From: Marsupella aquatica | Lineage: Eukaryota; Plantae; Marchantiophyta | Assembly: GCA_973895155.1 (NCBI GenBank) | Contig: OZ316894.1 | Location: 14,337,680-14,401,679, forward strand | DNA length: 64,000 bases | Direction: 5' to 3' | The notes under the pieces: generated by a model | The model's database searches: none | The model's input: only the letters and a program-made list of their open reading frames with translations | Told to the model about the DNA's origin: nothing | Made by a program: the position numbers and the translations under genes | Shown: in pieces, positions 1 through 64,000 of the stretch | Layout of the letters: the number at the start of each line of letters is the position of its first letter | How positions within the stretch are numbered: the first letter of the stretch is position 1

Positions 1-1082
1 GCGTCTCCAAAAGTGATGTCAGAGGGTCCTCTTCGAAGTGGGTACCCGGGACCAAGTGCAAATTCTCCTTATATCTTGTCGTTCTCCTCCGATGTCCTCA
101 TTGTAGAGCCATTCTTCAACGAGTCCAAGTTGTGGCTCATCTTTTGGGCGCGTGGTTCTTGTTTTCGCTTTCAAGCCCAGTGGTTCTCATACGCTTTTGG
201 GCCCAGTGGTTCTACTTCGCTTTCGGGCGCGTTCTTGTTCTTGTTCTTGTCCTCATTTCTCATTCTCGTCCTCGTTCGTGCTCTTGTCCTCGTTTGCATT
301 CTTGTCCTGGCTTCTTGTTCTTGTCCTCGTCCTCACTTTCAATGGCACCTCCATGAGGGAAGGCTAAGGAGGAGGCACTTGTCCCGAGCAACACCGACCG
401 GGAGTCCCCCGCATCAAATAGCTTACCGCCTCGGCCGAATGCCGGGAGGACGACGGTTCCAATCTCGGGGAAGGGCAAAGCGATATCAAAGACAAAGAAT
501 GCCCCACCTGCGGGCCATGGTAAAGGATCCAGTCGGCCAAATCCGAGAGGCCCGACTTCTGTTCCCGGCTAGGGATATCGCCCCTGCTTCAGTCGGTTGT
601 CCTAGAGCCGATACTATCTACACGGATCTCTCCGATACTTCTTCATCCACTGAGAGTGATCCTTCTTCGAGCGGGGACTCATCACCAAGCAGGCGAGGAT
701 TTGCGTGGTATGGATCAAGCGACTCGAATGATGACTCCGATGCGTACAAGCCAAGTTGGTGGGAAGACTGATTTCCCGTTGTCAGAGCGTTGCGTTCGAG
801 TGCTGGAGCGACTTGGAGGATCCATCGAGGTTGATAGGATCTGTTTCCCCATGTTTTTTCTAATAGGAAACGCATATCGTTCCTTCATTGTATGTCGGAT
901 TTCTAGTGTACTGTAACATTTTGTATATGAACGGCAGAGCCATTTGTTTTTACATTGGTGTCACTACTTTTGAATTCAGAATACCAAGGTTTAATTCCCG
1001 ATTCTACTCCCGTGTTTGCATTGTAATTCTGAATGTGAACCATCGATTGTCAGAAACACTCGTTGCCTGTCGATGTTTTTAG

Positions 1083-4000
1083 TAGCGTTCGGCGCTATTA
1101 TGAGAAACAAAGTGTCCTTAACACTGTCATTACATGTCTTATCTTTAAATTGTTTTTGATAGCATTGGGCACTATTAATTAAAGGAATCACAAGTCAGGC
1201 CCGTTAGGAGTTATTTTTTACTTTTATTTGAACAAATTCTGTTCGATTAATGTGCATTTTAATAGCGCCCGGCGTTGTTGTAATTTATTGGAATATTCGT
1301 TGAATGAATGGGTTCATGCATTCATGTTTGTTGCGATTGGACTCCAATTTCATGATTTATTTGAATATTTGCGCCGAGCGCTACTAAAGTTGGCTTGTTG
1401 ACACCTACACAAAATTTGAAAATTTATAGATAGTATTATCGATACTAGTGCCCGTAGCTATTGGAAGACGGCTTTTCAGATACATTTGAAGGTATGTTGT
1501 ATAATAGCGCCTGGCGCTATCTTCAACTACCGACACTGTTGTGGTTCCAACGGTCACTTTCCAACGGTAATATTATAGTAGATTGAGGTTCACGAAACCC
1601 TTTTTCCTTTTGTTTGGGATGAAAGTCCAATTGGAGAATGCCATCTGTACTTGCGACCGTTGTAATCAAATGGCTGGGTCCATTTTATTGGTGTCTTAAT
1701 ACGAGGTTGAGATCGCTCGTTGGAGATAACTTAGTCCATCTAAGCGCTCAGACCTCGGACTTACAAGTTTGTCAAGTGTGTATGTGCGTCCTTTATTGGT
1801 CCCATACATTTTGAGACTTGATCGTCACAAGAACTGCACGGCGCGTATGACAGTGTCGGATGGTCAAGTCGCTCTCCATGGCAACTTTTGGCTGGGTGAT
1901 ACGAGAATGGGGGAGACTGATGGTGGTCATTCTGAGTCCTCTCAGTCTTTGTTCGCTGGTTCTGTATACACCCGTTGTGTCACTCGATCAACTGCGTCCC
2001 TGTCAACTTCCGAAGCTGAATTTTCATAGCCCTACCCAAGGTTGAGGAGAGGGAGAATGGACCCTAAGGAGGTCTCCATGGGTGAAGTCAGTGACGTTGG
2101 CTTATCGATGGACGAGGTAATATCAAAGCATGCATTGTCGTTTGGGAAGGATTTTTGAGGATTCGATAAGGAGCCACCTCAAATTCCTCTTTGTAGATAG
2201 CTCCCCATGGAGGTTGTTTGAACCTTACAGAAAGAAAGTGCATCGATCAAGAAGTTGAAAGAATCATTCCGGGTCACAAGGTACAACTCGTGCATTGGGA
2301 TGCCTTTCTACGTTCAGCCTACGAATGCCGATGGGGTTCCTCAGATATGCACCAGCAAGATCAGAGACTCTTGGGATCCAATCTGGGTCGCAGAGAATGA
2401 GAAGTTTGAGGAAGAGTGTGATGCGGACCCAGCTTCCATATTCTAAAAGATAAAATGTTTTGTGTGTTTGACGGAAATCATCGATTGTACTCCTGGTCAA
2501 CCGTCACGAGGGAGAATCCGAACAACTTGAAGTATCATCCTCGTGTGATTTGCGTCATTTCCAATGGTGACAGAGGTTTGCCAGTTGAGCTTGAGGCGGC
2601 AATGCACACCGTGAACCAGTAAGTTATATTCGTTAATTGTTGTTATCCCTGTCATTCATTTTGGACCAAACATGCTCTGCAAAAGTGTTAATTCCCAATT
2701 TTTTCTAGCGCCCGGCGCTACTAATTCCTTTTCATTGCATCCAGGCTTGGACAAGCAGTCGTCAAGCCTTCCTGGATTCTTGACGCGGACAGAATTTGTG
2801 ATCTTGATCGCTACAAGCCACTGATCGACAGCGCGAACATGGCAAAGTTTGAGGCGATCCAAAAGAAGACAAGAAAGGGGTCTTGGTTTACACAGAAAAT
2901 GCCACAGGACGCTCTCATCTACATTGTGTGTGGACAAAATCAAGTCTTACTCAAATCAATTTAAGTCTGATATGGTTTAGCCAAAGCTCAAGGGGCGCCT
3001 TGGTCAGAAGAGGAGACCACAAAGAGGCATGAGGCAATGATGAAGGAGGCGACCAAAGATTGGTTGATCAAAGTGACGAAGATCACCCCTTTACTTCATC
3101 CGGATTTTGGAGATTATTTGGGAACGTGTGCTGAGATGTATCCCATAACTGAGAAGAACAAACGGGAGAAGAAGCTAGACACAGTTGTATGCACAATGGA
3201 TCAAGCCAGGTTGTTGACTGCTATTTCATACCTGGATCCAAAATTGAGGTGCACCCTTCTAGTAGCCCATTGCACTCCTGAGATTTGGAAACAGTTTTTC
3301 CATCCTGCAAGTGTCAACGACGAGCCTGTGAAGCAGTGGTGCCATACATGGCATACTTGGAATTTTGTGGAGGGAATTGCAACTGGAATGCTTCATACTT
3401 CCTTCAAGCAGATTTCTGACCGGATGCCGGCTGACCGTCTCACAAAGTCTGGGTGTGAGTCAATGGAGGCCATGCTTAAGATCATTCTCGATGAATTCAA
3501 AAACTTTGGGGATCTTGTCAAGGCAAAATTCTTCAACAATTTGTGGTCTTCCAAATATGCGGACAAGGAAGATTACACAGAGCGGAACCGAGATAGAGCC
3601 AAACGATATCTATATCGGTTTTACATGTGGATGGAGCTTAGATCTCCTGACACTCTATGGGCATACCCTGCTGCATTTCAGAAATGGGTGTCTATCAAAG
3701 AGGGAGACCCTCTTGCCGACCTCTATTTGATGTACCCAGCGAAGGGAAAGTTTCCACCACGTTCATTGTCGGAGTGGGAGAGACTTCACTGTCCGTGGTA
3801 CCTCAACACAGACAAATGGGATTTGCAGTTCGACAAAGCTGAGAAGGATGCCTTCATGAAGTTGCAGAAGTCCCAGATCCCTGCCAACTATGTGTCTGCA
3901 ATGAAGCAAGGTCTCCAGTCTGATGTTGATGAATCTGCATCTGAGTTACAGAAGAATTGTGAGTCTCTTGTCATGCACGTTGACCTAAGCCGTAAGCCAA

Positions 4001-6248
4001 GAGCAAAGGCAAAGAATGAGTCAGCTGCACCAAGTGAGTCCACAAGGTCCTTCAAGAAAAGTGAGTAGTCTAAGCGCTTTTTGGTTACTTGTTGGCGCTG
4101 CTTATGCAGGAGTTTCATTTGGAAATTTCTTTGATTAATAGCCCCTGGCGCTAGTCTGAAAAGTTGGACTCATGCAAGTTTCTATGCCTAACAGGAGGTT
4201 GAAAGTCCGACACTGAGGTCCCGGCTGCCAAAGGGAAGAGTGATGCAACTCCTCAGGCATCGGAGGAAAACACTGGAGCTCAAGAAACCCCTGATCAAGG
4301 GACCCCGGATGGTGCTGGCAAGTCCATTGTCCCTGTTGACGCAACTAGCACTAAGAAAAAGAAAAAGAGAGGCGCCGATGAGGACAGAGCAGCATCATCT
4401 ACTCGAGACGTTATTTCCTGTGGACTCCAGAGAGATGTCGGGAATTTTAAATGAAGGTGTTCTAGACACTGTTTTGTGGAGTCCAATTTAAATGAATTTT
4501 ACCATTCAGTATTTAACAAGGGGATGAAGCCCATGTGGGTTACTAAAGTTGAGGCCTGGGGAAAGGAATTGGTAAAGTCAGGAGACAGAGAGAAGGGAGT
4601 AATGCGTGGCGAAAAAGAGAGGGGCTTTGGTGTAGATGCTGGTTTCATCTACATTCCCACTGGATTAAAACCAACACTTCTTGATCGGATGGTTCCCAAG
4701 TGGAACCTTCAGGATTACACTATTCCCTGCTCTTTCTTCCGAGCCATGGAGCTGTTCCTGGCAGATGATGGCCTACTTGCAATTTTACACAGAGGAGACT
4801 ATGATCAGGTATCTGAAGTGATTGCGGCTTGCCAGGATTCCAAGAGTTTCTAGTGTATTTCAACCCACCATGTGGTCATGACTGCACCAATGTATAGACC
4901 CCGATCTGATACTCAGGTAACAATTCCTCTTGCACATACTAGCGCCCGATGCTACTATCAGCATTCGCTTTATCTGAACTTCACTTATCTTTCGTAAGGA
5001 GGAAGGGTTGACTAGCGCCAAACGCTAATATATATGTGTTTGTTTTCTTATACTGCCTTCATTGAGAAACTGTGTTGCAGATATTCACACTTACTCTTAA
5101 TATATTTTGCCGCATTTCGTCAAAGGGAAGGTCCCAAAAGACCCCAAGTTCCGGCCACTATCGAATGCAGAAGACCCTTCCGCCACTAACATCATTGGGT
5201 TTTCATTGGCGCGACATGACCCGACTCCTGAGCTCCAATTTGCAGGAAATTCACGCTTGCCTGTGGGTTTCATGCAAACTATTTTGGAATTGGTGACTCT
5301 TCCTGGAGATATTGTTATGGACTAGACAGTAGGTTCCGGTAGTATGTTTGTGGCTGGAGATTATTCTGGTCGCTTTATTGTTGGGCTGGAAAATCGGCCA
5401 GAGTTTGTTGATACTTCCAGTAAGGTCTTCCTCGATCTTTTACAGAACAAAGAAGTGGTTGCACCAACTCCTAAGAAGATTCCTGGAAGTAAGAAGCAAG
5501 ACAGGCTCCATGCTATTCTAAATTTTGATTCGGAAGACGAGGATGAGGGTGGCAATGCTTCTCAGCAATCTAAAGATGATGAGGTGTCGAAGAATGTGGT
5601 GGAGCTTGGATCTGGAGATGAGGACAGTGAAGAGTCAGAAGAGTAATTTTCTTTAGCTTTCTTTCTCTCATTGTATGCTTTTTTCCAAAGAACTCCTCTA
5701 CTCCCTTTTGTCTAGAAAATTCGCCCGATTTCCTAACTTTGACTAAAGAACTCCAGTTCAAATTCTTAGGTCAGAGTGGAATCTTCACAGGCATTTTCAA
5801 CTTCAAAGGAACGTCTCTAGGAACGTTGTACAGACCCCGAAGAAGCCATTTGTTCTCCCCTGTTATGCTGAAAAGGCGGCATGACGGGCAGATTCAGTCA
5901 GGACGCTTACTTGGGAGAGTAAGGGTCTTAGGCTCAAGAGAGGCTCAGATAGAAAGTTTGTGCAGAACCACTTCGTAGATGATATTTCAAAATCCAAGTA
6001 TGTGGATGACAAAGCAGAGTCCATTGATAGATCAGAAAGTAGCAATTCTGAATCGGGCTCAGAGTCGAGTGGTGGTTGTGGATCTGGTCTTTAGTTTTCC
6101 TTGTTTTATTTACCCCTTCATGGAGAACGACAACACTAAATAAGAACGCCGTGACGTGTCGGATTAGAGTAGCGTCCGACGCTATTACTGTAGCCGGTAG
6201 TTCAAAGAGGTTTTGATTTGGATGTTTTCCTTATAGCGCCTGGCGCTA
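1083..6248. repeat. Dispersed 15-bp spaced palindrome TAGCG-N5-CGCTA (consensus TAGCGCCYGGCGCTA), about 12 copies
   Basis: Copies start at 1083, 1160 (degenerate), 1263, 1369, 1446, 1505, 2706, 4139, 4940, 5013, 6170 and 6234. Confidence 0.85.
2057..5646 (+). pseudogene. Spliced, decayed gene: ParB/Sulfiredoxin-like domain + helical middle region + beta-class N4/N6 DNA methyltransferase-like fold + acidic tail
   Basis: FCVFDGNHRLYSW (DGNHR at 2470-2484); 343-aa ORF at 3037-4068; RAMELFLADDGLLAIL; RLPVGFMQTILELVTLPGDIVMD*TVGSGSMFVAGDYSGRFIVGLE (motif X-I-II-like). Candidate GT-AG introns at 2619-2744, 4061-4194 and 4917-5080. Several stops and frameshifts. Confidence 0.65.
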
Positions 6249-6454
6249 GTATAAATGTACTCAATGGCCGCTTCAGGTCCAATATATGTGACAATATTTT
6301 CTTATCATTTGGTGTCTTTTTTTGGGTGCACATTTGCTGGTATGAGTTTTGTTGTTTGTTGTTTATTGTTTGTTGTTTGCTATTTGCTGTTACGGAGAGA
6401 TCCCCCGTTTAGAGGGAAGGGGTTGCTGACTGACATCTTCCGTCTTGGAGAGCA

Positions 6455-9038
6455 TTGAGTGAGGGTAGCATAGTCTATGGATTCTGTGAAGAGCGACTGC
6501 TTTGTATTAGAAATTGCCCAGCAAAATTGTTGTGCGTATACCCTAAGCCAGGTTTGGAGAGTCACATTTCAATGTCCAGGTTGGCTGTGCATATGGGTTT
6601 CCATGACCATCTGGTTTGGAAGGGAAAATCTTGTCAGCTCCAAAGACAACGAAAGATGTTGTTTTAGGGGTCCATAGGTTGAATCCAGTCTCAAATCTAG
6701 CATGTGTGAGAAACTAGTCCATTAGCAACCTTGTCTCACTTTTGCATCCGGAATGATCAACTCAGTTGTCGAGAGAAGAACATATATAATGAAATTTGGG
6801 CTTCCATAGGGGTGGTTTTGACAGCTTCCAAGTTCCAAGCTATACTCCGGAGTATGAAGATGGATAATCCCAAAAAAGGAGAACTGGATGCCCTACGTGA
6901 AATGCAATCGCGGAATAATTTCCCTTTTGTGCAAAGGTACCTTTTTCCTGGTCAAGGGAATAAGAATGACCGAGCGCATGTGTTCAAAATGAGTACAAAT
7001 GACCTAGATCTGGTGTTGACATTTTGAGGAGCATGGAGTCTGGAGGTGTTCTAGAAGGTGCTTGGGTTAGTTTTGATGTCATGCATTGCATCACTACTGG
7101 ATGGTTGACCTTCAGTGCACATGTTTGTGACCATAATTACCGCGCACTGTGTACAATTTTTACTTGTGAGTTGAGAGTTGAAGACACCGAGTCCCTTGAA
7201 ACTGCGTGGCAATTGATGGTAGATGTGGCATCGAAGAATGGAGTGCATAATCCTATTATTGGAGGATTCATAGTTGACAATGCAGAGGTTGGTTGGATTG
7301 CTGTACAACAAGTTTTTTTGGGGGGTGTTCAAAATCCTATGAAAGAGCACAACAATGCTTTCCATTTTTCTCAGTCCCTTAGGAGACTCATGTTGGATGG
7401 GATCAAGGAGGGATGCCATGCAGAGCATTATAAGATGTGGGAGAAGTTAAGGATTGCTCCAACTTACGTTGAAGCGTATAGAATTGCTGACGACATTCAA
7501 AAATGGTGGAAAAAAGGGAATTGTCATCCTTCAAAGCTCAAATCACTTCAAGGTTGGATTTCTTGGTGGGTTGTGCGATGGAGGCAATTTTATTCGAGTG
7601 GTAATTTTATTTCCATCATTTGTGATCCATTTAAGCTAGCAAGATTGCTAGCCTAAATATCATAAATTTGACCCTAACTAGTTTGTAAGTAGTGTGCTTT
7701 GTGCTAGAGAGGTCGCTAGCCTGAATACATTGGCTAACATTGATTATCTAGCAGACACAAAGTGCAACAGAGTCTACTTTGATGCCAAACTGTGTCAGAG
7801 CTGAATCTTCTCATGCATCAATGCGTTTGTGCCAACCGAAGAAGAAAATTGGTTTGATGGAAGCCTGTGAAGTTGATCAAAATCAAGCAGCTTGACAAAT
7901 TACCGCATTCACTGTGTATATGGAAGGATGTCATTTTGGTAATGGTCCTACAATATTTGAGCTGACCTATTGCAATGCAAATACAATGGGATCGTTGGAT
8001 GCCTACGAGAAGGCATCCAATCTACTATTTGAATCCTCTGGAAAATATGAGCTCTTTACATGGGGATCTTCGAACAATGTCAGGGAAACGGAAGGGTAAT
8101 GCTTCTGCTTCTATTCATGATAATGATTCTCATTGACATGATAAGATATTGCGCATAGTGGCGTCTCCACCAAGCTTAAAAAGAAGGAATCTGTACTCTG
8201 AATTCAGTAACTTCAACGATGGTTTTGAGCTTGGTGGACCGTCGTGCATTCCTGACAATGAAAACAGTCCCACCCGCTAGACAGATGCTCTCCCTCGCAA
8301 AGTTATCAATATCTCAGATGATGGTGAAGAACAAAGCCTTGGAGCAGATGTAGAGGAAACACCGATTGCAAATGATGTTGGAGAAATACCATCTCCTCAA
8401 AATAAATGGGATTGGATTCGGGCTGCCCCCTGAAGGATCCCTTTCATTGAAAAGGCTGATGTTTTGTATGGGACCTGGCATTTGAGGCAAAGTGGAAAAG
8501 GGAGTGGCTTGTATGCAATGGACTAGTGGATCGAAGTGTCTTTGGTAGAGAAGAATGTCGTAATCTTATCAAGGAAACTGGATTTAAGGCTTTCCAGACT
8601 TGAGTTGTTGGTGTTGCCATTCACGGATTGAGGTTGTCCTCTCCACATTGTCAGCTTTTGTACTTCTGTCCGAGTAATATGTGCCATAAGACAGGTGGTA
8701 GAAGGACTCTTGCCCAGCTCCTGCAACCACTTGAGGCACTGCAAGTCCAACAAGGAACTAAGCTGACCCCTACAGAGATTGATTTTCTCCTTTGAAATGG
8801 ATTTGAAATAAGAGGATTATCATACTCTGATGCAACACCAATCAGGGCATTCTCTCCTGCAAGTTGTCTTGACCTCCAAATTGATGTGAACGCCTTCCCC
8901 GAAAGGGTTGACGTTGCTTTCCCAAATAGTCGATTGAAGACTCAGAATGGGAAAGGCGTTTGCCAACATTTCCAAAACACCCCTGAGCTTCTTAAACGCA
9001 TTCAATCTGCAATTGACAAACAAATGAGAGTCATTGGA
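6455..9038 (+). pseudogene. MULE (Mutator-like) transposase, N-terminal and core part (WRKY/GCM1-like Zn finger + MULE DDE domain)
   Basis: C..CPAKL...RLAVHMGFHDH (6455-6667); WVSFDVMH...ELRVEDTESL...GFIVDNAEVGWIAVQQVF...AFHFSQSL (7024-7656). Interrupted at 9038 by the LINE. Confidence 0.75.
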
Positions 9039-9840
9039 GGACTGAGGAGACCTAGAAGCGCACTAGCGGATTGGCTAGTACTTGCTAGGGTGGATTTTTG
9101 TTTCGGTTGATTCTCCATAGGGAGTCTGAACGCTGCTATGGATGGCTTGAATAAAAACTGGTGAACAGTGTTACAGATTGAAACTGTTTTGAGAAAGTTT
9201 GACTCGGTTAGTGCTTTGCGAGAGGGAGATTGAGGCTATGCTCGTTGCGCCTAGGGTTTGTTGATCTAGTGAACCTGGGACGATAGCAGGGATGGCATTG
9301 GCCTCACTGGAGCAAAGGCACTTAAACACGTTGACTTAGGGCGAGGCAATCAGGATTACTTACTTAGGATTAATGGTTGATGCTCCTCGGTGTAATCTGC
9401 TCCTGCTGTCAGTTGCGGCTGTTGAGAGTGAACGGGTTGGATTTGGGTGAGGCAACCTGGATTACTTACTTTGGATTAGTGGCTGATTCTCCTCGGGGTT
9501 TCTGCTCCTATTGTAGTAGCGGTGGTGAAGTGGGAACCGTGTGTTCTGGTGCGCTCCCCTTGGATTGGATTTGACTATTCCGGCGGAATAGCCTTATTGA
9601 ATTTTGGTGAAGTATCACACAGAGTTTTGTGGTCTGCTAAATCCCGGTTTTTTTATCGGCATGATTAGAAGGGTTGGAGAAGGGCTGGGGGACTACTAAT
9701 GGCAATTACACTTTAGGAGATTTGATCTTTGAAGAGTAAACTTGGGTGCTAATTGCCAAGTGAGTGATACTTTTATTTCTGCCTTCACATTGGTGTGCTT
9801 TGCGGGTAGTCAGAAATTGTGTACTAGGCTGATCGGAACT

Positions 9841-12071
9841 ATGAATCATCGTTTTGAGGGGGGTCGTGGAGCGGGTAGATTCAGAGATAGGGGACAACAA
9901 AGTGGTGTTGATGGAACGCTGTCAGAGGGGCATTACCGGCAGGTCACTGGACGTGTTGTGGACTCCCGTGGTTTCTCAAAGGATGGTGGGGGGGGCAGAC
10001 ACAGTTACTTACGACAGGACACACGTTCTTACGAGGCTCCTCTAGATTGTGGCCCTGCTGACCTTGCGGAGCCTCTGAGGAGGATCTCTCTTGAGACTAC
10101 TAATGTACCTTTGGAAAGGCTGGATCCCTTGGAGGTTGAATCTGCGCAATGGGACAAGAGACAGGAAGCTATTAAGAGGAATTTAGAGGCAGCTGAAGAA
10201 TATGGTCAAGTGGGTACATACCGTCTTGAGGGGAACTAGGACGCCCCTATTGCTCATCATAGACCGCTGCCAATGGGGAATTGTTGGCCAGCTGCTATGG
10301 GGACTGGCAATGAGGTGACGATTGCCAGCCCTGTGGGGACCAAAATTGCTTCTCCTTTGGTGGTGGATCAGAATCAAAGGCACGGAGGGGATATAGTGGG
10401 GATCGAGGAACCGGGGGCTGCTGACGAGGAAGTAATCCCGGAGGAGTGCATTGATATTCTGAAGAAAATTGCTAAGGGCTCGACAGATACCTGGCCGTCT
10501 AAACTTCATACTACTTTGGTCTGGCCTATGGAAGAAGCGGCTCTTTCTATCCACAAGCTATTCCATTGCTCTATGTTATGCTACTTCACTGATCGGGCGC
10601 CCCTTCTTCCCGTGTTCAAGGACTGGGTTGCTGCTAAAATGGTTGAAGGGATGGGATGGTCGGTGACCCAAACTAAATATGTGGGTAAAAATTTCTTCTT
10701 GATTGCATTCAAACATCCGCAGCATAGGGAGGTTGCTCTTGCATAGGCACCTTGGTTCTTGGCAAATTTATGTTCACCTTTCCTTGGGATCCGTCTTTCA
10801 ATGTCAAAAAGGAGTCATATGTGAAGCTCCCTGTTTGGATTGAAACAATTCCCTTTCACTCTTTACTACTGGAGGGCTGTCGTAAAAGGATTGCAACATC
10901 TTTTGGGAGAGTGTTGTACTACATTCAGGGTGATGAACGGAGCTCTTATCCACATGACAGGGCTTGTATCCTTTGGGACAACCGAAGGGAGGTCCCCTGC
11001 AGCGTGAAGGTGATGATTCAGGAGGATATTGCTATCTGGCAGCCAGTGATTTTCAAGAATATTCCTTATCACTACTACAGGTGCAACAAGAAAGGGCACT
11101 TTGCTAGAGATTGCTTGACTATTGAGGCTGTGGAGAAGGCTCATGCCCGGAAGGAGCTGGAGAATGTGAACGCTTTCCCCTCGGTGGGGGTGGTGGTGGG
11201 AGTGACGGCTCCTATCGCTCCTCTGAAAGATGGTAGTGCTGCCACGGCGGAGGAGAATGTGAGGATTAACGAGGGTAATGGAGCTCTGGTTGGTTCGGGC
11301 AGCATTGATAAGAGGGTTGAAGTTTTGGCGTCCGTGCCTCAGGTTTCAGGGGCCTACAGTTTGGTTGGGGCTTTGAAGGGCGTTACTATTGAATTGGTTG
11401 TCGGGATGAACCCCCTCCGGAATGAGTGCGGAGGGGAGGTCTCCCCGGCTCTTCCAACTTTGACACATCCTTTGGAGGCTGGAGCACTATCAGCGTTGAA
11501 CAGAGGGAAGTTGTGTGGGACTGGGACAAATCTTGGATCCACTGCTGGTGTATTCGCAGAGGGACAAATGGTTAGGAGTGACGGAACTCCTCTGTTCCCT
11601 GCTGCTGTGTTGGACTCTCAAGGACCGAGAAGGGAAGTGGAAGATGAGGGGCAGGGGATTTTGATGCGAGAGTTGATGAATAAGGAAGTCATTGAGGGTT
11701 CGGTTGCTGCAGTGGTGGCCCCTATTGCGGCTGTGGAAGCATCAATTGAGGAGGCTGAGCTTTCACTTGGGAATGCAACCGAGGGATCGGGTGTGGATGA
11801 GAGGATGTCCTACCATGGAGAATCAGACCCCGGGCTATTAGAGTACGAGAAGTATATCTCTAAAAGTCAAACTAAAAAGGATAGAACAAGGAAATTGGAA
11901 AGACAGACACCACCAACTAAGAGGAAGAACAAAGGGAAGAAGGAACAAAAGAAACAACGATCCTTACATTTTGAACCATCGCAATTGCAGGGTGATGGTG
12001 GAGTGATGATGATTGATCAGGCTAGCGGAGGAGCGGACAAAGAGGACTGGGCGGTGCCACCTAGGGACTAG
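9841..12071 (+). pseudogene. LINE ORF1 (DUF4283-like region + degenerate zinc knuckle)
   Basis: YVGKNFFLIAF, PWDPSF..KLPVWIE, YRCNKKGHFARDC. Contains stops and frameshifts. Confidence 0.8.
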
Positions 12072-12229
12072 GGAGGAGGCAAAGAGATGGTGGAGACTGG
12101 AGCAGACCTGGGGACTATCTCTTACACTCGGGCTCTGGAGGGTGTACCTGTGGAGACCGGGTCCCCTTCGATTGAGAGTTGTTTCCCTATGATGTGACGA
12201 GCTTGCAAGGACTGAGGGGGGTGGGAATT

Positions 12230-15200
12230 ATGGATCCTGCATGGTATTTTGCCACTTGGAATGTGTGTGGGCTTTGCAACCCCAATTGGAAGCACATTGT
12301 TAAGGACTGGGTGCACTCTCTACGACACCCACTTACGGCTTTAGCACTACAAGAGGTCAAGGTGGACCAATTCAGGCTGGACATTGCACTGCGTGCGATC
12401 TTTCCTGGATATCAATGCTTCTCATCTGCACCGGATGAAGGTCATGGTGGTTCAGCCATTTTGTTGCATCCATCGCTGAAGGTGATTGCTTCTGGACAAG
12501 TTGATTTGGGAAGGGCGGTATGGATACAAGTGGAGCATGAGAAGGGGAATTTTGGGCTGATCAGTATATACGCTCCTAACAGTTCTTGGGAGAGAGTGCT
12601 ACTCTGGAATGAGATAAAAGAGGTGCTACCTTTGGATCAATGGATATTATGTGGGGATTTTAATATGACTGAAAGCAGGGATGACTCTACTGGCACTGGT
12701 CCGCTCTTGCGAGGTTGAGAAACAGAATTTTGGTGCTTTCTAAAAACTAGATTTAACTTGGAGGATGCGATGAATATTATCGGGGGGGTGAATGGATCAA
12801 GATTTACGTGGAGGAAAGTTTGGTTTGGAAGGGTTATTCAATCAAGGCTGGACAAATTTTATTCTAGTGAGCAGGGTTGATGGATTTTGGAAAGTTGATA
12901 CAGCTGGTGCATGAAGAGGGCACTTCACTCTCTGACCATGACCCAGTTCTCATTTAATTTAAATTAGGCAGTGATGAGGGGACCGGATCGAGGAGGAAGT
13001 CATCGTACTTCAAGGCCAATCCTGCCTTCCTACGATCGGAGGAGAACTAGGGGAAATTGAAATCGGCATGGGAAGAAGGGAAATGGAGGTGACGGACCCT
13101 CACCTCCATTTTGTGCAGGCTAAAAATAGACTCAGAGAGTGCCTAAAAGGTATACAAGGCACCCCGATGGCTCAGCAGATGGCGACGGAGGCGATTAGGG
13201 AGAAACTTTGACTATTGAAGGTTACATTGATGGGGGAGTACTCGGATGGGACTCTGAGCAAGTACTTAACGGTGGAGAATCAGTTGCGCACAGTGGAACA
13301 TGATGAGGCTCAGCTGGGGCACAAGCTTGCTAGAATTAAGTGGTTGGGTGAGGGTGATGAGCCTTCTTGCTTTACTTTGCTACTGTGAAAGCTAAACGCT
13401 GTCGAGAAGCTATGCCCTTGCTGCTACTTGAAGATGGAACCACGATTACCAATGAGGCGGAAGTGTTGAAGGAAGTGGAAAAGCAATGCATAAAGTTAAT
13501 TGCACTTGAAATTCGGACTGAAGAGGGAAGTAGAGAGGTCAGAGAAGCACGTAATAAACTGTTGAGGAATACCGGGAGGGCCCTGAATGACAAGGAGTTG
13601 CATGCACTCGAGGATCTTCCGCTTCTCAAGGAGGTTGAAGGAGTATTATGGATGATGCCTGCGGACAAAGCGCCGAGACCAGATGGGCTCACTGTGGAGG
13701 TCTTTCATAGATGCTGGGCTTTTATTAAGAATGACATGATGGAGATGATTCAAGCATTTTGGGTCAATGGGGAGATGGCTAACAATATCAAAGATGGGAT
13801 TATTAAGTTCATCCCTAAGAAGCCTGATAAGAGGAGACTGAAAGACTGGCGGCCACTCACGATGCTTAATACAGTGTATAAGATTATTGCTTAGAGGTTT
13901 CTTGCACTTTGACTCAAAGTCCTGTTACCCAAGCTCATCAGCGTGCAACAGACTAGTTTTATCCCCGGTAGACATATCCTGGAGAATATTTCCATTGCAT
14001 GGTTGACGAATGACTGGTTGAAACAAAACAAGTGCGAGGCCCTATTTTTAAAATTACATTTTGAAAAAGCTTTTGATAGAGTTTATCATTCTCATATTTG
14101 GGAGTCTATGCACCTTCTCGGGTTGGGGGATCATTTTATCATGTTGGTTAAGGCATTGTTAAGCAATTCCTACTCTTGTATCCATGTGAAGGGACTTCTG
14201 GCGAGATTCCCCTACTTTGTGGTGTGTGGCAGGGATGCCCTCTCTCGCCGCTACTTTTTGCCATCTCTACACAACCACTTATGGACTTTCTTGATGCGGA
14301 GCTCAAAGAGGGCAGGCTCAGTGGAATTCAGATCACTGTTGGGTTGACTATTTGTTACAGACTTTTTGCAGATCATTTGGGGATGGTGGTACCAGCCACT
14401 GAAGTGGCTTTTGTTCAAACAAGGGTTGCACTAGCATGCTATTAGCTAGCTTAGGGGGCTCTGTTGAACCTACGCAAGTCGGTGGTTATACCTCTGGAGC
14501 TGGCAGTGATTCCGGGTTGGCTTTCACAATCGGGTTGTACCATTAGCAGATCAGGGGAGGTGCAACGCTATCTTGGGGCACCACTTGGCCTGAGCCTCCG
14601 GACTTCCCAACTGCATGACTTTTGTTTGGATAAAATTGCTCAGCGACTATCATTTTGGACTTCTAGACTGCTGTCCTTTACTGGTAGAGTGCTGCTAGTG
14701 AAACATGTATTGCAGGCTATTCCTATTTACCATATGATGTTCCTCAAGTCCTCTACGGAACTGGCAAAAAAGATGATTGCCCTCTACCAAAACTTTTTAT
14801 GGGGTTACAATCCGGCTGGAGGCAGTAAGGTTCCTCTGGTGGCTTGGGTTACTTTGACTCGACCCAAGGTGATGGGTGGGTTGGGATTCAAAAAAAATTG
14901 GATTCATTTGGACGCCCTTTTGAGTCGCTGGTTTACGAAGGCACTGGATGACCCCAGCTCTGAATGGGCTCGCCTACTTGGGGCTAATCTGATGTTGGCT
15001 AAGTGGCACAATCAAAAGGGTATAAGGAAGAATGGGTATTCGGTTAAGGATAGAATTCTGTTAAGCTCACCATCAAATTTTGGTAAGCTTAGATATACAG
15101 GTAATCTCTGGCAGGCTTGGGTGCCTCTTCGATCGGGAATATCTGATCTTCTATCCACTGAATGGAACTATTCCTGGGCACTGGGGAATGATGGACCTGT

Positions 15201-16177
15201 TGAACTGCCTGGAAGGATTTCAATCACTATCTGTTGGCGTTTTGCATGCTCTTGTAGAGATTTGTGGGAGAATTGGACTCAGAAGAGTGGATGCACTGTG
15301 GTCGGATCGTGGAGGATGTTGGATTTTGGTGGCTGCCAGGATTGATAAAGTTAGAGGTATTGATCGAGAGAGGCAGGAGATGTGCCATAGGCTGATGGAC
15401 ACAATTTGCTCTGCTAGAAGGTGTATGTCTGGTGCTGTATCCTCTCCTACATCCTGGCACTGGGGAGATTGCAACGATAAGATCAATGTTTTCAGACTTG
15501 AAAACAAAAGAATTTACCAGATCATGTTGCGACCTAAGGGATCGGAGACCTGTAGACTGAACAGAATTTGGGGGGGCTCTCGGACTGAGAATGAATGGAG
15601 CAAGCTTTGGCTCAATCTGTCGACACTTGACATTGCAACTAGGGCTAAGACCTTTCTATGGCGGATCATTGCGCAAGGGCTTTTCTCGGGTGTGAGAGCT
15701 CTTAAAATTGGTAAAGGGACTGGGAGGTGTGGGATGTGTACTGGCTCATGGGAAATGATTCCTCATATAGTTTTCTTTGAGTGTAGGCCCCGGTGTAGGC
15801 ATGCATGTCGGTGCTGGAGATTAGTACAGGATTGTATGGCAAGTTGCTTCACATGGCCCTGTTTGGACATGCTTCCAATGCTGGACTCTACTGTGGGTAG
15901 GGAGAGCATGCATACGGTGAAGGCCTTTGTAATGTACCAAGTTCTATGGACTATTTGGCTTGGCACGAATGAGCAGATTTTTTATCAGAGAGATAGACGT
16001 AGTTTTGACCTCACACTTGTTCTCTCCAAGGTTGTGGACTCGCTGCATGCAGCTTGTAGGGTCACTCCTGGTCGGAAACTCTCCAGGCTGCTTTGTGCCA
16101 AGGGAACTATAGAGATACTTAGGATCAGGTGGATTCCTCAGATTGGCAACCAGTTTTTTTCGCTGCCCGGTCTGTAG
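12230..16177 (+). pseudogene. LINE ORF2 (APE endonuclease, reverse transcriptase, zf-RVT)
   Basis: TWNVCGL, LQEVK, SIYAPN, GDFN, SDHDPV; KAPRPDG, WRPLTMLN, FEKAFD, QGCPLSP, LFADH, RYLGAPL, GGLG; KTFLWR..C..C...H. Confidence 0.92.
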
Positions 16178-16489
16178 GAGGTTTGGCGGCTGTCACTTTC
16201 ACGTTCCCGTTGTTACTGCTAGGGGGGATGTTTTGGGCTGCTGGTGTGCTAGGGTATGTTTGCCCCGGTGGCAATCGTGTCTGTGGACTTTGCCCTTGTA
16301 GGGTCGTTGATTTGGGCTGGGGGCTCATCTGTGGGTTGTGACTACTCACTTTCCCGCTTGGGTTCTTTGGCCCTTTGTTGTATTGCCTTTTTGGGCTTTT
16401 TATGTATTTCGATGGCCTTTTGGGTCCCCCCCTCCGCGGGGTTCACGCAAAAAAAATAAAATATATATATATAAATGAGAGTCATTGGA

Positions 16490-16640
16490 AGTGAGAAGAT
16501 TTGCACAGGAAATGGATGGGGATGACAATATTTCATCGCTACTCACAAGAGTGATTCTAGAATTGCACACAACTACCGGGTTCAAGTGTGCTGCTTCCCT
16601 TGTTGCTCTTGTGATGACTTCTACAAGAGGCACACACGAG
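16490..16640 (+). pseudogene. MULE transposase fragment, first half of the SWIM zinc finger
   Basis: Removing the LINE restores the frame: KQMRVIG|SEKICTGNGWG*QYFIATHKSDSRIAHNYRVQVCCFPCCSCDDFYKRHTR. Confidence 0.75.
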
Positions 16641-18244
16641 TGTCAGACCCTCACTTATGAGCTAATAAGCCTTATTGTACTAAAAGCTTGCACTTGATAG
16701 CTCTTTATCACCAGGAACTACGGGAGGGACGCTCCATAAGAAGGAACTACCTCTATTTCCATTAAGCCTTTGCTTCTCCTTGAGACTGTGCAGATGTATT
16801 TGGTTTCCGTCACCAGATATGGGTATTCTTTGGTTTCCACCGCTGGAAATGTCCCCCTACCCGGAAAGACAACTAATCTAGGTCTCCCTTTCCCAAAGAG
16901 AAGACTTCTGGACTCACAACAATCATATGAGCAACATGCTAGACCACAAGGGCCTCAAGATTTCAGATGAGTGCACATCAACAATTTCTTTCCCAGAAAC
17001 GCGCTGAAATTTCATAAGAATTTCAAAGGAAGTACATGGGTAGGTTGTCACTACCTACTTGCTATACTTTAGCTTCTTCAACTCCTACTACTTAACACTA
17101 TGGTCCTTTCAAGCCTCAAGGCATACACTTGAGTTCTAGTACCCCTAGAACATCTACCTTAGTTCCCCTAAGGTCTCTTAGTGCTACTCCTTGATTCTCC
17201 ATACTTGGACCCACACAAAGTAACTCACACCAACTTAAGTACTCCTTGCTTGGCTCCAACTCATCACAAAGTCCAAAACCACCCCAAAGGCCAGCAAGTG
17301 ACTCATCACTAAAAAAGACCAGCCCACCTTTCAAGGGGGTCAAAGATCCTTACTTATCCTCCTAACTATCTCACTAACTCACTTGTTTGTCTTACCTAAC
17401 TAATGAGCTAGTTGGTGGCCTTTTGAAAGCCTAAATCAACTCCTTGATTTTAGCCCTTCATTCAGGTCCACCTCACCTCCTGACTTGGCTATCCTATCCC
17501 TCCAAATCAGGGACTAAGTCAGCCTCCAAAGTACAGTCATCCCTATTTACCAAATAGCTCTAAAAATAGTAGAGGGATCAACTTCCAATGGCCCTCCAAG
17601 TTCCTCCAAAGTCTCCATGTAACTCAGGTCCTTAGGTACCCTCCATGTTGGCTTTAAGGACTCCACTCCTTACCCTCCTTATTCCTGGACTCCAGAACCA
17701 GCCTAGGTCCCCTTGACATGAAAGAGCCCTTCTCCAGGCCTCACCCATCCGATTAGGGCCTTGCGAATGACCCAAGCATGGTACCTCCTTACCGTACTGG
17801 TTAGTGGCTTGGTAATCTGGTTGTCCTCTCTGAAATGCTTGAGGTACACCTTGGTGAAAGCCCTCAGATTTGAACTTCTGCCCCTCTTGTCCACCTTTGA
17901 GCAAGCTAGGTATTGGAACCCCGTGAGACTACAAACGTAAAGGCCCAGTACTCATGTGAAATATAAGCCCTGGTCTTGACAGTAAGTGCATGGGTGAACG
18001 GAGAGAAAGAACTCATGGAAATAGGAGAATGAATGCTTCCCATCTATGGTAGAGTCAACTGCCTGATTCAGTTTGGAGCAAGGAGAGAACTAAGCTAGGA
18101 CTTAGAGAACTGAACTTGTTTGAAGGGATCGTGGATTATTTGAAGGAAGTCTGGCTGGTGCTTCTGTTCATACCAGCCCTCCATTCTCACAAAAAATATC
18201 TCCCTTCCATGTGTTCTTCTCTCGATTGTCGGTTGACCTTGGTA

Positions 18245-18399
18245 GCATTCAATTTGTGAGTCCAAAGAGCAGCCATTCTAATTTCAGAAATATCTCTATG
18301 GACTTGATACTAATCCTGCATTCAATTCTTGAGTCCAAAGAGCAGCCATTCTAATTTCAAAAATATTTCTATGGACTTGATCCTGCATTCAATTCCTGA
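18245..18399. repeat. Tandem duplication of a ~70-bp unit (2 full copies + 1 partial)
   Basis: GCATTCAATT..GAGTCCAAAGAGCAGCCATTCTAATTTCA..AATAT.TCTATGGACTTGAT starts at 18245 and 18318, with a partial copy at 18385. Confidence 0.85.
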
Positions 18400-19210
18400 A
18401 GTTAAGGGCCACAGCTCAGATTTCTTGTCAATCACCCTAGCTGAGGAAATGGTCTTCTAGCTGTCCACTGTTGCCACCTCGAAGTTCCCCTATAGAAGGT
18501 GCAAGTTGATTTCGCCTGAAGAGCCCCCTTGTTAGCAGTCGATGACTTCTCCTTTAAATGTAAAATATTCTCTCTGATTCAGAAATTTCAATCTTCTCTG
18601 TTAATTTCCCTTCCAGCCTTTGCTTTCCCTTTGATCTCCTCCTTTAATTCATGCTCCAGAATTTCCTCTTCTAGTTCAGGTCTTCTGATTCTCCTTGAGC
18701 CCAGCATTCCAACCCAGTTCTTCTTACTTGATTTGGTGGAGTATTGGCTCTCCATTCAGCTGCAGCGTTGAGCTCCATCTTCCTTCAATTTCACTTTGAT
18801 TTTTGCTCTATTGAATTCTGGGCTCGACACCTGGCCTTAGCTAGCTCTTTTACATTGTAACCCTGCCCTTTACAGATGTAAATGAGTCCACCACGTTTCT
18901 CTACGCAGCTGATTTACCCCTCTGTATGCACAAAGAACATTCCTCCCTTTAAGTCTCCCTTCAAGTGCTACTTATGGCATTTAACATTAGCCATCTTCGC
19001 CTATAGCTCAAAACTCACTCATTAGAAAAAAACTATTATGAACATACTCCTGGCTTTCCTAGCCCTAGGGCTTCCTAAAACAATTCTTAGAATTGATATA
19101 TAACTAAACTTGGCTTTTCTATAATTGTTCAAAGTCTGCAATCCGTCATAATTCATAGCTACTTTTACAGAATTCGAACCACTCCCAAAAAGTATCTATA
19201 AGTCCAAAAC

Positions 19211-22200
19211 TGTTGTGGGATTAATGAGACAAAGAGTTGGTTCCATCTTTACTCTTGGTAGAATATGTACATGTGGCTACGGCCTAAGTAGTTAGGGTAG
19301 TTACATAGGTAGTTATCCCAAAGATAGACTTAACTCAAGTATGAGTTACAACACTCCCCCTTTGTAACATTGGGGTTTAAATGTTACAATCAAGAGTCTA
19401 CTTTGGGTATATTCAGTGGTATACAATAGGTTTTGTTTATGTCTAGCCTATTTTATAAATGGTGTAGCCATCTCAAGTCTACTATAAATGAATGTCAAGC
19501 TTCTCATAATAGATGTCTTATAATTCATGTTGCATGGTAAAGTGTAAGTGGGGGATGTAACCTCATTAAAACCTCCCCTACTTTCTTTGTGGGAGGAAAG
19601 AGTATTACCATCCCCATGGGTGTAACATATTTGGGTTTAAGCATATAGTGTATGTGTAATTTCTACAAAGTCTCTTAAGGTGCTTGTCAGCACTATAGGC
19701 TTGTTGAAGATCTTCCTTGGTTGATTGTTTCTCGTGTCTCCTTCCAATCTGGAAATGGAGACTCCTTGATGGTCACCGATTACATGCCATGACAAAATAA
19801 AGTATTAGTACAAAATGAAGATGATATGGTGTAATCCATGGCCTTGGAATTGGATTGGGTGTCCAACCCTAGATTTGGTGTGGGCATAACTTATTTGCAC
19901 CACATCACGTACCATATCCACAACATAGGGTTATCATATTGGGGTATGGCGCACCATCTCTTATGGTGCCTTACCATGCCATGTCTCACCTTATGGTACC
20001 TTATGACCTGGTACTGTACCTCATATTATCATATGGTACTTTAATATCCAGTATACCTCATCAAGTATTGGTACGTGATTGTGTTAACACCATGTTCAAT
20101 CATTTATAAAAATTCCTTAGATTTCATGATTTGCCATATGCATGGAATAGAGTTCCATTTTTAGGTATTCATTGGTGCGAATCGAAAGGCACTTGTGCAA
20201 TAGGCACATCCCATGGGTTACATTGCTTGATGTCAAGTCTTACTTGAGGTCTCCCCCTCAATTTGTCATTTACTTCCATGTGCAGTAGGCACTCATTGGC
20301 TTCCATGTGTAGTAGGCACGGAGCTTAACTTTTAAGTGCAGTAGGCACGTTGGGAAAAACAATTCTCCCCCTGAATTTGTGAATGGCAATTCTTATATGG
20401 TAATATTCCCAATAGATATCTTTCATTTTAATGCCATTTTGTCCCCGTTCTTAGTATGTGTGTTTCCCTGGTTCAGTGCACATTGTTCTTTGTATACGCA
20501 AATCTATTTGATGGGTTTTGCAATTAAGGAGGGTTTGCACTTAGCGGTATGTTCTCGACGTTTTCTCAAAGTTTTGAAGTTCTTTGTTGCGAGATTTGTT
20601 CGTCAGCTGCAGGCGTTCCCTTCGTACTCTTTAAACGTCAAGTATGCCTTCTTTCTTTGTGGTCCTCTGCTCTATCTATCGTCCTTCACTCCATCTGCGC
20701 CTGGTCATGGTTGTCGACAGTATAATTCTCCGGTTTGCGCTCTCTCTTATCTTCTGTTATTGGTCCCAATCCTTCCTTCGACAAGGGGAAATCCTCTGAA
20801 TCTTCTGCTTCACTCGCTTATTGTGGCATGGTTCCTTCCTTCATTCCTTCCCTCTGGTCACTTCTTGCTGCATTCCTTCATATTCATTTCCGAATTTCAA
20901 CACCTCCACATCACATCACTATTTCGCTCTATGGTGGTTTGTTATCCTTATTGCCGAAATCGATACGGCACTTGTATCGTTCTGGATGCGGTATCGTACT
21001 CGAATGACTCGGGCCTCCTTCTCCCCTGTCCTTATCATTGTGTGCCGAATTGTATCTGGGTCCAATCCTTCTTCTCTGTAGTCAGTTCTGTGTGTCTCTG
21101 AATCAGGTGGACTTCAAGGTAGTCGGTGGCCCGGTCGGTAAGTCTTGCTCTGTGTGAGGGCCCTTGTTCAAGATTGGGTCGTCTGGTCAATTTCAAAAGG
21201 AAAATTCTCTTTCATCAAAGCGCCTTTGTCGTTCTTCCTTCTTCAAAATTCATTGGAATGCACTTTGAATCTCAGCCAGTGCGTATGATTTTGTCATTCC
21301 TTTAGGTCAGATCAAGCAGGGCGTTCACTTGCGTTCGTGAAAACAATCCATTCGGTTCATAATCCTCAGAACGCGGGAAAAACTTTGAAGGTTCAGTTCA
21401 CCATCGCCAGGCCCACGTTGTGCACATGGATGCACATGAAAGGAATGCCGATGTGGAGATAGGGAATTAGTAGAATCTGATGAAAACTCTTCTGCTTCTC
21501 TAGCTAGCCGCTTCCGCCTTTAGAGATAACAATCCCTTTTTCCGCGATTGACATGACCTCACCTCGCATCACTATAGGACTCTCTCATCCGCAAATTTTG
21601 TGCACGCTATGACGCAATTCTTTATCCATCACATCACAATCCTTAATTCCGCCATCTCTCTCTCGTTCATTCAGCTTTTTCCAGCGATACATCGCCAAAT
21701 TCGTTCATACCTCTCTCTGCCCCTCTAACAAAGCTCCGTCATGGCTCGGCCTCTTCAGGTCTTAGAGTGAGTCAGTCATGGCCTAAAAAAAAATTTCAGC
21801 CAGTCTCAGGTTGTCCTTATCATCTTCGAACGATGTTGCGCTTCTTTCATTGATTCGTCAATGTCCTTGTTAAAAATTTTATTTCTGAAAGTGCTCACAG
21901 TTGTCGAATGGTTGCCTTCGGTCCTCTTTCCCGGATCTGCCTTACTCGGTCTTTCTTAATCCTGCTTCGATCCTTATGAGATTATCAATGTCTTCTTCTT
22001 TTCGTTGTTCAATTCGCCCTTCTTCTTAAAAAAAATTCATGGCCTTGCTCCGCTCAGCCTCGTAGAGTCGTGCTGATAACGTGTTGTGGGATTAATGAGA
22101 CAAAGAGTTGGTTCCATCTTTACTCTTGGTAGAATATGTACATGTGGCTACGGCCTAAGTAGTTAGGGTAGTTACATAGGTAGTTATCCCAAAGGTAGAC

Positions 22201-22224
22201 TTAACTCAAGTATGAGTTACAACA
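19211..22224 (-). mobile_element. Non-autonomous Bianca-type LTR element (TRIM/LARD-like), copy 1
   Basis: 143-bp LTRs at 19211-19353 and 22082-22224 (one mismatch seen); TSD AAAAC; minus-strand PBS CGTTATCAGCACGAC; PPT AAAGGGGGAG; no gag or pol. Confidence 0.93.
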
Positions 22225-22693
22225 AAAACTAGGTTTAGTAATTCTAAGGGATAGTGTTAGGTATAGTAACACCGTGGCTAGCCTTCAAAATACATTTTTT
22301 GCTCTATGGCTATTTTCCCTAGGTCCTGCAAGTTGGCTATTTTAAGTTTTGTTCCACTGTAAATAGCTTCTAATTGAACGGCCGAAATGACTTGCACTTT
22401 TACAAGGGTTCTCCAGGGCCTGCCTAGAACCTTCAGAAAAAATCCCAGCCTAAATTACAAACTCTAAGGATCTGATTACCTATCTAATCCACTAATCCAC
22501 TGTTAATCCACTGTTAAGTTAACCGTGGTTTAAACTAATTAAACTTTCTTACTCTGCTTTACTGAAGAGAGTTTACTTCAGTTTCACTTCTACTTCCCAC
22601 TCATTTACAGGCATAATATGCTTACTTAGAACAAAAAAGAAAAAATCTAACCTAAAACTAATTTAACCCACTAATTGAGCGGCTCACAACGAG

Positions 22694-22836
22694 GAAGACC
22701 CTACATGTCTTGTAAACATCTCATGTGGGTGTACTTAAATAAGTTTTTGCTTAATCTAGAGAGAGACAATCTTGTGAAACATCCAATTCTGACTGTTGGT
22801 GAACTGAGGAGTTTGATTTTGTTACACAGTAATTGA
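22694..22836 (+). pseudogene. MULE transposase C-terminus, second half of the SWIM finger
   Basis: Removing the solo LTR continues the frame as GRPYMSCKHLMWVYLNKFLL...LLHSN*, completing CxC-xn-CxH. Confidence 0.75.
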
Positions 22837-23211
22837 GTCAATCTCTTTTATCCATTAAGGTGGACGTTTAAGAGTACCTGTTTTGTCGCTTTCCAGGTTT
22901 CAGAACCAGAAGAATGTATGCTCTTCGACTAATAAGAATGCGAATATTATGTTAGCGAAGATCGTCTGGATATTAAGTGTGGGTCCAAAATGTTGCCTAT
23001 TTTGACTAGCAATGTCGCTAACAATGAACAACATGTTATAATACATAGGTTAAGTCTAGACTTGGGTTATCTGGACACCTAGGATTACGTTACCTTAACC
23101 TTAGGTAACTGCTGTAACTACCTAGACTTTGGCTTGAACCAACCACCATGTATATTCTCCATTTGGAACTTGAAGGAAGAACACACTTATCATTGTATAG
23201 TTACTCAAACA

Positions 23212-23225
23212 CGTTATCAGCACGA
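23212..23225 (+). promoter_or_regulatory. Half-tRNA-type primer binding site CGTTATCAGCACGA
   Basis: Directly follows the LTR-terminal CA and lacks TGG. The same motif occurs at 55182 (+) and 22081 (-). Confidence 0.8.
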
Positions 23226-23549
23226 TATGCTTGAGGCAAATTTTTTTCCAACATAGGATTTTGTGCTACAGAATGATGAATCAGATGTGGGGCTGTTGAA
23301 TGAGTTGAAACGAAGGTCATCCTTCTAAATTTTTTTAGAGAAGGATTCGCTTAAGCAAGTATCATAAGGATATAACCCAAAGAAGAAATTTGAATGGAAT
23401 TCATTGACTCCATTTACAAATTGACACCAACAACCATTACAAATTGAGACGAGAGAAATCTAGAAGCAAATTCAAAATTGATGCTTCATCAATTATCTGA
23501 GGAAGATTACACATAAGGTGATTTGAGGAAACTGCCAACATTGAGAAAA

Positions 23550-26500
23550 ATGGCACCTTCAACAAGTACGATCGAGAAATTAAACTTTCAAGCACTAGAT
23601 ATAGATGGCTTGAATTACTTGTCGTGGTCACTAGATGTGGAGGCACATTTGGCCTCAAAGGAAATCCCCGATACTATTCTTACAGATGCAGGCCACATTT
23701 TACAACAAAAGGCCCAAGCATTGATTCTAATAAGACACCATTTAGCGGATTCACTCAAGCTCCAATATATGAATGAATACAATCCTTGAATTCTATGGGA
23801 GGAACTAAAGAACCGTTTTGATCACACCCGGACTATATTTCTCCCCGTTGCACGCCATGATTGGATAAATCTGCGTGTACAAGACCACAAGTCAATTGCT
23901 GAATATAACAGTGAACTTTTTTGCATAGTATCTCAATTGACTATTTGCGGACACCCAGTAGGAGATGATGAACAGATAGAGAAAACTCTATCTACACTTC
24001 ACTCCACAAACTTAGTACTATCAACGCAGTACCGAAATATGAGGTTTACAAGATATTCAGAGCTAATCGCCCATATGCTTTTAGCATAGAAGCATCAGCT
24101 TCTACTGCTATAGAATACAAAAGCTTGACCACCTGGCACCCTTCCTCCCCAAACACAGACGGAAACTCATTACAATGCTCCACAAACAACACAAAGAAAT
24201 CAATCACAAGATAGAAGATATCAAAGAGGATCATATAGAGGCTGAGGCTCCCAGAGGGGTGGCCGTTTTCAATCATTCAGAGGAGGAAGAAATCAACCTT
24301 ACAGAGGTAGAGGACGAGATAGAGGCGGATACAACAGCTTCAGAAATTCATGGAAACGGGACAATGGGTATAACCCACTGACAAGGAGAGCTGATGACTT
24401 TAGAGATAAGTCCAAAAATCCCCCTATCTGCAATAGGGGGTACACAACATCATCAGTTATCTCAAAAATTTTAGAATCTCAGCTGAGGAGTTGAGTTGGG
24501 GCCTTCGAACTTCTGCTCATCTCAGCTGGGCAGCTGAGGTTGATTCAATCTCGGCTGACCTTGCTGAGATGGGGCGTACGGACCGAAAAAAACGTGGGAA
24601 AAAAAATCAAAAAAAAAAATTTGAAAAAAAAATTCAGAAATTTTCCCATCTCGGCTGGGCTTGCCGAGATAGGTGTCCGTACGGTACGGACGCCTCGTGG
24701 CAAAAAAAAATTTGAAAAAAAAGAGTTTTCCTTCAAATTTTGAAGAAAAATTCAAGATTTGTTTTTCTTCATTTTTTTCTTTTTCGCATCGCAACTTGGC
24801 GGCCTCTCTCAGATGAGGTGGTAGCTGATATCAGGTACACTGATGAAAGTGACTGATAACTGATGAGATTACTTATCTCCTGCAATAGATGTGGCACAAA
24901 AGGTCATATTAGACGCTTTTGTAGAGCACCTACACATCTGGTTGATCTTTATAAGCAAAGTTTAAACAGAGAAATATATGAATATCATGGAGCATTTCTA
25001 GAAGCCCCTACCATCTTACCTGAAATTCACCTCATCTCCCAACCAAATGAGAACCTGAATTCACTAAATTGTTGCATAGTCAATAGTGCCACGTCACATA
25101 CCATTCTACAAGACCCAAAATATTTTAAATTCATAACTCCCTCCTACAGAAGAGTCACAACAATAATGGGCCAACATCAACTAGAAGAAGGCCACGGCCC
25201 AGCTAAACTCATTTTACCCAACGGCACATACATACACATAAAATCTGCGATTTATGCTCCTAAAGCCACAAGAAATCTATTGAGCTTCAAAGACATCCGA
25301 GATAATAATTTGCACATACTCACCGATATAATTGACTCGCGGGATGTTCTACAAATTGTGGCAAAAACACCAACCGGTATACAGATAAAAGAGACATTAA
25401 CTGCACTACCGTCAGGTTTTTACACTACGAAAGCATATAGTTTTCATACAGAACTCAAGAATAGCACAATTACAGAAATATGGCATAACCGGTTGGGCCA
25501 CCCTAGCACAACCATGTTTTACAAGATCATAAAAGATTGCCAGGGCATACCACCTACAGTACACCCAAGATCACTCACATCTCCTTGCCTGGCCTGTTCA
25601 ACAGGAGAGATGGTCACTAGACCAGCACCCTCAACCACAGACAAAGCCATACCGAGATTCCTTGAGCGACTTCATGCTGATGTCTGTGGCCCAATAGATC
25701 CCCCAAGTGGACGCTTCCAATTTTTCTTAGCTCTTATATGTGCCTCGTCAAAATGGTCACAGATTTTTCTCCTATCTACCCGAAATCTGGTATTTCCAAG
25801 GATACTTGCCCACATATTAACATTAAAAGCATAGTTTCCCGACAATCCAATCAGGAAACTTCGAGTGGATAATTCAGGCGAATTTACGTCACAAACATTT
25901 GATGACTTTTGTGTTTCAACATGAATTGAAGCTCAATACTCAGTTCCACATGTACATTTCCAAAACGGAATAGCAGAGTCACTCATCAAAAGATTACAAA
26001 TGATTGCTCGGCCCCTACTTATGCAAACAAATCTCCCTGCCTCTGCATGGGGCCATGCAGTTCTCCATGTAGCTACATTACTGAAATACAGACCATCGGC
26101 TTTTAATTCAAGTACACCATATAATTTAGCTTTTGGTTCTTCCCCGAACTTTTCACATCTCAAAACGTTCGGCTGTAAGTATTGGTCCCAATATTGGGGC
26201 CTAAAAGGACAAAAATGGGACCACATCGCCAACCTGGCATTTATGTGGGTTTCGACTCCACAGCCATTATCCGCTACTTGGAACCATCAACATCGGACGT
26301 ATTCAAAGCACGTTTCGCTGATTGCCATTTTTATGAAACTATTTTCCCCAAGTTGGAGGTGACGAAAACCCATAGACACAAATTACCTAAAGATTTACAA
26401 TGGCAAATCCAGACTGGATTTTGGAATGACCCTCGCACACAGCAAGCAGATTCAGAAATTCAGCGCACACTGCACCTTACAAGAATGATGGATCAACTCC

Positions 26501-28555
26501 CTGATGCTTTTGCAAACGATGCTAAAGTGACTAGATCCCACATCCCAGCAGTGAACACTCTATCCCAAATACAGCACCTGGATATAACGAATCAAACAGA
26601 ACCTCGAGTCAAATGTGGGAGACCAACTGGAGCAACACATAAGCAGCCAAGGCAGAGGCGTTGCAAGGAGACCATACAACCAGCATCAAACCCACCGACA
26701 ACAAAGATACTTTCTGAAACAATGCATCTCGAACATGAAGAAATTGCCATCAATTATCAACATACAGGACAAATCTGGGATCGGTAGACCACACCTTTGG
26801 ATCATATGTTTGTATTCCAAACATCACAAGATATCACTGAAGATTTACCTGATCCCAAACAATCCTGGAGGCTCAAAAACGACACGATTGGACAAAATGG
26901 GAATCAGCCATAACTCCGAATTGGATTCATTAATATCACGTAAAGTATTCGGACAGATTTCCCCGGTTTCACATGAAACCCACCTAACTGGATACAAATG
27001 GATTTTTGTGAAGAAGCGAAATGCAAAAGGTGAAATAGTGAGATACAAAGCACGACTTGTGGCCCGAGGATTTACACAAATCCCAAGAAAGGATTACGAC
27101 TTGACTTATTCTCCAATGATAAATATCATCACCTACAGGTACCTCATAGCATTTGCAATACACTATAAACTTTCCATGCATCAATTGGATACAGTGACCG
27201 CATACCTATATGGAAAACTTGACAAGAATATACAGATGGAGGCTCCGCCTGAGGTGATAAATAGGCTTAAATACCACAGTGAGGGGGAGAACTTACCGAA
27301 AAGCCAAGAGGCTGGCCCTTTTGGCCACACAAATCATAATGTGCTATACAACACCTCACAAACATATGCATATATGGCTTCTCCAAAGCCAGTGATAAGA
27401 TTGAAAGCTTGTACAACTCAAATCCGCTTTGCAATTCAAGTACTACGCTCGCTGTATGGGCTGAAACAGAGCGGACGCACCTGGTATCAATGCTTTCAAG
27501 CAGATATGATAGCCATGGGATTTACAAATGCAGATGTTGCACCATGCATATTCATTAAACGAGAAGGAAAAGAACTGATCATTATAGCAATATATGTTGA
27601 TGATCTAAACTTGTTTGGCACTAGCAAGATAATGCTAGAAACAATCAAACTGCTCCAACGTATTTTTGAAATGCGAGATTTGGGAAAGACATCATTCTGT
27701 CTTGGCTTACAGCTCGAGCACTTACCTCAAGGTATCCTTCTCCACCAATCTACATACACTCAAAAAATGCTCAAAACATTCAAAATGCTCACAGCAAAGA
27801 GTGTAAAATCTCCAATGGACCTGTGTTCATTGGATCGGAATAAAGATATTTTCCAAAAAAGAGAAGAGAACGAACCCCTACTGGGCTCGAAGAAGCCTTA
27901 CTTATCTGCAATAGGCGCCCTCATGTTCTTGGCAAGCCAAACACGACCGGACATCGCATTTGCAGTGAACCTGCTAGCACGCCATAGCTCACAGCCCACA
28001 ATACAACATTGGAATGGGCTTAAACGAATCTTCCGCTATTTGAGTGGAACAATTGATCTTGGTTTACTCTACCCATCAGACATCGACATTACACTCTATG
28101 GATATGCAGATGCAGGATACTTATCCGACCCTGCAGATGCAAAATCCCAGACAGGCTACGTATTTCTTACTGGACCTACAGCAATTTCTTGGAAGAGCAC
28201 CAAGCAATCTCTCACTACAACATCATCTAATCATTCAGAAATAATTGCATTGTACGAAGCTAGCCGCGAATGCCTTTGGCTACGCACAGTAATAGACTAC
28301 ATTCTAGAAAACACAGGTACGTCAAAACTTACTTCACCCACTGTGATTTACGAAGACAATAGACCATGCGTCAAACAGATAGCCGCAGGATACATCAACA
28401 TTCTTTAATATGAACAACAGCATAAACAGATCGAAGTACAATGGATCCCTAGTCAACAGAACTCTGCCGACATATTCACAAAGGCTTTACCTCCTATCAC
28501 GCACAGTGAACTTACCAAAACTTTAGGGATGCGCACCTTTACTTCACTTTTATAG
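23550..28555 (+). pseudogene. Copia gag-pol (gag, PR, IN, RT, RNase H), disrupted
   Basis: ALDIDGLNYLSWSLDVEAHL; CNRCGTKGHIRRFC; WHNRLGHP; LHADVCGP; RYKARLVARGF; SLYGLKQSG; IYVDDL; GYADAGY; IYEDN. Confidence 0.95.
24437..24879 (+). mobile_element. Small non-autonomous DNA element with 9-bp TSD (MULE-type), copy 1, inserted in the Copia gag zinc knuckle
   Basis: TSD CTGCAATAG (24428-24436 / 24880-24888); ends GGGGTACAC...TATCTC; subterminal inverted CATCAGTTATC. Confidence 0.9.
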
Positions 28556-29531
28556 GAATGATGAAGAAACCAGTTCAAGAACACTTCGAATTCAGGGGGA
28601 GCATACACACCAAGCAACGGCCGAGAAGGACAAACAACACAAAATACCGATCACCCCAGCTCTTACGACGAATACTTTAGACGCTGAAGCTGCATCAATC
28701 TACTCCTGAACGCCAACTCTCGACCAAAGAACCCTACTTTTCTCAAGACAAAGAGCATCGAGAGAACGCGCGACCACATGCGAATGAACATATTTTACAT
28801 AACTCTAGTTAACCTAGTAATACCAAAAGTAACCATAAAAGTTCTCATTATGTTTACACTACACTCCTATATTAAAACTCTTTTTTGGGTGGTAACACTC
28901 TTTCTCCCAGAAGAAAGCAAGGGAGTTTTAATGAGGTTACACCAATTATAGATCAAAACCCAACATAGACTTAAAGTTATTGCAACACTTCTACCCAAAA
29001 TGTTGCAAAGGGGAGTGTTATAATACATAGGTTAAGTCTAGACTTGGGTTATCTGGACACCTAGGATTAAGTTACCTTAACCTTAGGTAACTGTTGTAAC
29101 TACCTAGACTTTGGCTTGAACCAACCACCATGTATATACTCCATTTGGAACTTGAAGGAAGAACACACTTATCATTGTATAGTTACTCAAACACAACACA
29201 TATAAAGATGTATTTGTCTGTAACTTTTGGTGTTTTCTAAACATACACAGAGTTATGACATGAGAGACACTCTAGAAATCATTTTGGTACCATATGAAAG
29301 TTTTTGCTAGCAATCTCGCTAGCAAGATGAGGACACATTAAATTGAAAACACATTCAAAGCTTTATTTAGCATTTGTCCCATCTGATCATCAAAACATCT
29401 GTAACTGACAAAATGTCCGTGTCCTCCCAAACATTTCAGGTCAAGCTCACAGACTTCACAGATCTAAACTATCAAACTACGTCTTTGCACAACGCAGAGG
29501 AAATGTCCTAGTGGTACTATTCATGGAGTTA

Positions 29532-29948
29532 CTACCTTGTATGCGTCTGAATCTGTGTCATAATCGAATGAAGCAAGGATGTCGGCTGTCCAGTAGTTGT
29601 GTATCTCGAGGTCCCTCTTGTAAGACTCCTCAAGACCACTGGACTCCTCTCTCTTCCGCTTCTCCAAAATGCCCTAAGAAACTCATACGTTGGTGCGAGA
29701 AGACATTGGTGCTCGGGAAACAACGCTTGAAATTGTTTCCTTTGGAGGTGGAGCACGCTGAGTTGATGCATTGACATCATGACCCGACTGGATGATGTTC
29801 CAGTCTTGATTATAGGGGGGGCAACACTCTTCTTTGGCGGTGGAGAGCTTGGTGGGGAGTCCAGTGGGCCGTCGGTTTTGGCATTGTAGCGGCGGACCTC
29901 CAGATTCCACTTTGCTTTTGGAGCGGGAGTTTCATTGTTCCTTGCCAT
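29532..29948 (-). CDS. Hypothetical small protein, possibly an accessory gene of the MULE element
   Basis: 138-aa ORF with a good ATG context (caaaaATGG) and a Pro/Ser-rich N-terminus. No recognised domain. Confidence 0.25.
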   Translation of the reverse strand: MARNNETPAPKAKWNLEVRRYNAKTDGPLDSPPSSPPPKKSVAPPIIKTGTSSSRVMMSMHQLSVLHLQRKQFQALFPEHQCLLAPTYEFLRAFWRSGRERSPVVLRSLTRGTSRYTTTGQPTSLLHSIMTQIQTHTR

Positions 29949-30184
29949 TTTTGTCTATAACAAAACACTTTTGCAAATGAGATTACTTTCAAAAATATTG
30001 CAAGTCCACTTAATAAAAAACCTTCTAAACATCCAAACTGATCAAATCGAATCGTGCAAAACTATGAGAACACAAAAAGAACTAAGATATATAACCCAAC
30101 GTTCTTATTAACAAGAAAGCTACTTGGTGGGAAGAGATTGTCGTGTATCAAACTTACAACTCCTTGTGTGAGTGGTTGGACAAA

Positions 30185-30696
30185 GGGGTACACAACATCA
30201 TCAGTTATCTCAAAAATTTCAAAATCTCAGTTGAGGAGTTGAGATGGGGCCTTCAAACTTCCGCGCATCTCAGCTGGGCAGCCGAGGTTGACTCAATCTC
30301 GGCTGACCTCGCCGAGATGGGCGTACGGACCGAAAAAAAATCCCCCCCAAAAAAACCAAAATTTTTCCTGAAAAAAAAATATTTGGAATTTTCCCCATCT
30401 CAGCTGGCCTCGCCGAGATGGGGCGTACGGACCAAAAAAACGTGGAAAAAAAAACCAAAAATTTGGCCCCCCAATTTTCAAATTTTTTTTCGCATCTTGG
30501 CTGGGCTCGCCGAGATAGGTGTCCGTACGGTACGGACGCCTCATGGCGAAAAAAAAATTGAAGAAAAATTCAAGATTTTTTTTCTTCATTTTTTTCTTTT
30601 TTGCATCGCAACTTGGCGGCCTCTCTGAGATGAGGTGGCAGCTGATATCAGGTACACTGATGAAAGTGACTGATAACTGATGAGATTACCTATCTC
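30185..30696 (+). mobile_element. Same small 9-bp-TSD element, copy 2
   Basis: TSD TTGGACAAA (30176-30184 / 30697-30705); same termini as copy 1; one additional internal repeat unit. Confidence 0.92.
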
Positions 30697-32038
30697 TTGG
30701 ACAAACAATGTGCTATGCGCGTCAACCTGGAGAACACTAGATCCCCTCCTGGCCCGCGAAGATAAGAACACCAGCTCGATTGAAGTTACTCTGCAAGGAG
30801 AAGACAATTGCAAAATTGTCCTGCTCTGAGGAGACAATGAGTGCAAAAGAACGATCAAACTGTTAGGAATGGAGATGACCCAAAGGTACGAATGAGATAT
30901 AGTGGATTTCAAGAGCCTCAGATCCTACAAAACGGTTTTGGGTTCCAGTCCTTTCACGCTTGAATGATGCAGAAGGGTGCATTGGATTCTATCATGAGAT
31001 GAGCTCCCGTATTGCTGGCGCTAAAACCGTTCGTTTCTGTGCTTTCTCATGAGTGTGTTTTCGTGTGGATCAAGTCCGCACAAAGTATTTTGTGCAAGAA
31101 TTACAGACACAATTATGGCTAGCAATTTTGCTGGCCTGATGTACGTTGGAATTCTATGTTCAATTATGAGGCCATGCACTCACCTTCGTGATCGGGGAAT
31201 ACGTAATATGTACCAATTCACCATGAGGATAGGTTTTGAAATCCAACGGGAGTTTTATATATAGGTGTAGTTACAAGTTTCTTTTAGGCTAGTGAGTGTC
31301 AATTCATGCAAGCAAGGTTATTTTCATGCCAAATTTTGGGTATTGCAAGGAGAAAATGTGCTCGTGTGAGGAAAAGTTTTACTATTTCCTCGCACGCTAC
31401 AATGACCCAATTTGCGCAATGACCGCCATTACTCCGCGGTTCCCCCAATGGTGTAGTTTGTCATTCAACATGGTTTGACTCTAAACTTTATATTAGGTCT
31501 TATTGATGATAATATCAAGCTAAAACTCCTTAATTTAAGAGTTTTAGCTTGAATTTTACAAGAACATCTAACACAAAAGTGTTGGGAGGGACCTAGTTTG
31601 TAACAAAATTTCATAAGGGCCTATCACCTAAATTTCTTTTGACAGGTCCATCTAGCATATACCTCTTATAAATATTACCTTTTTAATTTAAAAAATGTTA
31701 GGTCCATTCGAATCTGGGAAACCAAAGCCCGGATGGACTCGGAGGTTGTCTCCCAACATCCCCATGGACTATGACACATAAACTGAGCATCTTACACCTA
31801 ATAATGAGAAAATCTAGGTAATAAATGTTCTCATTAGCTGTACATTTTAATTATGTTAGGAGACTTTGTGCACCTAAAAGTGAACTGAAAACATGCATGA
31901 AATGAAATAAAGGTGGACATCTAGTACTGTATTTGAAATTTTTGAGACCTCTGCGACGGCAAAGTACTCAAAGCGCTTATTGTAACAAGAGCAGCGCTCT
32001 ATGAAAAATAAGATTTCTCAACAATACCATCTTAGATT

Positions 32039-34198
32039 CCTTGGAATATTTTAATTTTTATAAATTTGAAAGCCACGAAAACCCCATGGCAGGGGAAAGC
32101 CAGTAGCACCAGGCAAGGAAACAAAGGAACAACAACCCACACCCAGAACCCCGCTAAACAAGGGGGAAAAGTGGTCCACAAGTGTCAAAAAGAACTAAGA
32201 ATCACCAGATATCAAAGTTGGGGGACCGATGTCACCCATCCATCCTTGCTAAACCACACCATTCTTAAGCTCATCATTTCACGCGCTCTCTGTAATCTAG
32301 CATATCGTCGATTATGGGGCATGCCCAGTCCCACAGCAGAGACATGATCTGCAGCCTCCGAAAGCAAAAATCTAAAGTCAAATCTACGAGTACCATCTAT
32401 CTGAAACATATGTTCATTTCTGCCGGTCCACAACTGCCACAGCATCTGGAAGAGAATAAACATTTTCACTACCTTCCCTGGTTCTCTGCCAGTCGCAGAA
32501 TCTAAAAGCGTAACTAATCCATTAGGGTGACTAGCAAACATGCCCCTGAAGCCACCAACATAGACTGACCAACACTTCCTAGCATGTATACATTGCATAA
32601 AAAGGTGAGGAAGCGATTCGCTTACTCTAGGGCAGAGCTTGCAGTGCCCATTACCCTTGCCAATGCGATCAGCCCTCACTTTGTAAAGAGTCCAGAGGCC
32701 AGCACCCTCCAAATAAAGGTCTTTGCACAAGTGGACAAATCTGATCTCCAAATACTTGCCCATCCCTCTCTCCATTCCTCCGCCGACTTGCTGGTCCCCC
32801 AGGTTCGATTCAGACTCTCATGATCCTCAGTAGTTGGATGCAGCAGTTGGTAAGCACGGATGTTAGTAATTTTGAATTCCTTTAAAACTTCCAGTTTATC
32901 CGCCCATCTCCAACATACAGGTCCAGGTGCAAATGCAAACTCACAGGAGTGAATTTCCTGTAGTCTCACAGTAAATTCCCTGCACTTATCCCTATGGAGC
33001 AGAGAGAATCCTCTGATGTGGTCCCAACAATCCGAGATATCTCTCCATTCACCCAGCCCCTCACTCCATAGATTCTGAATGCACTTGATGCCCAGTCTTC
33101 CACATATCTCCATTACTACCCTGAAATCTTCATTTGACCAAGCTTGAAATCCTTTCAAGCAACGCAAAGTATCCCCCACACTCCATCTTCCAGGAATCCT
33201 CCCCCTGGGCACAAATATCAAGTGAGTACGTAGCTCAGCCCAAGCCCTCCATAGGCCCCCTGTATACGATAATCCATGCAGTGCACGGGGGGTGCACAGT
33301 AGCAATTTATCCTGGAAGGTATACTCATTCTTGCGTATTACTTTGTAGTTCTCCCAACTGATCAAGTTCAAGTTAGCTTCAAACATGCAAGCCCACTCCG
33401 ATGTCGGACAGTCCAGCGCACGTGTGAACCACTTTGAAAGCAAGGCATCCAAATGACTCCTGAACTCCTTGAATCCAATTCCCCCTTCCATTCTAGGCCG
33501 TGCCATTCGAGCCCATGATACCAGTGGGATCTTCCGTCCCCCTTCCGGATTATATCCCCAAAGAAAGTCTCGGCAGAGTGTTGTAAGTTTTCTTGCTAAA
33601 CCTGCTGATGCCTTCAGAAACATAGTGTGGTAAATCGGTATTGCCTATAAGATATGTCGAATCAAGAGAGATCTCCCAGTAAATGAAAGTAACTTGTTAG
33701 CCCATGAGGAGAGTCTCGTGCCAATCTTATCTAGGCAAAAGCGATAAGTAATCTCATCAGTTATCAGTCACTTTCATCAGTGTACCTGATATCAGCTGCC
33801 ACCTCATCTCAGAGAGGCCGCCAAGTTGTGATGCGAAAAACAAAAAAATTAAGAAAAACAAAAATCTTGAATTGTTGTCAGTCCATCTGGGCCCGGGGCC
33901 TTATCGTTGGGCAGCATCCATAATACTTCTTTGATTTCCAAACCAGTTGGCAATCCCTCCAGCCAAGCAAGTTCAGCAGCAGATAATGCAACCGCAGTAT
34001 GTGCTAATAGTTTCTTACGAGCTCATAAGATGTCCACCTGTTCTGTCCCGGATGCCTCTACCGGAGCATAGAGCTCCTCACAACATTCGACCACTTTTGT
34101 AAGAATTTGTGCAAGGTCAGTTATCTCTCGACCATCGGCCACTACCAGTCTGACCATAGCCTCGCGTGTGCGTTTAGCCTTGGTAGTAGCGAAATAGA
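32039..34198 (-). mobile_element. 5'-truncated L1 LINE fragment related to LINE 1
   Basis: RDFLWG..KIPLVSW..GGIGF, CAKTFIWR, CKLC..ESLPHLFMQC; T-rich tail at ~32048-32067; candidate TSD ATCTTAGATT (32029-32038 / 34199-34208). Confidence 0.85.
33741..33873 (-). mobile_element. Truncated third copy of the small element, at a deletion breakpoint in LINE 2
   Basis: Reverse complement of the element's 3' ~130 bp. The LINE sequence jumps across most of RT at this point. Confidence 0.8.
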
Positions 34199-34304
34199 AT
34201 CTTAGATTAAAATTTGAGGTAGCTTTTTTGCAACAAAATAAATCAAACCCCTCCTTAACACAAGGGCAACACTCTATGGAAAATAGTATTCCATCTCAAG
34301 AGCA

Positions 34305-34440
34305 TGTTGTGCGCATAAACATTGCTACACAACATACATCGCTTGTCACACATATCTAAGCATAGTCACAATTAACATCACAAACATAAGAGAATGGAGT
34401 ACAAGTGAAACTCCTATCCACACATGTCCAAAACCCACAA
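34305..34440 (-). repeat. Terminal repeat B2 (136 bp)
   Basis: Direct repeat of 34774-34909, about 8 mismatches counted by eye. Confidence 0.92.
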
Positions 34441-34771
34441 TAATCTTCAAGAGCAATTGAACAATGATTGATGCCAATCAAACACACAATCCTGCCCGAT
34501 GCGATCACACACTTATGTCAAGCCAAACGCACCTTGCGCCTTAAGGAATCCATGTTACGTACACACAACCTAGACAGCCACACGATAGCCGCTAGAGTTT
34601 GTGCTCGAAAGGCTCAACATCAAAAGATGAGACCTTTGAGCCAACACAAAGAGATATATAACTATCCCTCACAAACATACACTAACTCTAAAACACTTAG
34701 ATAACACACATATGAAAGCCTCAAACCTACATAGTCCAATATCCTATACTACCACTCATAATGGTGTGACA
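34441..34771 (-). repeat. Repeat A2 (331 bp)
   Basis: Direct repeat of 60811-61141, about 14 mismatches counted by eye. Confidence 0.95.
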
Positions 34772-34773
34772 GC

Positions 34774-34909
34774 TGTTGTGCGTATAAACATCGATACACA
34801 ACATACATTGCTTGTCACACATATCTAAGCATAGTCACAATCAATATCACAAACATAAGAGAATGGAGTACAAGGGGAACTCCTATCCACACATGTCCAA
34901 AACCCACAA
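34774..34909 (-). repeat. Repeat B1, immediately after the PPT-like TAGGGGGGCGA (minus strand)
   Basis: Direct repeat of 34305-34440. A purine tract lies at 34910-34920 on the minus strand. Confidence 0.92.
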
Positions 34910-35084
34910 TCGCCCCCCTAACTGGGAGTGAGGTCCCCTAACTCTAGCTAGCCATAAGTTCTACAAGGTTGATATACACATTTTTTAAGTGTGAAGATCA
35001 TGAGGCTGGGTGCAAGTGAGCCCCATTGATCACCTTCCTGCAATCTATACTTTCCATGAGAACACAAATGGTAACTAGTCGGCT

Positions 35085-36753
35085 TCACTGACATTGAGGA
35101 CACAACCATGATCCACTACGAATCACCTCCAATGGTGGTGTCAAACACGACATGTGCCAACACTTATCACAAATGAACATAGTGGCAGCTCCTTGAGCAG
35201 ATCCACACAACATGCACTTCAAGTCGGCACGAACCTGAGTCAAGCTTGGATCTACTGTACCATCAATGTTTGAAAAATAACATGGTGCACAATTACGTAC
35301 ATGTTCCTTCCAAACCATACCATCACGTCCTTCCAACATTAGGACACTAGAAGACAACACTTCACGCACACGTAAGATTGTCCGACCTGCGGTCATGTCA
35401 AGTGTCGTTGGTGCTGTTTGCTGCAAATAAACAAAATCACCAGGATGAAACCGTCAAATCCTCGCACGATAACCTCCTCCACGAATAGTGGCATACCTCA
35501 AAGTATCACGATGTTGAGCAATGACAAGGTTTTCAAAGGCCATGGGCATGACTCTCTCAAAAACTCGTGCCCTCTTTGAGCACACCTTGACCCAAACATC
35601 AGGATCATCCAAATCCACAACAATTGCCACATCACGACGAATAGCCGTTGGCAAATATGGCTCTCTACCATAGAGCAAGAAATAAGGTGAGAAAGATGTA
35701 AGTGATGCTTGTCAACTAAAACGGTAGCCCATAGCTAACCAAGGTAGCTGGAGATCCCAATCTCCCAAATGACCAACCTGCAAGCCATACTTACACAATC
35801 CTCTCTTCACGGTTTGTACAACTCTCTTTGCTAATCCATCTGCCTCTGGATGATCACAAGAAGTAGACAGTACGATGATCAATAAGAGCTTGCTCACACA
35901 AACCCTCAAACTCTCCACGGAATTTTGTGCCCCGATCAGTCAACACCTCAACCGGTGCTCCAAAATGACTGAGTACTCGATCCAAAAATGTGATAGCCAC
36001 TCCTCCACTAGCTTTATCTGGCAATGCCACTAGTTCAATCCACTTGGAAAAGTGCTTCACCATAACCAAAATATATCGATTATGACGTTGGGTAAGAGGT
36101 AATGGACCAGCAAAATCCAAACTCCATTGATATCCCAAACCCATTATCGATAATGGATGCAATTGGGGAGTGGGAGCATTGAACAATGCTTGCACTCGAT
36201 CACATACCACACACTTAGCAATCAATTGTTGGATATCAGTGCGCATACCACACCACCAATAATGTGTCTGCAACAAGCTATATGTGCGTTTCACACCAAA
36301 GTGACCCAACTCCTTTTGCGCATGTCGCACCAAACGTACTCGTTGTGACAATTTTGGTACAACCAACACTTTGCCATCATGTAGTATCCTCAAAAGATGG
36401 TTTCCTTCCCATCGAAACCTCTTGGCTCGTTGTAGAACCCTATCTCGCTCCTTAGCATCACAATTGCCAACAATGGAGCCACCACGCAAATATTCCAACA
36501 CTCTCTTGTCGTTATGAATATCTTGCTGCCCAAAAACTACGTCATCAACATCCATATCTGAAGACTCAACATCTACCCCATCCAATAAAGTAGAGTCCAT
36601 AGATCCACTATATGTTGGAACCCAACAAAGAAAGGCAGATGCATGCCATCCTGGCACACTCTCCTTATCCGACTCATCATGCCATTGAGCTCCAGTCTCA
36701 TCCTCTTGACTGGTACATGGATTACGGCTCAACCCATCCGCATCCAAGTTCAC
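35085..36753 (-). pseudogene. Gypsy DDE integrase with C-terminal PHD finger
   Basis: H..ELGHFG...CVVC, WSLDFAGP, VLTDRG, HPEADGLAKR, LYGREP; CMLCGS...MFICDKCWHMSCLTPPL...GSWLCPQC. Confidence 0.92.
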
Positions 36754-36774
36754 TTTACTAGGCCTATGTACAAC

Positions 36775-38108
36775 CTAGAAATCATACTCTTGTAACAACA
36801 ATGCCCATCGTGCAAGCTTTCTTGTAAGCTTGTTAGACTCCATTAACCACTTGACGGGCTGGTGATCATTGATCAAGGTGAACGGATTACCAAACAAATA
36901 GCAACAAAAATGTGCCACAGCCCACACAGCTGCCAAACACTCTCCCTCATACGAGCTATACTTAGCCTCTGCTGAATTGTTTGATCCACTGGCATATGCC
37001 ACAACAAACTCATTCCCCTCATCATCCTTCTGAGTTAGCACTGCTCCAAGTCCTACTCCACTCCAATCAATGTGTAGCTGAAATGGTCGTCCCAAAATGG
37101 GTCTTCTCAAAATAGGTGTTGACGCCGATCTTTCCTTCAATTCTTGGAAAGCATGCTCTTGGTCGTCACCCCAAATCTACTCCTGGTCCAACTTAGTGAG
37201 TATAATTAAAGGCTTGGCAAGTTGGCTAAATCCTTTAACATACTGTCTATAATAGCTCGCCAATCCCAAAAATGCACGAACTCTACTCACATCAGTAGGA
37301 CGAGGAATCTGTGTAATGGCCTCCACCTTAGTCTCTTGCACACCCAATCCTCCTGGGTAGATAGTGTGGCCCAAATACTCAATTTTGTCTTGGAAGAACT
37401 TACATTTGCCAGGATGAAGTTTCAATCCATATTCTCTCAATCTCTCCAACACAATCTGCAAGTGTCTTTGATGTTCTTCCACAGTCAAAGAATAGACCAA
37501 AATATCATCAATGTAACATCTCACAAAATCAAAACCTACAAGAATTCAATCCATAACTCTTTGAAATTCAGCTGGTGCATTCTTCAACCCAAATGGTAAG
37601 AACAATCACTGATACAAACGATCTTTGCCATAAGAATCAATTCCCCAAAATGCTATCTTGGATCTATCAGAATGCCTAATTGGCAACTGATGGTACCCCG
37701 CCTTGAGGTCCAACGAACTAAATATCTTTGCATGCCCCACAGCATCAAAGATCTCCTCCAGTGTGGGCATAACATATCGATCAGATTTTGTCGATAATCA
37801 CCACACATCCGCCTATCTGTGTAATTGCCATGCACATCCTTCTTGGTTGGCATCACTATGGCAGATGCATACTCCCCATATGAGATCTCCACCAAACCAG
37901 CCTCCAACAAATCTTGAGTTCTACTCTGGATCAAAGCCCTCTCCATGTCATTGTACCAATACGGTCGTCGAAAGATTGGCGCATCACTAGCCAATTTGAT
38001 CTGAATACCAGGACCCTTCAATGTCCCCAAATCCTTCATACTAAATGCAAAACAATTCCAATAACTCTTCAAGAATTGATGCATGCAACGTCTCTCCCTC
38101 CCAGTCAA
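36775..38108 (-). pseudogene. Gypsy reverse transcriptase and RNase H
   Basis: RRMCGDYR, YIDDILVYS, KCKF..IEYLGH, FLGLASYYR, LHIDWS..GLGAVLTQ, YSSYEGECLA, LARWALLLQEYDF. Confidence 0.95.
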
Positions 38109-38120
38109 CTTAGGACCAAT

Positions 38121-38321
38121 CTATGGTTCCCAACTCTCCATCAAAGCTATGACATCTTCCTTTGCAGTTGAAGAGGTCACAAGCCACGGGCTGTGACTCT
38201 CCTTCAAAGTTGTGACGTCTTCCTTTGGAGTTGAAGAGGCCACAAGCAGCGGGCTGTGACTCTCCATTGAAGCTGTGATGTTTTCCTTTGGAGTTGGAGA
38301 GGCCATAAGCTGTGGGCTGTG
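38121..38321 (-). repeat. ~60-bp (20-aa) coding tandem repeat in the DNMT-RT linker
   Basis: ASPTPKENITASMESHSPLL / VASSTPKEDVTTLKESHSPWL / VTSSTAKEDVIALMES. Confidence 0.8.
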
Positions 38322-38539
38322 GATGGAAGAGACAGTCGCTTGTTGCTATTTATCAATGGTTTGAGCAACCTCCTTTTGCTCAACAAAATGTTTTGCCTTG
38401 GCCAATCCTGCCATAGGTCTATTAATTGTCTGCTTGCTCCCAACTATGGCCGCTATTGTCTCGGTAGGCTGCAAGCTCACCAATGGATGATTTGTAACAT
38501 TAGAATTGCGCATTCGCAATTGTTCAACTAATCCCAAGC

Positions 38540-38844
38540 TGATAATCCAAGTCAAACAATTCAAATCCATGGCTTGACCAAGGACCTGACAACGTGAATG
38601 CTCTGACATCGAGGCCACTGCCGTGGTGCTGGTCAAAAATCCCATAGCCCGCTCTCTCTCATTAGCGGTAGGCTCTACTAGTCATTGTAGAGTTGTATCT
38701 CACACAAGTCCAGGGCCACCTGCTCGAAATGCGTATGAAGTAGAATGGCTCACAAAAGTGGGTAATGCACAACGCGGACGCCCAACAACATTCACCACTG
38801 CCAATGGTGGTCGATCAGATTGGGTAACACTTTGTGCACAACGC
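38540..38844 (-). pseudogene. C5-cytosine DNA methyltransferase, C-terminal half (motifs IX-X)
   Basis: ALPTFVS...LVEPTANERERAMGFLTSTT...SEHSRCQVLGQAMDLNCL. Confidence 0.9.
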
Positions 38845-40891
38845 TGTGACGCCGCCGGTACGGCGAGTAATGAGCAATTCAGTCTAAACCGTGCCTAGCA
38901 CGCGCGTCAGGGGTATCTTAGGCCACTATGATTAGCATAACGACAGTATTTAGGTAGCCATTATGAGTAGGAAATCATTAGTCAATAAGGGGAATTCATG
39001 TCTGGGCTGGCGGCGCGTCGCCATTCGCACGCCCGGGTTACGAGCGTGGAGGGGCCCCTCCCTCGGGTCCGTATAACAAACTTTAGGAGGCGTCCACTGA
39101 CACGCGGTGACTCAGACCGGCGGAGTGGCCGGTACACTACAAGCGTGAACGGTTCAGCCTATAGGCAACGAGGAGATGTCGAGGGATCGGCAAGCCCTCA
39201 AGGTATAAAAAGGGAGCCGACCCTTTGGAGTGCACCAGTCCATCAGTCCACGCGCCAGCTTTGACCCCAGCTCTCTCATTCGCTCTAAGTCGCCACTACT
39301 ATCTCCTCTGGATGTCGCACACGATCCTCTCCAGCTCGGCCATTCGATTTTGGACGCAGTTCCTATCTACCGGAAGGCACTTGGCCGACTCATTGAAACA
39401 CGCCAACCCGCACCGATACGAAATCGAACGTGAGTACGAGAGAGCCATCCGCCTAGCAGGACGACACCACTACATCCTTAACTTTGACTACCCGTCTCAG
39501 AGCAAGCTTTACCGACTAGCAGAGGTATCTAGGTACTTCTTCAACGGAGACAAATATATCGGTTTCCGGGAAGCATTGCTTCGGCTTCCGAACGAGGTCT
39601 TCAATATCCCGGGTACGATTGACTTGCAACGACATCACTTCAACCACATCCTTGCTCAAGTTCGGGCTATCATCAACAGCGAGTCCAGCACTACCCGTTC
39701 GACAAGGTCGTCCGCACTTGCTTTGGAGAACTTCTACCAGCACCTGCAGAGCTTCATGGGAACTAGACCTGCAACCACCGGCGCCAGCCCAATGGACCCC
39801 ATACCCGTACCCATACCAACGCAGACTCAGGCTCAGGCTCAGCTTCAGGCTCAGCTTCAGGCTCAGCTTCAGTCTCAGCCTCAGCCTAGCCAACCAGGTC
39901 CAGCTCCTCAAGGCAGACAATGACAGACTTCGTAAGCAGCGGGATGGCCGCTCCCACTCGGGCGGCTGTGGCAAGCGTACCAGGCATTAGCGGCGGAGTA
40001 GGAATAGAATAGGGTTAGGAGTAGCTAGGTCAGGCTATTGGGACAGGCACCTGCCTTAGTTACAGCAGTATTGCCATGTTGTCCAGCCTGCGTAGATTAG
40101 AATCTTCTAATAAGACACAGCCGTTTTTTGGCCTGACAGTCAGATTAGTTAGGACCTAAGTCAGCGAATCTTCGGGCGGTAGGACACTTTGTTCCCCGGC
40201 CCTTAGTATTTAGTGCACCCCTCGGTTGAGGCAGGGGGGGTTTTAGTCTCAGAGTTGGACATCCGTGGTATGTGCGGGGAGTCCCGACCTCTGGGAGTGA
40301 AAGAGTACCAAGGGGAGGGGGTAGGACTAAGCTCGCCGGGCGAGTGCGGAGCCGGGCTCTGTTGTAGTATACTCTCTCGGCCTTGAACCTGTTCATTCCG
40401 GAGCTATCGGGTCAACCAAGTGTACGCACATGTCCCCTATGTAGTAAAATCCTTTCCCATTATTTCCTTCGTGTAAATCGAGATTGTATGCTTGTGCGCG
40501 TGTATGTGTGTGTGAATCTCGTGTATAGGTGACAACGCCGGGCCGAACGCACTACCCGAGTCATGCACAGGGTGCAGCTTGCGGGGATGTGGTTGCGAGC
40601 ACGGGTTGAGGACCTGTATCATAGAATCCGGATCGAAGGCGGACAACACGAAGGCCTAGAAGTCCTTAAGCCGGGGTCGATCCTGTTATCGACTAAGGTA
40701 CGTTCCGGCGGTGGAACACAAACCATACCTAGGAGATGCCCATATCTAACAGTAGGCGCGTGTATGTGTGTGTGAATCTCGTGAATTAGGTGCATTACGC
40801 GCTTCCCTCCCTGCCCGAACCCTCATATTTACGAAGGAGATGCCCATTTAAAGCTGAAGCCCGAGTTTAGGCCAAGGCTGATGACGTGACA
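38845..40891 (+). repeat. 5' LTR (2047 bp, carrying a ~2-kb internal deletion)
   Basis: Matches 46996-48022 and then 50011-51004, with ACC microhomology at the join near 39893. Confidence 0.93.
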
Positions 40892-40904
40892 TAGCCTTTG
40901 TTTT

Positions 40905-40922
40905 TGGCGCTAGATGGAGGGG
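40905..40922 (+). promoter_or_regulatory. PBS TGGCGCTAGATGGAGGGG, probably complementary to the tRNA-Asn 3' end
   Basis: Starts with TGG, 13 nt after the LTR end. One mismatch to the plant tRNA-Asn(GUU) 3' end as I recall it. Confidence 0.65.
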
Positions 40923-41015
40923 GCACTCTACATATCGTAGAGGGGAGACATGTGCGTATGCACCTGGGCAAAATACACCAGGCCCTAGTACTAACCATCG
41001 CATTTACACGAGTAA

Positions 41016-44000
41016 ATGCCCGTTACTCGTTCTCAAGCAACTTACTTGAGGAGATTGACCAGCGAACAAGAAGGTGCAACCACAACAAGCTCCGATTCTT
41101 CGGGCTCAGAGGACTCGCAATCTCCCCGACGAATGAACATACCACCGGGACCGGGACCTTCGGGGTCCGGTTCGACCGGTCCTACTGCGGTTCCTGTGCC
41201 ACCACCGCCACCACCGTCACCACCGCCACCACCTATGGCAGCCGCCCCACCGATGGCCCGCGCTGCCCAATCCCCTCCACAAATATCGCAACAATTGCGG
41301 TTTCATTATCGACCTTTCAAGGGGCGTCATGGGGATGATCCGGATGAATGGTTGGATGAGTTTGAAGCCACTGCTAAGGCTAACGGGGAAGACGCCATTA
41401 AGTTAACCGTCCTCCCCGGAGTGATGCGGGGAGAAGCTCGTCCATGGTACAACTCGCTGCCACCCGGGACTACATGGGCACAATTCCAAGCTGCATTGTT
41501 GCAAGAGTTTCGTGCTATTGGATCCGAGCAGCGCTCTCTATTAAAGATCTGCCAGCTTCGCATGGGAAAAAAGGAGTCCCTATGAAAGTTCATTCAGAAG
41601 TTTCAGAAACTTGTTGCCAAAATACGGCCCAGGCCTGGTGACGCTCTCCAGCTTACATGGTTCCTCCATTGTTTGCCCACCAATATGCAATTCTGGGTGC
41701 GCCATAATAATCCAATTTCAATGCAAGCAGCCATAGCATGCGCCGAAACCTACCGGGAGTCCACCTATAACTCCCGGCGAAGCCAGCGGGCACGCCGCAA
41801 GAAGGGCAAGTACGAGACCTTCAGTGACAGTGACTCCGAATCAGACGACGAGAAGAAGAAGAAACGCAAGAAGAAGAAGAAACATCGTTCGACCTTATCC
41901 AGTTCGGAGACTGAATCTAGTTCGGATTCAACTTTGAATAGCGGGTCCTCCACCTCCAGCTCATCAGGAAGTGATTCGGAGAGTGAGAGCCGGAGCAAGA
42001 AGAAGAAAAGGCGGGTTAAGAAGGAGGGGAAAATCAAATCTCGTACTCACAGAGCAATACCCGATCCAAAGGCTGCCGAAGCAGATAAGCTTAACAAAAT
42101 CACGAATCGCCTCAAAGCACTATCAGTACATCTCGCGGAAAAGCCGGTGGAGAAGAAGAAACCATCTGAGATTCGAGCCCATGCATGGTGTTCAAAGTGC
42201 TTCCAATCCGGGCATGTCGTGCAAGAATGCCCAAGATGGAAGAACTGAGTTCACCAGGTGGACTTAGATGATGTCGACAACCCGGGACCTGAAGCGGAGT
42301 CCACGGAGTATTTCTTTGAAGACCCTCCTAATTTGGTGTATCAGATTTCAACGGTGGGTCCGCATAACTTAGCAGGTAGAATTGCATACCCCTACCCAAA
42401 CAATGGCCGAGGCTTCCAAGTTATCAGTAACCCTAGCATTCCTCCTAAACCAGGGATTTGGCGATCCCCGGTTTGTTACAACTGTGAGAAGCCAGGCCAT
42501 TTTGCGAGGGAATGCACAGAACCAAGACGCCAGGGGGATGGCCGTGGCACGCCACTTTGTCAAGTCTGCAAAACAGAAGCTCATTCCACGGCCAACTGTC
42601 CATTGGTAATGGCCGCTCAAACAAATGCAGCAAGACCAGCCCAGGGCGGACCGGCCACGAGTGATGCGGTCGTCCAAATGATTGCAGTGGAATGGCAAGA
42701 TGACAACACCGAGTGGGTGAATCTGGTGGATGTGGCGGAACACCCTAATCCATCTGACGAGGCTGAGTGCTATCGTGTGTCAACAAGAGCCGAACAGAAG
42801 GAAGAGAAGCAGGAGGAGAAACGCAGGAAAAAGCAAGATACTACTCCGGTGCAGCCAGCGATAGATATACCCCCGGAGAAGGACGATGACTACCGACGGG
42901 ATGACCCGAAGCTATTTTTCCCCCGCATCAAAGAATTGGTAAAGAAACAGCTGGAGGCCTACGAAGCTCGGGAATACCAGAAGGCAATCGATAAGGACAT
43001 CAAAGCAACCGAGACAGCCCGGCGACAGGAGCAAGAAAAGCAAGATAAGCAAGAGGAAGCCAAGCAGCAGCCGAAGGAAGAAAAGAAGGAGGACTATGAT
43101 ATTAAGGAGGACGTGAAGAGTTGCCCGGTTACAGCAACAGTAGGACAACTGCTGCAAAACAATCCACAGTACAGACGGCAACTGAGGGAGTTGCTTACGG
43201 GTCGACGACGGAGACGACTACCCCGAGTTGGGACTGCAGATTGCAACATGATATGTGAGGACCTGGGAGCGCCGGACATCTCGATTGAAATTAATAATTG
43301 TACCATCAGGATGGTTCTCGTAGACGGAGGAGCGGGAGTCAACATCATGACGAAAGAAACGTCAGTCAAGTTAGGATACCTCACGTATCAACCCATAGCC
43401 CGAGCTATTAGATTAGCAAACGGGGCAAGGGTACTTCCATTGGGCACGCTTACACGGGTACTCACTCTGGTAGGAGGGGTGGAGTTCTATCTCAACTTCC
43501 TAGTCATGAGGCCGGTTTGGCCCTCCTCTTATCCGGTCCTCCTAGGCAGGCCGTGGGTGTACGGTGGCCGTGTGGTCACGGATTGGGGAAAGAAGGAGCT
43601 ATGGTTCGGGACACCCACAGTACAGGTATCATGGACAATGGACGATTATCAGGGTGAAACCCCATAGGGACCCGAGGAATATGATTCGGAGACCTCGGAG
43701 GAAGAGGAACTCAACATGATTGAACTCATATCGTCCCTGTCCGAGGAAGATGTCTTCAGAATTGAGGCAACCCGCGAAACACATCTCCTGAATTACCCGA
43801 AGGCTGCTATTGAGCCCACCCCAAGCACCTCTACTGCCCGGGATGAGGAAACGCAAAAACAACTCATCGATACGGAGGACCCGGCTCCAGCTAAGCAGGG
43901 AACCGATGTTGCTTCTACCAGTGTAGAGCCTCATGACCACGAACCAGCCAAACAATCGGCCGGGGCTGAAACCCCGAGACCAAGACATAAGAAACGAGTC

Positions 44001-46940
44001 TCCTGGGATCCGTCCATCCCGCATTTGGAGGAAGTAACTCCAATCCCGAGACCAATCCCGGTTCCACCCATGTACGGAGGATTTCGGTTAGCTGAACTTG
44101 ATGCGAGCCTGGACCCGAGCTTGCGGAACCAGGTTGAAGTCATCAGGAAGGAGCACTACCGGAAGTACACCATTGGGATGGATAAATCGTTTAACCTGGG
44201 CCACGCTCTGACAGGGGAGGCGGAAAAATCTATCCAAGCTCTGCTCAAGGAATATGAAGATGTGTTTGCATGGAGCCATCACGATTTAACAGGAGTCTCC
44301 CCCGAGTTAGGAGAACACGATCGATTTGAATCTGGGGGCCCATGCAGTACGACAGCGACAATGTCGCATGAACCCAAGGTACTCCATCTTAGTGAAGGAG
44401 GAAATTGATCGTCTCCTCGCCACAGATATCATCTACCCGGTAATGGCCAGCGACTGGGTCTCTCCCATCGTCATTGTACCGAAAAAGGGAGGAACGGACG
44501 GAAAACCTAAGATCCGGATTTGTCAGGACTATCGTAAGCTGAACGACGCGACCCGAAAAGACCATTACCCATTACCATTCACGGATATGGTTCTAGATAT
44601 GGTAGCCCGAAATGAAATTTATACATTCCTTGATGGGTATTCGGGTTACAACCAAATCTGGATTCGCCTCTCGGATCAGCTCAAAACAACGTTCACTACG
44701 GAATGGGGGACTTTCGCATTTCGGAGAATGCCGTTCGGGTTGTGTAACGCTCCGGCCATGTTTCAGCGACTCATGATGAATATCTTCCATGATTTCCTAC
44801 GGGAATTTCTGGAGATATTTATCGACGACTTTGCCATCTTTGGAATTGTCGCCATGCACCCCGAACACCTAAGACGTACGTTCCAACGATGCCGAGAGGT
44901 TAACCTCAAACTACATCCCGCTAAATGTTTTTTCGGGGTAGAGGAGGGAGTATTACTCGGGCATCGTGTGTCCAAACGGGGTATCGAGGTGGACCAAGAG
45001 AAGGTCGCGGCCTGGATGGCGGTGGTGTTTCTCGTAGATCAAAAAGTGGTACGATCCTTCTTGGGCTGTGTAGGGTATTACCGTCGGTTTATTAAAGACT
45101 TTGCTAAAATAGTGTTGCCCTTGACTGAGTGATGAAAAAGGACGCGGTGATCGAGGAGACACCCAGGAGACGGATTGCTTTCGAAGAACTCCGTAAAAGA
45201 CTCACCACCGCACTTATCATGGTCACTCCGGACTGGAATAAGGAGTTTCACGTGTATGTCAATGTGTCAGGGTTCTGTATTGGATCCGTGCTCAGTCAGC
45301 TTGATGAGAACGGACGCGACCACCCCATCTACTTCGCTAGCCGTCAATTATTCACAGCCGAAAAGAATTATTCCCCCACTGATCGAGAAGCTCTGGGAAT
45401 AATCTACTTGTGTAAAAAGTTCCGACACTATCTGCTAGGCTACAAGGTCATATTCCACACGGATCATGATAGCCTGAAGTACATGGTCAACAAAGCGGAC
45501 GTGACGGGACGGATAGCCCGGTGGGTGCTACTTCTCCAGGAATTTAACTACAAAGTTCGGGTTCGGCCCGGAAAGGCACACCTCAATGCCGACTTCTTTT
45601 CAAGGCTGGACGGCGTACCAGTCGATCAGCCAATTGATGATATTTTTCCAGATGAGGAGTTGTTCCACGTAGGGGCGGGGACGCCAACGTGGTACGGCTC
45701 AATAATCACCTTCCTCTTGATAGGCCGCATCCCGGACGGCATCAATCAGGAAGCCGCCGCTGTGTTTCTACGGAAAGCCGGGCCTTACATCATGGTACAG
45801 GGTCACCTACATAAGGAAGGAGTTAATGGGAAGTTACGACGCTGCTTGGAGTATAAGGAGACGCTTATCGTGATGCGGGCCTTGCATGAAGAAGAAGCTA
45901 GAGGCCATTTTGCGGCTATCACAACAGCCCAAAAGATTATGGACTCCGGATATTGGTGGCCTACGTTGCATTGGGATGTACAATGCTTCATCAAGGGTTG
46001 TGACCTGTGTCAACGGGCTGGGGCCCCGAGACGAGCTCATCATCACCCTCTCACGTCCGTACTTCCATTAGCACCATTCGAAAAGTGGGGTATTGATTAT
46101 ATCGGGCCATTTACTCCCGTTACCCGAAGACGAAGATGCAGGTACATCCTGCTAGCTATTGATTACTGCACCAAGTGGGTCAAAGCACGGGCTACGGTGA
46201 AGGACGACGCCGCAACCAGCGCCAGGTTCTTATATGAACAGATTTTCACCCGGTTCGGACCACCCTTAGAGTTGGTAAGCGACCGTGGAACACACTTCCT
46301 CAATGACACTATAGCCCAACTTACGGAGCGTTACCTAGTCAAGCACCGCAAGACTACCCCGTATCATCCTAAAGCCAACGGGATGGCAGAGAGAGTAAAT
46401 GGTATCATTGGGAAGATCCTCAACAAAACTGTAGCTGCGCACAAAACGGATTGGGATGATAAGTTGTATGCAGCGGTGTACGCGTATAATCTAGCTTACA
46501 AAACTACTACGAGTCACAGCCTGTACTTTCTCGTTCGGCCAACATTTGTTGGTGCCCGTCGAGTTTGAAGTACACACTCCACGGGTCAGCATTCGGGATT
46601 GCTTGCCCAAACCTGAAAGTTCGTCAGACCAAGCTTATCAGATTGAAGCCTTAGAAGAGGCACGACTACTAGCATCTTGACACGCCGTACACCAGCAAGC
46701 AACTTCTAAGAAGCAGCACGACAAAGGACTACGGAAGGTCAATGTCGTGACAGGCGATCTGGTCCTTCTGTACGATAGTAGGTACATGCAGTTTCCAGGG
46801 AAGCTTCATACCCGTTGGTTAGGGCCCTTCCTAGTCAATCAGATCTACCCTAATGGATCATTGGAGCTTGCCATGTACGCCGGCGATTTACTCCTCACGC
46901 GAGTTAGTTACGATCGTGTAAGGAAGTACCACCATCAAGA
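41016..46940 (+). pseudogene. Gypsy gag-pol (gag with three zinc knuckles, PR, RT, RH, IN)
   Basis: FKGRHGDDPDEWL; CSKCFQSGHVVQEC, CYNCEKPGHFAREC, CQVCKTEAHSTANC; LVDGGAGVN; DYRKLN, FLDGYSGYNQI, IFIDDF; NYSPTDRE; WGIDYIGP, SDRGTHF, GKLHTRWLGPF. Confidence 0.95.
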
Positions 46941-46995
46941 CGACGACGCCGAGAGTGATGTTTGCGAGGACGCTTCACAATTAAGCAGGGAGCTA

Positions 46996-49900
46996 TGTGA
47001 CGCCGCCGGTACGGCAAGTAATGAGCAATTTGGTCTAAACCATGCCTAGCACGCGCGTTAGGGGTATCTTAGGCTGCTATGATTAGCATAACGACAGTAT
47101 TTAGGTAACCATTATGAGTAGGAAATCATTAGTCAATAAGGGAAATTCATGTTTGGGCTGGCGGCGCATCGCCATTTGCACACCCGGGTTACGAGCATGG
47201 AGGGGCCCCTCCCTCGGGTCCGTATAACAAACTTTGGGAGGCGTCCACTGACACGCGGTGACTCAGACTGGCAGAGTGGCCGGTACACTACAAGCATGAA
47301 CGGTTCAGCCTATAGGCAGCAAGGAGATGTCGGGGGATCGGCAAGCCCTCAAGGTATAAAAAGGGAGCCGACCCTTTGGAGTGCACCAGTCCATCAGTCC
47401 ACGTGCCAGCTTCGACCCCAGCTCTCTCGTTCGCTCTAAGTCGCCACTACTATCTCCTCTGAATGTCGCACACAATCCTCTCCAGCTTGGCCATTCAATT
47501 CTGGACGCAGTTCCTATCTACCGGAAGGCACTTGGCCGACTCATTGAAATACGCCAACCCGCACCGATACGAAATCGAACGCGAGTACGAGAGAGCCATC
47601 CGCCTAGCAGGACAACACCACTACATCCTTAACTTTGACTACCCGTCTCAGAGCGAGCTTTACCGACTAGCAGAGGTATCTGGGTACTTCTTCAACGGAG
47701 ACAAATATATCGGTTTCTGGGAAGCATTGCTTCGGCTTCCGGACGAGGTCTTCAATATCCCGGGTACGATCCACTTGCAACGACATCACTTTGACCACAT
47801 CCCTGCTCAGGTTTGGGCTATCATCAATAGCGAGTCCAGCACTACCCGTTTGACAAGGTCGTCCGCACTTGCTTTAGAGAACTTCTACCAGCATCTGCAG
47901 AGCTTTATGGGAACTAGACCCGCAACCACCGGCGCCAGCCCAATGGACCCCATACCTGTACCCGTACCAACACAGACTCAGGCTCAGGCTCAGCTTCAGT
48001 CTCAGCCTCAGCCTAGCCAACCCCCACCGCCGATCGCCCCGCCAGCAGTACAAGTACGCTCCGTCATCAACGCTGTGGACCTTAGCGACGATGACGAGGC
48101 TACCCCACCCTTGCTCAGGCGGCCCAGAGGAGTAAACACTCAGGGGGCCGACACTACATCGCCCCCTCCCCATGCTCGGACCCAAGGAGCGGCTCTAGCA
48201 GACAACACGGTGACCGTGGCCGCCCCGGGACCAATACTAACGGCGGTAGCACTACCTATGCCCGATCGAGAGGATGGGGAGGTGTCACCTTCCCCGAGCC
48301 AGTCACGGGGGAAGAAGAGGAAGGAACCCGCCACTGCATCCGGGTTACCATTGGCCACGGTAGCCGTGGCCAAGGTAACAATGCACCGCATGGGGGAAAA
48401 CGTGCATAAGAACATCCTCCATCCCAAGCATGCGGTGTACCCGAAGACTCAAGGATTCGAGCACCTCGCCGCTCTGCCCTGGAACACTTGCAGATACTAC
48501 GGGGAGGACATGACAGAATTCGTCAAGAATTATGATGACACACGTCAGCATACTCGGCTGCGGGGAAGGAATATGTCCCTCACGGAAGAACGGCTCAAGA
48601 TGATCTTTGGATTACCCAAAGGTGACCATCGATTCGAATCACGGGCTCTCGGGGGCAAGGGAGCCAAGTACCAATCCTCGAGTTTTCCCTCAGAAGGGGC
48701 AATGGACAACGGGTTCGTGATGAGGACCTGCCTCATCCTCGAGATAGCTGAGCGACTGGAGTTCCAGAGGTACGCCCTCTACATGATGGAACCCCGGGGG
48801 GAGATCTCCGCCGCCCAGGTTATCCAGATCAAGAACTATCGACCTAGGAGGTGGGCGTCGTACTTCGCTAAGAAATTCCATGAAGAGATGGAGTGGCAAA
48901 GGAAGACGTTGTACATTGGCGGGAAGGCGTATTTCGCTAGCCACATCGAGATCATTCTTGAGTGGTACGCTCGGTTTGATCAACGAACCCTTCCCCGTGT
49001 CAACGTTACAAAGCTGGTCCCAGCTAGGTGGGTTTTCCCGGCCTTGGAGAGACGGCCCCAACCCGAGGCCCAAAGTCCAGCGGACACGCCAGCTTCACCC
49101 ACCGCACCTCCACAAGTAGCTGTAGTCGTAACCGAGGAGGTACCGGATGGGTCGGTTATCGCAACAGTTGATGCGATCCAACAGGCTGGGCTAAGTACAT
49201 AAGTCAGTACGGTGGAGGCCTTACCCGAGCCCGGGTCTCCCAAAGACCCACCGGTGGCTATTCCGGAGAACCGGACATTGCTACAGGAGGACACTCCAGC
49301 CCCTTCCAACATTACGTCCCCAGGGCAAGATGTCACTGCCCCGGCCCCCGCGCGTGTTGACGTCTGCCCGTGCCCAACTCCGGACAAGCACAACCTGGAC
49401 CACCCGGAACTCTTCGTACCGGGTACATTTCTGAATGGGCTTCTGGGAGATTTCTCTCATCAAATTGCCCGGGATACCGGGGAGTTCATGGCCCGGAAGG
49501 TAGCCTGTTTCTTCAATCAGGAGTTAGTTGCCGCAGTAAAGGCAGGTCGGGCCCAGTCAGAGGCCCTTCAGAGGATAGAGCGGTACCGGGTGGAGTCCGT
49601 ATACTTAAAGAACAAAGTTGTGGCTCAAGAGGCTGAGCTTCTGCAACTACGACCCAAAGTTGCAGCCGCCGATGATTTGTTAGCAAAGGCGCACGCCCTT
49701 ACCGCCCTAGCCGAGCAGGCCAAAGCTGGGAACAAGGGCAAGATTGCACGACTCCGGAACCAGATTGACAGTTTGAAGAATCAAACTGTCATCTGGCAGA
49801 AGGACCTGGAGGAGGCCGAAGAACGGGCCAAGCGAGACACTGCGGAGATAGCCACGCTACTGGCCGAAGTGGCACGGCTCCAAACCAAAGCCGAGAAGCA

Positions 49901-51004
49901 GGACCAGCTGGCAGGCAAGCTGACGAGCGACGGCCAGCAGCTGGAGGAGGCATGCCAGGAGGCCGCGGAGGAGACAGACGCGGCGAAGCGAGAGAATGAA
50001 TCTTTGCTGGACCAGGTCCAGCTCCTCAAGGCAGACAACGATAGACTTCGTAAGCAGCAGGATGGCCACTCCCACTCGAGTGGCTCTGGCAAGCGTACCA
50101 GGCATTAGCGGCGGAGTAGGAATAGAATAGGGTTAGGAGTAGCTAGGTCAGGCTATTGGGACAGGCACCTGCCTTAGTTACAGCAGTAATGCCATGTTGT
50201 CCAGCCTGCGTAGATTAGGATCTTCTAATAAGACACAACCATTTTTTGGCCTGAGAGTTAGATTAGTTAGGACCTAAGTTAGCGAATCTTCGGGCGGTAG
50301 GACACTCCGTTCCCCGGCCCTTAGTATTTAGTGCACCCTCGGTTGAGGCAGGGGGGTTTTTAGTCTCAGAGTTGGACATCTGTGGTATGTGCGGGGAGTC
50401 CCGACCTCTAGGAGTGAAAGAGTACCAAGGGGAGGGGGTAGGACTAAGCTCGTCAGGCGAGTGCGGAGCCGGGCTCGGTTGTAGTATACTCTCTCGGCCT
50501 TGAACCTGTTCATTCCGGAGCTATCGGGTCAACCAAGTGTACGCACATGTCCCCTATGTAGTAAAATCCTTTCCCCTTATTTCCTTCGTGTAAATTGAGA
50601 TTGTATGCTTGTGCGCGTGTATGTGTGTGTGAATCTCGTGTATAGGTGACAACGCCGGGCCGAACGCACTACCCGAGTCATGCATGGGGTGCAGCTTGCG
50701 GGGATGTGGTTGTGAGCACGGGTTGAGGACCTGTATCATAGAATCTGGATCGAAGGTGGACAACACGAAGGCCTAGAAGTCCTTAAGCCGGGGTCGATCC
50801 TGTTATCGACTAAGGTACATTCCGGCGGTGGAACACAAACCATACCTAGGAGATGCCCGTATCTAACAGTAGGCGCACTTAGCGCTAGTTGACATGAATT
50901 AGGTGCATTACGCGCTTCCCTCCCTGCCCGAACCCTCATATTTACGAAGGAGGTGCCCGTTTAAAGCTGAAGCCCGAGTTTAGGCCAAGGCTGATGACGT
51001 GACA
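46996..51004 (+). repeat. 3' LTR (4009 bp) containing a long ORF
   Basis: Both termini are identical in type to the 5' LTR. Confidence 0.93.
47463..50108 (+). CDS. LTR-encoded ~880-codon protein (one in-frame stop at 49200-49202): N-terminal globular region, Pro-rich linker, plant-transposon/PMD-like region, C-terminal coiled coil
   Basis: ORFs 47463-49202 and 49212-50108 are in the same frame. EFVKNYD..TRLRGRNMSLTEERLKMIFGLP; heptad-rich C-terminus; TATAAAA at 47355. Confidence 0.75.
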
Positions 51005-51660
51005 AATGCCCTGGATCCAAAATACTATCCACCACTAAGGTTGTTGAGCAAGGTACACCATCAAATGCTCGCTTTAAGACCTCACATGGTAACAAGTTAG
51101 TCCACCATAATCGTGGGCGATGTGCATGAGAACCCACACGTGCAACATCCAATAACACAATAGGTCCAATCCAAGATCGAACCTGATGAACACTAGCAAC
51201 AATTCGATGACGATCATCACCCAATAATGAGACATTCTTGAAAATGTATGCAGGAGAATGTGTTTGATGCATCTGGAGATGGCGCAACACACGTAACATC
51301 TCCCAAAATAATGTAGATTTTGGATCATGAAATCCATGTCCAATTCTAGCCCGAGATTGACCCTGACATGGCCAACCCGCAATCACCAAATCAATGGGGC
51401 CAACACAATCCAAATGATTCGCCCCCAATAATGAAATATCAGTTGGCAATGCATGCTAATAACCATGAATGGCATCCACTGGCAACAAATGTGGATAGCG
51501 TTCCACCAACATTGCTACATGACGTAGTGAGATCCTCCGTCGGTGTTATCTCATCATTTTCCCCGTACAAGTAACGACGTACGCACAGGAATTCCTGCTT
51601 GAAGAATAGCAGCCAATCCAATGCTAATCCCACCAAATAAATCCAACAAAAAAATACTTC
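51005..51660 (-). pseudogene. C5-cytosine DNA methyltransferase, N-terminal half (motifs I-VIII)
   Basis: LLDLFGGISIGL (I), RRYLYGEND (II), DIS (III), IDLVIAGWPCQG (IV), DPKSTLF (V), YIFKNV (VI, normally ENV), GSHAHRPRLWWTN (VIII). Confidence 0.93.
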
Positions 51661-51779
51661 CTCTGGATACTACCACACAATAGGAGTGGTATCCAATGGT
51701 GAAACGGTCACCGGTCCATCTGCAAAAGACTGTTGTGCTCTTGACTCCGGTGTAAAAGCATGATGCCAGACATCATGTA

Positions 51780-52613
51780 TCAATTGGGCTGCGTTTTGTT
51801 GCAAAGCCTCTCCAGTACCCATACTGGTGCCACAATAGTATCAACAGGTAATACACCCATCATGTGTTCCTCACGTGGCTCCTCCATTGCCGAAATATCT
51901 GCTGCATGTGCATTACCTTCAATCAACTCATCAGATCTAGTAATCAAACTACTGAATGCTGCCAAAGACAATGGTGCAGATTTGGGACCTCCCACAGGTC
52001 CACTAAATTGCACTTGCAATTGGCTCAACCGAGCATCTCCAGATTGCCAATCGGGTCGATACGACACCGACTCGTCCCAAAAATCAAGAACAAATCCCAT
52101 AGGATAAAGTATTGTACATCCCACTAACACATCATATGACTCTGCCTTAGTCAAAATAGCTTGAGCCTGGATTTGTGAGTTATCCTTTGGATGATCCTCT
52201 TGAATCCTAAGTTCAAGTGCTTGTCTGGTGATATGTTGTTTGGGTGTAGGTCCTCCCAATGAAGTCTGAATGGGAAAGGGACACTCCAAATCATTTGGAT
52301 GCAATCCCAATCCTTGTATCGCAGACTTACCCAACATCAAGGGCTGAGCACCAGTATCCAGTATCACTCGTTCTGGCTGGTATATCGCTCCAAAAGGCCC
52401 CACTAATCGGAAGATACCACTCCGATTATCCAATGATACCACACTAGGTTTAAACCTAGTTCTCTCAAAGGCAGGGTGTGCTGGTAACTCCATCAACCTT
52501 GCCGCTGTTGCTTGCCATGTTTCACCACTAGCAATAGGTGGAGTCAACTCCACAACTTCATAATTAGGCACTGTCTTTGCACGATAAGGAACAACTGGAG
52601 CTAGTGTCTTCAC
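51780..52613 (-). pseudogene. Retroviral-type aspartic protease region
   Basis: VILDTGAQPLMLG ... YDVLVG. Confidence 0.85.
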
Positions 52614-53093
52614 ATAATGTGGCTACCAATCTGAACATTCAGCTGGAGTAACTCCCAATGCCATATCTGTTGCTGAAAATAACGGGGTGCACACAATATT
52701 TGTGGCCGCCCCCAGCAAGGTACTTGCCATCCTTGCTGCAACATCATCTGATTCCACCAACTTATCCACACTTGGATTTGTCTTAACCGGGTTCATAGAG
52801 GTAGTTTGAACTGCCTCTAACAATGTAAAAGATTGGGGAAGCTTTGTTTGACGACGAGCTTCCCCCCTTGAGGATCCAACTCTACCATTGCTCCTCGAGT
52901 CAAAGCTGCCAATGCATCAATATGGGCAGTGCCACACATGAATCCCATGGTGGCCAAGTCTCCGTCAGCTCCATAAGATGTAGAAGCTCCATCACCAGAA
53001 GTAGGTCTAACCTGAGAACTGGCCATGGCAGCTAGTTGTTGCTCCAATTGAGCAATCTTTGCATCCTTTGGATCTATGGTAGTGGTAGGAGCA

Positions 53094-53865
53094 TCACCTC
53101 CTTGTCTCCCTGCATACCTCGGCCGTGACCACCACCTCTACCTCCTCTTCCCTGATCATACATACGTGATCCTCCCCGTCGTAGTTCAGGATGGAGTATA
53201 AAACACCTATCCTTGGTGTGACCAAAAACTCCTCAATGATCACATAATCGTTGATCGGGCATAGATGCCCCTCCGGACTCTCTATTATCCAGGCAATATC
53301 TTTGTGCATGATCCCCACCACAAGTCCAACATCATGACTGCTGTCCAGCATAGGAGGGCATAGGTCTCTAACTAGTAGATTCCTGTGTTGTAGGCTTCTC
53401 CCTCTGACTCTTCCTTACAGTAGGTTGTGGTGTGGGTGTAGATGCAACCTTTGGTGAGCCTTCCTTGACAAATCCGGAAGTCACCACCTTCTCATTCACC
53501 ATATTGAGCTCAATGCGCTCGGCTAGTGCAAAAACAACAGCCAATGTGGGATCTGAAACCCTCAATAGAGTGGTGTCTCTTACTCTACGCCGCAACTCTC
53601 TATCCAAAATTGCATACCAAAATTGAATTGCTTGGGCCTCTATCACTCCCTTGGTGACTGTAATTAATCTTTGCATACGAGTGTATGCTTCGCGTAGACT
53701 CTCTCCAGTCTTGTGCTGAAAATCTTGAAGACCCTTCAACACATCAAAGAACTTCACCACGGTTAAATGTTGGCATAACTCCACTCCCACCCACAATTGC
53801 ACCGGTAGGAGTAACGGTGGATGCTGGTGGAGTGCCACTCTAGCTAGTGCTACTAGAAAAAGCAA
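53094..53865 (-). pseudogene. Gag C-terminal part of the DNMT-gypsy, with zinc knuckles
   Basis: FQHKTGESLREAYTRM; CWTCGGDHAQRYC; CDH*GVFGHTKDRC. Confidence 0.8.
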
Positions 53866-55038
53866 CAGCCGGGGTGTTAAACACTAATTCTTACCTCCGA
53901 TTAACCCAACTTAACCCTTCTCTTTTCATTCACGTTTGTATTAACCGATTAATCGTCCAACAATAGGGTAATCTAGTAAATCGTTTTCATATTCTGAGCA
54001 TGTAATTTCAGCTGAATGTTCTTTGATGTCTACTTCTTCTTTCCACTTCCTGGGTACAATCGACTCAGTTAATACTAATCCTTCCCTGTATACAATTTCT
54101 ATAAATCCACACCACTCACGATAAGTGAAAATACAAATTGGAATACTCTCTTCCCTTAACCGACGAGTAATTAGGTGCGAACCATCGAACAGATCCACAG
54201 TTCAATTGGCCTGAGCCTAATTAGCGAGGAATTCTTCCTATCCTTGTCGCTAGTATTCATACTTCCAATGATTGTGATCTGATTAGATCCAATTGTCTCA
54301 TTGATACTCCCACCAAGAGTTCGATCAATTACTTATGCTGCAAAGTAGATCAAGAAAGGCTATTCGTAAGTAGAATATCAATTCAACGATTACTCCGTTA
54401 TGCTACAGGTGCATGACAATTAGATTGTCATTCTCGAAACACACACACCTCAGCCAGACTCCACTGCTTATGAGTTGTTTGTTGGTTTGATTCCGTAAGG
54501 TGTTACTCCTCAATGTGCTCACCCTGAGTGAATTAATCCTCATTCATTCTTGCGGTCGGAATATGGCCGTCTTAACATACTTCTGTCTAATCCTCGGTTT
54601 ATAACTTTAACAGATTCAACTCTCTTTATAATTCTGATTGTCTTACTCAATCTTCTCTTTAATTTTCCCTCTCCTCAATTCTGAATCCCTTCACTCTCAA
54701 TTCTTAATCTCGTAGTCAATCACCATCTCTTTCTGTAGACCCTCTCACCAAGGTACTCATCCACGAACAATTCATCAGGTTGTGTCATAATGATTTCTTT
54801 ACTTCTCAACATCAAAAATTCTACTCACATCTGAGTAGGGAACACTTAAACAGATCTACTGATCATCTTAAGGAAAGTCTGGCTTCGCCTTTCAATCAGA
54901 TTACCTATTGCAAAAGTGACACCCTGTTCTAAGCTCTTGCTTGTCTTAAATACTATCTTTCGGCAAAATTATCGGTCTTCAAACTGTCCGACTAACAAAA
55001 ATGGTTATCTAACTTACTAATCGAACATAACTACATAG

Positions 55039-58000
55039 TGTTGTAACTCATACTTGAGTTAAGTCTACCTTTGGGATAACTACCTATGTAACTACCCTAA
55101 CTACTTAGGCCGTAGCCACATGTACATATCCTACCAAGAGTAAAGATGGAACCAACTCTTTGTCTCATTTCTCCCACAACACGTTATCAGCACATAGCTC
55201 TCCACGAGCAATCTTTTCTTTGAGAGAAAGGCCAGATTTTCATTGAGTGTTTATAGATTTGACATAACTGCCCCTCCCAAGAAGCTATGGATGAGAACTT
55301 CTCGATCACATTTCTAATTTTAGGTTTAACAAGGACGTTTGTGATTCCTCCAAATGTCATTGCGGAAGCCATGGACTACCTATGCCGAACCATGATGGAC
55401 CGATCTCATAAGGACATCGAAGATCACTTAAGGAGGCACCAGAAAGAGCGAGAGAAAACGATTAAGCAAGAATCAAGAAAGAGTCGGTGCGAGAGAAAGC
55501 ACTGGCAATGAACATTGGTAAGGCGCTGACAAAGAGAATCGAAAGTATTAAGGATTGAGGCGAGAAACAATAAGGATTGAAGGTGAAGAAACCCCTCTGG
55601 AAACGACCTTTAAATCTGAGAAGAAACGAAACAAATTCTGATAAGGATAGCAGATAAGGAAAATTACAGAGGATCGAGGCATAAATCGATCGAGAGAGGA
55701 GGAAAGGCACGAACAAAACAGAGGATCGAATGCAACCATTCAAAGACTGAGAGCGCATTCCATAAGGACAGCATTGAACAGAGACAAGAATTGAAAAGCA
55801 GTACCGCAGAACAGAATCCATAAGAAAAGACTGAACCTCACCCCACTGATCGAAGGCGAAAAAAAAAAATTCAAGCAGCAAAAGCATCGGGAGGCACTGG
55901 CGAAGAAGCATAAGAGAAATGAATCGATCTAAAGCGAAGAAAATCGAAGCGCCAGCGCGAAACTGAAGGCAAACAGAAACCCATAAGGACAATCGAATCA
56001 AGATTGGAAGATTGAAAACTCGGGAGAAATACAAGAGCAGAAAGAGAAAGGAAAAACAAATACTCAGGGGGAGTGGGCTATTCGCACATCCCCTGGTCTA
56101 CAACTTGAGACAACAAGAACTTGAATTGAGAGAGAAAATTCGATGATGATGAAACAAGAATAGCATAAAGAAGCCACGCAACCGATGCGAGCGAGGGAGC
56201 GATAAGACACGTCACGGAAGGAGAAAAGAGGGAATTTCCGTGCTGCCAAAGTTGCGACTGCACCAAAGAGAATCAGAGGAAAAGCAACTAGGAAAGAAAC
56301 TACCGAGCGATCGAGGGGCGCAAGAGCGCTAACAGCACAGATCAGCCCAAAGTAGAAGGAGTCTTTACGAAAAGGCGAACACCCTTGAGGAAAGTAAGGA
56401 GGATAGCGATGACCAATGGAAGTCCCAAAGTTACGGCACCTATAGCACAGAAGGACACAGAATGCCAGTTTCGGTAAATAGTTCTCGTGAGATTGGCAGT
56501 ATGCATGGACGACATGGAACAATCCACGACCAGGGGTAGGGGCATTGGTGTTATGAACTTACGAGTTGACCATTGGGAGCCAGTGCCTACAGGGTTCGCT
56601 TCTTGAGGATCACACAATGACTTCCCGGGATTCAAATCGGAGAGATGATCTACCCACAATACACCGAATAAATCACTGGAGATAGCGTAGGCAGGTCCAG
56701 CAAATTACCCTCAGTCGCCATTGCCCCTTCTGGAGAGCAACGATGGGTCTGTTTGAGAGCAACTAGTACCCTGGAGGAAGATGCTAAAGAAGAACGATCG
56801 GACCCAGATACGATTCGGCACACAATAATAAGGACAGGGGAACAAACATCAAGGAGGCCCAAGTCATTCGAGTAAGATAGCGCACCCAAAATGATACAAG
56901 TGCCGTATCAATTTAGACAAACAAGGATAACAAGGCACTAACGTCGATGGCATTCAACATGAAATATCGAGGAGGGCCTAGAGATAAGAACCCAAAATGT
57001 CGAAAGAAGACGGCACAATTCACGGGACACAAACAGACCACCACAGACCAAAATAGTGATGCAATGTGGAGGCGTCAAAATTTGGAAAGGAATGCAGCAA
57101 GAAGTGAAGTAGAGGGACGGAATGAAGGAAGGAACCATGCCACAATAAGCGAGTGAAGCAAAAAAACAAAAAAAAAGGAGTACAACAAAAAGAAGCCATC
57201 AAACCAAAGGAAAGTCCTCCACCTTTTCTTCTAAGCAGACCATTTTACACTAAGGAATGGAGAACTAAAGAACAAAGAGACTTTCTCTTCAAAAGGCAAG
57301 AAAAACCAAACAACAAGGCATGAAGTAAGGACATAAAGAAAGAAACTAAATTACAGAACCTACATGGCGACAAATGATGATTACTTCCACCAATTAATTT
57401 CATAAATTCAGGGGGAGAATTGTTTTTCCCAACGTGCCTACTGCACTTAAAAGTTAAGCTCTGTGCCTACTACACATGGAAGCCAATGAGTGCCTACTGC
57501 ACATGGAAGTAAATGACAAATTGAGGGGGAGACCTCAAGTAAGACTTGACATCAAGCAATGTAACCCATGGGATGTGCCTATTGCACAAGTGCCTTTCGC
57601 ACCAATGAATACCTAAAAATGGAACTCTATTCCATGCATATGGCAAATCATGAAATCTAAGGAATTTTTATAAATGATTGAACATGGTGTTAACACAATC
57701 ACTTACCAATACTTGATGAGGTATACTGGATATTAAAGTACCATATGATAATATGAGGTACAGTACCAGGTCATAAGGTACCATAAGGTGAGACATGGCA
57801 TGGTAAGGCACCATAAGAGATGGTGCGCCATACCCCAATATGATAACCCTATGTTGTGGATATGGTACGTGATGTGGTGCAAATAGGTTATGCCCACACC
57901 AAATCTAGGGTTGGACACCCAATCCAATTCCAAGGCCATGGATTACACCATATCATCTTCATTTTGTACTAATACTTTGCTTTGTCATGGCATGTAATCG

Positions 58001-58528
58001 GTGACCATCAAGGAGTCTCCATTTCCCGATTGGAAGGAGACACGAGAAACAATCAACCAAGGAAGATCTTCAACAAGCCTATAGTGCACATACACTATAT
58101 GCTTAAACCCAATTATGTTACACCCATGGGGATGGTAATACTCTTTCCTCCCACAAAGAAAGTAGGGGAGGTTTTAATGAGGTTACATCCTCCACTTACA
58201 CTTTACCATGCAACATGAATTATAAGACATCCATTAGGAGAAGCTTTACATTCATAGTAGACTTGAGATGGCTGCACCATTTATAAAATAGGCTAGACAT
58301 AAACAATACCTATTGTATACCACTGAGTATACCCAAAGTAGACTCTTGATTGTAACATTTAAACCCCAATGTTACAAAGGGGGAGTGTTGTAACTCATAC
58401 TTGAGTTAAGTCTACCTTTGGGATAACTACCTATGTAACTACCCTAACTACTTAGGCCGTAGCCACATGTACATATCCTACCAAGAGTAAAGATGGAACC
58501 AACTCTTTGTCTCATTTCTCCCACAACA
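55039..58528 (+). mobile_element. Non-autonomous Bianca-type LTR element, copy 2
   Basis: 143-bp LTRs at 55039-55181 and 58386-58528; TSD CATAG; PBS CGTTATCAGCAC; PPT AAAGGGGGAG. The 3' ~1 kb is nearly identical to copy 1. Confidence 0.95.
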
Positions 58529-58613
58529 CATAGCAGTTAATAAACTATTGTTTTGCGGTTACTAAACCGCAATCCGTGGTTTCCGGTTGGTATACTCTGT
58601 TCAACTGAGACTA

Positions 58614-59207
58614 CTACATCGAACATCTCTGTAAGCGATTGGTGGTTGGAGTCGTGGTTTCTGAACTGCCAACGGTTAAGCTTCTCAATTCTGATGTCAC
58701 ATGATAAACATTCAATGGATCTTCTGGTTCACTAATATTCCAAAAAATGATTACTCGTTCAGCGACGATTAGCCTCCAGCAGTGACGTTGTCGTTGATCG
58801 AGTTCTCGTCCCAACGTCAGGTTCCACTTTGATGACATGACTCCCCTGCAAAATTCTTCAATAGCTTCTTGAGTAGTCAACTGTTGTTGGAAAGTTTCAC
58901 CATTCATGCCAAAAAGCTGCTGCCCTGCTTCATTCCATACTCGGCAGTCTCCCTCCCTAAGGCGGATCATAAATCAAAACATGGGCTTCCCCTTTCCTAC
59001 GAGCTTACAAAAATGAGTGCCTCTATCCCTACTGAAAACGTTCGATTGTTCTTCTCCCCTTTGCCTTCGTTGTCTTGCTTTCACCCCCAGAGCGCAATCT
59101 CTGCCGTCTCCTAGCTTGGTATCGCATCCTTCATAGCAAAACCCTAATTCGGTACTACTCCAAATAGCAAAAGTTGTCGTGCCTTCTAATGTTAGTCTCC
59201 CATCCAT
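58614..59207 (-). pseudogene. RPA70 C-terminal-like OB-fold/Zn-ribbon remnant
   Basis: FCYEGCDTKL...C...HFC...PMF*FMIRL...VWNEAGQQLFGMNGETF...KWNLTL. Confidence 0.5.
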
Positions 59208-59325
59208 CTTACTAAGCTATTTCCACCTGCTACTGATCCCCTTAAATACTTGATCTATTATCTTTCGCTTGACGTTTCTCCACTAATTCTACTTAATTAT
59301 TTCCTTGGTTTACACGGGGCAACAG

Positions 59326-59790
59326 GTTGAGAAACCGCACTTGTGCCGTAAGTGATGGACACATAGTTTGGTGACCAATGTTGTCTCCAAATCTCAATAT
59401 CAGCCAAATGGGACTTCCACAACTCATGGTAATCATCCATGGGTGGACTCTCCAAATGCTGAAATAACCTTTAAGTTTCCATGCCATGAAAGGTGTAAAC
59501 AATGTGGCATTACGCATCGTTTGCATATCACACCATGTATCAAACTCTTGGATGAAATCATCCAAATCAATTGTGCCAACTTCACCAGAGTGTCTCCTAG
59601 GGCCCTTAGTGGACCCATATGTCTCCTCCATATCCCACAACAATGGTGCAACAACCTGATGATGAGGAGAGTTGGCTATAGAGCCCTCGTCAGAATCACT
59701 ATCTGAAGCTCCACTGGTATCTGCTAGCAATGTCGTTGGCCGAAACTGCACTCCACTTTGAGTGAAACCAGTCCGTTGTTCACCAAGTAG
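59326..59790 (-). pseudogene. Gag N-terminal part of the DNMT-gypsy
   Basis: HSGEVGTIDLDDFIQEFDTWC. Joins 53861 once the insertion is removed. Confidence 0.7.
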
Positions 59791-59829
59791 CTTTGCATTA
59801 TTGGAAGACTCCGTGATTCCAAAACCCTA

Positions 59830-60162
59830 GGCCACAGGCCGTGGGCTGTGGGTACCTACCCACACAAACAAGATGAATCGGCCACAGGCCATGGGCTGTG
59901 GGTGCCAACCCACACAACCAAGATGAATCGGCCACAGGCCGTGGGCTGTGGGTGCCAACCCACACAACCAAGATGAATCGGCCACAGGCCGTGGGCTGTG
60001 GGTGTCTACCCACGCAAACCAAACTGCGAGAGGCCACAAGCCGTGGGCTGTGGGTGCTAGCCAAGCTGCAAGAGGCCACAGGCTGTGGGCTGTGGGTGCC
60101 ACCCCACACAACCAAGATGAATTGGCCACAGGCCGCGGGATGTGGGTGCCTCCCCACCAAGA
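59830..60162. repeat. Seven ~50-bp hairpin-containing tandem units in the 5' leader of the DNMT-gypsy
   Basis: GGCCACAGGCCGTGGGCTGTGGGTGCCAACCCACACAACCAAGATGAATC, with units starting at 59830, 59880, 59930, 59980, 60032, 60074 and 60124. Confidence 0.92.
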
Positions 60163-60796
60163 CTCTCTTTGCTCAAGTCATGCGCCAAACATGCCGCAAT
60201 TGATGGGCAAATCACTAATCACTATTTGTCGTTTCCTCTGTGCCCTAAGTCACAGCCGCCTCGCCTCTCCGCGGTGCCTTATCTTGTCACGCGCCGCCAA
60301 CACAATTCACCAACATTCAACATCGTTTCCTTCATAGAAACGTACTATCCATCAACAAGGAACTTGATGCAAATCAGAACTGCATCCTACAAAAATTGTA
60401 AACATAATCAACTGTCGGGCTCTCAATCAAACCGCCTCAATCAAAACCTCAAAGAGTCGCACATCCGACTACTTTCCCTTCACAAAATAGGATCATACGC
60501 CACTATCTGTCTCGCACAAATTGTCGACAGCAACATCCGCTTGTTGATCACACAATCAGTCCTCCATGATGCAGCAACGCATATCCATGAAGACCGCAAC
60601 TCCAAAACCGCAACTTAGCAACAACAACTTGAAGCTGCACTTGAACTACGCAAGCGCCGCACCAACTTGCAATAGATTGAGATACCAACGATCCGTTCAA
60701 TAACAACACCCGATCCGAGCTACCACGAATCGTCAACAACAAAACCAAAATGAAATCAAACTTCTGTCTGCACAGTCTGCACAACAGAGTTCGAAG

Positions 60797-60810
60797 CTCA
60801 TCTTTTGATG
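60797..60810 (-). promoter_or_regulatory. Self-priming-type PBS complementary to the presumed transcript 5' end
   Basis: Perfect 14-nt reverse complement of 60988-61001, which lies ~25 nt downstream of a minus-strand TATATA (61025-61030). Confidence 0.75.
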
Positions 60811-61141
60811 TAATCTTCAATAGCAATCGAACAATGATTGATGCCAATCAAACACACAATCCTGCCCGACTTGATCACACACTTATGTCAAGCCAAACAC
60901 ACCTTGCGCCTCAAGGAATCCACGTTACGTACACACAACCTAGACAGTCACACGATAACCGCTAGAGTTTGTGCTCGAAAGGCTCAACATCAAAAGATGA
61001 GACCTCTGAGCCAACACAAAGAGATATATAACTATCCCTCACAAACATACACTAACCCTAAAACACTTAGATAACACACATATGAAAGCCTCAAACCTAC
61101 ATAGTCTGATATCCTATACTACCACTCATAATGGTGTGACA
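60809..61141 (-). repeat. 5' repeat A1 (TGTCAC...GATTACA, 333 bp) with TATA box
   Basis: Direct repeat of 34441-34771. Confidence 0.93.
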
Positions 61142-62471
61142 AGCATTTTTCTATAAAAATCAAGATTTGTCCCCTATTTTCCTAGTGGAAATTGTTATAT
61201 TGGTTGACAGGTCATTGTGGTGCTTATTTCCCCCTTCTGTGGGAGTTTTGCGATCTACTATAAACATAAAAATATTCTTGAAAAAAATTGAGTTAATTTT
61301 GCTTTTGCTCATTGATCAAACTACTTGAGGCGCTATGAGTAAATTGTGAAGAGCTTAGTCTACACATAAGTTTATTTACCATAAAGGCCAGATAAGGCCT
61401 ACAAATATCTAAACATACCTTACATATTTTCTGTTTTTTTATTGAATTAAAAAAATGTTTAAAGTGACTAGCTTGAAGGAATAGAATATTAAGAGAATAC
61501 AATGAGGCTTGCAATCAATGATGGTACATGGTACCCTTGGACAAAAATGAAGAGATGGTGCCTTGACATGATACTTTTGGATAGTTGGACAGAAGTGATG
61601 ATCTGACATGGTATTTTTGTATACAAGTGTAAAACATAATATCCAAGTATATATGTGTGTTTGAGTCAAGTCTATCTAAGTTTGGTTTGTCCATGGGGGT
61701 TTCATAGACAACTACCAGTCCATCCTGGCTTTTAGTTCAGAATGTGGAGATCAAGCCTATTACCTTTTACTTAAAAAAAAGGTTTTTAGTTCAGAATGTG
61801 GAGATCAAGCCTATTACCTTTTTAATTTAAAAAAATGTTAGCTCCACTAGAATTGGAGATCAAGCCACATGCATTGGAGCATTAACGGACTGTATTTGTA
61901 GGTTACTAAGTTTTGCACCATCATCATGTGCAACAAAGTAATCTCTCAAAGGCAACCGGAGCAGTGTCACTTGTTCCTTAGTGCGTGGAGTCGGCCAGGT
62001 AGCACGGAGAGAGAGACCTCCAACAAGGAAGGATTATCTTAGTAAGTCTTAGGGCCATCTTGCATGTGTGGGTCTTTAAGTGGTCAGGTGGCTCCTTTGG
62101 AATGAGCGAGAGTTTCCTGCCTCACCCCCCCCCCCCCCACACTTGAGCCCAGTATTCACCGCTATAATGGTGGAGTTTCAAGGGCAACAGCTGGACACTT
62201 TCCGCCCTTAGGTCCTGTCCTTTGAAATCAAATAGAACAGACAGATTGAACAAGAAATGACAAAAAAGCACACACAAGAAAAAGATTAAGCAGCAATCTC
62301 GCAATTTAGGGAGTGCAAAGGTCCGATTTTTGGAAGACCTCATACGTGCAAGACAGCTATTATTTAGTAAACATTTTAGGTGCGGAAACGTCGCGACTCA
62401 ATAATAAAGCTTGGCGAAAGTAGCGACTACTGAGATGACATACCCGACCAATTCTTCTACGATTTTGAAAA

Positions 62472-62611
62472 GAGCGCGTGTTTGTCTTTAGGGAACTACA
62501 ATCCGTAAGGGAAGACAAAGGCGTTTCAGTTCGGTCCGGGAGCGCGTGTTTGTCGTATCTTTGGGGAACTACAGTCCGAAGGGAAGACAAAGGCGTTTCT
62601 GTTCGTTCGGG
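62472..62611. repeat. Two ~70-bp direct repeats, possibly within a minus-strand LTR that begins after a PPT-like AGGGGGGGAG at 63061-63070
   Basis: GAGCGCGTGTTTGTC..GGGAACTACA.TCCG.AGGGAAGACAAAGGCGTTTC.GTTCG at 62472 and 62540. The partner LTR is not in the window. Confidence 0.5.
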
Positions 62612-64000
62612 GTAAGTTGCGGATTCGTGTAAAACCAGCCCAGGAAGGAGCATATCGCACAATGTATGAGTGGGTTGATTTCAAAAAAATGTCAAGTGAT
62701 ACTAGCCAATGACATTTAGATGATTGCCAATGTTCTATGAAGGTTGGAAATACGTGCCTGGTCCTTCCGAGCGTTGAGATCGACTTTGGCACCGACTGAC
62801 GATTGCGATGCGAATAGGGGGGTGGCGCTCGATCAGGGTATTGAATCTGAACAGCCCCTGCCGTAGTTTTGCAAGTTTCTCGTAAATCTTCTCTTCTTCT
62901 CAGCGAGTTACTCCTGCGACCTTCCTTTTGAAGATTCGTTTTCTTGGTCATAGTCAATTGAGTATCCTCTGTCCAGCACCGGGGCCTTCCCAGCTGAGAT
63001 ACACAATCCTCTGTTCGGGGGTTTGGAGGGAATTGTGATTGAATTACGGTAGGCTGCAATCTCCCCCCCTCGGCTCGCGAGAAAAGATTAGGTCACAGAT
63101 TCGCCGTTAATGTTGTGCTCTAGGATGTTTGTCATCAGAGCTTTCCTTTGCTACTGGCTGAACAATGAATGATACCGTGGTACATTTGGAATCGAAGGTG
63201 CTGCTCGTGTGGTGTTAACATAGTACTCGCTCTTACTCGGTGTTCCTATTCTCAAGGCTTGGTACTGGACCTTAGGGTTAGGCCGAGCATTCTATTTGCC
63301 GAACTTCCGAACAGTTGCGAAGTACTTCCCTCATAGGCCGACGTCAAGTTTGTTGTATGGCTTGGGCACAGTTTACCCGGTGAGGGTTGCTTCACGAGTT
63401 GCAGATATCCCAGTTTTTAATTGCAGAGTTCCACTTTGAAAGAAGTGGCGAGTGGAGGTTTAGTTGACCTTACATCGCGTGTATGGTTGTATCTCTGGCC
63501 AGTGTTTCAAGGTCTCTTTGTGTTGGTCTAGAGACGCGAATGCTGTAAGTTTGATCATAATTGTTGTGCACTTTGTGTCCGCAGAACTACGTGACTCTTT
63601 GGAAGTTCTAGACCGACGCCAATAATTTTTCTCTCACATCATAGCCATAGGAAGGAGTTCGTATACTCATGACCCTCTACTAGGGAGCGGTATGTAGTTG
63701 GAATCTAAGCATGTGAAGCCCTGTACGCTTGTGTGGATTTACAGTTTTTTTTTATGCCGTGGCGTCAACATCTGCGCTCCAAGATATTTTTAAATCGCCG
63801 TTTACATGGAAGTCCTTTCGGGCCTTCTTTGATCCATCTTCTTTTTAATACCTTCGTGGCGATTTGCAGGCCTGAAGAATGGAAGGAAGTACAGATCGTG
63901 CATTTCACTGGGTGACTCTAGCATTGGCAGCTGGACTTGCAGCGGGAACTGCAGCTGCTGTAACATCAGCCGCATTTCCGTATGCTTTTGGGGCAGCCTT

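Follow-up and report, generated by a model that had tools for sequence, protein, structure and literature searches.

What gene occupies positions 2057-5646 of a 64,000-nucleotide stretch of liverwort DNA (Marsupella aquatica; hereafter the window), and what might it do for the element that carries it? A sequence-only reading had proposed an intron-containing, transposon-associated gene joining a ParB/Srx-like domain to a methyltransferase (MTase)-like domain.

A decayed four-exon gene with liverwort homologs

Our analysis confirmed the observation as a whole: the locus is a decayed gene of four exons and three GT-AG introns (Table 1), with a predicted protein of about 1057 aa. The motifs named in the earlier reading were all recovered, namely VFDGNHRL close to the N-terminus (read at about 2464-2487), FIYIPTG (4644-4664), LFLADDGLL in exon 3 and PVGFMQTILELVTLPGDIVMD*TVGSGS...SGRFIVGLE in exon 4. 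Frameshifts lie near 2433, 2924/2975 and 5129, and the chosen exon reading contains nine premature in-frame stops; three of the stops and one frameshift fall in exon 1. In other copies the bases lost here at 2433 (one extra base near this position), 2924, 2975 and 5129 are present and the stops at 2198, 4851 and 5323 are absent; the comparison covered all stops but those at 2156, 2219, 4200 and 4452. Since most of the checkable lesions are absent from other copies, the decay is private to the window copy.

Table 1 Features of the accessory gene and its surroundings (positions in the window)
Feature	Position	Strand	Remarks
Upstream cluster of four TAGCGCCNGGCGCTA palindromes	1083..1519	.	Starts at 1083, 1263, 1369 and 1505
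Exon 1	2057..2618	+	ParB/Srx-like N-terminal domain: IPLCR...ESF...DGNHRL...RVICV...EAAMH
Intron 1	2619..2744	+	GTAAGT/TCCAG; perfect palindrome inside, 2706-2720
Exon 2	2745..4060	+	All-helical middle domain
Intron 2	4061..4194	+	GTGAGT/AACAG; palindrome inside, 4139-4153; splice sites from sequence only
Exon 3	4195..4916	+	Low-complexity linker with KKKKKR run, then N-half of MTase fold
Intron 3	4917..5080	+	GTAACA/TGCAG; palindromes inside, 4940-4954 and 5013-5027
Exon 4	5081..5646	+	SAM-binding half of beta-class amino-MTase (PF01555), then acidic tail
Two palindromes between accessory gene and transposase-like gene	6170..6248	.
Decayed MULE-like DDE transposase gene	6455..9038	+	FDVMH...FIVDNAE...FHFSQS; superfamily by eye
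LINE inside transposase gene	9039..16472	+	Flanked by 17-bp duplication, 9022-9038 and 16473-16489
Transposase gene resumed past LINE	16490..16710	+	SWIM-like Cys/His pattern by eye

Introns 1 and 3 are backed by homologs from the liverworts Riccia sorocarpa and Calypogeia fissa, in which they lie at matching points: Riccia gene models cross the intron 1 junction in frame, and the intron 3 position is where the Riccia and Calypogeia homologs lose similarity. The exon 2 open reading frame has 84 relatives at E ≤ 0.001. Identity across the liverwort homologs is 24-59%, and they form many diverged subfamilies with conserved motifs and introns, including at least seven distinct Riccia proteins. 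Among the homologs, many are incomplete models or calls with a single exon. Word-based searches, one of which covered lengths of 1412-4030 aa only, found no longer homolog, and therefore no full-length intact homolog was recovered. A scan of JGI metagenomes gave one related locus among 159 candidates (a 1053-bp coding sequence, without context), and a phage tblastn search with a Riccia homolog gave no match. Prokaryotic contamination was rejected on account of the spliceosomal introns, the liverwort homologs and the surrounding plant retroelements.

The host element and its transposase-like gene

The proposed transposon association is supported, as the gene lies in a multi-copy stretch beside a transposase-like gene. 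In one run, 1593 contigs, a count of contigs and not of copies, aligned to positions 1-10200 at 80-100% identity; none of the aligned contigs showed a spliced junction, a result that bears neither way on expression. Contig cover drops after about 9.04-9.18 kb; because it is high at position 1, the left end of the element lies outside the window, in which no element end can be seen. A single-copy host gene was rejected, since the stretch, and with it the family, is multi-copy.

As for the suggested linkage to MULE transposases, the neighbouring gene has MULE-like motifs by eye (a DDE core, a CxxH-like motif and a SWIM finger) but no Pfam support. Searches with the transposase, in which PF10551 and PF04434 were sought, returned no Pfam, NCBIfam or PDB match, the segment past the LINE had no Pfam match, and phage tblastn with the transposase found nothing. 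Its similarity to homologs, which have a Cys/His-rich N-terminal region, begins only at homolog residue ~254-277. The host element is likely a liverwort DNA transposon of the MULE type, the linkage of gene, palindrome and transposase being seen in this window only. The C5 enzyme called elsewhere in the window is real (PF00145, E 2.3e-9); it sits on a separate Ty3/Gypsy element, and a link between it and the accessory gene was rejected.

A methylase fold lacking the canonical motif IV

The beta-class amino-MTase fold is supported by its C-terminal half: the exon 4 piece exceeded the PF01555 cut-off (29.6 bits versus 26.7; E 8.5e-7), the match covering profile positions 164-219 of 221 only. The SAM-binding motifs X-I-II are present on the C-terminal side (phage profile E 2.9e-13) and this half is well preserved, with D-x-T-x-G-S-G and the acidic residue of IVGLE. 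The best sequence matches are DpnA, CcrM, M.PvuII, M.MboII and phage methylases. The permuted order, in which the motif IV strand is N-terminal to motif I, is modestly supported: with a query cut by eye, hhalign placed GVDAGFIYIPTG on VDMVLCDPPYG (E 0.016-0.017; 0 of 100 column shuffles). When single sequences were used for the MTase N-half, 147-350 of 1000 shuffles reached the score, which is not significant, and the exon 3 reading frame had no usable ESM Atlas match.

As noted earlier, the canonical motif IV is missing. The active-enzyme motif (D/N/S)-P/I/L-P-(Y/F/W) is absent at the aligned position from all three family members that reach it, which read YIPT in the window (4650-4661), DLPT in Riccia and SVGT in Calypogeia; the aromatic residue is Thr in each, and the first residue is Y, D or S. 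Among the variant rows listed, which were all but four, the other copies have no majority variant at 4650-4661. Phage references read DIPY, DPPY or DLPY in 94 of 100 cases, and the lysine of HPxQKP, found in six of six phage enzymes, is L in the window copy. Judged from these residues, the family is probably a catalytically inactive pseudo-methylase.

The N-terminal and middle domains

ParB/Srx domains are marked by a G-x-x-R box and a downstream E...N. The box is present as DGNHR in the window copy and in family members P0084 and P0051 (DGNQQ in P0042), and E-x-A-M-H-x-x-N lies downstream of it. In the ESM Atlas, DUF3723 clusters lie closest to the N-domain (0.96 and 0.95), the features include ParB_N (0.92), and the structure rows list ParB clusters (TM 0.48-0.57) on a low-confidence model. 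It is on these matches and motifs that the ParB/Srx call is based; profile and fold tests of it gave no significant match. The ParB-like piece alone passed no curated model (Pfam, none; TIGR03187 DGQHR, E 0.18; PHROG ParB-like, E 0.35), PDB searches were not significant, and no family member scanned matched PF12520 (DUF3723) in Pfam. Aligned by hhalign with 80 phage N-domains, the first half fell in a ParB-like register; the score fell short of significance, and did so again when an insert was taken out post hoc (reached by 18 of 150 and 9 of 200 shuffles). The AF2 model of the domain had a pLDDT of 32. From its Atlas matches and motifs, the N-terminal domain is likely to be of the ParB type.

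The bacterial ParB N-domain binds CTP, and the next helical domain reads parS. In the liverwort gene, the middle domain has conserved HHP, W..W..W, R.KR..RF, MYP and WE..NCPWY motifs and was modelled well by AF2 over about residues 278-440. Foldseek gave no match for it at E ≤ 0.001, the best fold comparisons lay within background (VIA-align best Z 6.4, rmsd 4.2 over 60 residues; CENP-B Z 5.3), and searching PDB sequences with profiles of the family returned either nothing or nothing significant.

A palindrome confined to non-coding DNA

The 15-base palindrome TAGCGCCNGGCGCTA has ten matches, against 0.06 expected, and none of 100 shuffles reached ten. All ten are non-coding (p about 2e-4), and inside the gene all four are intronic (p about 2e-4), each intron holding at least one. 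The sites span 1083-6248, with zero in 6249-64000, the transposase gene included. At four of ten mismatch positions (listed as 1275, 1277, 4950 and 5022; sites 1263, 4940, 5013 and nearby), other copies have the consensus base. The palindrome is predicted to be a concrete candidate binding site of the accessory protein; it could instead be a transposase site. What is new here is the palindrome and its placement, which, in non-coding DNA and introns, resembles that of the VANC target motifs of VANDAL elements.

The observed/expected CpG ratio is 0.40-0.49 in exons 2-3 and the transposase, 0.99 upstream, about 0.9 in introns 1 and 3, and 0.51 in intron 2. This contrast was set aside because the palindromes themselves add CpGs and the introns are short.

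Comparison with known systems

A single large gene, borne by a likely DNA transposon, joins a ParB-like part, likely as such, to an N4/N6 MTase. The novelty implied by the sequence-only reading is reduced, since PMC12477816 already has this architecture in print for algal transposons. There, a ParB-like and N4/N6 DNA methyltransferase accessory protein of 1104 aa, from Ectocarpus Sola1-1_Ec32, is proposed to bind and modify its own element. The likeness, which rests on described domains and size, comprises the same domain order, a similar length and a large DDE transposon, whereas the liverwort gene has a land-plant host, a same-strand MULE-like transposase, a degenerate motif IV and palindrome-marked introns. 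For red algae, a preprint (bioRxiv 10.1101/2025.02.11.637652) describes Plavaka PAG3, a ParB-like domain with a 2OG oxygenase, and an N6A methylase in a separate gene with SET, and reports PAG2/PAG3 homologs on Chondrus Mutator elements. Common to PAG2/PAG3 and the liverwort gene are a ParB-like domain fused to a DNA-modification fold and inverted repeats beside the gene; the repeats form tandem arrays in Plavaka but are dispersed single palindromes here.

The likeness to VANDAL/VANC (PMC5735166) is one of layout: both pair a Mutator-like element, here likely so, with an accessory gene, and both have short motifs specific to the element in introns and in intergenic and terminal non-coding regions. 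The VANC motifs are 9-bp tandem arrays in the same orientation, the liverwort motif a 15-bp palindrome, and VANC function is proven whereas that of the liverwort gene is predicted. The Bostrychia paper gives VANDAL as the sole proven case of such transposon self-modification.

The permuted order is shared with beta-class amino-MTases of phages and bacteria, ParB_N-MTase fusions among them (PF01555, PF02195); the liverwort gene differs in its introns, in the 440-aa helical insert that separates its domains and in lacking (D/N/S)PP(Y/F). Eukaryotic 4mC writers of bacterial origin are indeed known, as had been stated, in Marchantia (MpDN4MT1a/b) and bdelloids (N4CMT). These resemble our gene in having the beta-class fold; they are host genes, carry an SPPY-type motif and are of proven activity, and MpDN4MT1 lacks additional domains. 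DUF3723 (PF12520), the nearest language-model neighbour of the N-domain, is likewise transposon-borne, as a conserved cargo of fungal Starships; Starships, unlike the liverwort element, use a tyrosine recombinase. We found no paper combining DUF3723 and ParB. Green-algal examples, for which Iyer et al. 2011 is reportedly the source, may lower the novelty further.

Discussion

The earlier proposal of a DNA transposon with a prokaryote-type beta-class amino-MTase fold, perhaps inactive and serving self-marking or anti-silencing, fits the evidence. Taking as established the gene structure, the multi-copy family, the transposase-like neighbour, the half that matches PF01555, the lost DPPY and the palindrome placement, we tentatively favour, at slightly under even confidence, the reading that a multi-copy transposon, likely of the MULE type, has a conserved accessory gene, here in a decayed copy, for a probably non-catalytic self-binding factor predicted to recognise the non-coding TAGCGCCNGGCGCTA sites of its element. 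A dimer would bind the two-fold symmetric site, with the ParB-like domain acting as a nucleotide-gated dimerisation switch and the helical middle domain reading the site; the MTase fold would still contact SAM or DNA but transfer no methyl group. The probable outcome would be a local shielding from host 5mC silencing, acting both in cis and in trans, as VANC provides for VANDAL. A bolder scheme, which we hold to be unlikely, has a CTP-gated ParB clamp loading at TAGCGCCNGGCGCTA and spreading along the element, carrying a methylase fold that shields cytosines or marks 4mC against silencing, a self-recognition derived from parS/ParB.

It is possible, if rather doubtful, that the transposase or a host factor binds the palindromes and that the accessory protein aids transposition or inheritance otherwise, for example as a ParB-like clamp or scaffold resembling the DUF3723 cargo of Starships, whose clusters are the nearest Atlas neighbours of the N-domain. 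The Cys/His-rich region of the transposase homologs is consistent with this, as is sequence-specific activation by a Mutator transposase itself, reported in the abstract of 10.64898/2026.08.24.746577. However, the motifs gather around and inside the accessory gene and not beyond it, and the red-algal ParB accessory genes likewise adjoin inverted repeats. Active self-methylation is the less likely branch: we consider it improbable that an amino-MTase with a non-canonical motif IV writes 4mC/6mA on its own element, for instance on the palindrome's CCNGG or GCGC core, and in this way blocks or imitates the 5mC of the host. The preserved SAM-binding half, the tolerance of DIPY and DLPY by phage enzymes, the Asp retained in Riccia, the unusual strand-4 motifs noted in PMC4738411 and the 4mC writers of Marchantia and bdelloids speak for activity; against it stand the Thr in place of the aromatic residue, the varied first residue, the lost HPxQKP lysine and the precedent for inactive MTase domains on transposons (DIRS1).

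Most improbable in our judgement is a purely passive passenger: a host or relic gene that was captured, is copied with a Pack-MULE-like element and has no function for it. The dead window copy and the many partial or single-exon homologs agree with such a history, and the 21 listed coding differences to other copies, among them 11 non-synonymous and 8 synonymous, would alone suggest little constraint. Yet motif and intron conservation extends over the many diverged subfamilies, at the checked lesions the other copies have an open frame, a maintained motif sits in the introns, and the same architecture is found again on an unrelated Sola element.

The locus is thus a variant, from a land plant and probably dead catalytically, of a known class of predicted function, with a candidate binding site in hand. 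Erosion of the catalytic motif suggests that this class may act through binding and not through methylation. The DUF3723 Atlas link is a lead on an uncharacterised Starship gene. Were the CTP-gated clamp true, land plants would have a second anti-silencing system, independent of the first, and this would form a branch of a pan-eukaryotic family including Starship DUF3723 and cnidarian proteins. The element pinpoints a candidate site, and its family occurs in liverworts, which are related to the transformable model Marchantia; the proposed self-recognition is therefore directly testable.

The accessory gene is a decayed copy from a repeat family

Direct reading confirms the motifs and all three GT-AG introns that the sequence-only reading had described in the accessory gene, and the gene model spans ~1057 codons (see table). 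At the position of intron 1, Riccia gene models link the N-terminal and exon-2 domains, and at that of intron 3 the similarity ends in both homologs reaching the N-terminal half of the methyltransferase (MTase) domain (n = 2); intron 2 was placed by splice signals and frame logic alone. The copy in the window is dead, because it carries nine premature in-frame stops and frameshifts near 2433, 2924/2975 and 5129.

Coordinates of the accessory-gene exons and of the direct repeats in the inner Gypsy element
Feature	Position	Paired with	Strand
Accessory gene exon 1	2057-2618		+
Accessory gene exon 2	2745-4060		+
Accessory gene exon 3	4195-4916		+
Accessory gene exon 4	5081-5646		+
Inner Gypsy direct repeat pair 1	38845-39863	46996-48014	
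Inner Gypsy direct repeat pair 2	39893-40891	50011-51004	

Part of the accessory-gene stretch was found in six of the eight sequencing runs listed. In run X1, 1593 contigs aligned to 1-10200 in identity classes from <90% to >99%, with cover falling near 9.04-9.18 kb; contig depth does not represent the copy number of the family. In most of the covering depth, the other copies have additional bases at 2433, 2924, 2975 and 5129, and with these both exon-2 stops and the frameshifts of the window copy disappear. They also differ at 2199, 4851 and 5324, each a position within a codon that the window copy reads as stop. With the stops at 2156, 2219, 4200 and 4452 excluded from this comparison, the accessory gene is a member of a repeat family whose frame is open elsewhere at the lesions compared. 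HMMER, run in full with this gene's exon-2 ORF as query, returned 84 proteins at E ≤ 0.001 (24-59% identity); among the 19 looked up, seven were from Riccia sorocarpa and two from Calypogeia fissa, which makes a liverwort or some other bryophyte the probable host.

Domains of the accessory protein

The N-terminal domain had been called ParB/Srx-like. By ESM Atlas features, residues 95-275 of the Riccia sorocarpa homolog P0084 were close to DUF3723 clusters, which scored 0.96 and 0.95; a cnidarian cluster also reached 0.95, and a cluster labelled ParB_N in 32% of its members reached 0.92. Among the Atlas structure rows, eight of nine were ParB-Pfam-labelled clusters (TM 0.48-0.57, from a low-confidence model and below the bar for naming). 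The domain contains a DGNHR box and a later E...N, which we take to be ParB-type features. The claim draws on the Atlas neighbours and these motifs, whereas Pfam, PDB and hhalign comparisons gave no significant match; AF2 gave no usable model of this domain. We consider a ParB/Srx fold probable. The joint appearance of fungal DUF3723, cnidarian and ParB_N clusters among the neighbours hints at a ParB-like N-domain in Starship DUF3723; a literature search found no publication treating DUF3723 and ParB together. The middle domain is helical, and fold comparison gave no significant match for it.

The exon-4 piece exceeds the PF01555 cut-off and matches DpnA, CcrM, M.PvuII and phage methylases, over the SAM-binding half only; the N-terminal half alone had no significant match to a profile of 100 phage enzymes. 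Using a three-sequence family profile, the IYIPT/MDLPT/VSVGT segment aligned onto motif IV of every one of the three reference sets, in two cases at E 0.016-0.017, a score reached by none of 100 column shuffles, although this support is modest because the segment was picked by eye. In this register, all three members have Thr in place of the aromatic residue and start with Y, D or S, as against DIPY, DPPY or DLPY in 94 of the 100 phage references. The sequence-only reading had likewise seen no canonical motif IV. Among the differences listed for the other copies, 4650-4661 has no majority variant. The HPxQKP lysine is also absent.

A palindrome in the non-coding segments

The palindrome TAGCGCCNGGCGCTA, overlooked in the sequence-only reading, occurs 10 times with ≤2 mismatches, against 0.06 expected. 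All sites lie within 1083-6248: four upstream, one each in introns 1 and 2, two in intron 3, two downstream and none in coding sequence. Among the differences listed, other copies restore the consensus base at 1275, 1277, 4950 and 5022, indicating that the palindrome is a maintained family feature.

The transposase-like neighbour and its element

A decayed gene from 6455 has a core 60-62% identical to three proteins of 660-693 aa, and its motifs (FDxMH, DNA.AGW, FHFxQS and a SWIM-like tail) look by eye like those of a MULE transposase; no library searched named it. These transposase-like relatives, P0008-P0010, have a Cys/His-rich N-terminal region, had no match in Pfam, NCBIfam or PDB, and possibly represent an unmodelled MULE-related clade. 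A near full-length LINE (9039-16472), whose 5' region contains a 101-bp direct repeat, divides the gene and is flanked by a 17-bp target duplication. The left end of the element lies beyond the window. Within the same high-cover element, a short low-complexity ORF-like stretch at 341-770 (MAPP...KPSWWED), with one base fewer at 567 in other copies, may be a further accessory gene.

Other elements in the window

The remainder of the window consists of nested retroelements (58 of 91 listed ORFs scanned). On the minus strand at 37.2-52.6 kb, a C5 cytosine methyltransferase (LDLFGG, GWPCQG; PF00145, E 2.3e-9) lies between the protease and reverse transcriptase of a Ty3/Gypsy element, which has a PHD finger after its integrase. 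DNMT-bearing retrotransposons reportedly occur in dinoflagellates and charophytes (PMC5890265); this element is similar, here in a likely liverwort. It is interrupted by a second Gypsy (~38845-51004) with two pairs of 1-kb direct repeats (pair 2 ~95% identical) and an additional unannotated ORF region at 47.5-50.1 kb. Two inverted repeat copies (19211-21075 and 56788-58529), ~37 kb apart, are 97-99% alike over several hundred bases.

Candidate mechanism and known systems

A two-fold symmetric site in every non-coding segment would fit the need of a dimeric, element-encoded binder, for which the accessory protein and the transposase are the candidates. The best mechanism, which we propose tentatively, is that the accessory protein is a non-catalytic self-recognition and anti-silencing factor. 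The palindromes may instead serve the transposase, the accessory protein having another role, which we regard as rather unlikely. Tested as an active beta-class methylase, the protein fails; its MTase domain would be likelier a pseudo-enzyme than an active methylase, and non-canonical methylase activity appears improbable. That the gene is passive cargo, in a family whose frame is open elsewhere at the lesions compared, seems to us the least probable reading.

Comparable proteins have been described elsewhere. Sola1-1_Ec32 of Ectocarpus has a 1104-aa gene with ParB-like and N4/N6 MTase domains, and its authors suggest that proteins of this type, binding and modifying the element that encodes them, may form a new class (PMC12477816); the Bostrychia paper reports red-algal Plavaka genes that combine ParB with a 2OG oxygenase and have adjoining inverted repeats, and Chondrus Mutator elements carry homologous accessory genes (bioRxiv 2025.02.11.637652); MTases linked to ParB, and DIRS1 elements with inactive MTase domains, are also on record (PMC4738411). 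Eukaryotic 4mC methyltransferases of bacterial origin are known from Marchantia and bdelloid rotifers. No liverwort or land-plant example was found in titles and abstracts, within incomplete literature coverage. The likeness to the anti-silencing protein VANC is one of motif layout, VANC21 binding a motif that lies in the introns and intergenic regions of VANDAL21 (PMC5735166). The accessory protein fits the proposed self-binding ParB-modifier class by architecture and would work alike.

Follow-up and report, generated by a model that had tools for sequence, protein, structure and literature searches.

Split-repeat elements of the PAT, Ngaro and TOC1 type presumably form a circle and integrate at its B/A joint, and in the IS3, IS30 and IS21 families a DDE enzyme integrates a circle whose two abutted ends lie 2-3 bp apart. 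In retroviruses, integration from circle junctions has been proposed and not substantiated, and HIV-1 2-LTR circles have been considered as a reserve (Thierry et al. 2015, PMC4372172). Prototype foamy virus integrase, a DDE enzyme, cleaves a CA-NN-TG palindrome on both strands in vitro: it cuts the palindromic LTR-LTR junction after CA, with a 5'-protruding AT, and yields processed ends (Delelis et al. 2005, PMC1180852).

The layout of PAT, Ngaro and TOC1, described as A-coding-B-A-B in PMC5890265, has been noted for Ty3/gypsy elements in passing, in figure legends only. The Fig. 4c legend of de Mendoza et al. (2018, PMC5890265) gives the repeats of KnitGypsy-Dnmt3 from Klebsormidium nitens, which has a Gypsy domain set and a C5 methyltransferase in pol, as arranged like those of DIRS, A-coding-B-A-B. 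The accessible text of that paper offers no target-site duplication (TSD), junction, primer site or mechanism for the element, and the terms ‘split’, ‘target site’ and ‘PHD’ are absent from it. In Chlamydomonas reinhardtii, the right LTR of Gypsy-7a_cRei, an element active in the lab strains CC-4532 and CC-125, ends in 8 bp that the left LTR does not have, an asymmetry that the accessible text mentions only in the Fig. 6A legend (Craig et al. 2022, PMC9940879). Split Gypsy LTRs have no passage in the accessible portions of PMC8226300, bioRxiv 2022.05.23.493040 or PMC7197481, where permuted reads are autointegration products, and we found no published mechanism for an A...B-nn-A-B Ty3/gypsy layout.

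Here we analyze a window of 64,000 nucleotides from the liverwort Marsupella aquatica (contig OZ316894.1) that holds such an element. It belongs to a plant and green-algal lineage in which an insertion both starts and stops partway through a terminal repeat, which likely points to joining into a circle, cut at an internal site, before insertion.

Results

On the minus strand, the Marsupella element reads A, internal region, polypurine tract (PPT), B, GC, A, B, within a 4-bp target duplication (Table 1). An earlier note on this DNA had proposed the layout A...B-gc-A-B with AGCA (plus strand) on both flanks and outer TG...CA, and all of the repeats lie where it placed them, save boundary shifts of a few bases in A1, A2 and B2. 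The PPT does adjoin B1 as it had said, with limits that also needed moving: B1 begins at 34910 directly after the PPT, with ATTG and not TG, while the CA at 60810-60809 belongs to the 15-nt primer-binding site (PBS) and not to an LTR end. These boundaries at PBS and PPT lead us to drop the idea that the cDNA ends carry TG/CA, since neither is found at the 3' end of A or the 5' end of B. The two repeat pairs do not differ in their rate of divergence, in line with the earlier judgement by eye (14/330 mismatches between A1 and A2, 8/137 between B1 and B2; Fisher p=0.48). The A2|B2 seam (34442/34441) coincides exactly with the two predicted cDNA ends joined bluntly, as the note had also supposed.

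The 26.8-kb span contains two younger nested LTR elements (38845-51004 and 55039-58528), and without these insertions the element is about 11.2 kb. It is a dead copy, as its integrase is frameshifted and the third catalytic position reads K. A 12-nt match of B to the A-side flank junction does exist and had been likened to a DIRS internal complementary region; at four other sites the match is 0, 0, 5 and 0 nt, and this DIRS1-type candidate was rejected as particular to the window site.

Table 1. Features of the Marsupella aquatica element, in window positions, ordered along the minus strand
Feature	Position	Strand	Remarks
Target-site duplication, A side	61142..61145		AGCA on plus strand
A1, left terminal repeat	60812..61141	-	330 bp, starts TGTCA
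TATA-like box inside A1	about 61030-61025	-
Predicted self-primer inside A1	61001-60987	-
Primer-binding site	60797..60811	-	15/15 complementary to A positions 141-155, predicted self-priming
Tandem array, 5' leader	59830..60157		50-bp unit
gag-like region	52853..59631	-	broken frames, split by insertion at 55039-58528; tblastn with P0056, P0072
Nested small LTR element, conventional, separate from the split element	55039..58528	-	identical 144-146 bp LTRs, TG...CA, 5-bp TSD CATAG
Aspartic protease region	51783..52622	-	weak Pfam match, E 8e-4, below cut-off
C5 cytosine methyltransferase, first part	51005..51542	-	PF00145, E 2e-9, PCQ motif present
Nested conventional Ty3/gypsy element, separate from the split element	38845..51004	+	TG...CA, 5-bp TSD with one mismatch, D(35)E integrase
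Methyltransferase, second part, beyond nested insertion	38403..38843	-
Reverse transcriptase and RNase H	36778..38138	-	with stops and frameshift
DDE integrase (H2C2, rve core, C-terminal part)	35217..36774	-	frameshifted; third catalytic position K
PHD finger, end of pol	35088..35216	-	PF00628, E 7e-7
Polypurine tract	34911..34919	-	AGGGGGGCG, kept in relatives
B1	34774..34910	-	137 bp, PPT boundary to ...ACA
Spacer GC of internal CA-nn-TG joint	34772..34773	-	2 bp; predicted integrase cleavage site
A2	34442..34771	-	330 bp
B2	34305..34441	-	137 bp, ends in CA at insertion edge
Target-site duplication, B side	34301..34304		AGCA on plus strand

By its domains the element is a Ty3/gypsy retrotransposon, with the order PR-RT-RNase H-IN, a DDE integrase and Ty3 Gag-Pol as its best solved-structure match (E 4e-118). 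The PBS follows the left repeat, the PPT precedes the right one, and five sites show the outer TG...CA and a TSD within the 4-6 bp usual for such elements. It departs from the class in having A...B-nn-A-B, at 14 sites, instead of two whole collinear LTRs, and in the catalytic spacing of its lineage, D(34)E and not D(35)E. The former spacing occurs in 57/57 of the close relatives that could be parsed, 62 having the core, and in 102/103 parsable of 116 further proteins, the latter in 31/31 parsable of 53 distant proteins. Unlike PAT, Ngaro and TOC1, which have a tyrosine recombinase, it has a Ty3/gypsy reverse transcriptase, PBS and PPT, and its 4-bp TSDs vary by site, a trait foreign to the DIRS-order elements PAT and Ngaro. 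A search for a tyrosine recombinase, which the note had called for, gave no Pfam match at E<=0.01 among its 77 ORFs of at least 55 aa, in a degraded copy from which a short remnant might be lost.

A C5 methyltransferase (PF00145) lies within pol, as in KnitGypsy-Dnmt3, whose repeat order the element also shares, and the window copy has a PHD finger and lacks a chromodomain. The carriers of the layout fall into a single Ty3/gypsy clade that has a PHD finger and a D(34)E integrase. The K. nitens retrotransposon protein P0030, which need not be that of KnitGypsy-Dnmt3, groups with the Marsupella element in the RT-RNase H clade; a search with the methyltransferase region matched only 4 proteins, with no K. 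nitens entry.

Independent insertions share the layout with different 4-bp TSDs, which was a check that the note had asked for. We find B-nn-A-B at the 3' end of 14 insertion sites and B alone at 4, with no conventional LTR at the 3' end among the 18 insertion sites scored. Left-end evidence comes from five loci, and there 5/5 of the 5' ends start at A (flank|A|PBS). The TSDs of these loci (TGCT, ACCT, CCTT, CATG/AATG and AATG) differ between sites and are unrelated to the spacer. The 17 right flanks are mutually unrelated, and runs X2-X4 yielded 24, 18 and 21 contigs that exit the element exactly at B's CA (34305), beyond which their flanks are dissimilar (agreement 0.38-0.41); contig depths and the minor share from run X1 were set aside. 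Two contigs (L008, L083) read PPT-B-nn-A-PBS and look like collapsed repeats, a conventional or tandem form being compatible as well. The four B-only loci, whose 5' ends were not found in searches, are compatible with 1-LTR integration, B1/B2 recombination or a mirror product.

The repeats cease to match at the PBS and begin to match at the PPT, base-exact, in the window and in L001/L004, L020, L031, L043 and L085, and in the last of these B1 equals B2 across all 106 bp. B is 76-176 bp long in the loci studied here. At 15 junctions the joint forms an inverted repeat that flanks two free bases, and it does so at five further junctions, where these bases are GC. The joint had been described as a perfect palindrome; this is true of the window, which reads ACA-GC-TGT, and is unneeded elsewhere, since the spacer may be GC, GT, AC, AA, AT or TT and is self-complementary in only 4/15. 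We therefore rejected perfect palindromy as a requirement.

In the window, none of 2000 shuffles (0/2000) reaches the 15-nt complementarity between PBS and self-primer, and the two fold as a closing stem (z -4.7). Self-priming is significant in 5/7 tests, the exceptions being L031 and L007, and an exact 14-nt test in L083 failed. Tf1/Sushi and plant Tcn1 chromoviruses also have a self-priming PBS (Neumann et al. 2019, PMC6317226), but with whole LTRs and a chromodomain in place of the PHD finger and D(34)E of the present lineage; PHD, Klebsormidium and methyltransferase go unmentioned in the accessible text of that paper. An Rfam search of the leader gave no match, nor did two scans of viral contigs yield a relative.

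The CA-gc-TG joint is present, by eye, in 12/24 numbered C. reinhardtii Gypsy consensus families of the supplementary TE library of PMC9940879. In the Gypsy-7a_cRei consensus, the 8 bases missing from the left LTR, followed by GC, stand directly after the PPT. This family and related ones resemble the Marsupella element in their PHD finger, D(34)E integrase (read for Gypsy-7a_cRei only) and order PPT-B-GC-A...A-B. They differ in the length of B, which is 8 bp in Gypsy-7a_cRei and 6-8 or about 50 bp in other families, compared with 76-176 bp here. Gypsy-7a_cRei also has its PHD finger between RNase H and integrase, rather than at the end of pol, and a TGG-type PBS, and it is active whereas the window copy is dead. 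The short-B Chlamydomonas families have TGG-type PBSs, which counts, as do the failed self-priming tests, against the model proposed below.

Discussion

The earlier note had taken this layout as foreign to DDE-integrase gypsy elements; figure legends of 2018 and 2022 already mention such repeats. The insertions are the work of a DDE integrase, since their outer ends are the TG of A and the CA of B, within 4-bp TSDs. We consider it probable that the cDNA ends are joined first and that the element's own integrase then cuts and inserts at the internal CA-nn-TG. Given the positions of PBS and PPT and the standard LTR scheme, self-primed reverse transcription would yield a linear cDNA that carries B-nn-A on either side and lacks TG/CA at its ends. 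A blunt join of these ends would then form the A|B seam, the simplest route being a 2-LTR circle closed by host end-joining. Integrase would nick after CA on both strands at the PBS-side joint, and the products, two CA-3' ends recessed behind 2-nt 5' overhangs, would be a normal strand-transfer substrate; the spacer would be lost from the outer ends and retained at the inner joint. The circle step is an inference from genome sequences.

Foamy integrase, whose cut has the same geometry as the one proposed here, is the closest solved integrase by sequence to that of the Marsupella element. In foamy virus, however, the palindrome arises from joined cDNA ends and two whole LTRs remain in the provirus, whereas here it is encoded within the LTR and the end-to-end seam has no CA/TG, and hence the insertion is permuted. 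The IS3, IS30 and IS21 families differ in being DNA transposons whose transposase makes the junction; in the present element the LTR serves as its template.

In long-B families the two joints of a symmetric circle are identical, and a mirror product, A-B-nn-A-internal-B, should be equally frequent. Against the circle, it is seen at 0/5 5' ends and can account for at most 4/18 3' ends, the latter short of the expected half (p=0.015, with sites partly from related hosts). It is conceivable that the PBS-side joint is used because in short-B families (6-8 bp) it is the only one whose attachment arm is complete once the ends are joined, and in long-B families because it is the first to become double-stranded. 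A stub of 8 bp would hardly do as an integrase end until it is joined to A.

An unlikely alternative keeps the internal cut and derives the A|B seam from an end-to-end jump of reverse transcriptase, or from head-to-tail joining of two cDNAs, into a linear concatemer from which one unit is cut, with no closed circle or host ligase. The genomic product would be identical and the base-exact seam equally well explained, and host repair would be unneeded. Yet the middle joint would need to escape integrase, and A-B-only and internal-B-only products should be common; the B-only 3' ends (4/18) are compatible with this, though B1/B2 recombination explains them too.

We think it very improbable that the seam is inherited through RNA, as in PAT and Ngaro, and not remade in each cycle, with integrase trimming a longer cDNA at two CA-nn-TG sites. 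In its favour, tyrosine-recombinase split-repeat elements have this layout (PMC5890265), and there are no seam indels among the 12 rows listed of 33 contig rows. A seam passed on through RNA would have no need to coincide with both primer sites, however, and in several divergent families A1/A2 identity ends at the PBS and B1/B2 identity starts at the PPT to the base; the full-length identity of B1 and B2 in L085 argues in the same direction, and a B of 6-8 bp would be too short for homology-driven jumps.

It is also very improbable that cutting comes before joining, such that integrase cuts the left joint of a linear cDNA and inserts the two resulting pieces, A being linked to the B stub afterwards by host repair within the chromosome. 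This would give the same product and account for use of the left joint, but each insertion would leave a chromosome break, the observed seams are precise, and the 8-bp stub falls short of the 15 bp of substrates reported to be processed by foamy integrase (PMC2615609).

Mis-assembly, a single rearrangement at this locus or two insertions of a small B element, which the note had named as ways to be wrong and which a window full of nested, broken elements might invite, are already refuted by the 14 independent sites with different TSDs and several unrelated LTR sequences, by the same layout in an independently curated algal library, and by B always beginning at the element's own PPT.

Returning to joining into a circle before the internal cut, this model predicts dependence on host end-joining. 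Whether it extends to a whole ancient green-lineage D(34)E and PHD Ty3/gypsy clade, with about half of Chlamydomonas Gypsy families, seems to us evenly balanced: in such a clade integration from 2-LTR circles would be obligatory, the cDNA ends would not be attachment sites, the attachment site would have shifted to a place within the LTR, 6 to 176 bp from its end, and integration would need host end-joining. While 2-LTR circles are usually regarded as dead ends of LTR retroelements, a whole lineage here seems built around them, and a DDE-integrase element has converged on the layout of tyrosine-recombinase elements. If this is true, lab-active Gypsy-7a_cRei makes the old circle-junction integration model directly testable, and at once, since an element now moving in Chlamydomonas lab strains has the layout. 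LTR finders that require two whole LTRs would be expected to mis-bound or miss such elements.

The split-repeat layout in the window and in related loci

The host element, read on the minus strand, has a terminal repeat divided into two parts in the order A...B-nn-A-B, nn being a 2-bp spacer, and a 4-bp target duplication flanks it on both sides, as the earlier note had claimed. A1 and A2 differ at 14/330 positions and B1 and B2 at 8/137, with transitions predominating; the rates are alike (p=0.48), in keeping with the claim that the pairs are equally old. Subtracting two nested elements leaves a host of ~11.2 kb, whose broken frames encode gag, a C5 cytosine methyltransferase, RT, RNase H, a DDE integrase and a PHD finger, with a weak match only for protease; this copy is dead. 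The tyrosine recombinase search that the earlier note proposed gave no match at E<=0.01 in the 77 host ORFs of at least 55 aa. As an in-window control, both nested elements and two further LTR elements carry TG...CA LTR pairs and 5-bp duplications. The leader 50-bp repeat and the 63-bp repeat share a core motif.

Features of the host element and its surroundings in the window
Feature	Position	Strand	Remark
A1	61141-60812	minus	left repeat of host
Leader 50-bp repeat	59830-60157	minus
63-bp repeat	38133-38321	minus	methyltransferase-RT gap
PPT (polypurine tract)	34919-34911	minus	3' of host internal region, before B1
B1	34910-34774	minus	then GC, then A2
A2	34771-34442	minus	after GC spacer
B2	34441-34305	minus	last repeat of host
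Nested gypsy element	38845-51004	plus	younger, conventional LTRs
Its 5' LTR	38845-40891
Its 3' LTR	46996-51004		~4 kb
Open frames in 3' LTR	47463-49202, 49203-50108
Small LTR family, nested copy	55039-58528		younger, conventional LTRs
Small LTR family, second copy	19211-22224		opposite orientation
Copia element	23034-29194
Decayed LINE	10728-16177	plus	DUF4283, endonuclease, zf-RVT matches
Small dispersed repeat	24437-24882, 30185-30699, 33739-33876		one copy within copia element

An integrase alignment supplied 80 metagenome loci (52 groups, near-identical loci merged) and 7 from genome contigs; loci too short, too decayed or without a recognisable PPT were left out of the layout count. The PPT is followed by B-nn-A-B at 14 sites, namely 12 metagenome loci (L004, L020, L027, L030, L031, L037, L043, L049, L057, L060, L062, L078), L085 and the window, and B alone precedes flank at four (L019/L033, L063, L052 and probably L003). 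B spans 76-176 bp and was shortened by rearrangement in one group (L005-L007, L012, L013, L016). At each of the five 5' ends visible, flank gives way to A and then to the primer-binding site (PBS), with duplications TGCT, ACCT, CCTT, CATG/AATG and AATG, the last resting on two homologous loci (L054 and L060), and the 17 right flanks compared are unrelated. In three of four public runs, contigs leave the element's 3' end exactly at B's final CA (24, 18 and 21 contigs, as given in the best-supported 24 of 609 rows of loose ends), and the sequences beyond are mutually dissimilar (agreement 0.38-0.41). The layout is thus a family trait carried by independent insertions with differing 4-bp duplications.

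A conventional 3' end, with B-nn-A running into flank, occurs at none of the related loci examined. Six contigs (L008, L009, L081-L084) stop in or after A or cross A into the PBS; the two that read PPT-B-nn-A-PBS look like collapsed repeats and less probably represent a conventional form. L081-L087 are green-lineage retrotransposons on contigs that had been assigned to genome bins of bacteria and archaea, probably contaminating algal DNA.

Predicted cDNA ends and the B/A joint

Directly after A1, 15 bases can pair without mismatch with A positions 141-155 (0/2000 shuffles); a TATA-like box lies ~29 bases upstream of those positions, and the pairing forms the closing stem of a predicted fold. 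These 15 bases make up a predicted self-priming PBS, a type described for Tf1/Sushi that is also predicted in plant Tcn1 and TAR elements (PMC6317226); the complementarity is significant in 5/7 tests, L031 and L007 being the exceptions. The CA that the earlier note took as the end of A1 falls within this PBS. Since B begins at the PPT with ATTG, PBS and PPT placement predicts a cDNA with B-gc-A at both ends, as that note did; neither end bears TG or CA. The A2|B2 seam joins these two predicted ends to the base; one A is assignable to either side in the window, and the seam of L001/L004 is unambiguous.

At each of 15 B/A joints, the best register, scripted with an assumed 2-base spacer, is an inverted repeat that matches YGACA-NN-TGTCA at 6-10 of 10 bases; the spacer is AC at 5 joints, GT at 4, GC at 2, AT at 2, AA at 1 and TT at 1.

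A proposed circle-junction route to integration

Insertion ends, duplications, A|B seam and B/A joint are read directly. From them we propose that a linear cDNA with B-nn-A at each end would have its ends joined bluntly, that staggered nicks would fall after the CA of the PBS-side joint, and that ordinary strand transfer would follow. Foamy-virus integrase is reported to cut its own LTR-LTR palindrome in vitro, leaving a 5'-protruding AT, the same cut as proposed at the CA-nn-TG joint (PMC1180852), and linearisation and integration of HIV-1 2-LTR circles are described as possible (PMC4372172).

For the PHD-bearing Gypsy-7a_cRei, 86 new insertions are reported in the Chlamydomonas v6 paper, where a legend remarks that the right LTR ends in 8 bp that are missing from the left one (PMC9940879). 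In the element's consensus in the supplementary TE library, the PPT is followed by these same 8 bases, by GC and by the TG of the LTR, as the model predicts for the eight bases plus two; its integrase, translated by eye, is D(34)E. By eye, from the ends of curated consensus entries (places 5-149 of 158), 12 of the 24 numbered C. reinhardtii Gypsy families show a CA-gc-TG joint (2, 3, 5-11, 18, 21, 24; three in reverse orientation), seven are conventional (1, 4, 12, 13, 15-17) and five ambiguous (14, 19, 20, 22, 23), the integrase being read from Gypsy-7a only. B measures 6-8 bases in some joint-bearing families and ~27-50 in others, and no clear G-run precedes it in families 2, 10 and 11.

We are highly confident that a DDE integrase cleaves internally. 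The A|B seam may instead stem from a reverse-transcriptase jump, and the genomes fit either origin; joining before cutting is favoured because an 8-bp stub is implausible as a lone integrase end in short-B families, and we consider the join-first route through a circle fairly likely. The weak point of the circle model is asymmetry of joint use: the mirror product, from cutting the other joint, appears at 0/5 5' ends and at most 4/18 3' ends (p=0.015 against half, sites partly from related hosts). In short-B families the sequences of the two joints diverge after 8 bp, which could allow integrase to distinguish them; in long-B families, the PBS-side LTR might become double-stranded first. An active laboratory element, Gypsy-7a_cRei, makes the circle-junction route testable, which is the chief reason that the finding matters.

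Lineage and integrase

Liverworts supply the nearest named integrases (64-67%), followed by Klebsormidium, Haematococcus and Tetraselmis, and a second search added Chlamydomonas reinhardtii, Volvox, Pleodorina and Tetrabaena. One clade holds 81/136 sequences in the integrase-core tree (FastTree support 0.987) and 55/98 in the RT-RNase H tree (0.996), both rooted on one distant sequence and including no named plant references; the nested element and loci L071/L072 fall outside. Clade integrases are D(34)E in 57/57 parsable (of 62) and 102/103 parsable (of 116), and those outside D(35)E in 31/31 parsable (of 53). The host lineage is a real, lineage-wide Ty3/gypsy variant.

Beside the one-residue shortening, YHPxxNG is often replaced by DHP(E/Q)ADG in the loop that precedes the third catalytic residue. 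In retroviral integrases this region touches the donor DNA ends, and its altered form here may be an adaptation for junction cutting. The methyltransferase lies before RT in the window host and in the related protein P0029, and between RNase H and integrase in P0036; the domain has been relocated or gained twice.

KnitGypsy-Dnmt3 combines DIRS-like repeats with Gypsy domains in one legend (de Mendoza et al. 2018, PMC5890265), and the name appears in no other paper of the full-text literature searched. Among the papers listed by the full-text searches, none accounts for the layout; subscription journals, Repbase reports or Craig's 2021 thesis may contain a description. As far as we searched, the layout had been glimpsed before, yet left unexplained.

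Other elements in the window

The nested gypsy element's 3' LTR contains a 2-kb stretch absent from its 5' LTR, and its long open frames have no clear Pfam match. Both copies of the small LTR family are young, with LTRs of 143-146 bp that are 99-100% identical, and share a PBS start with the copia element, their possible autonomous partner.
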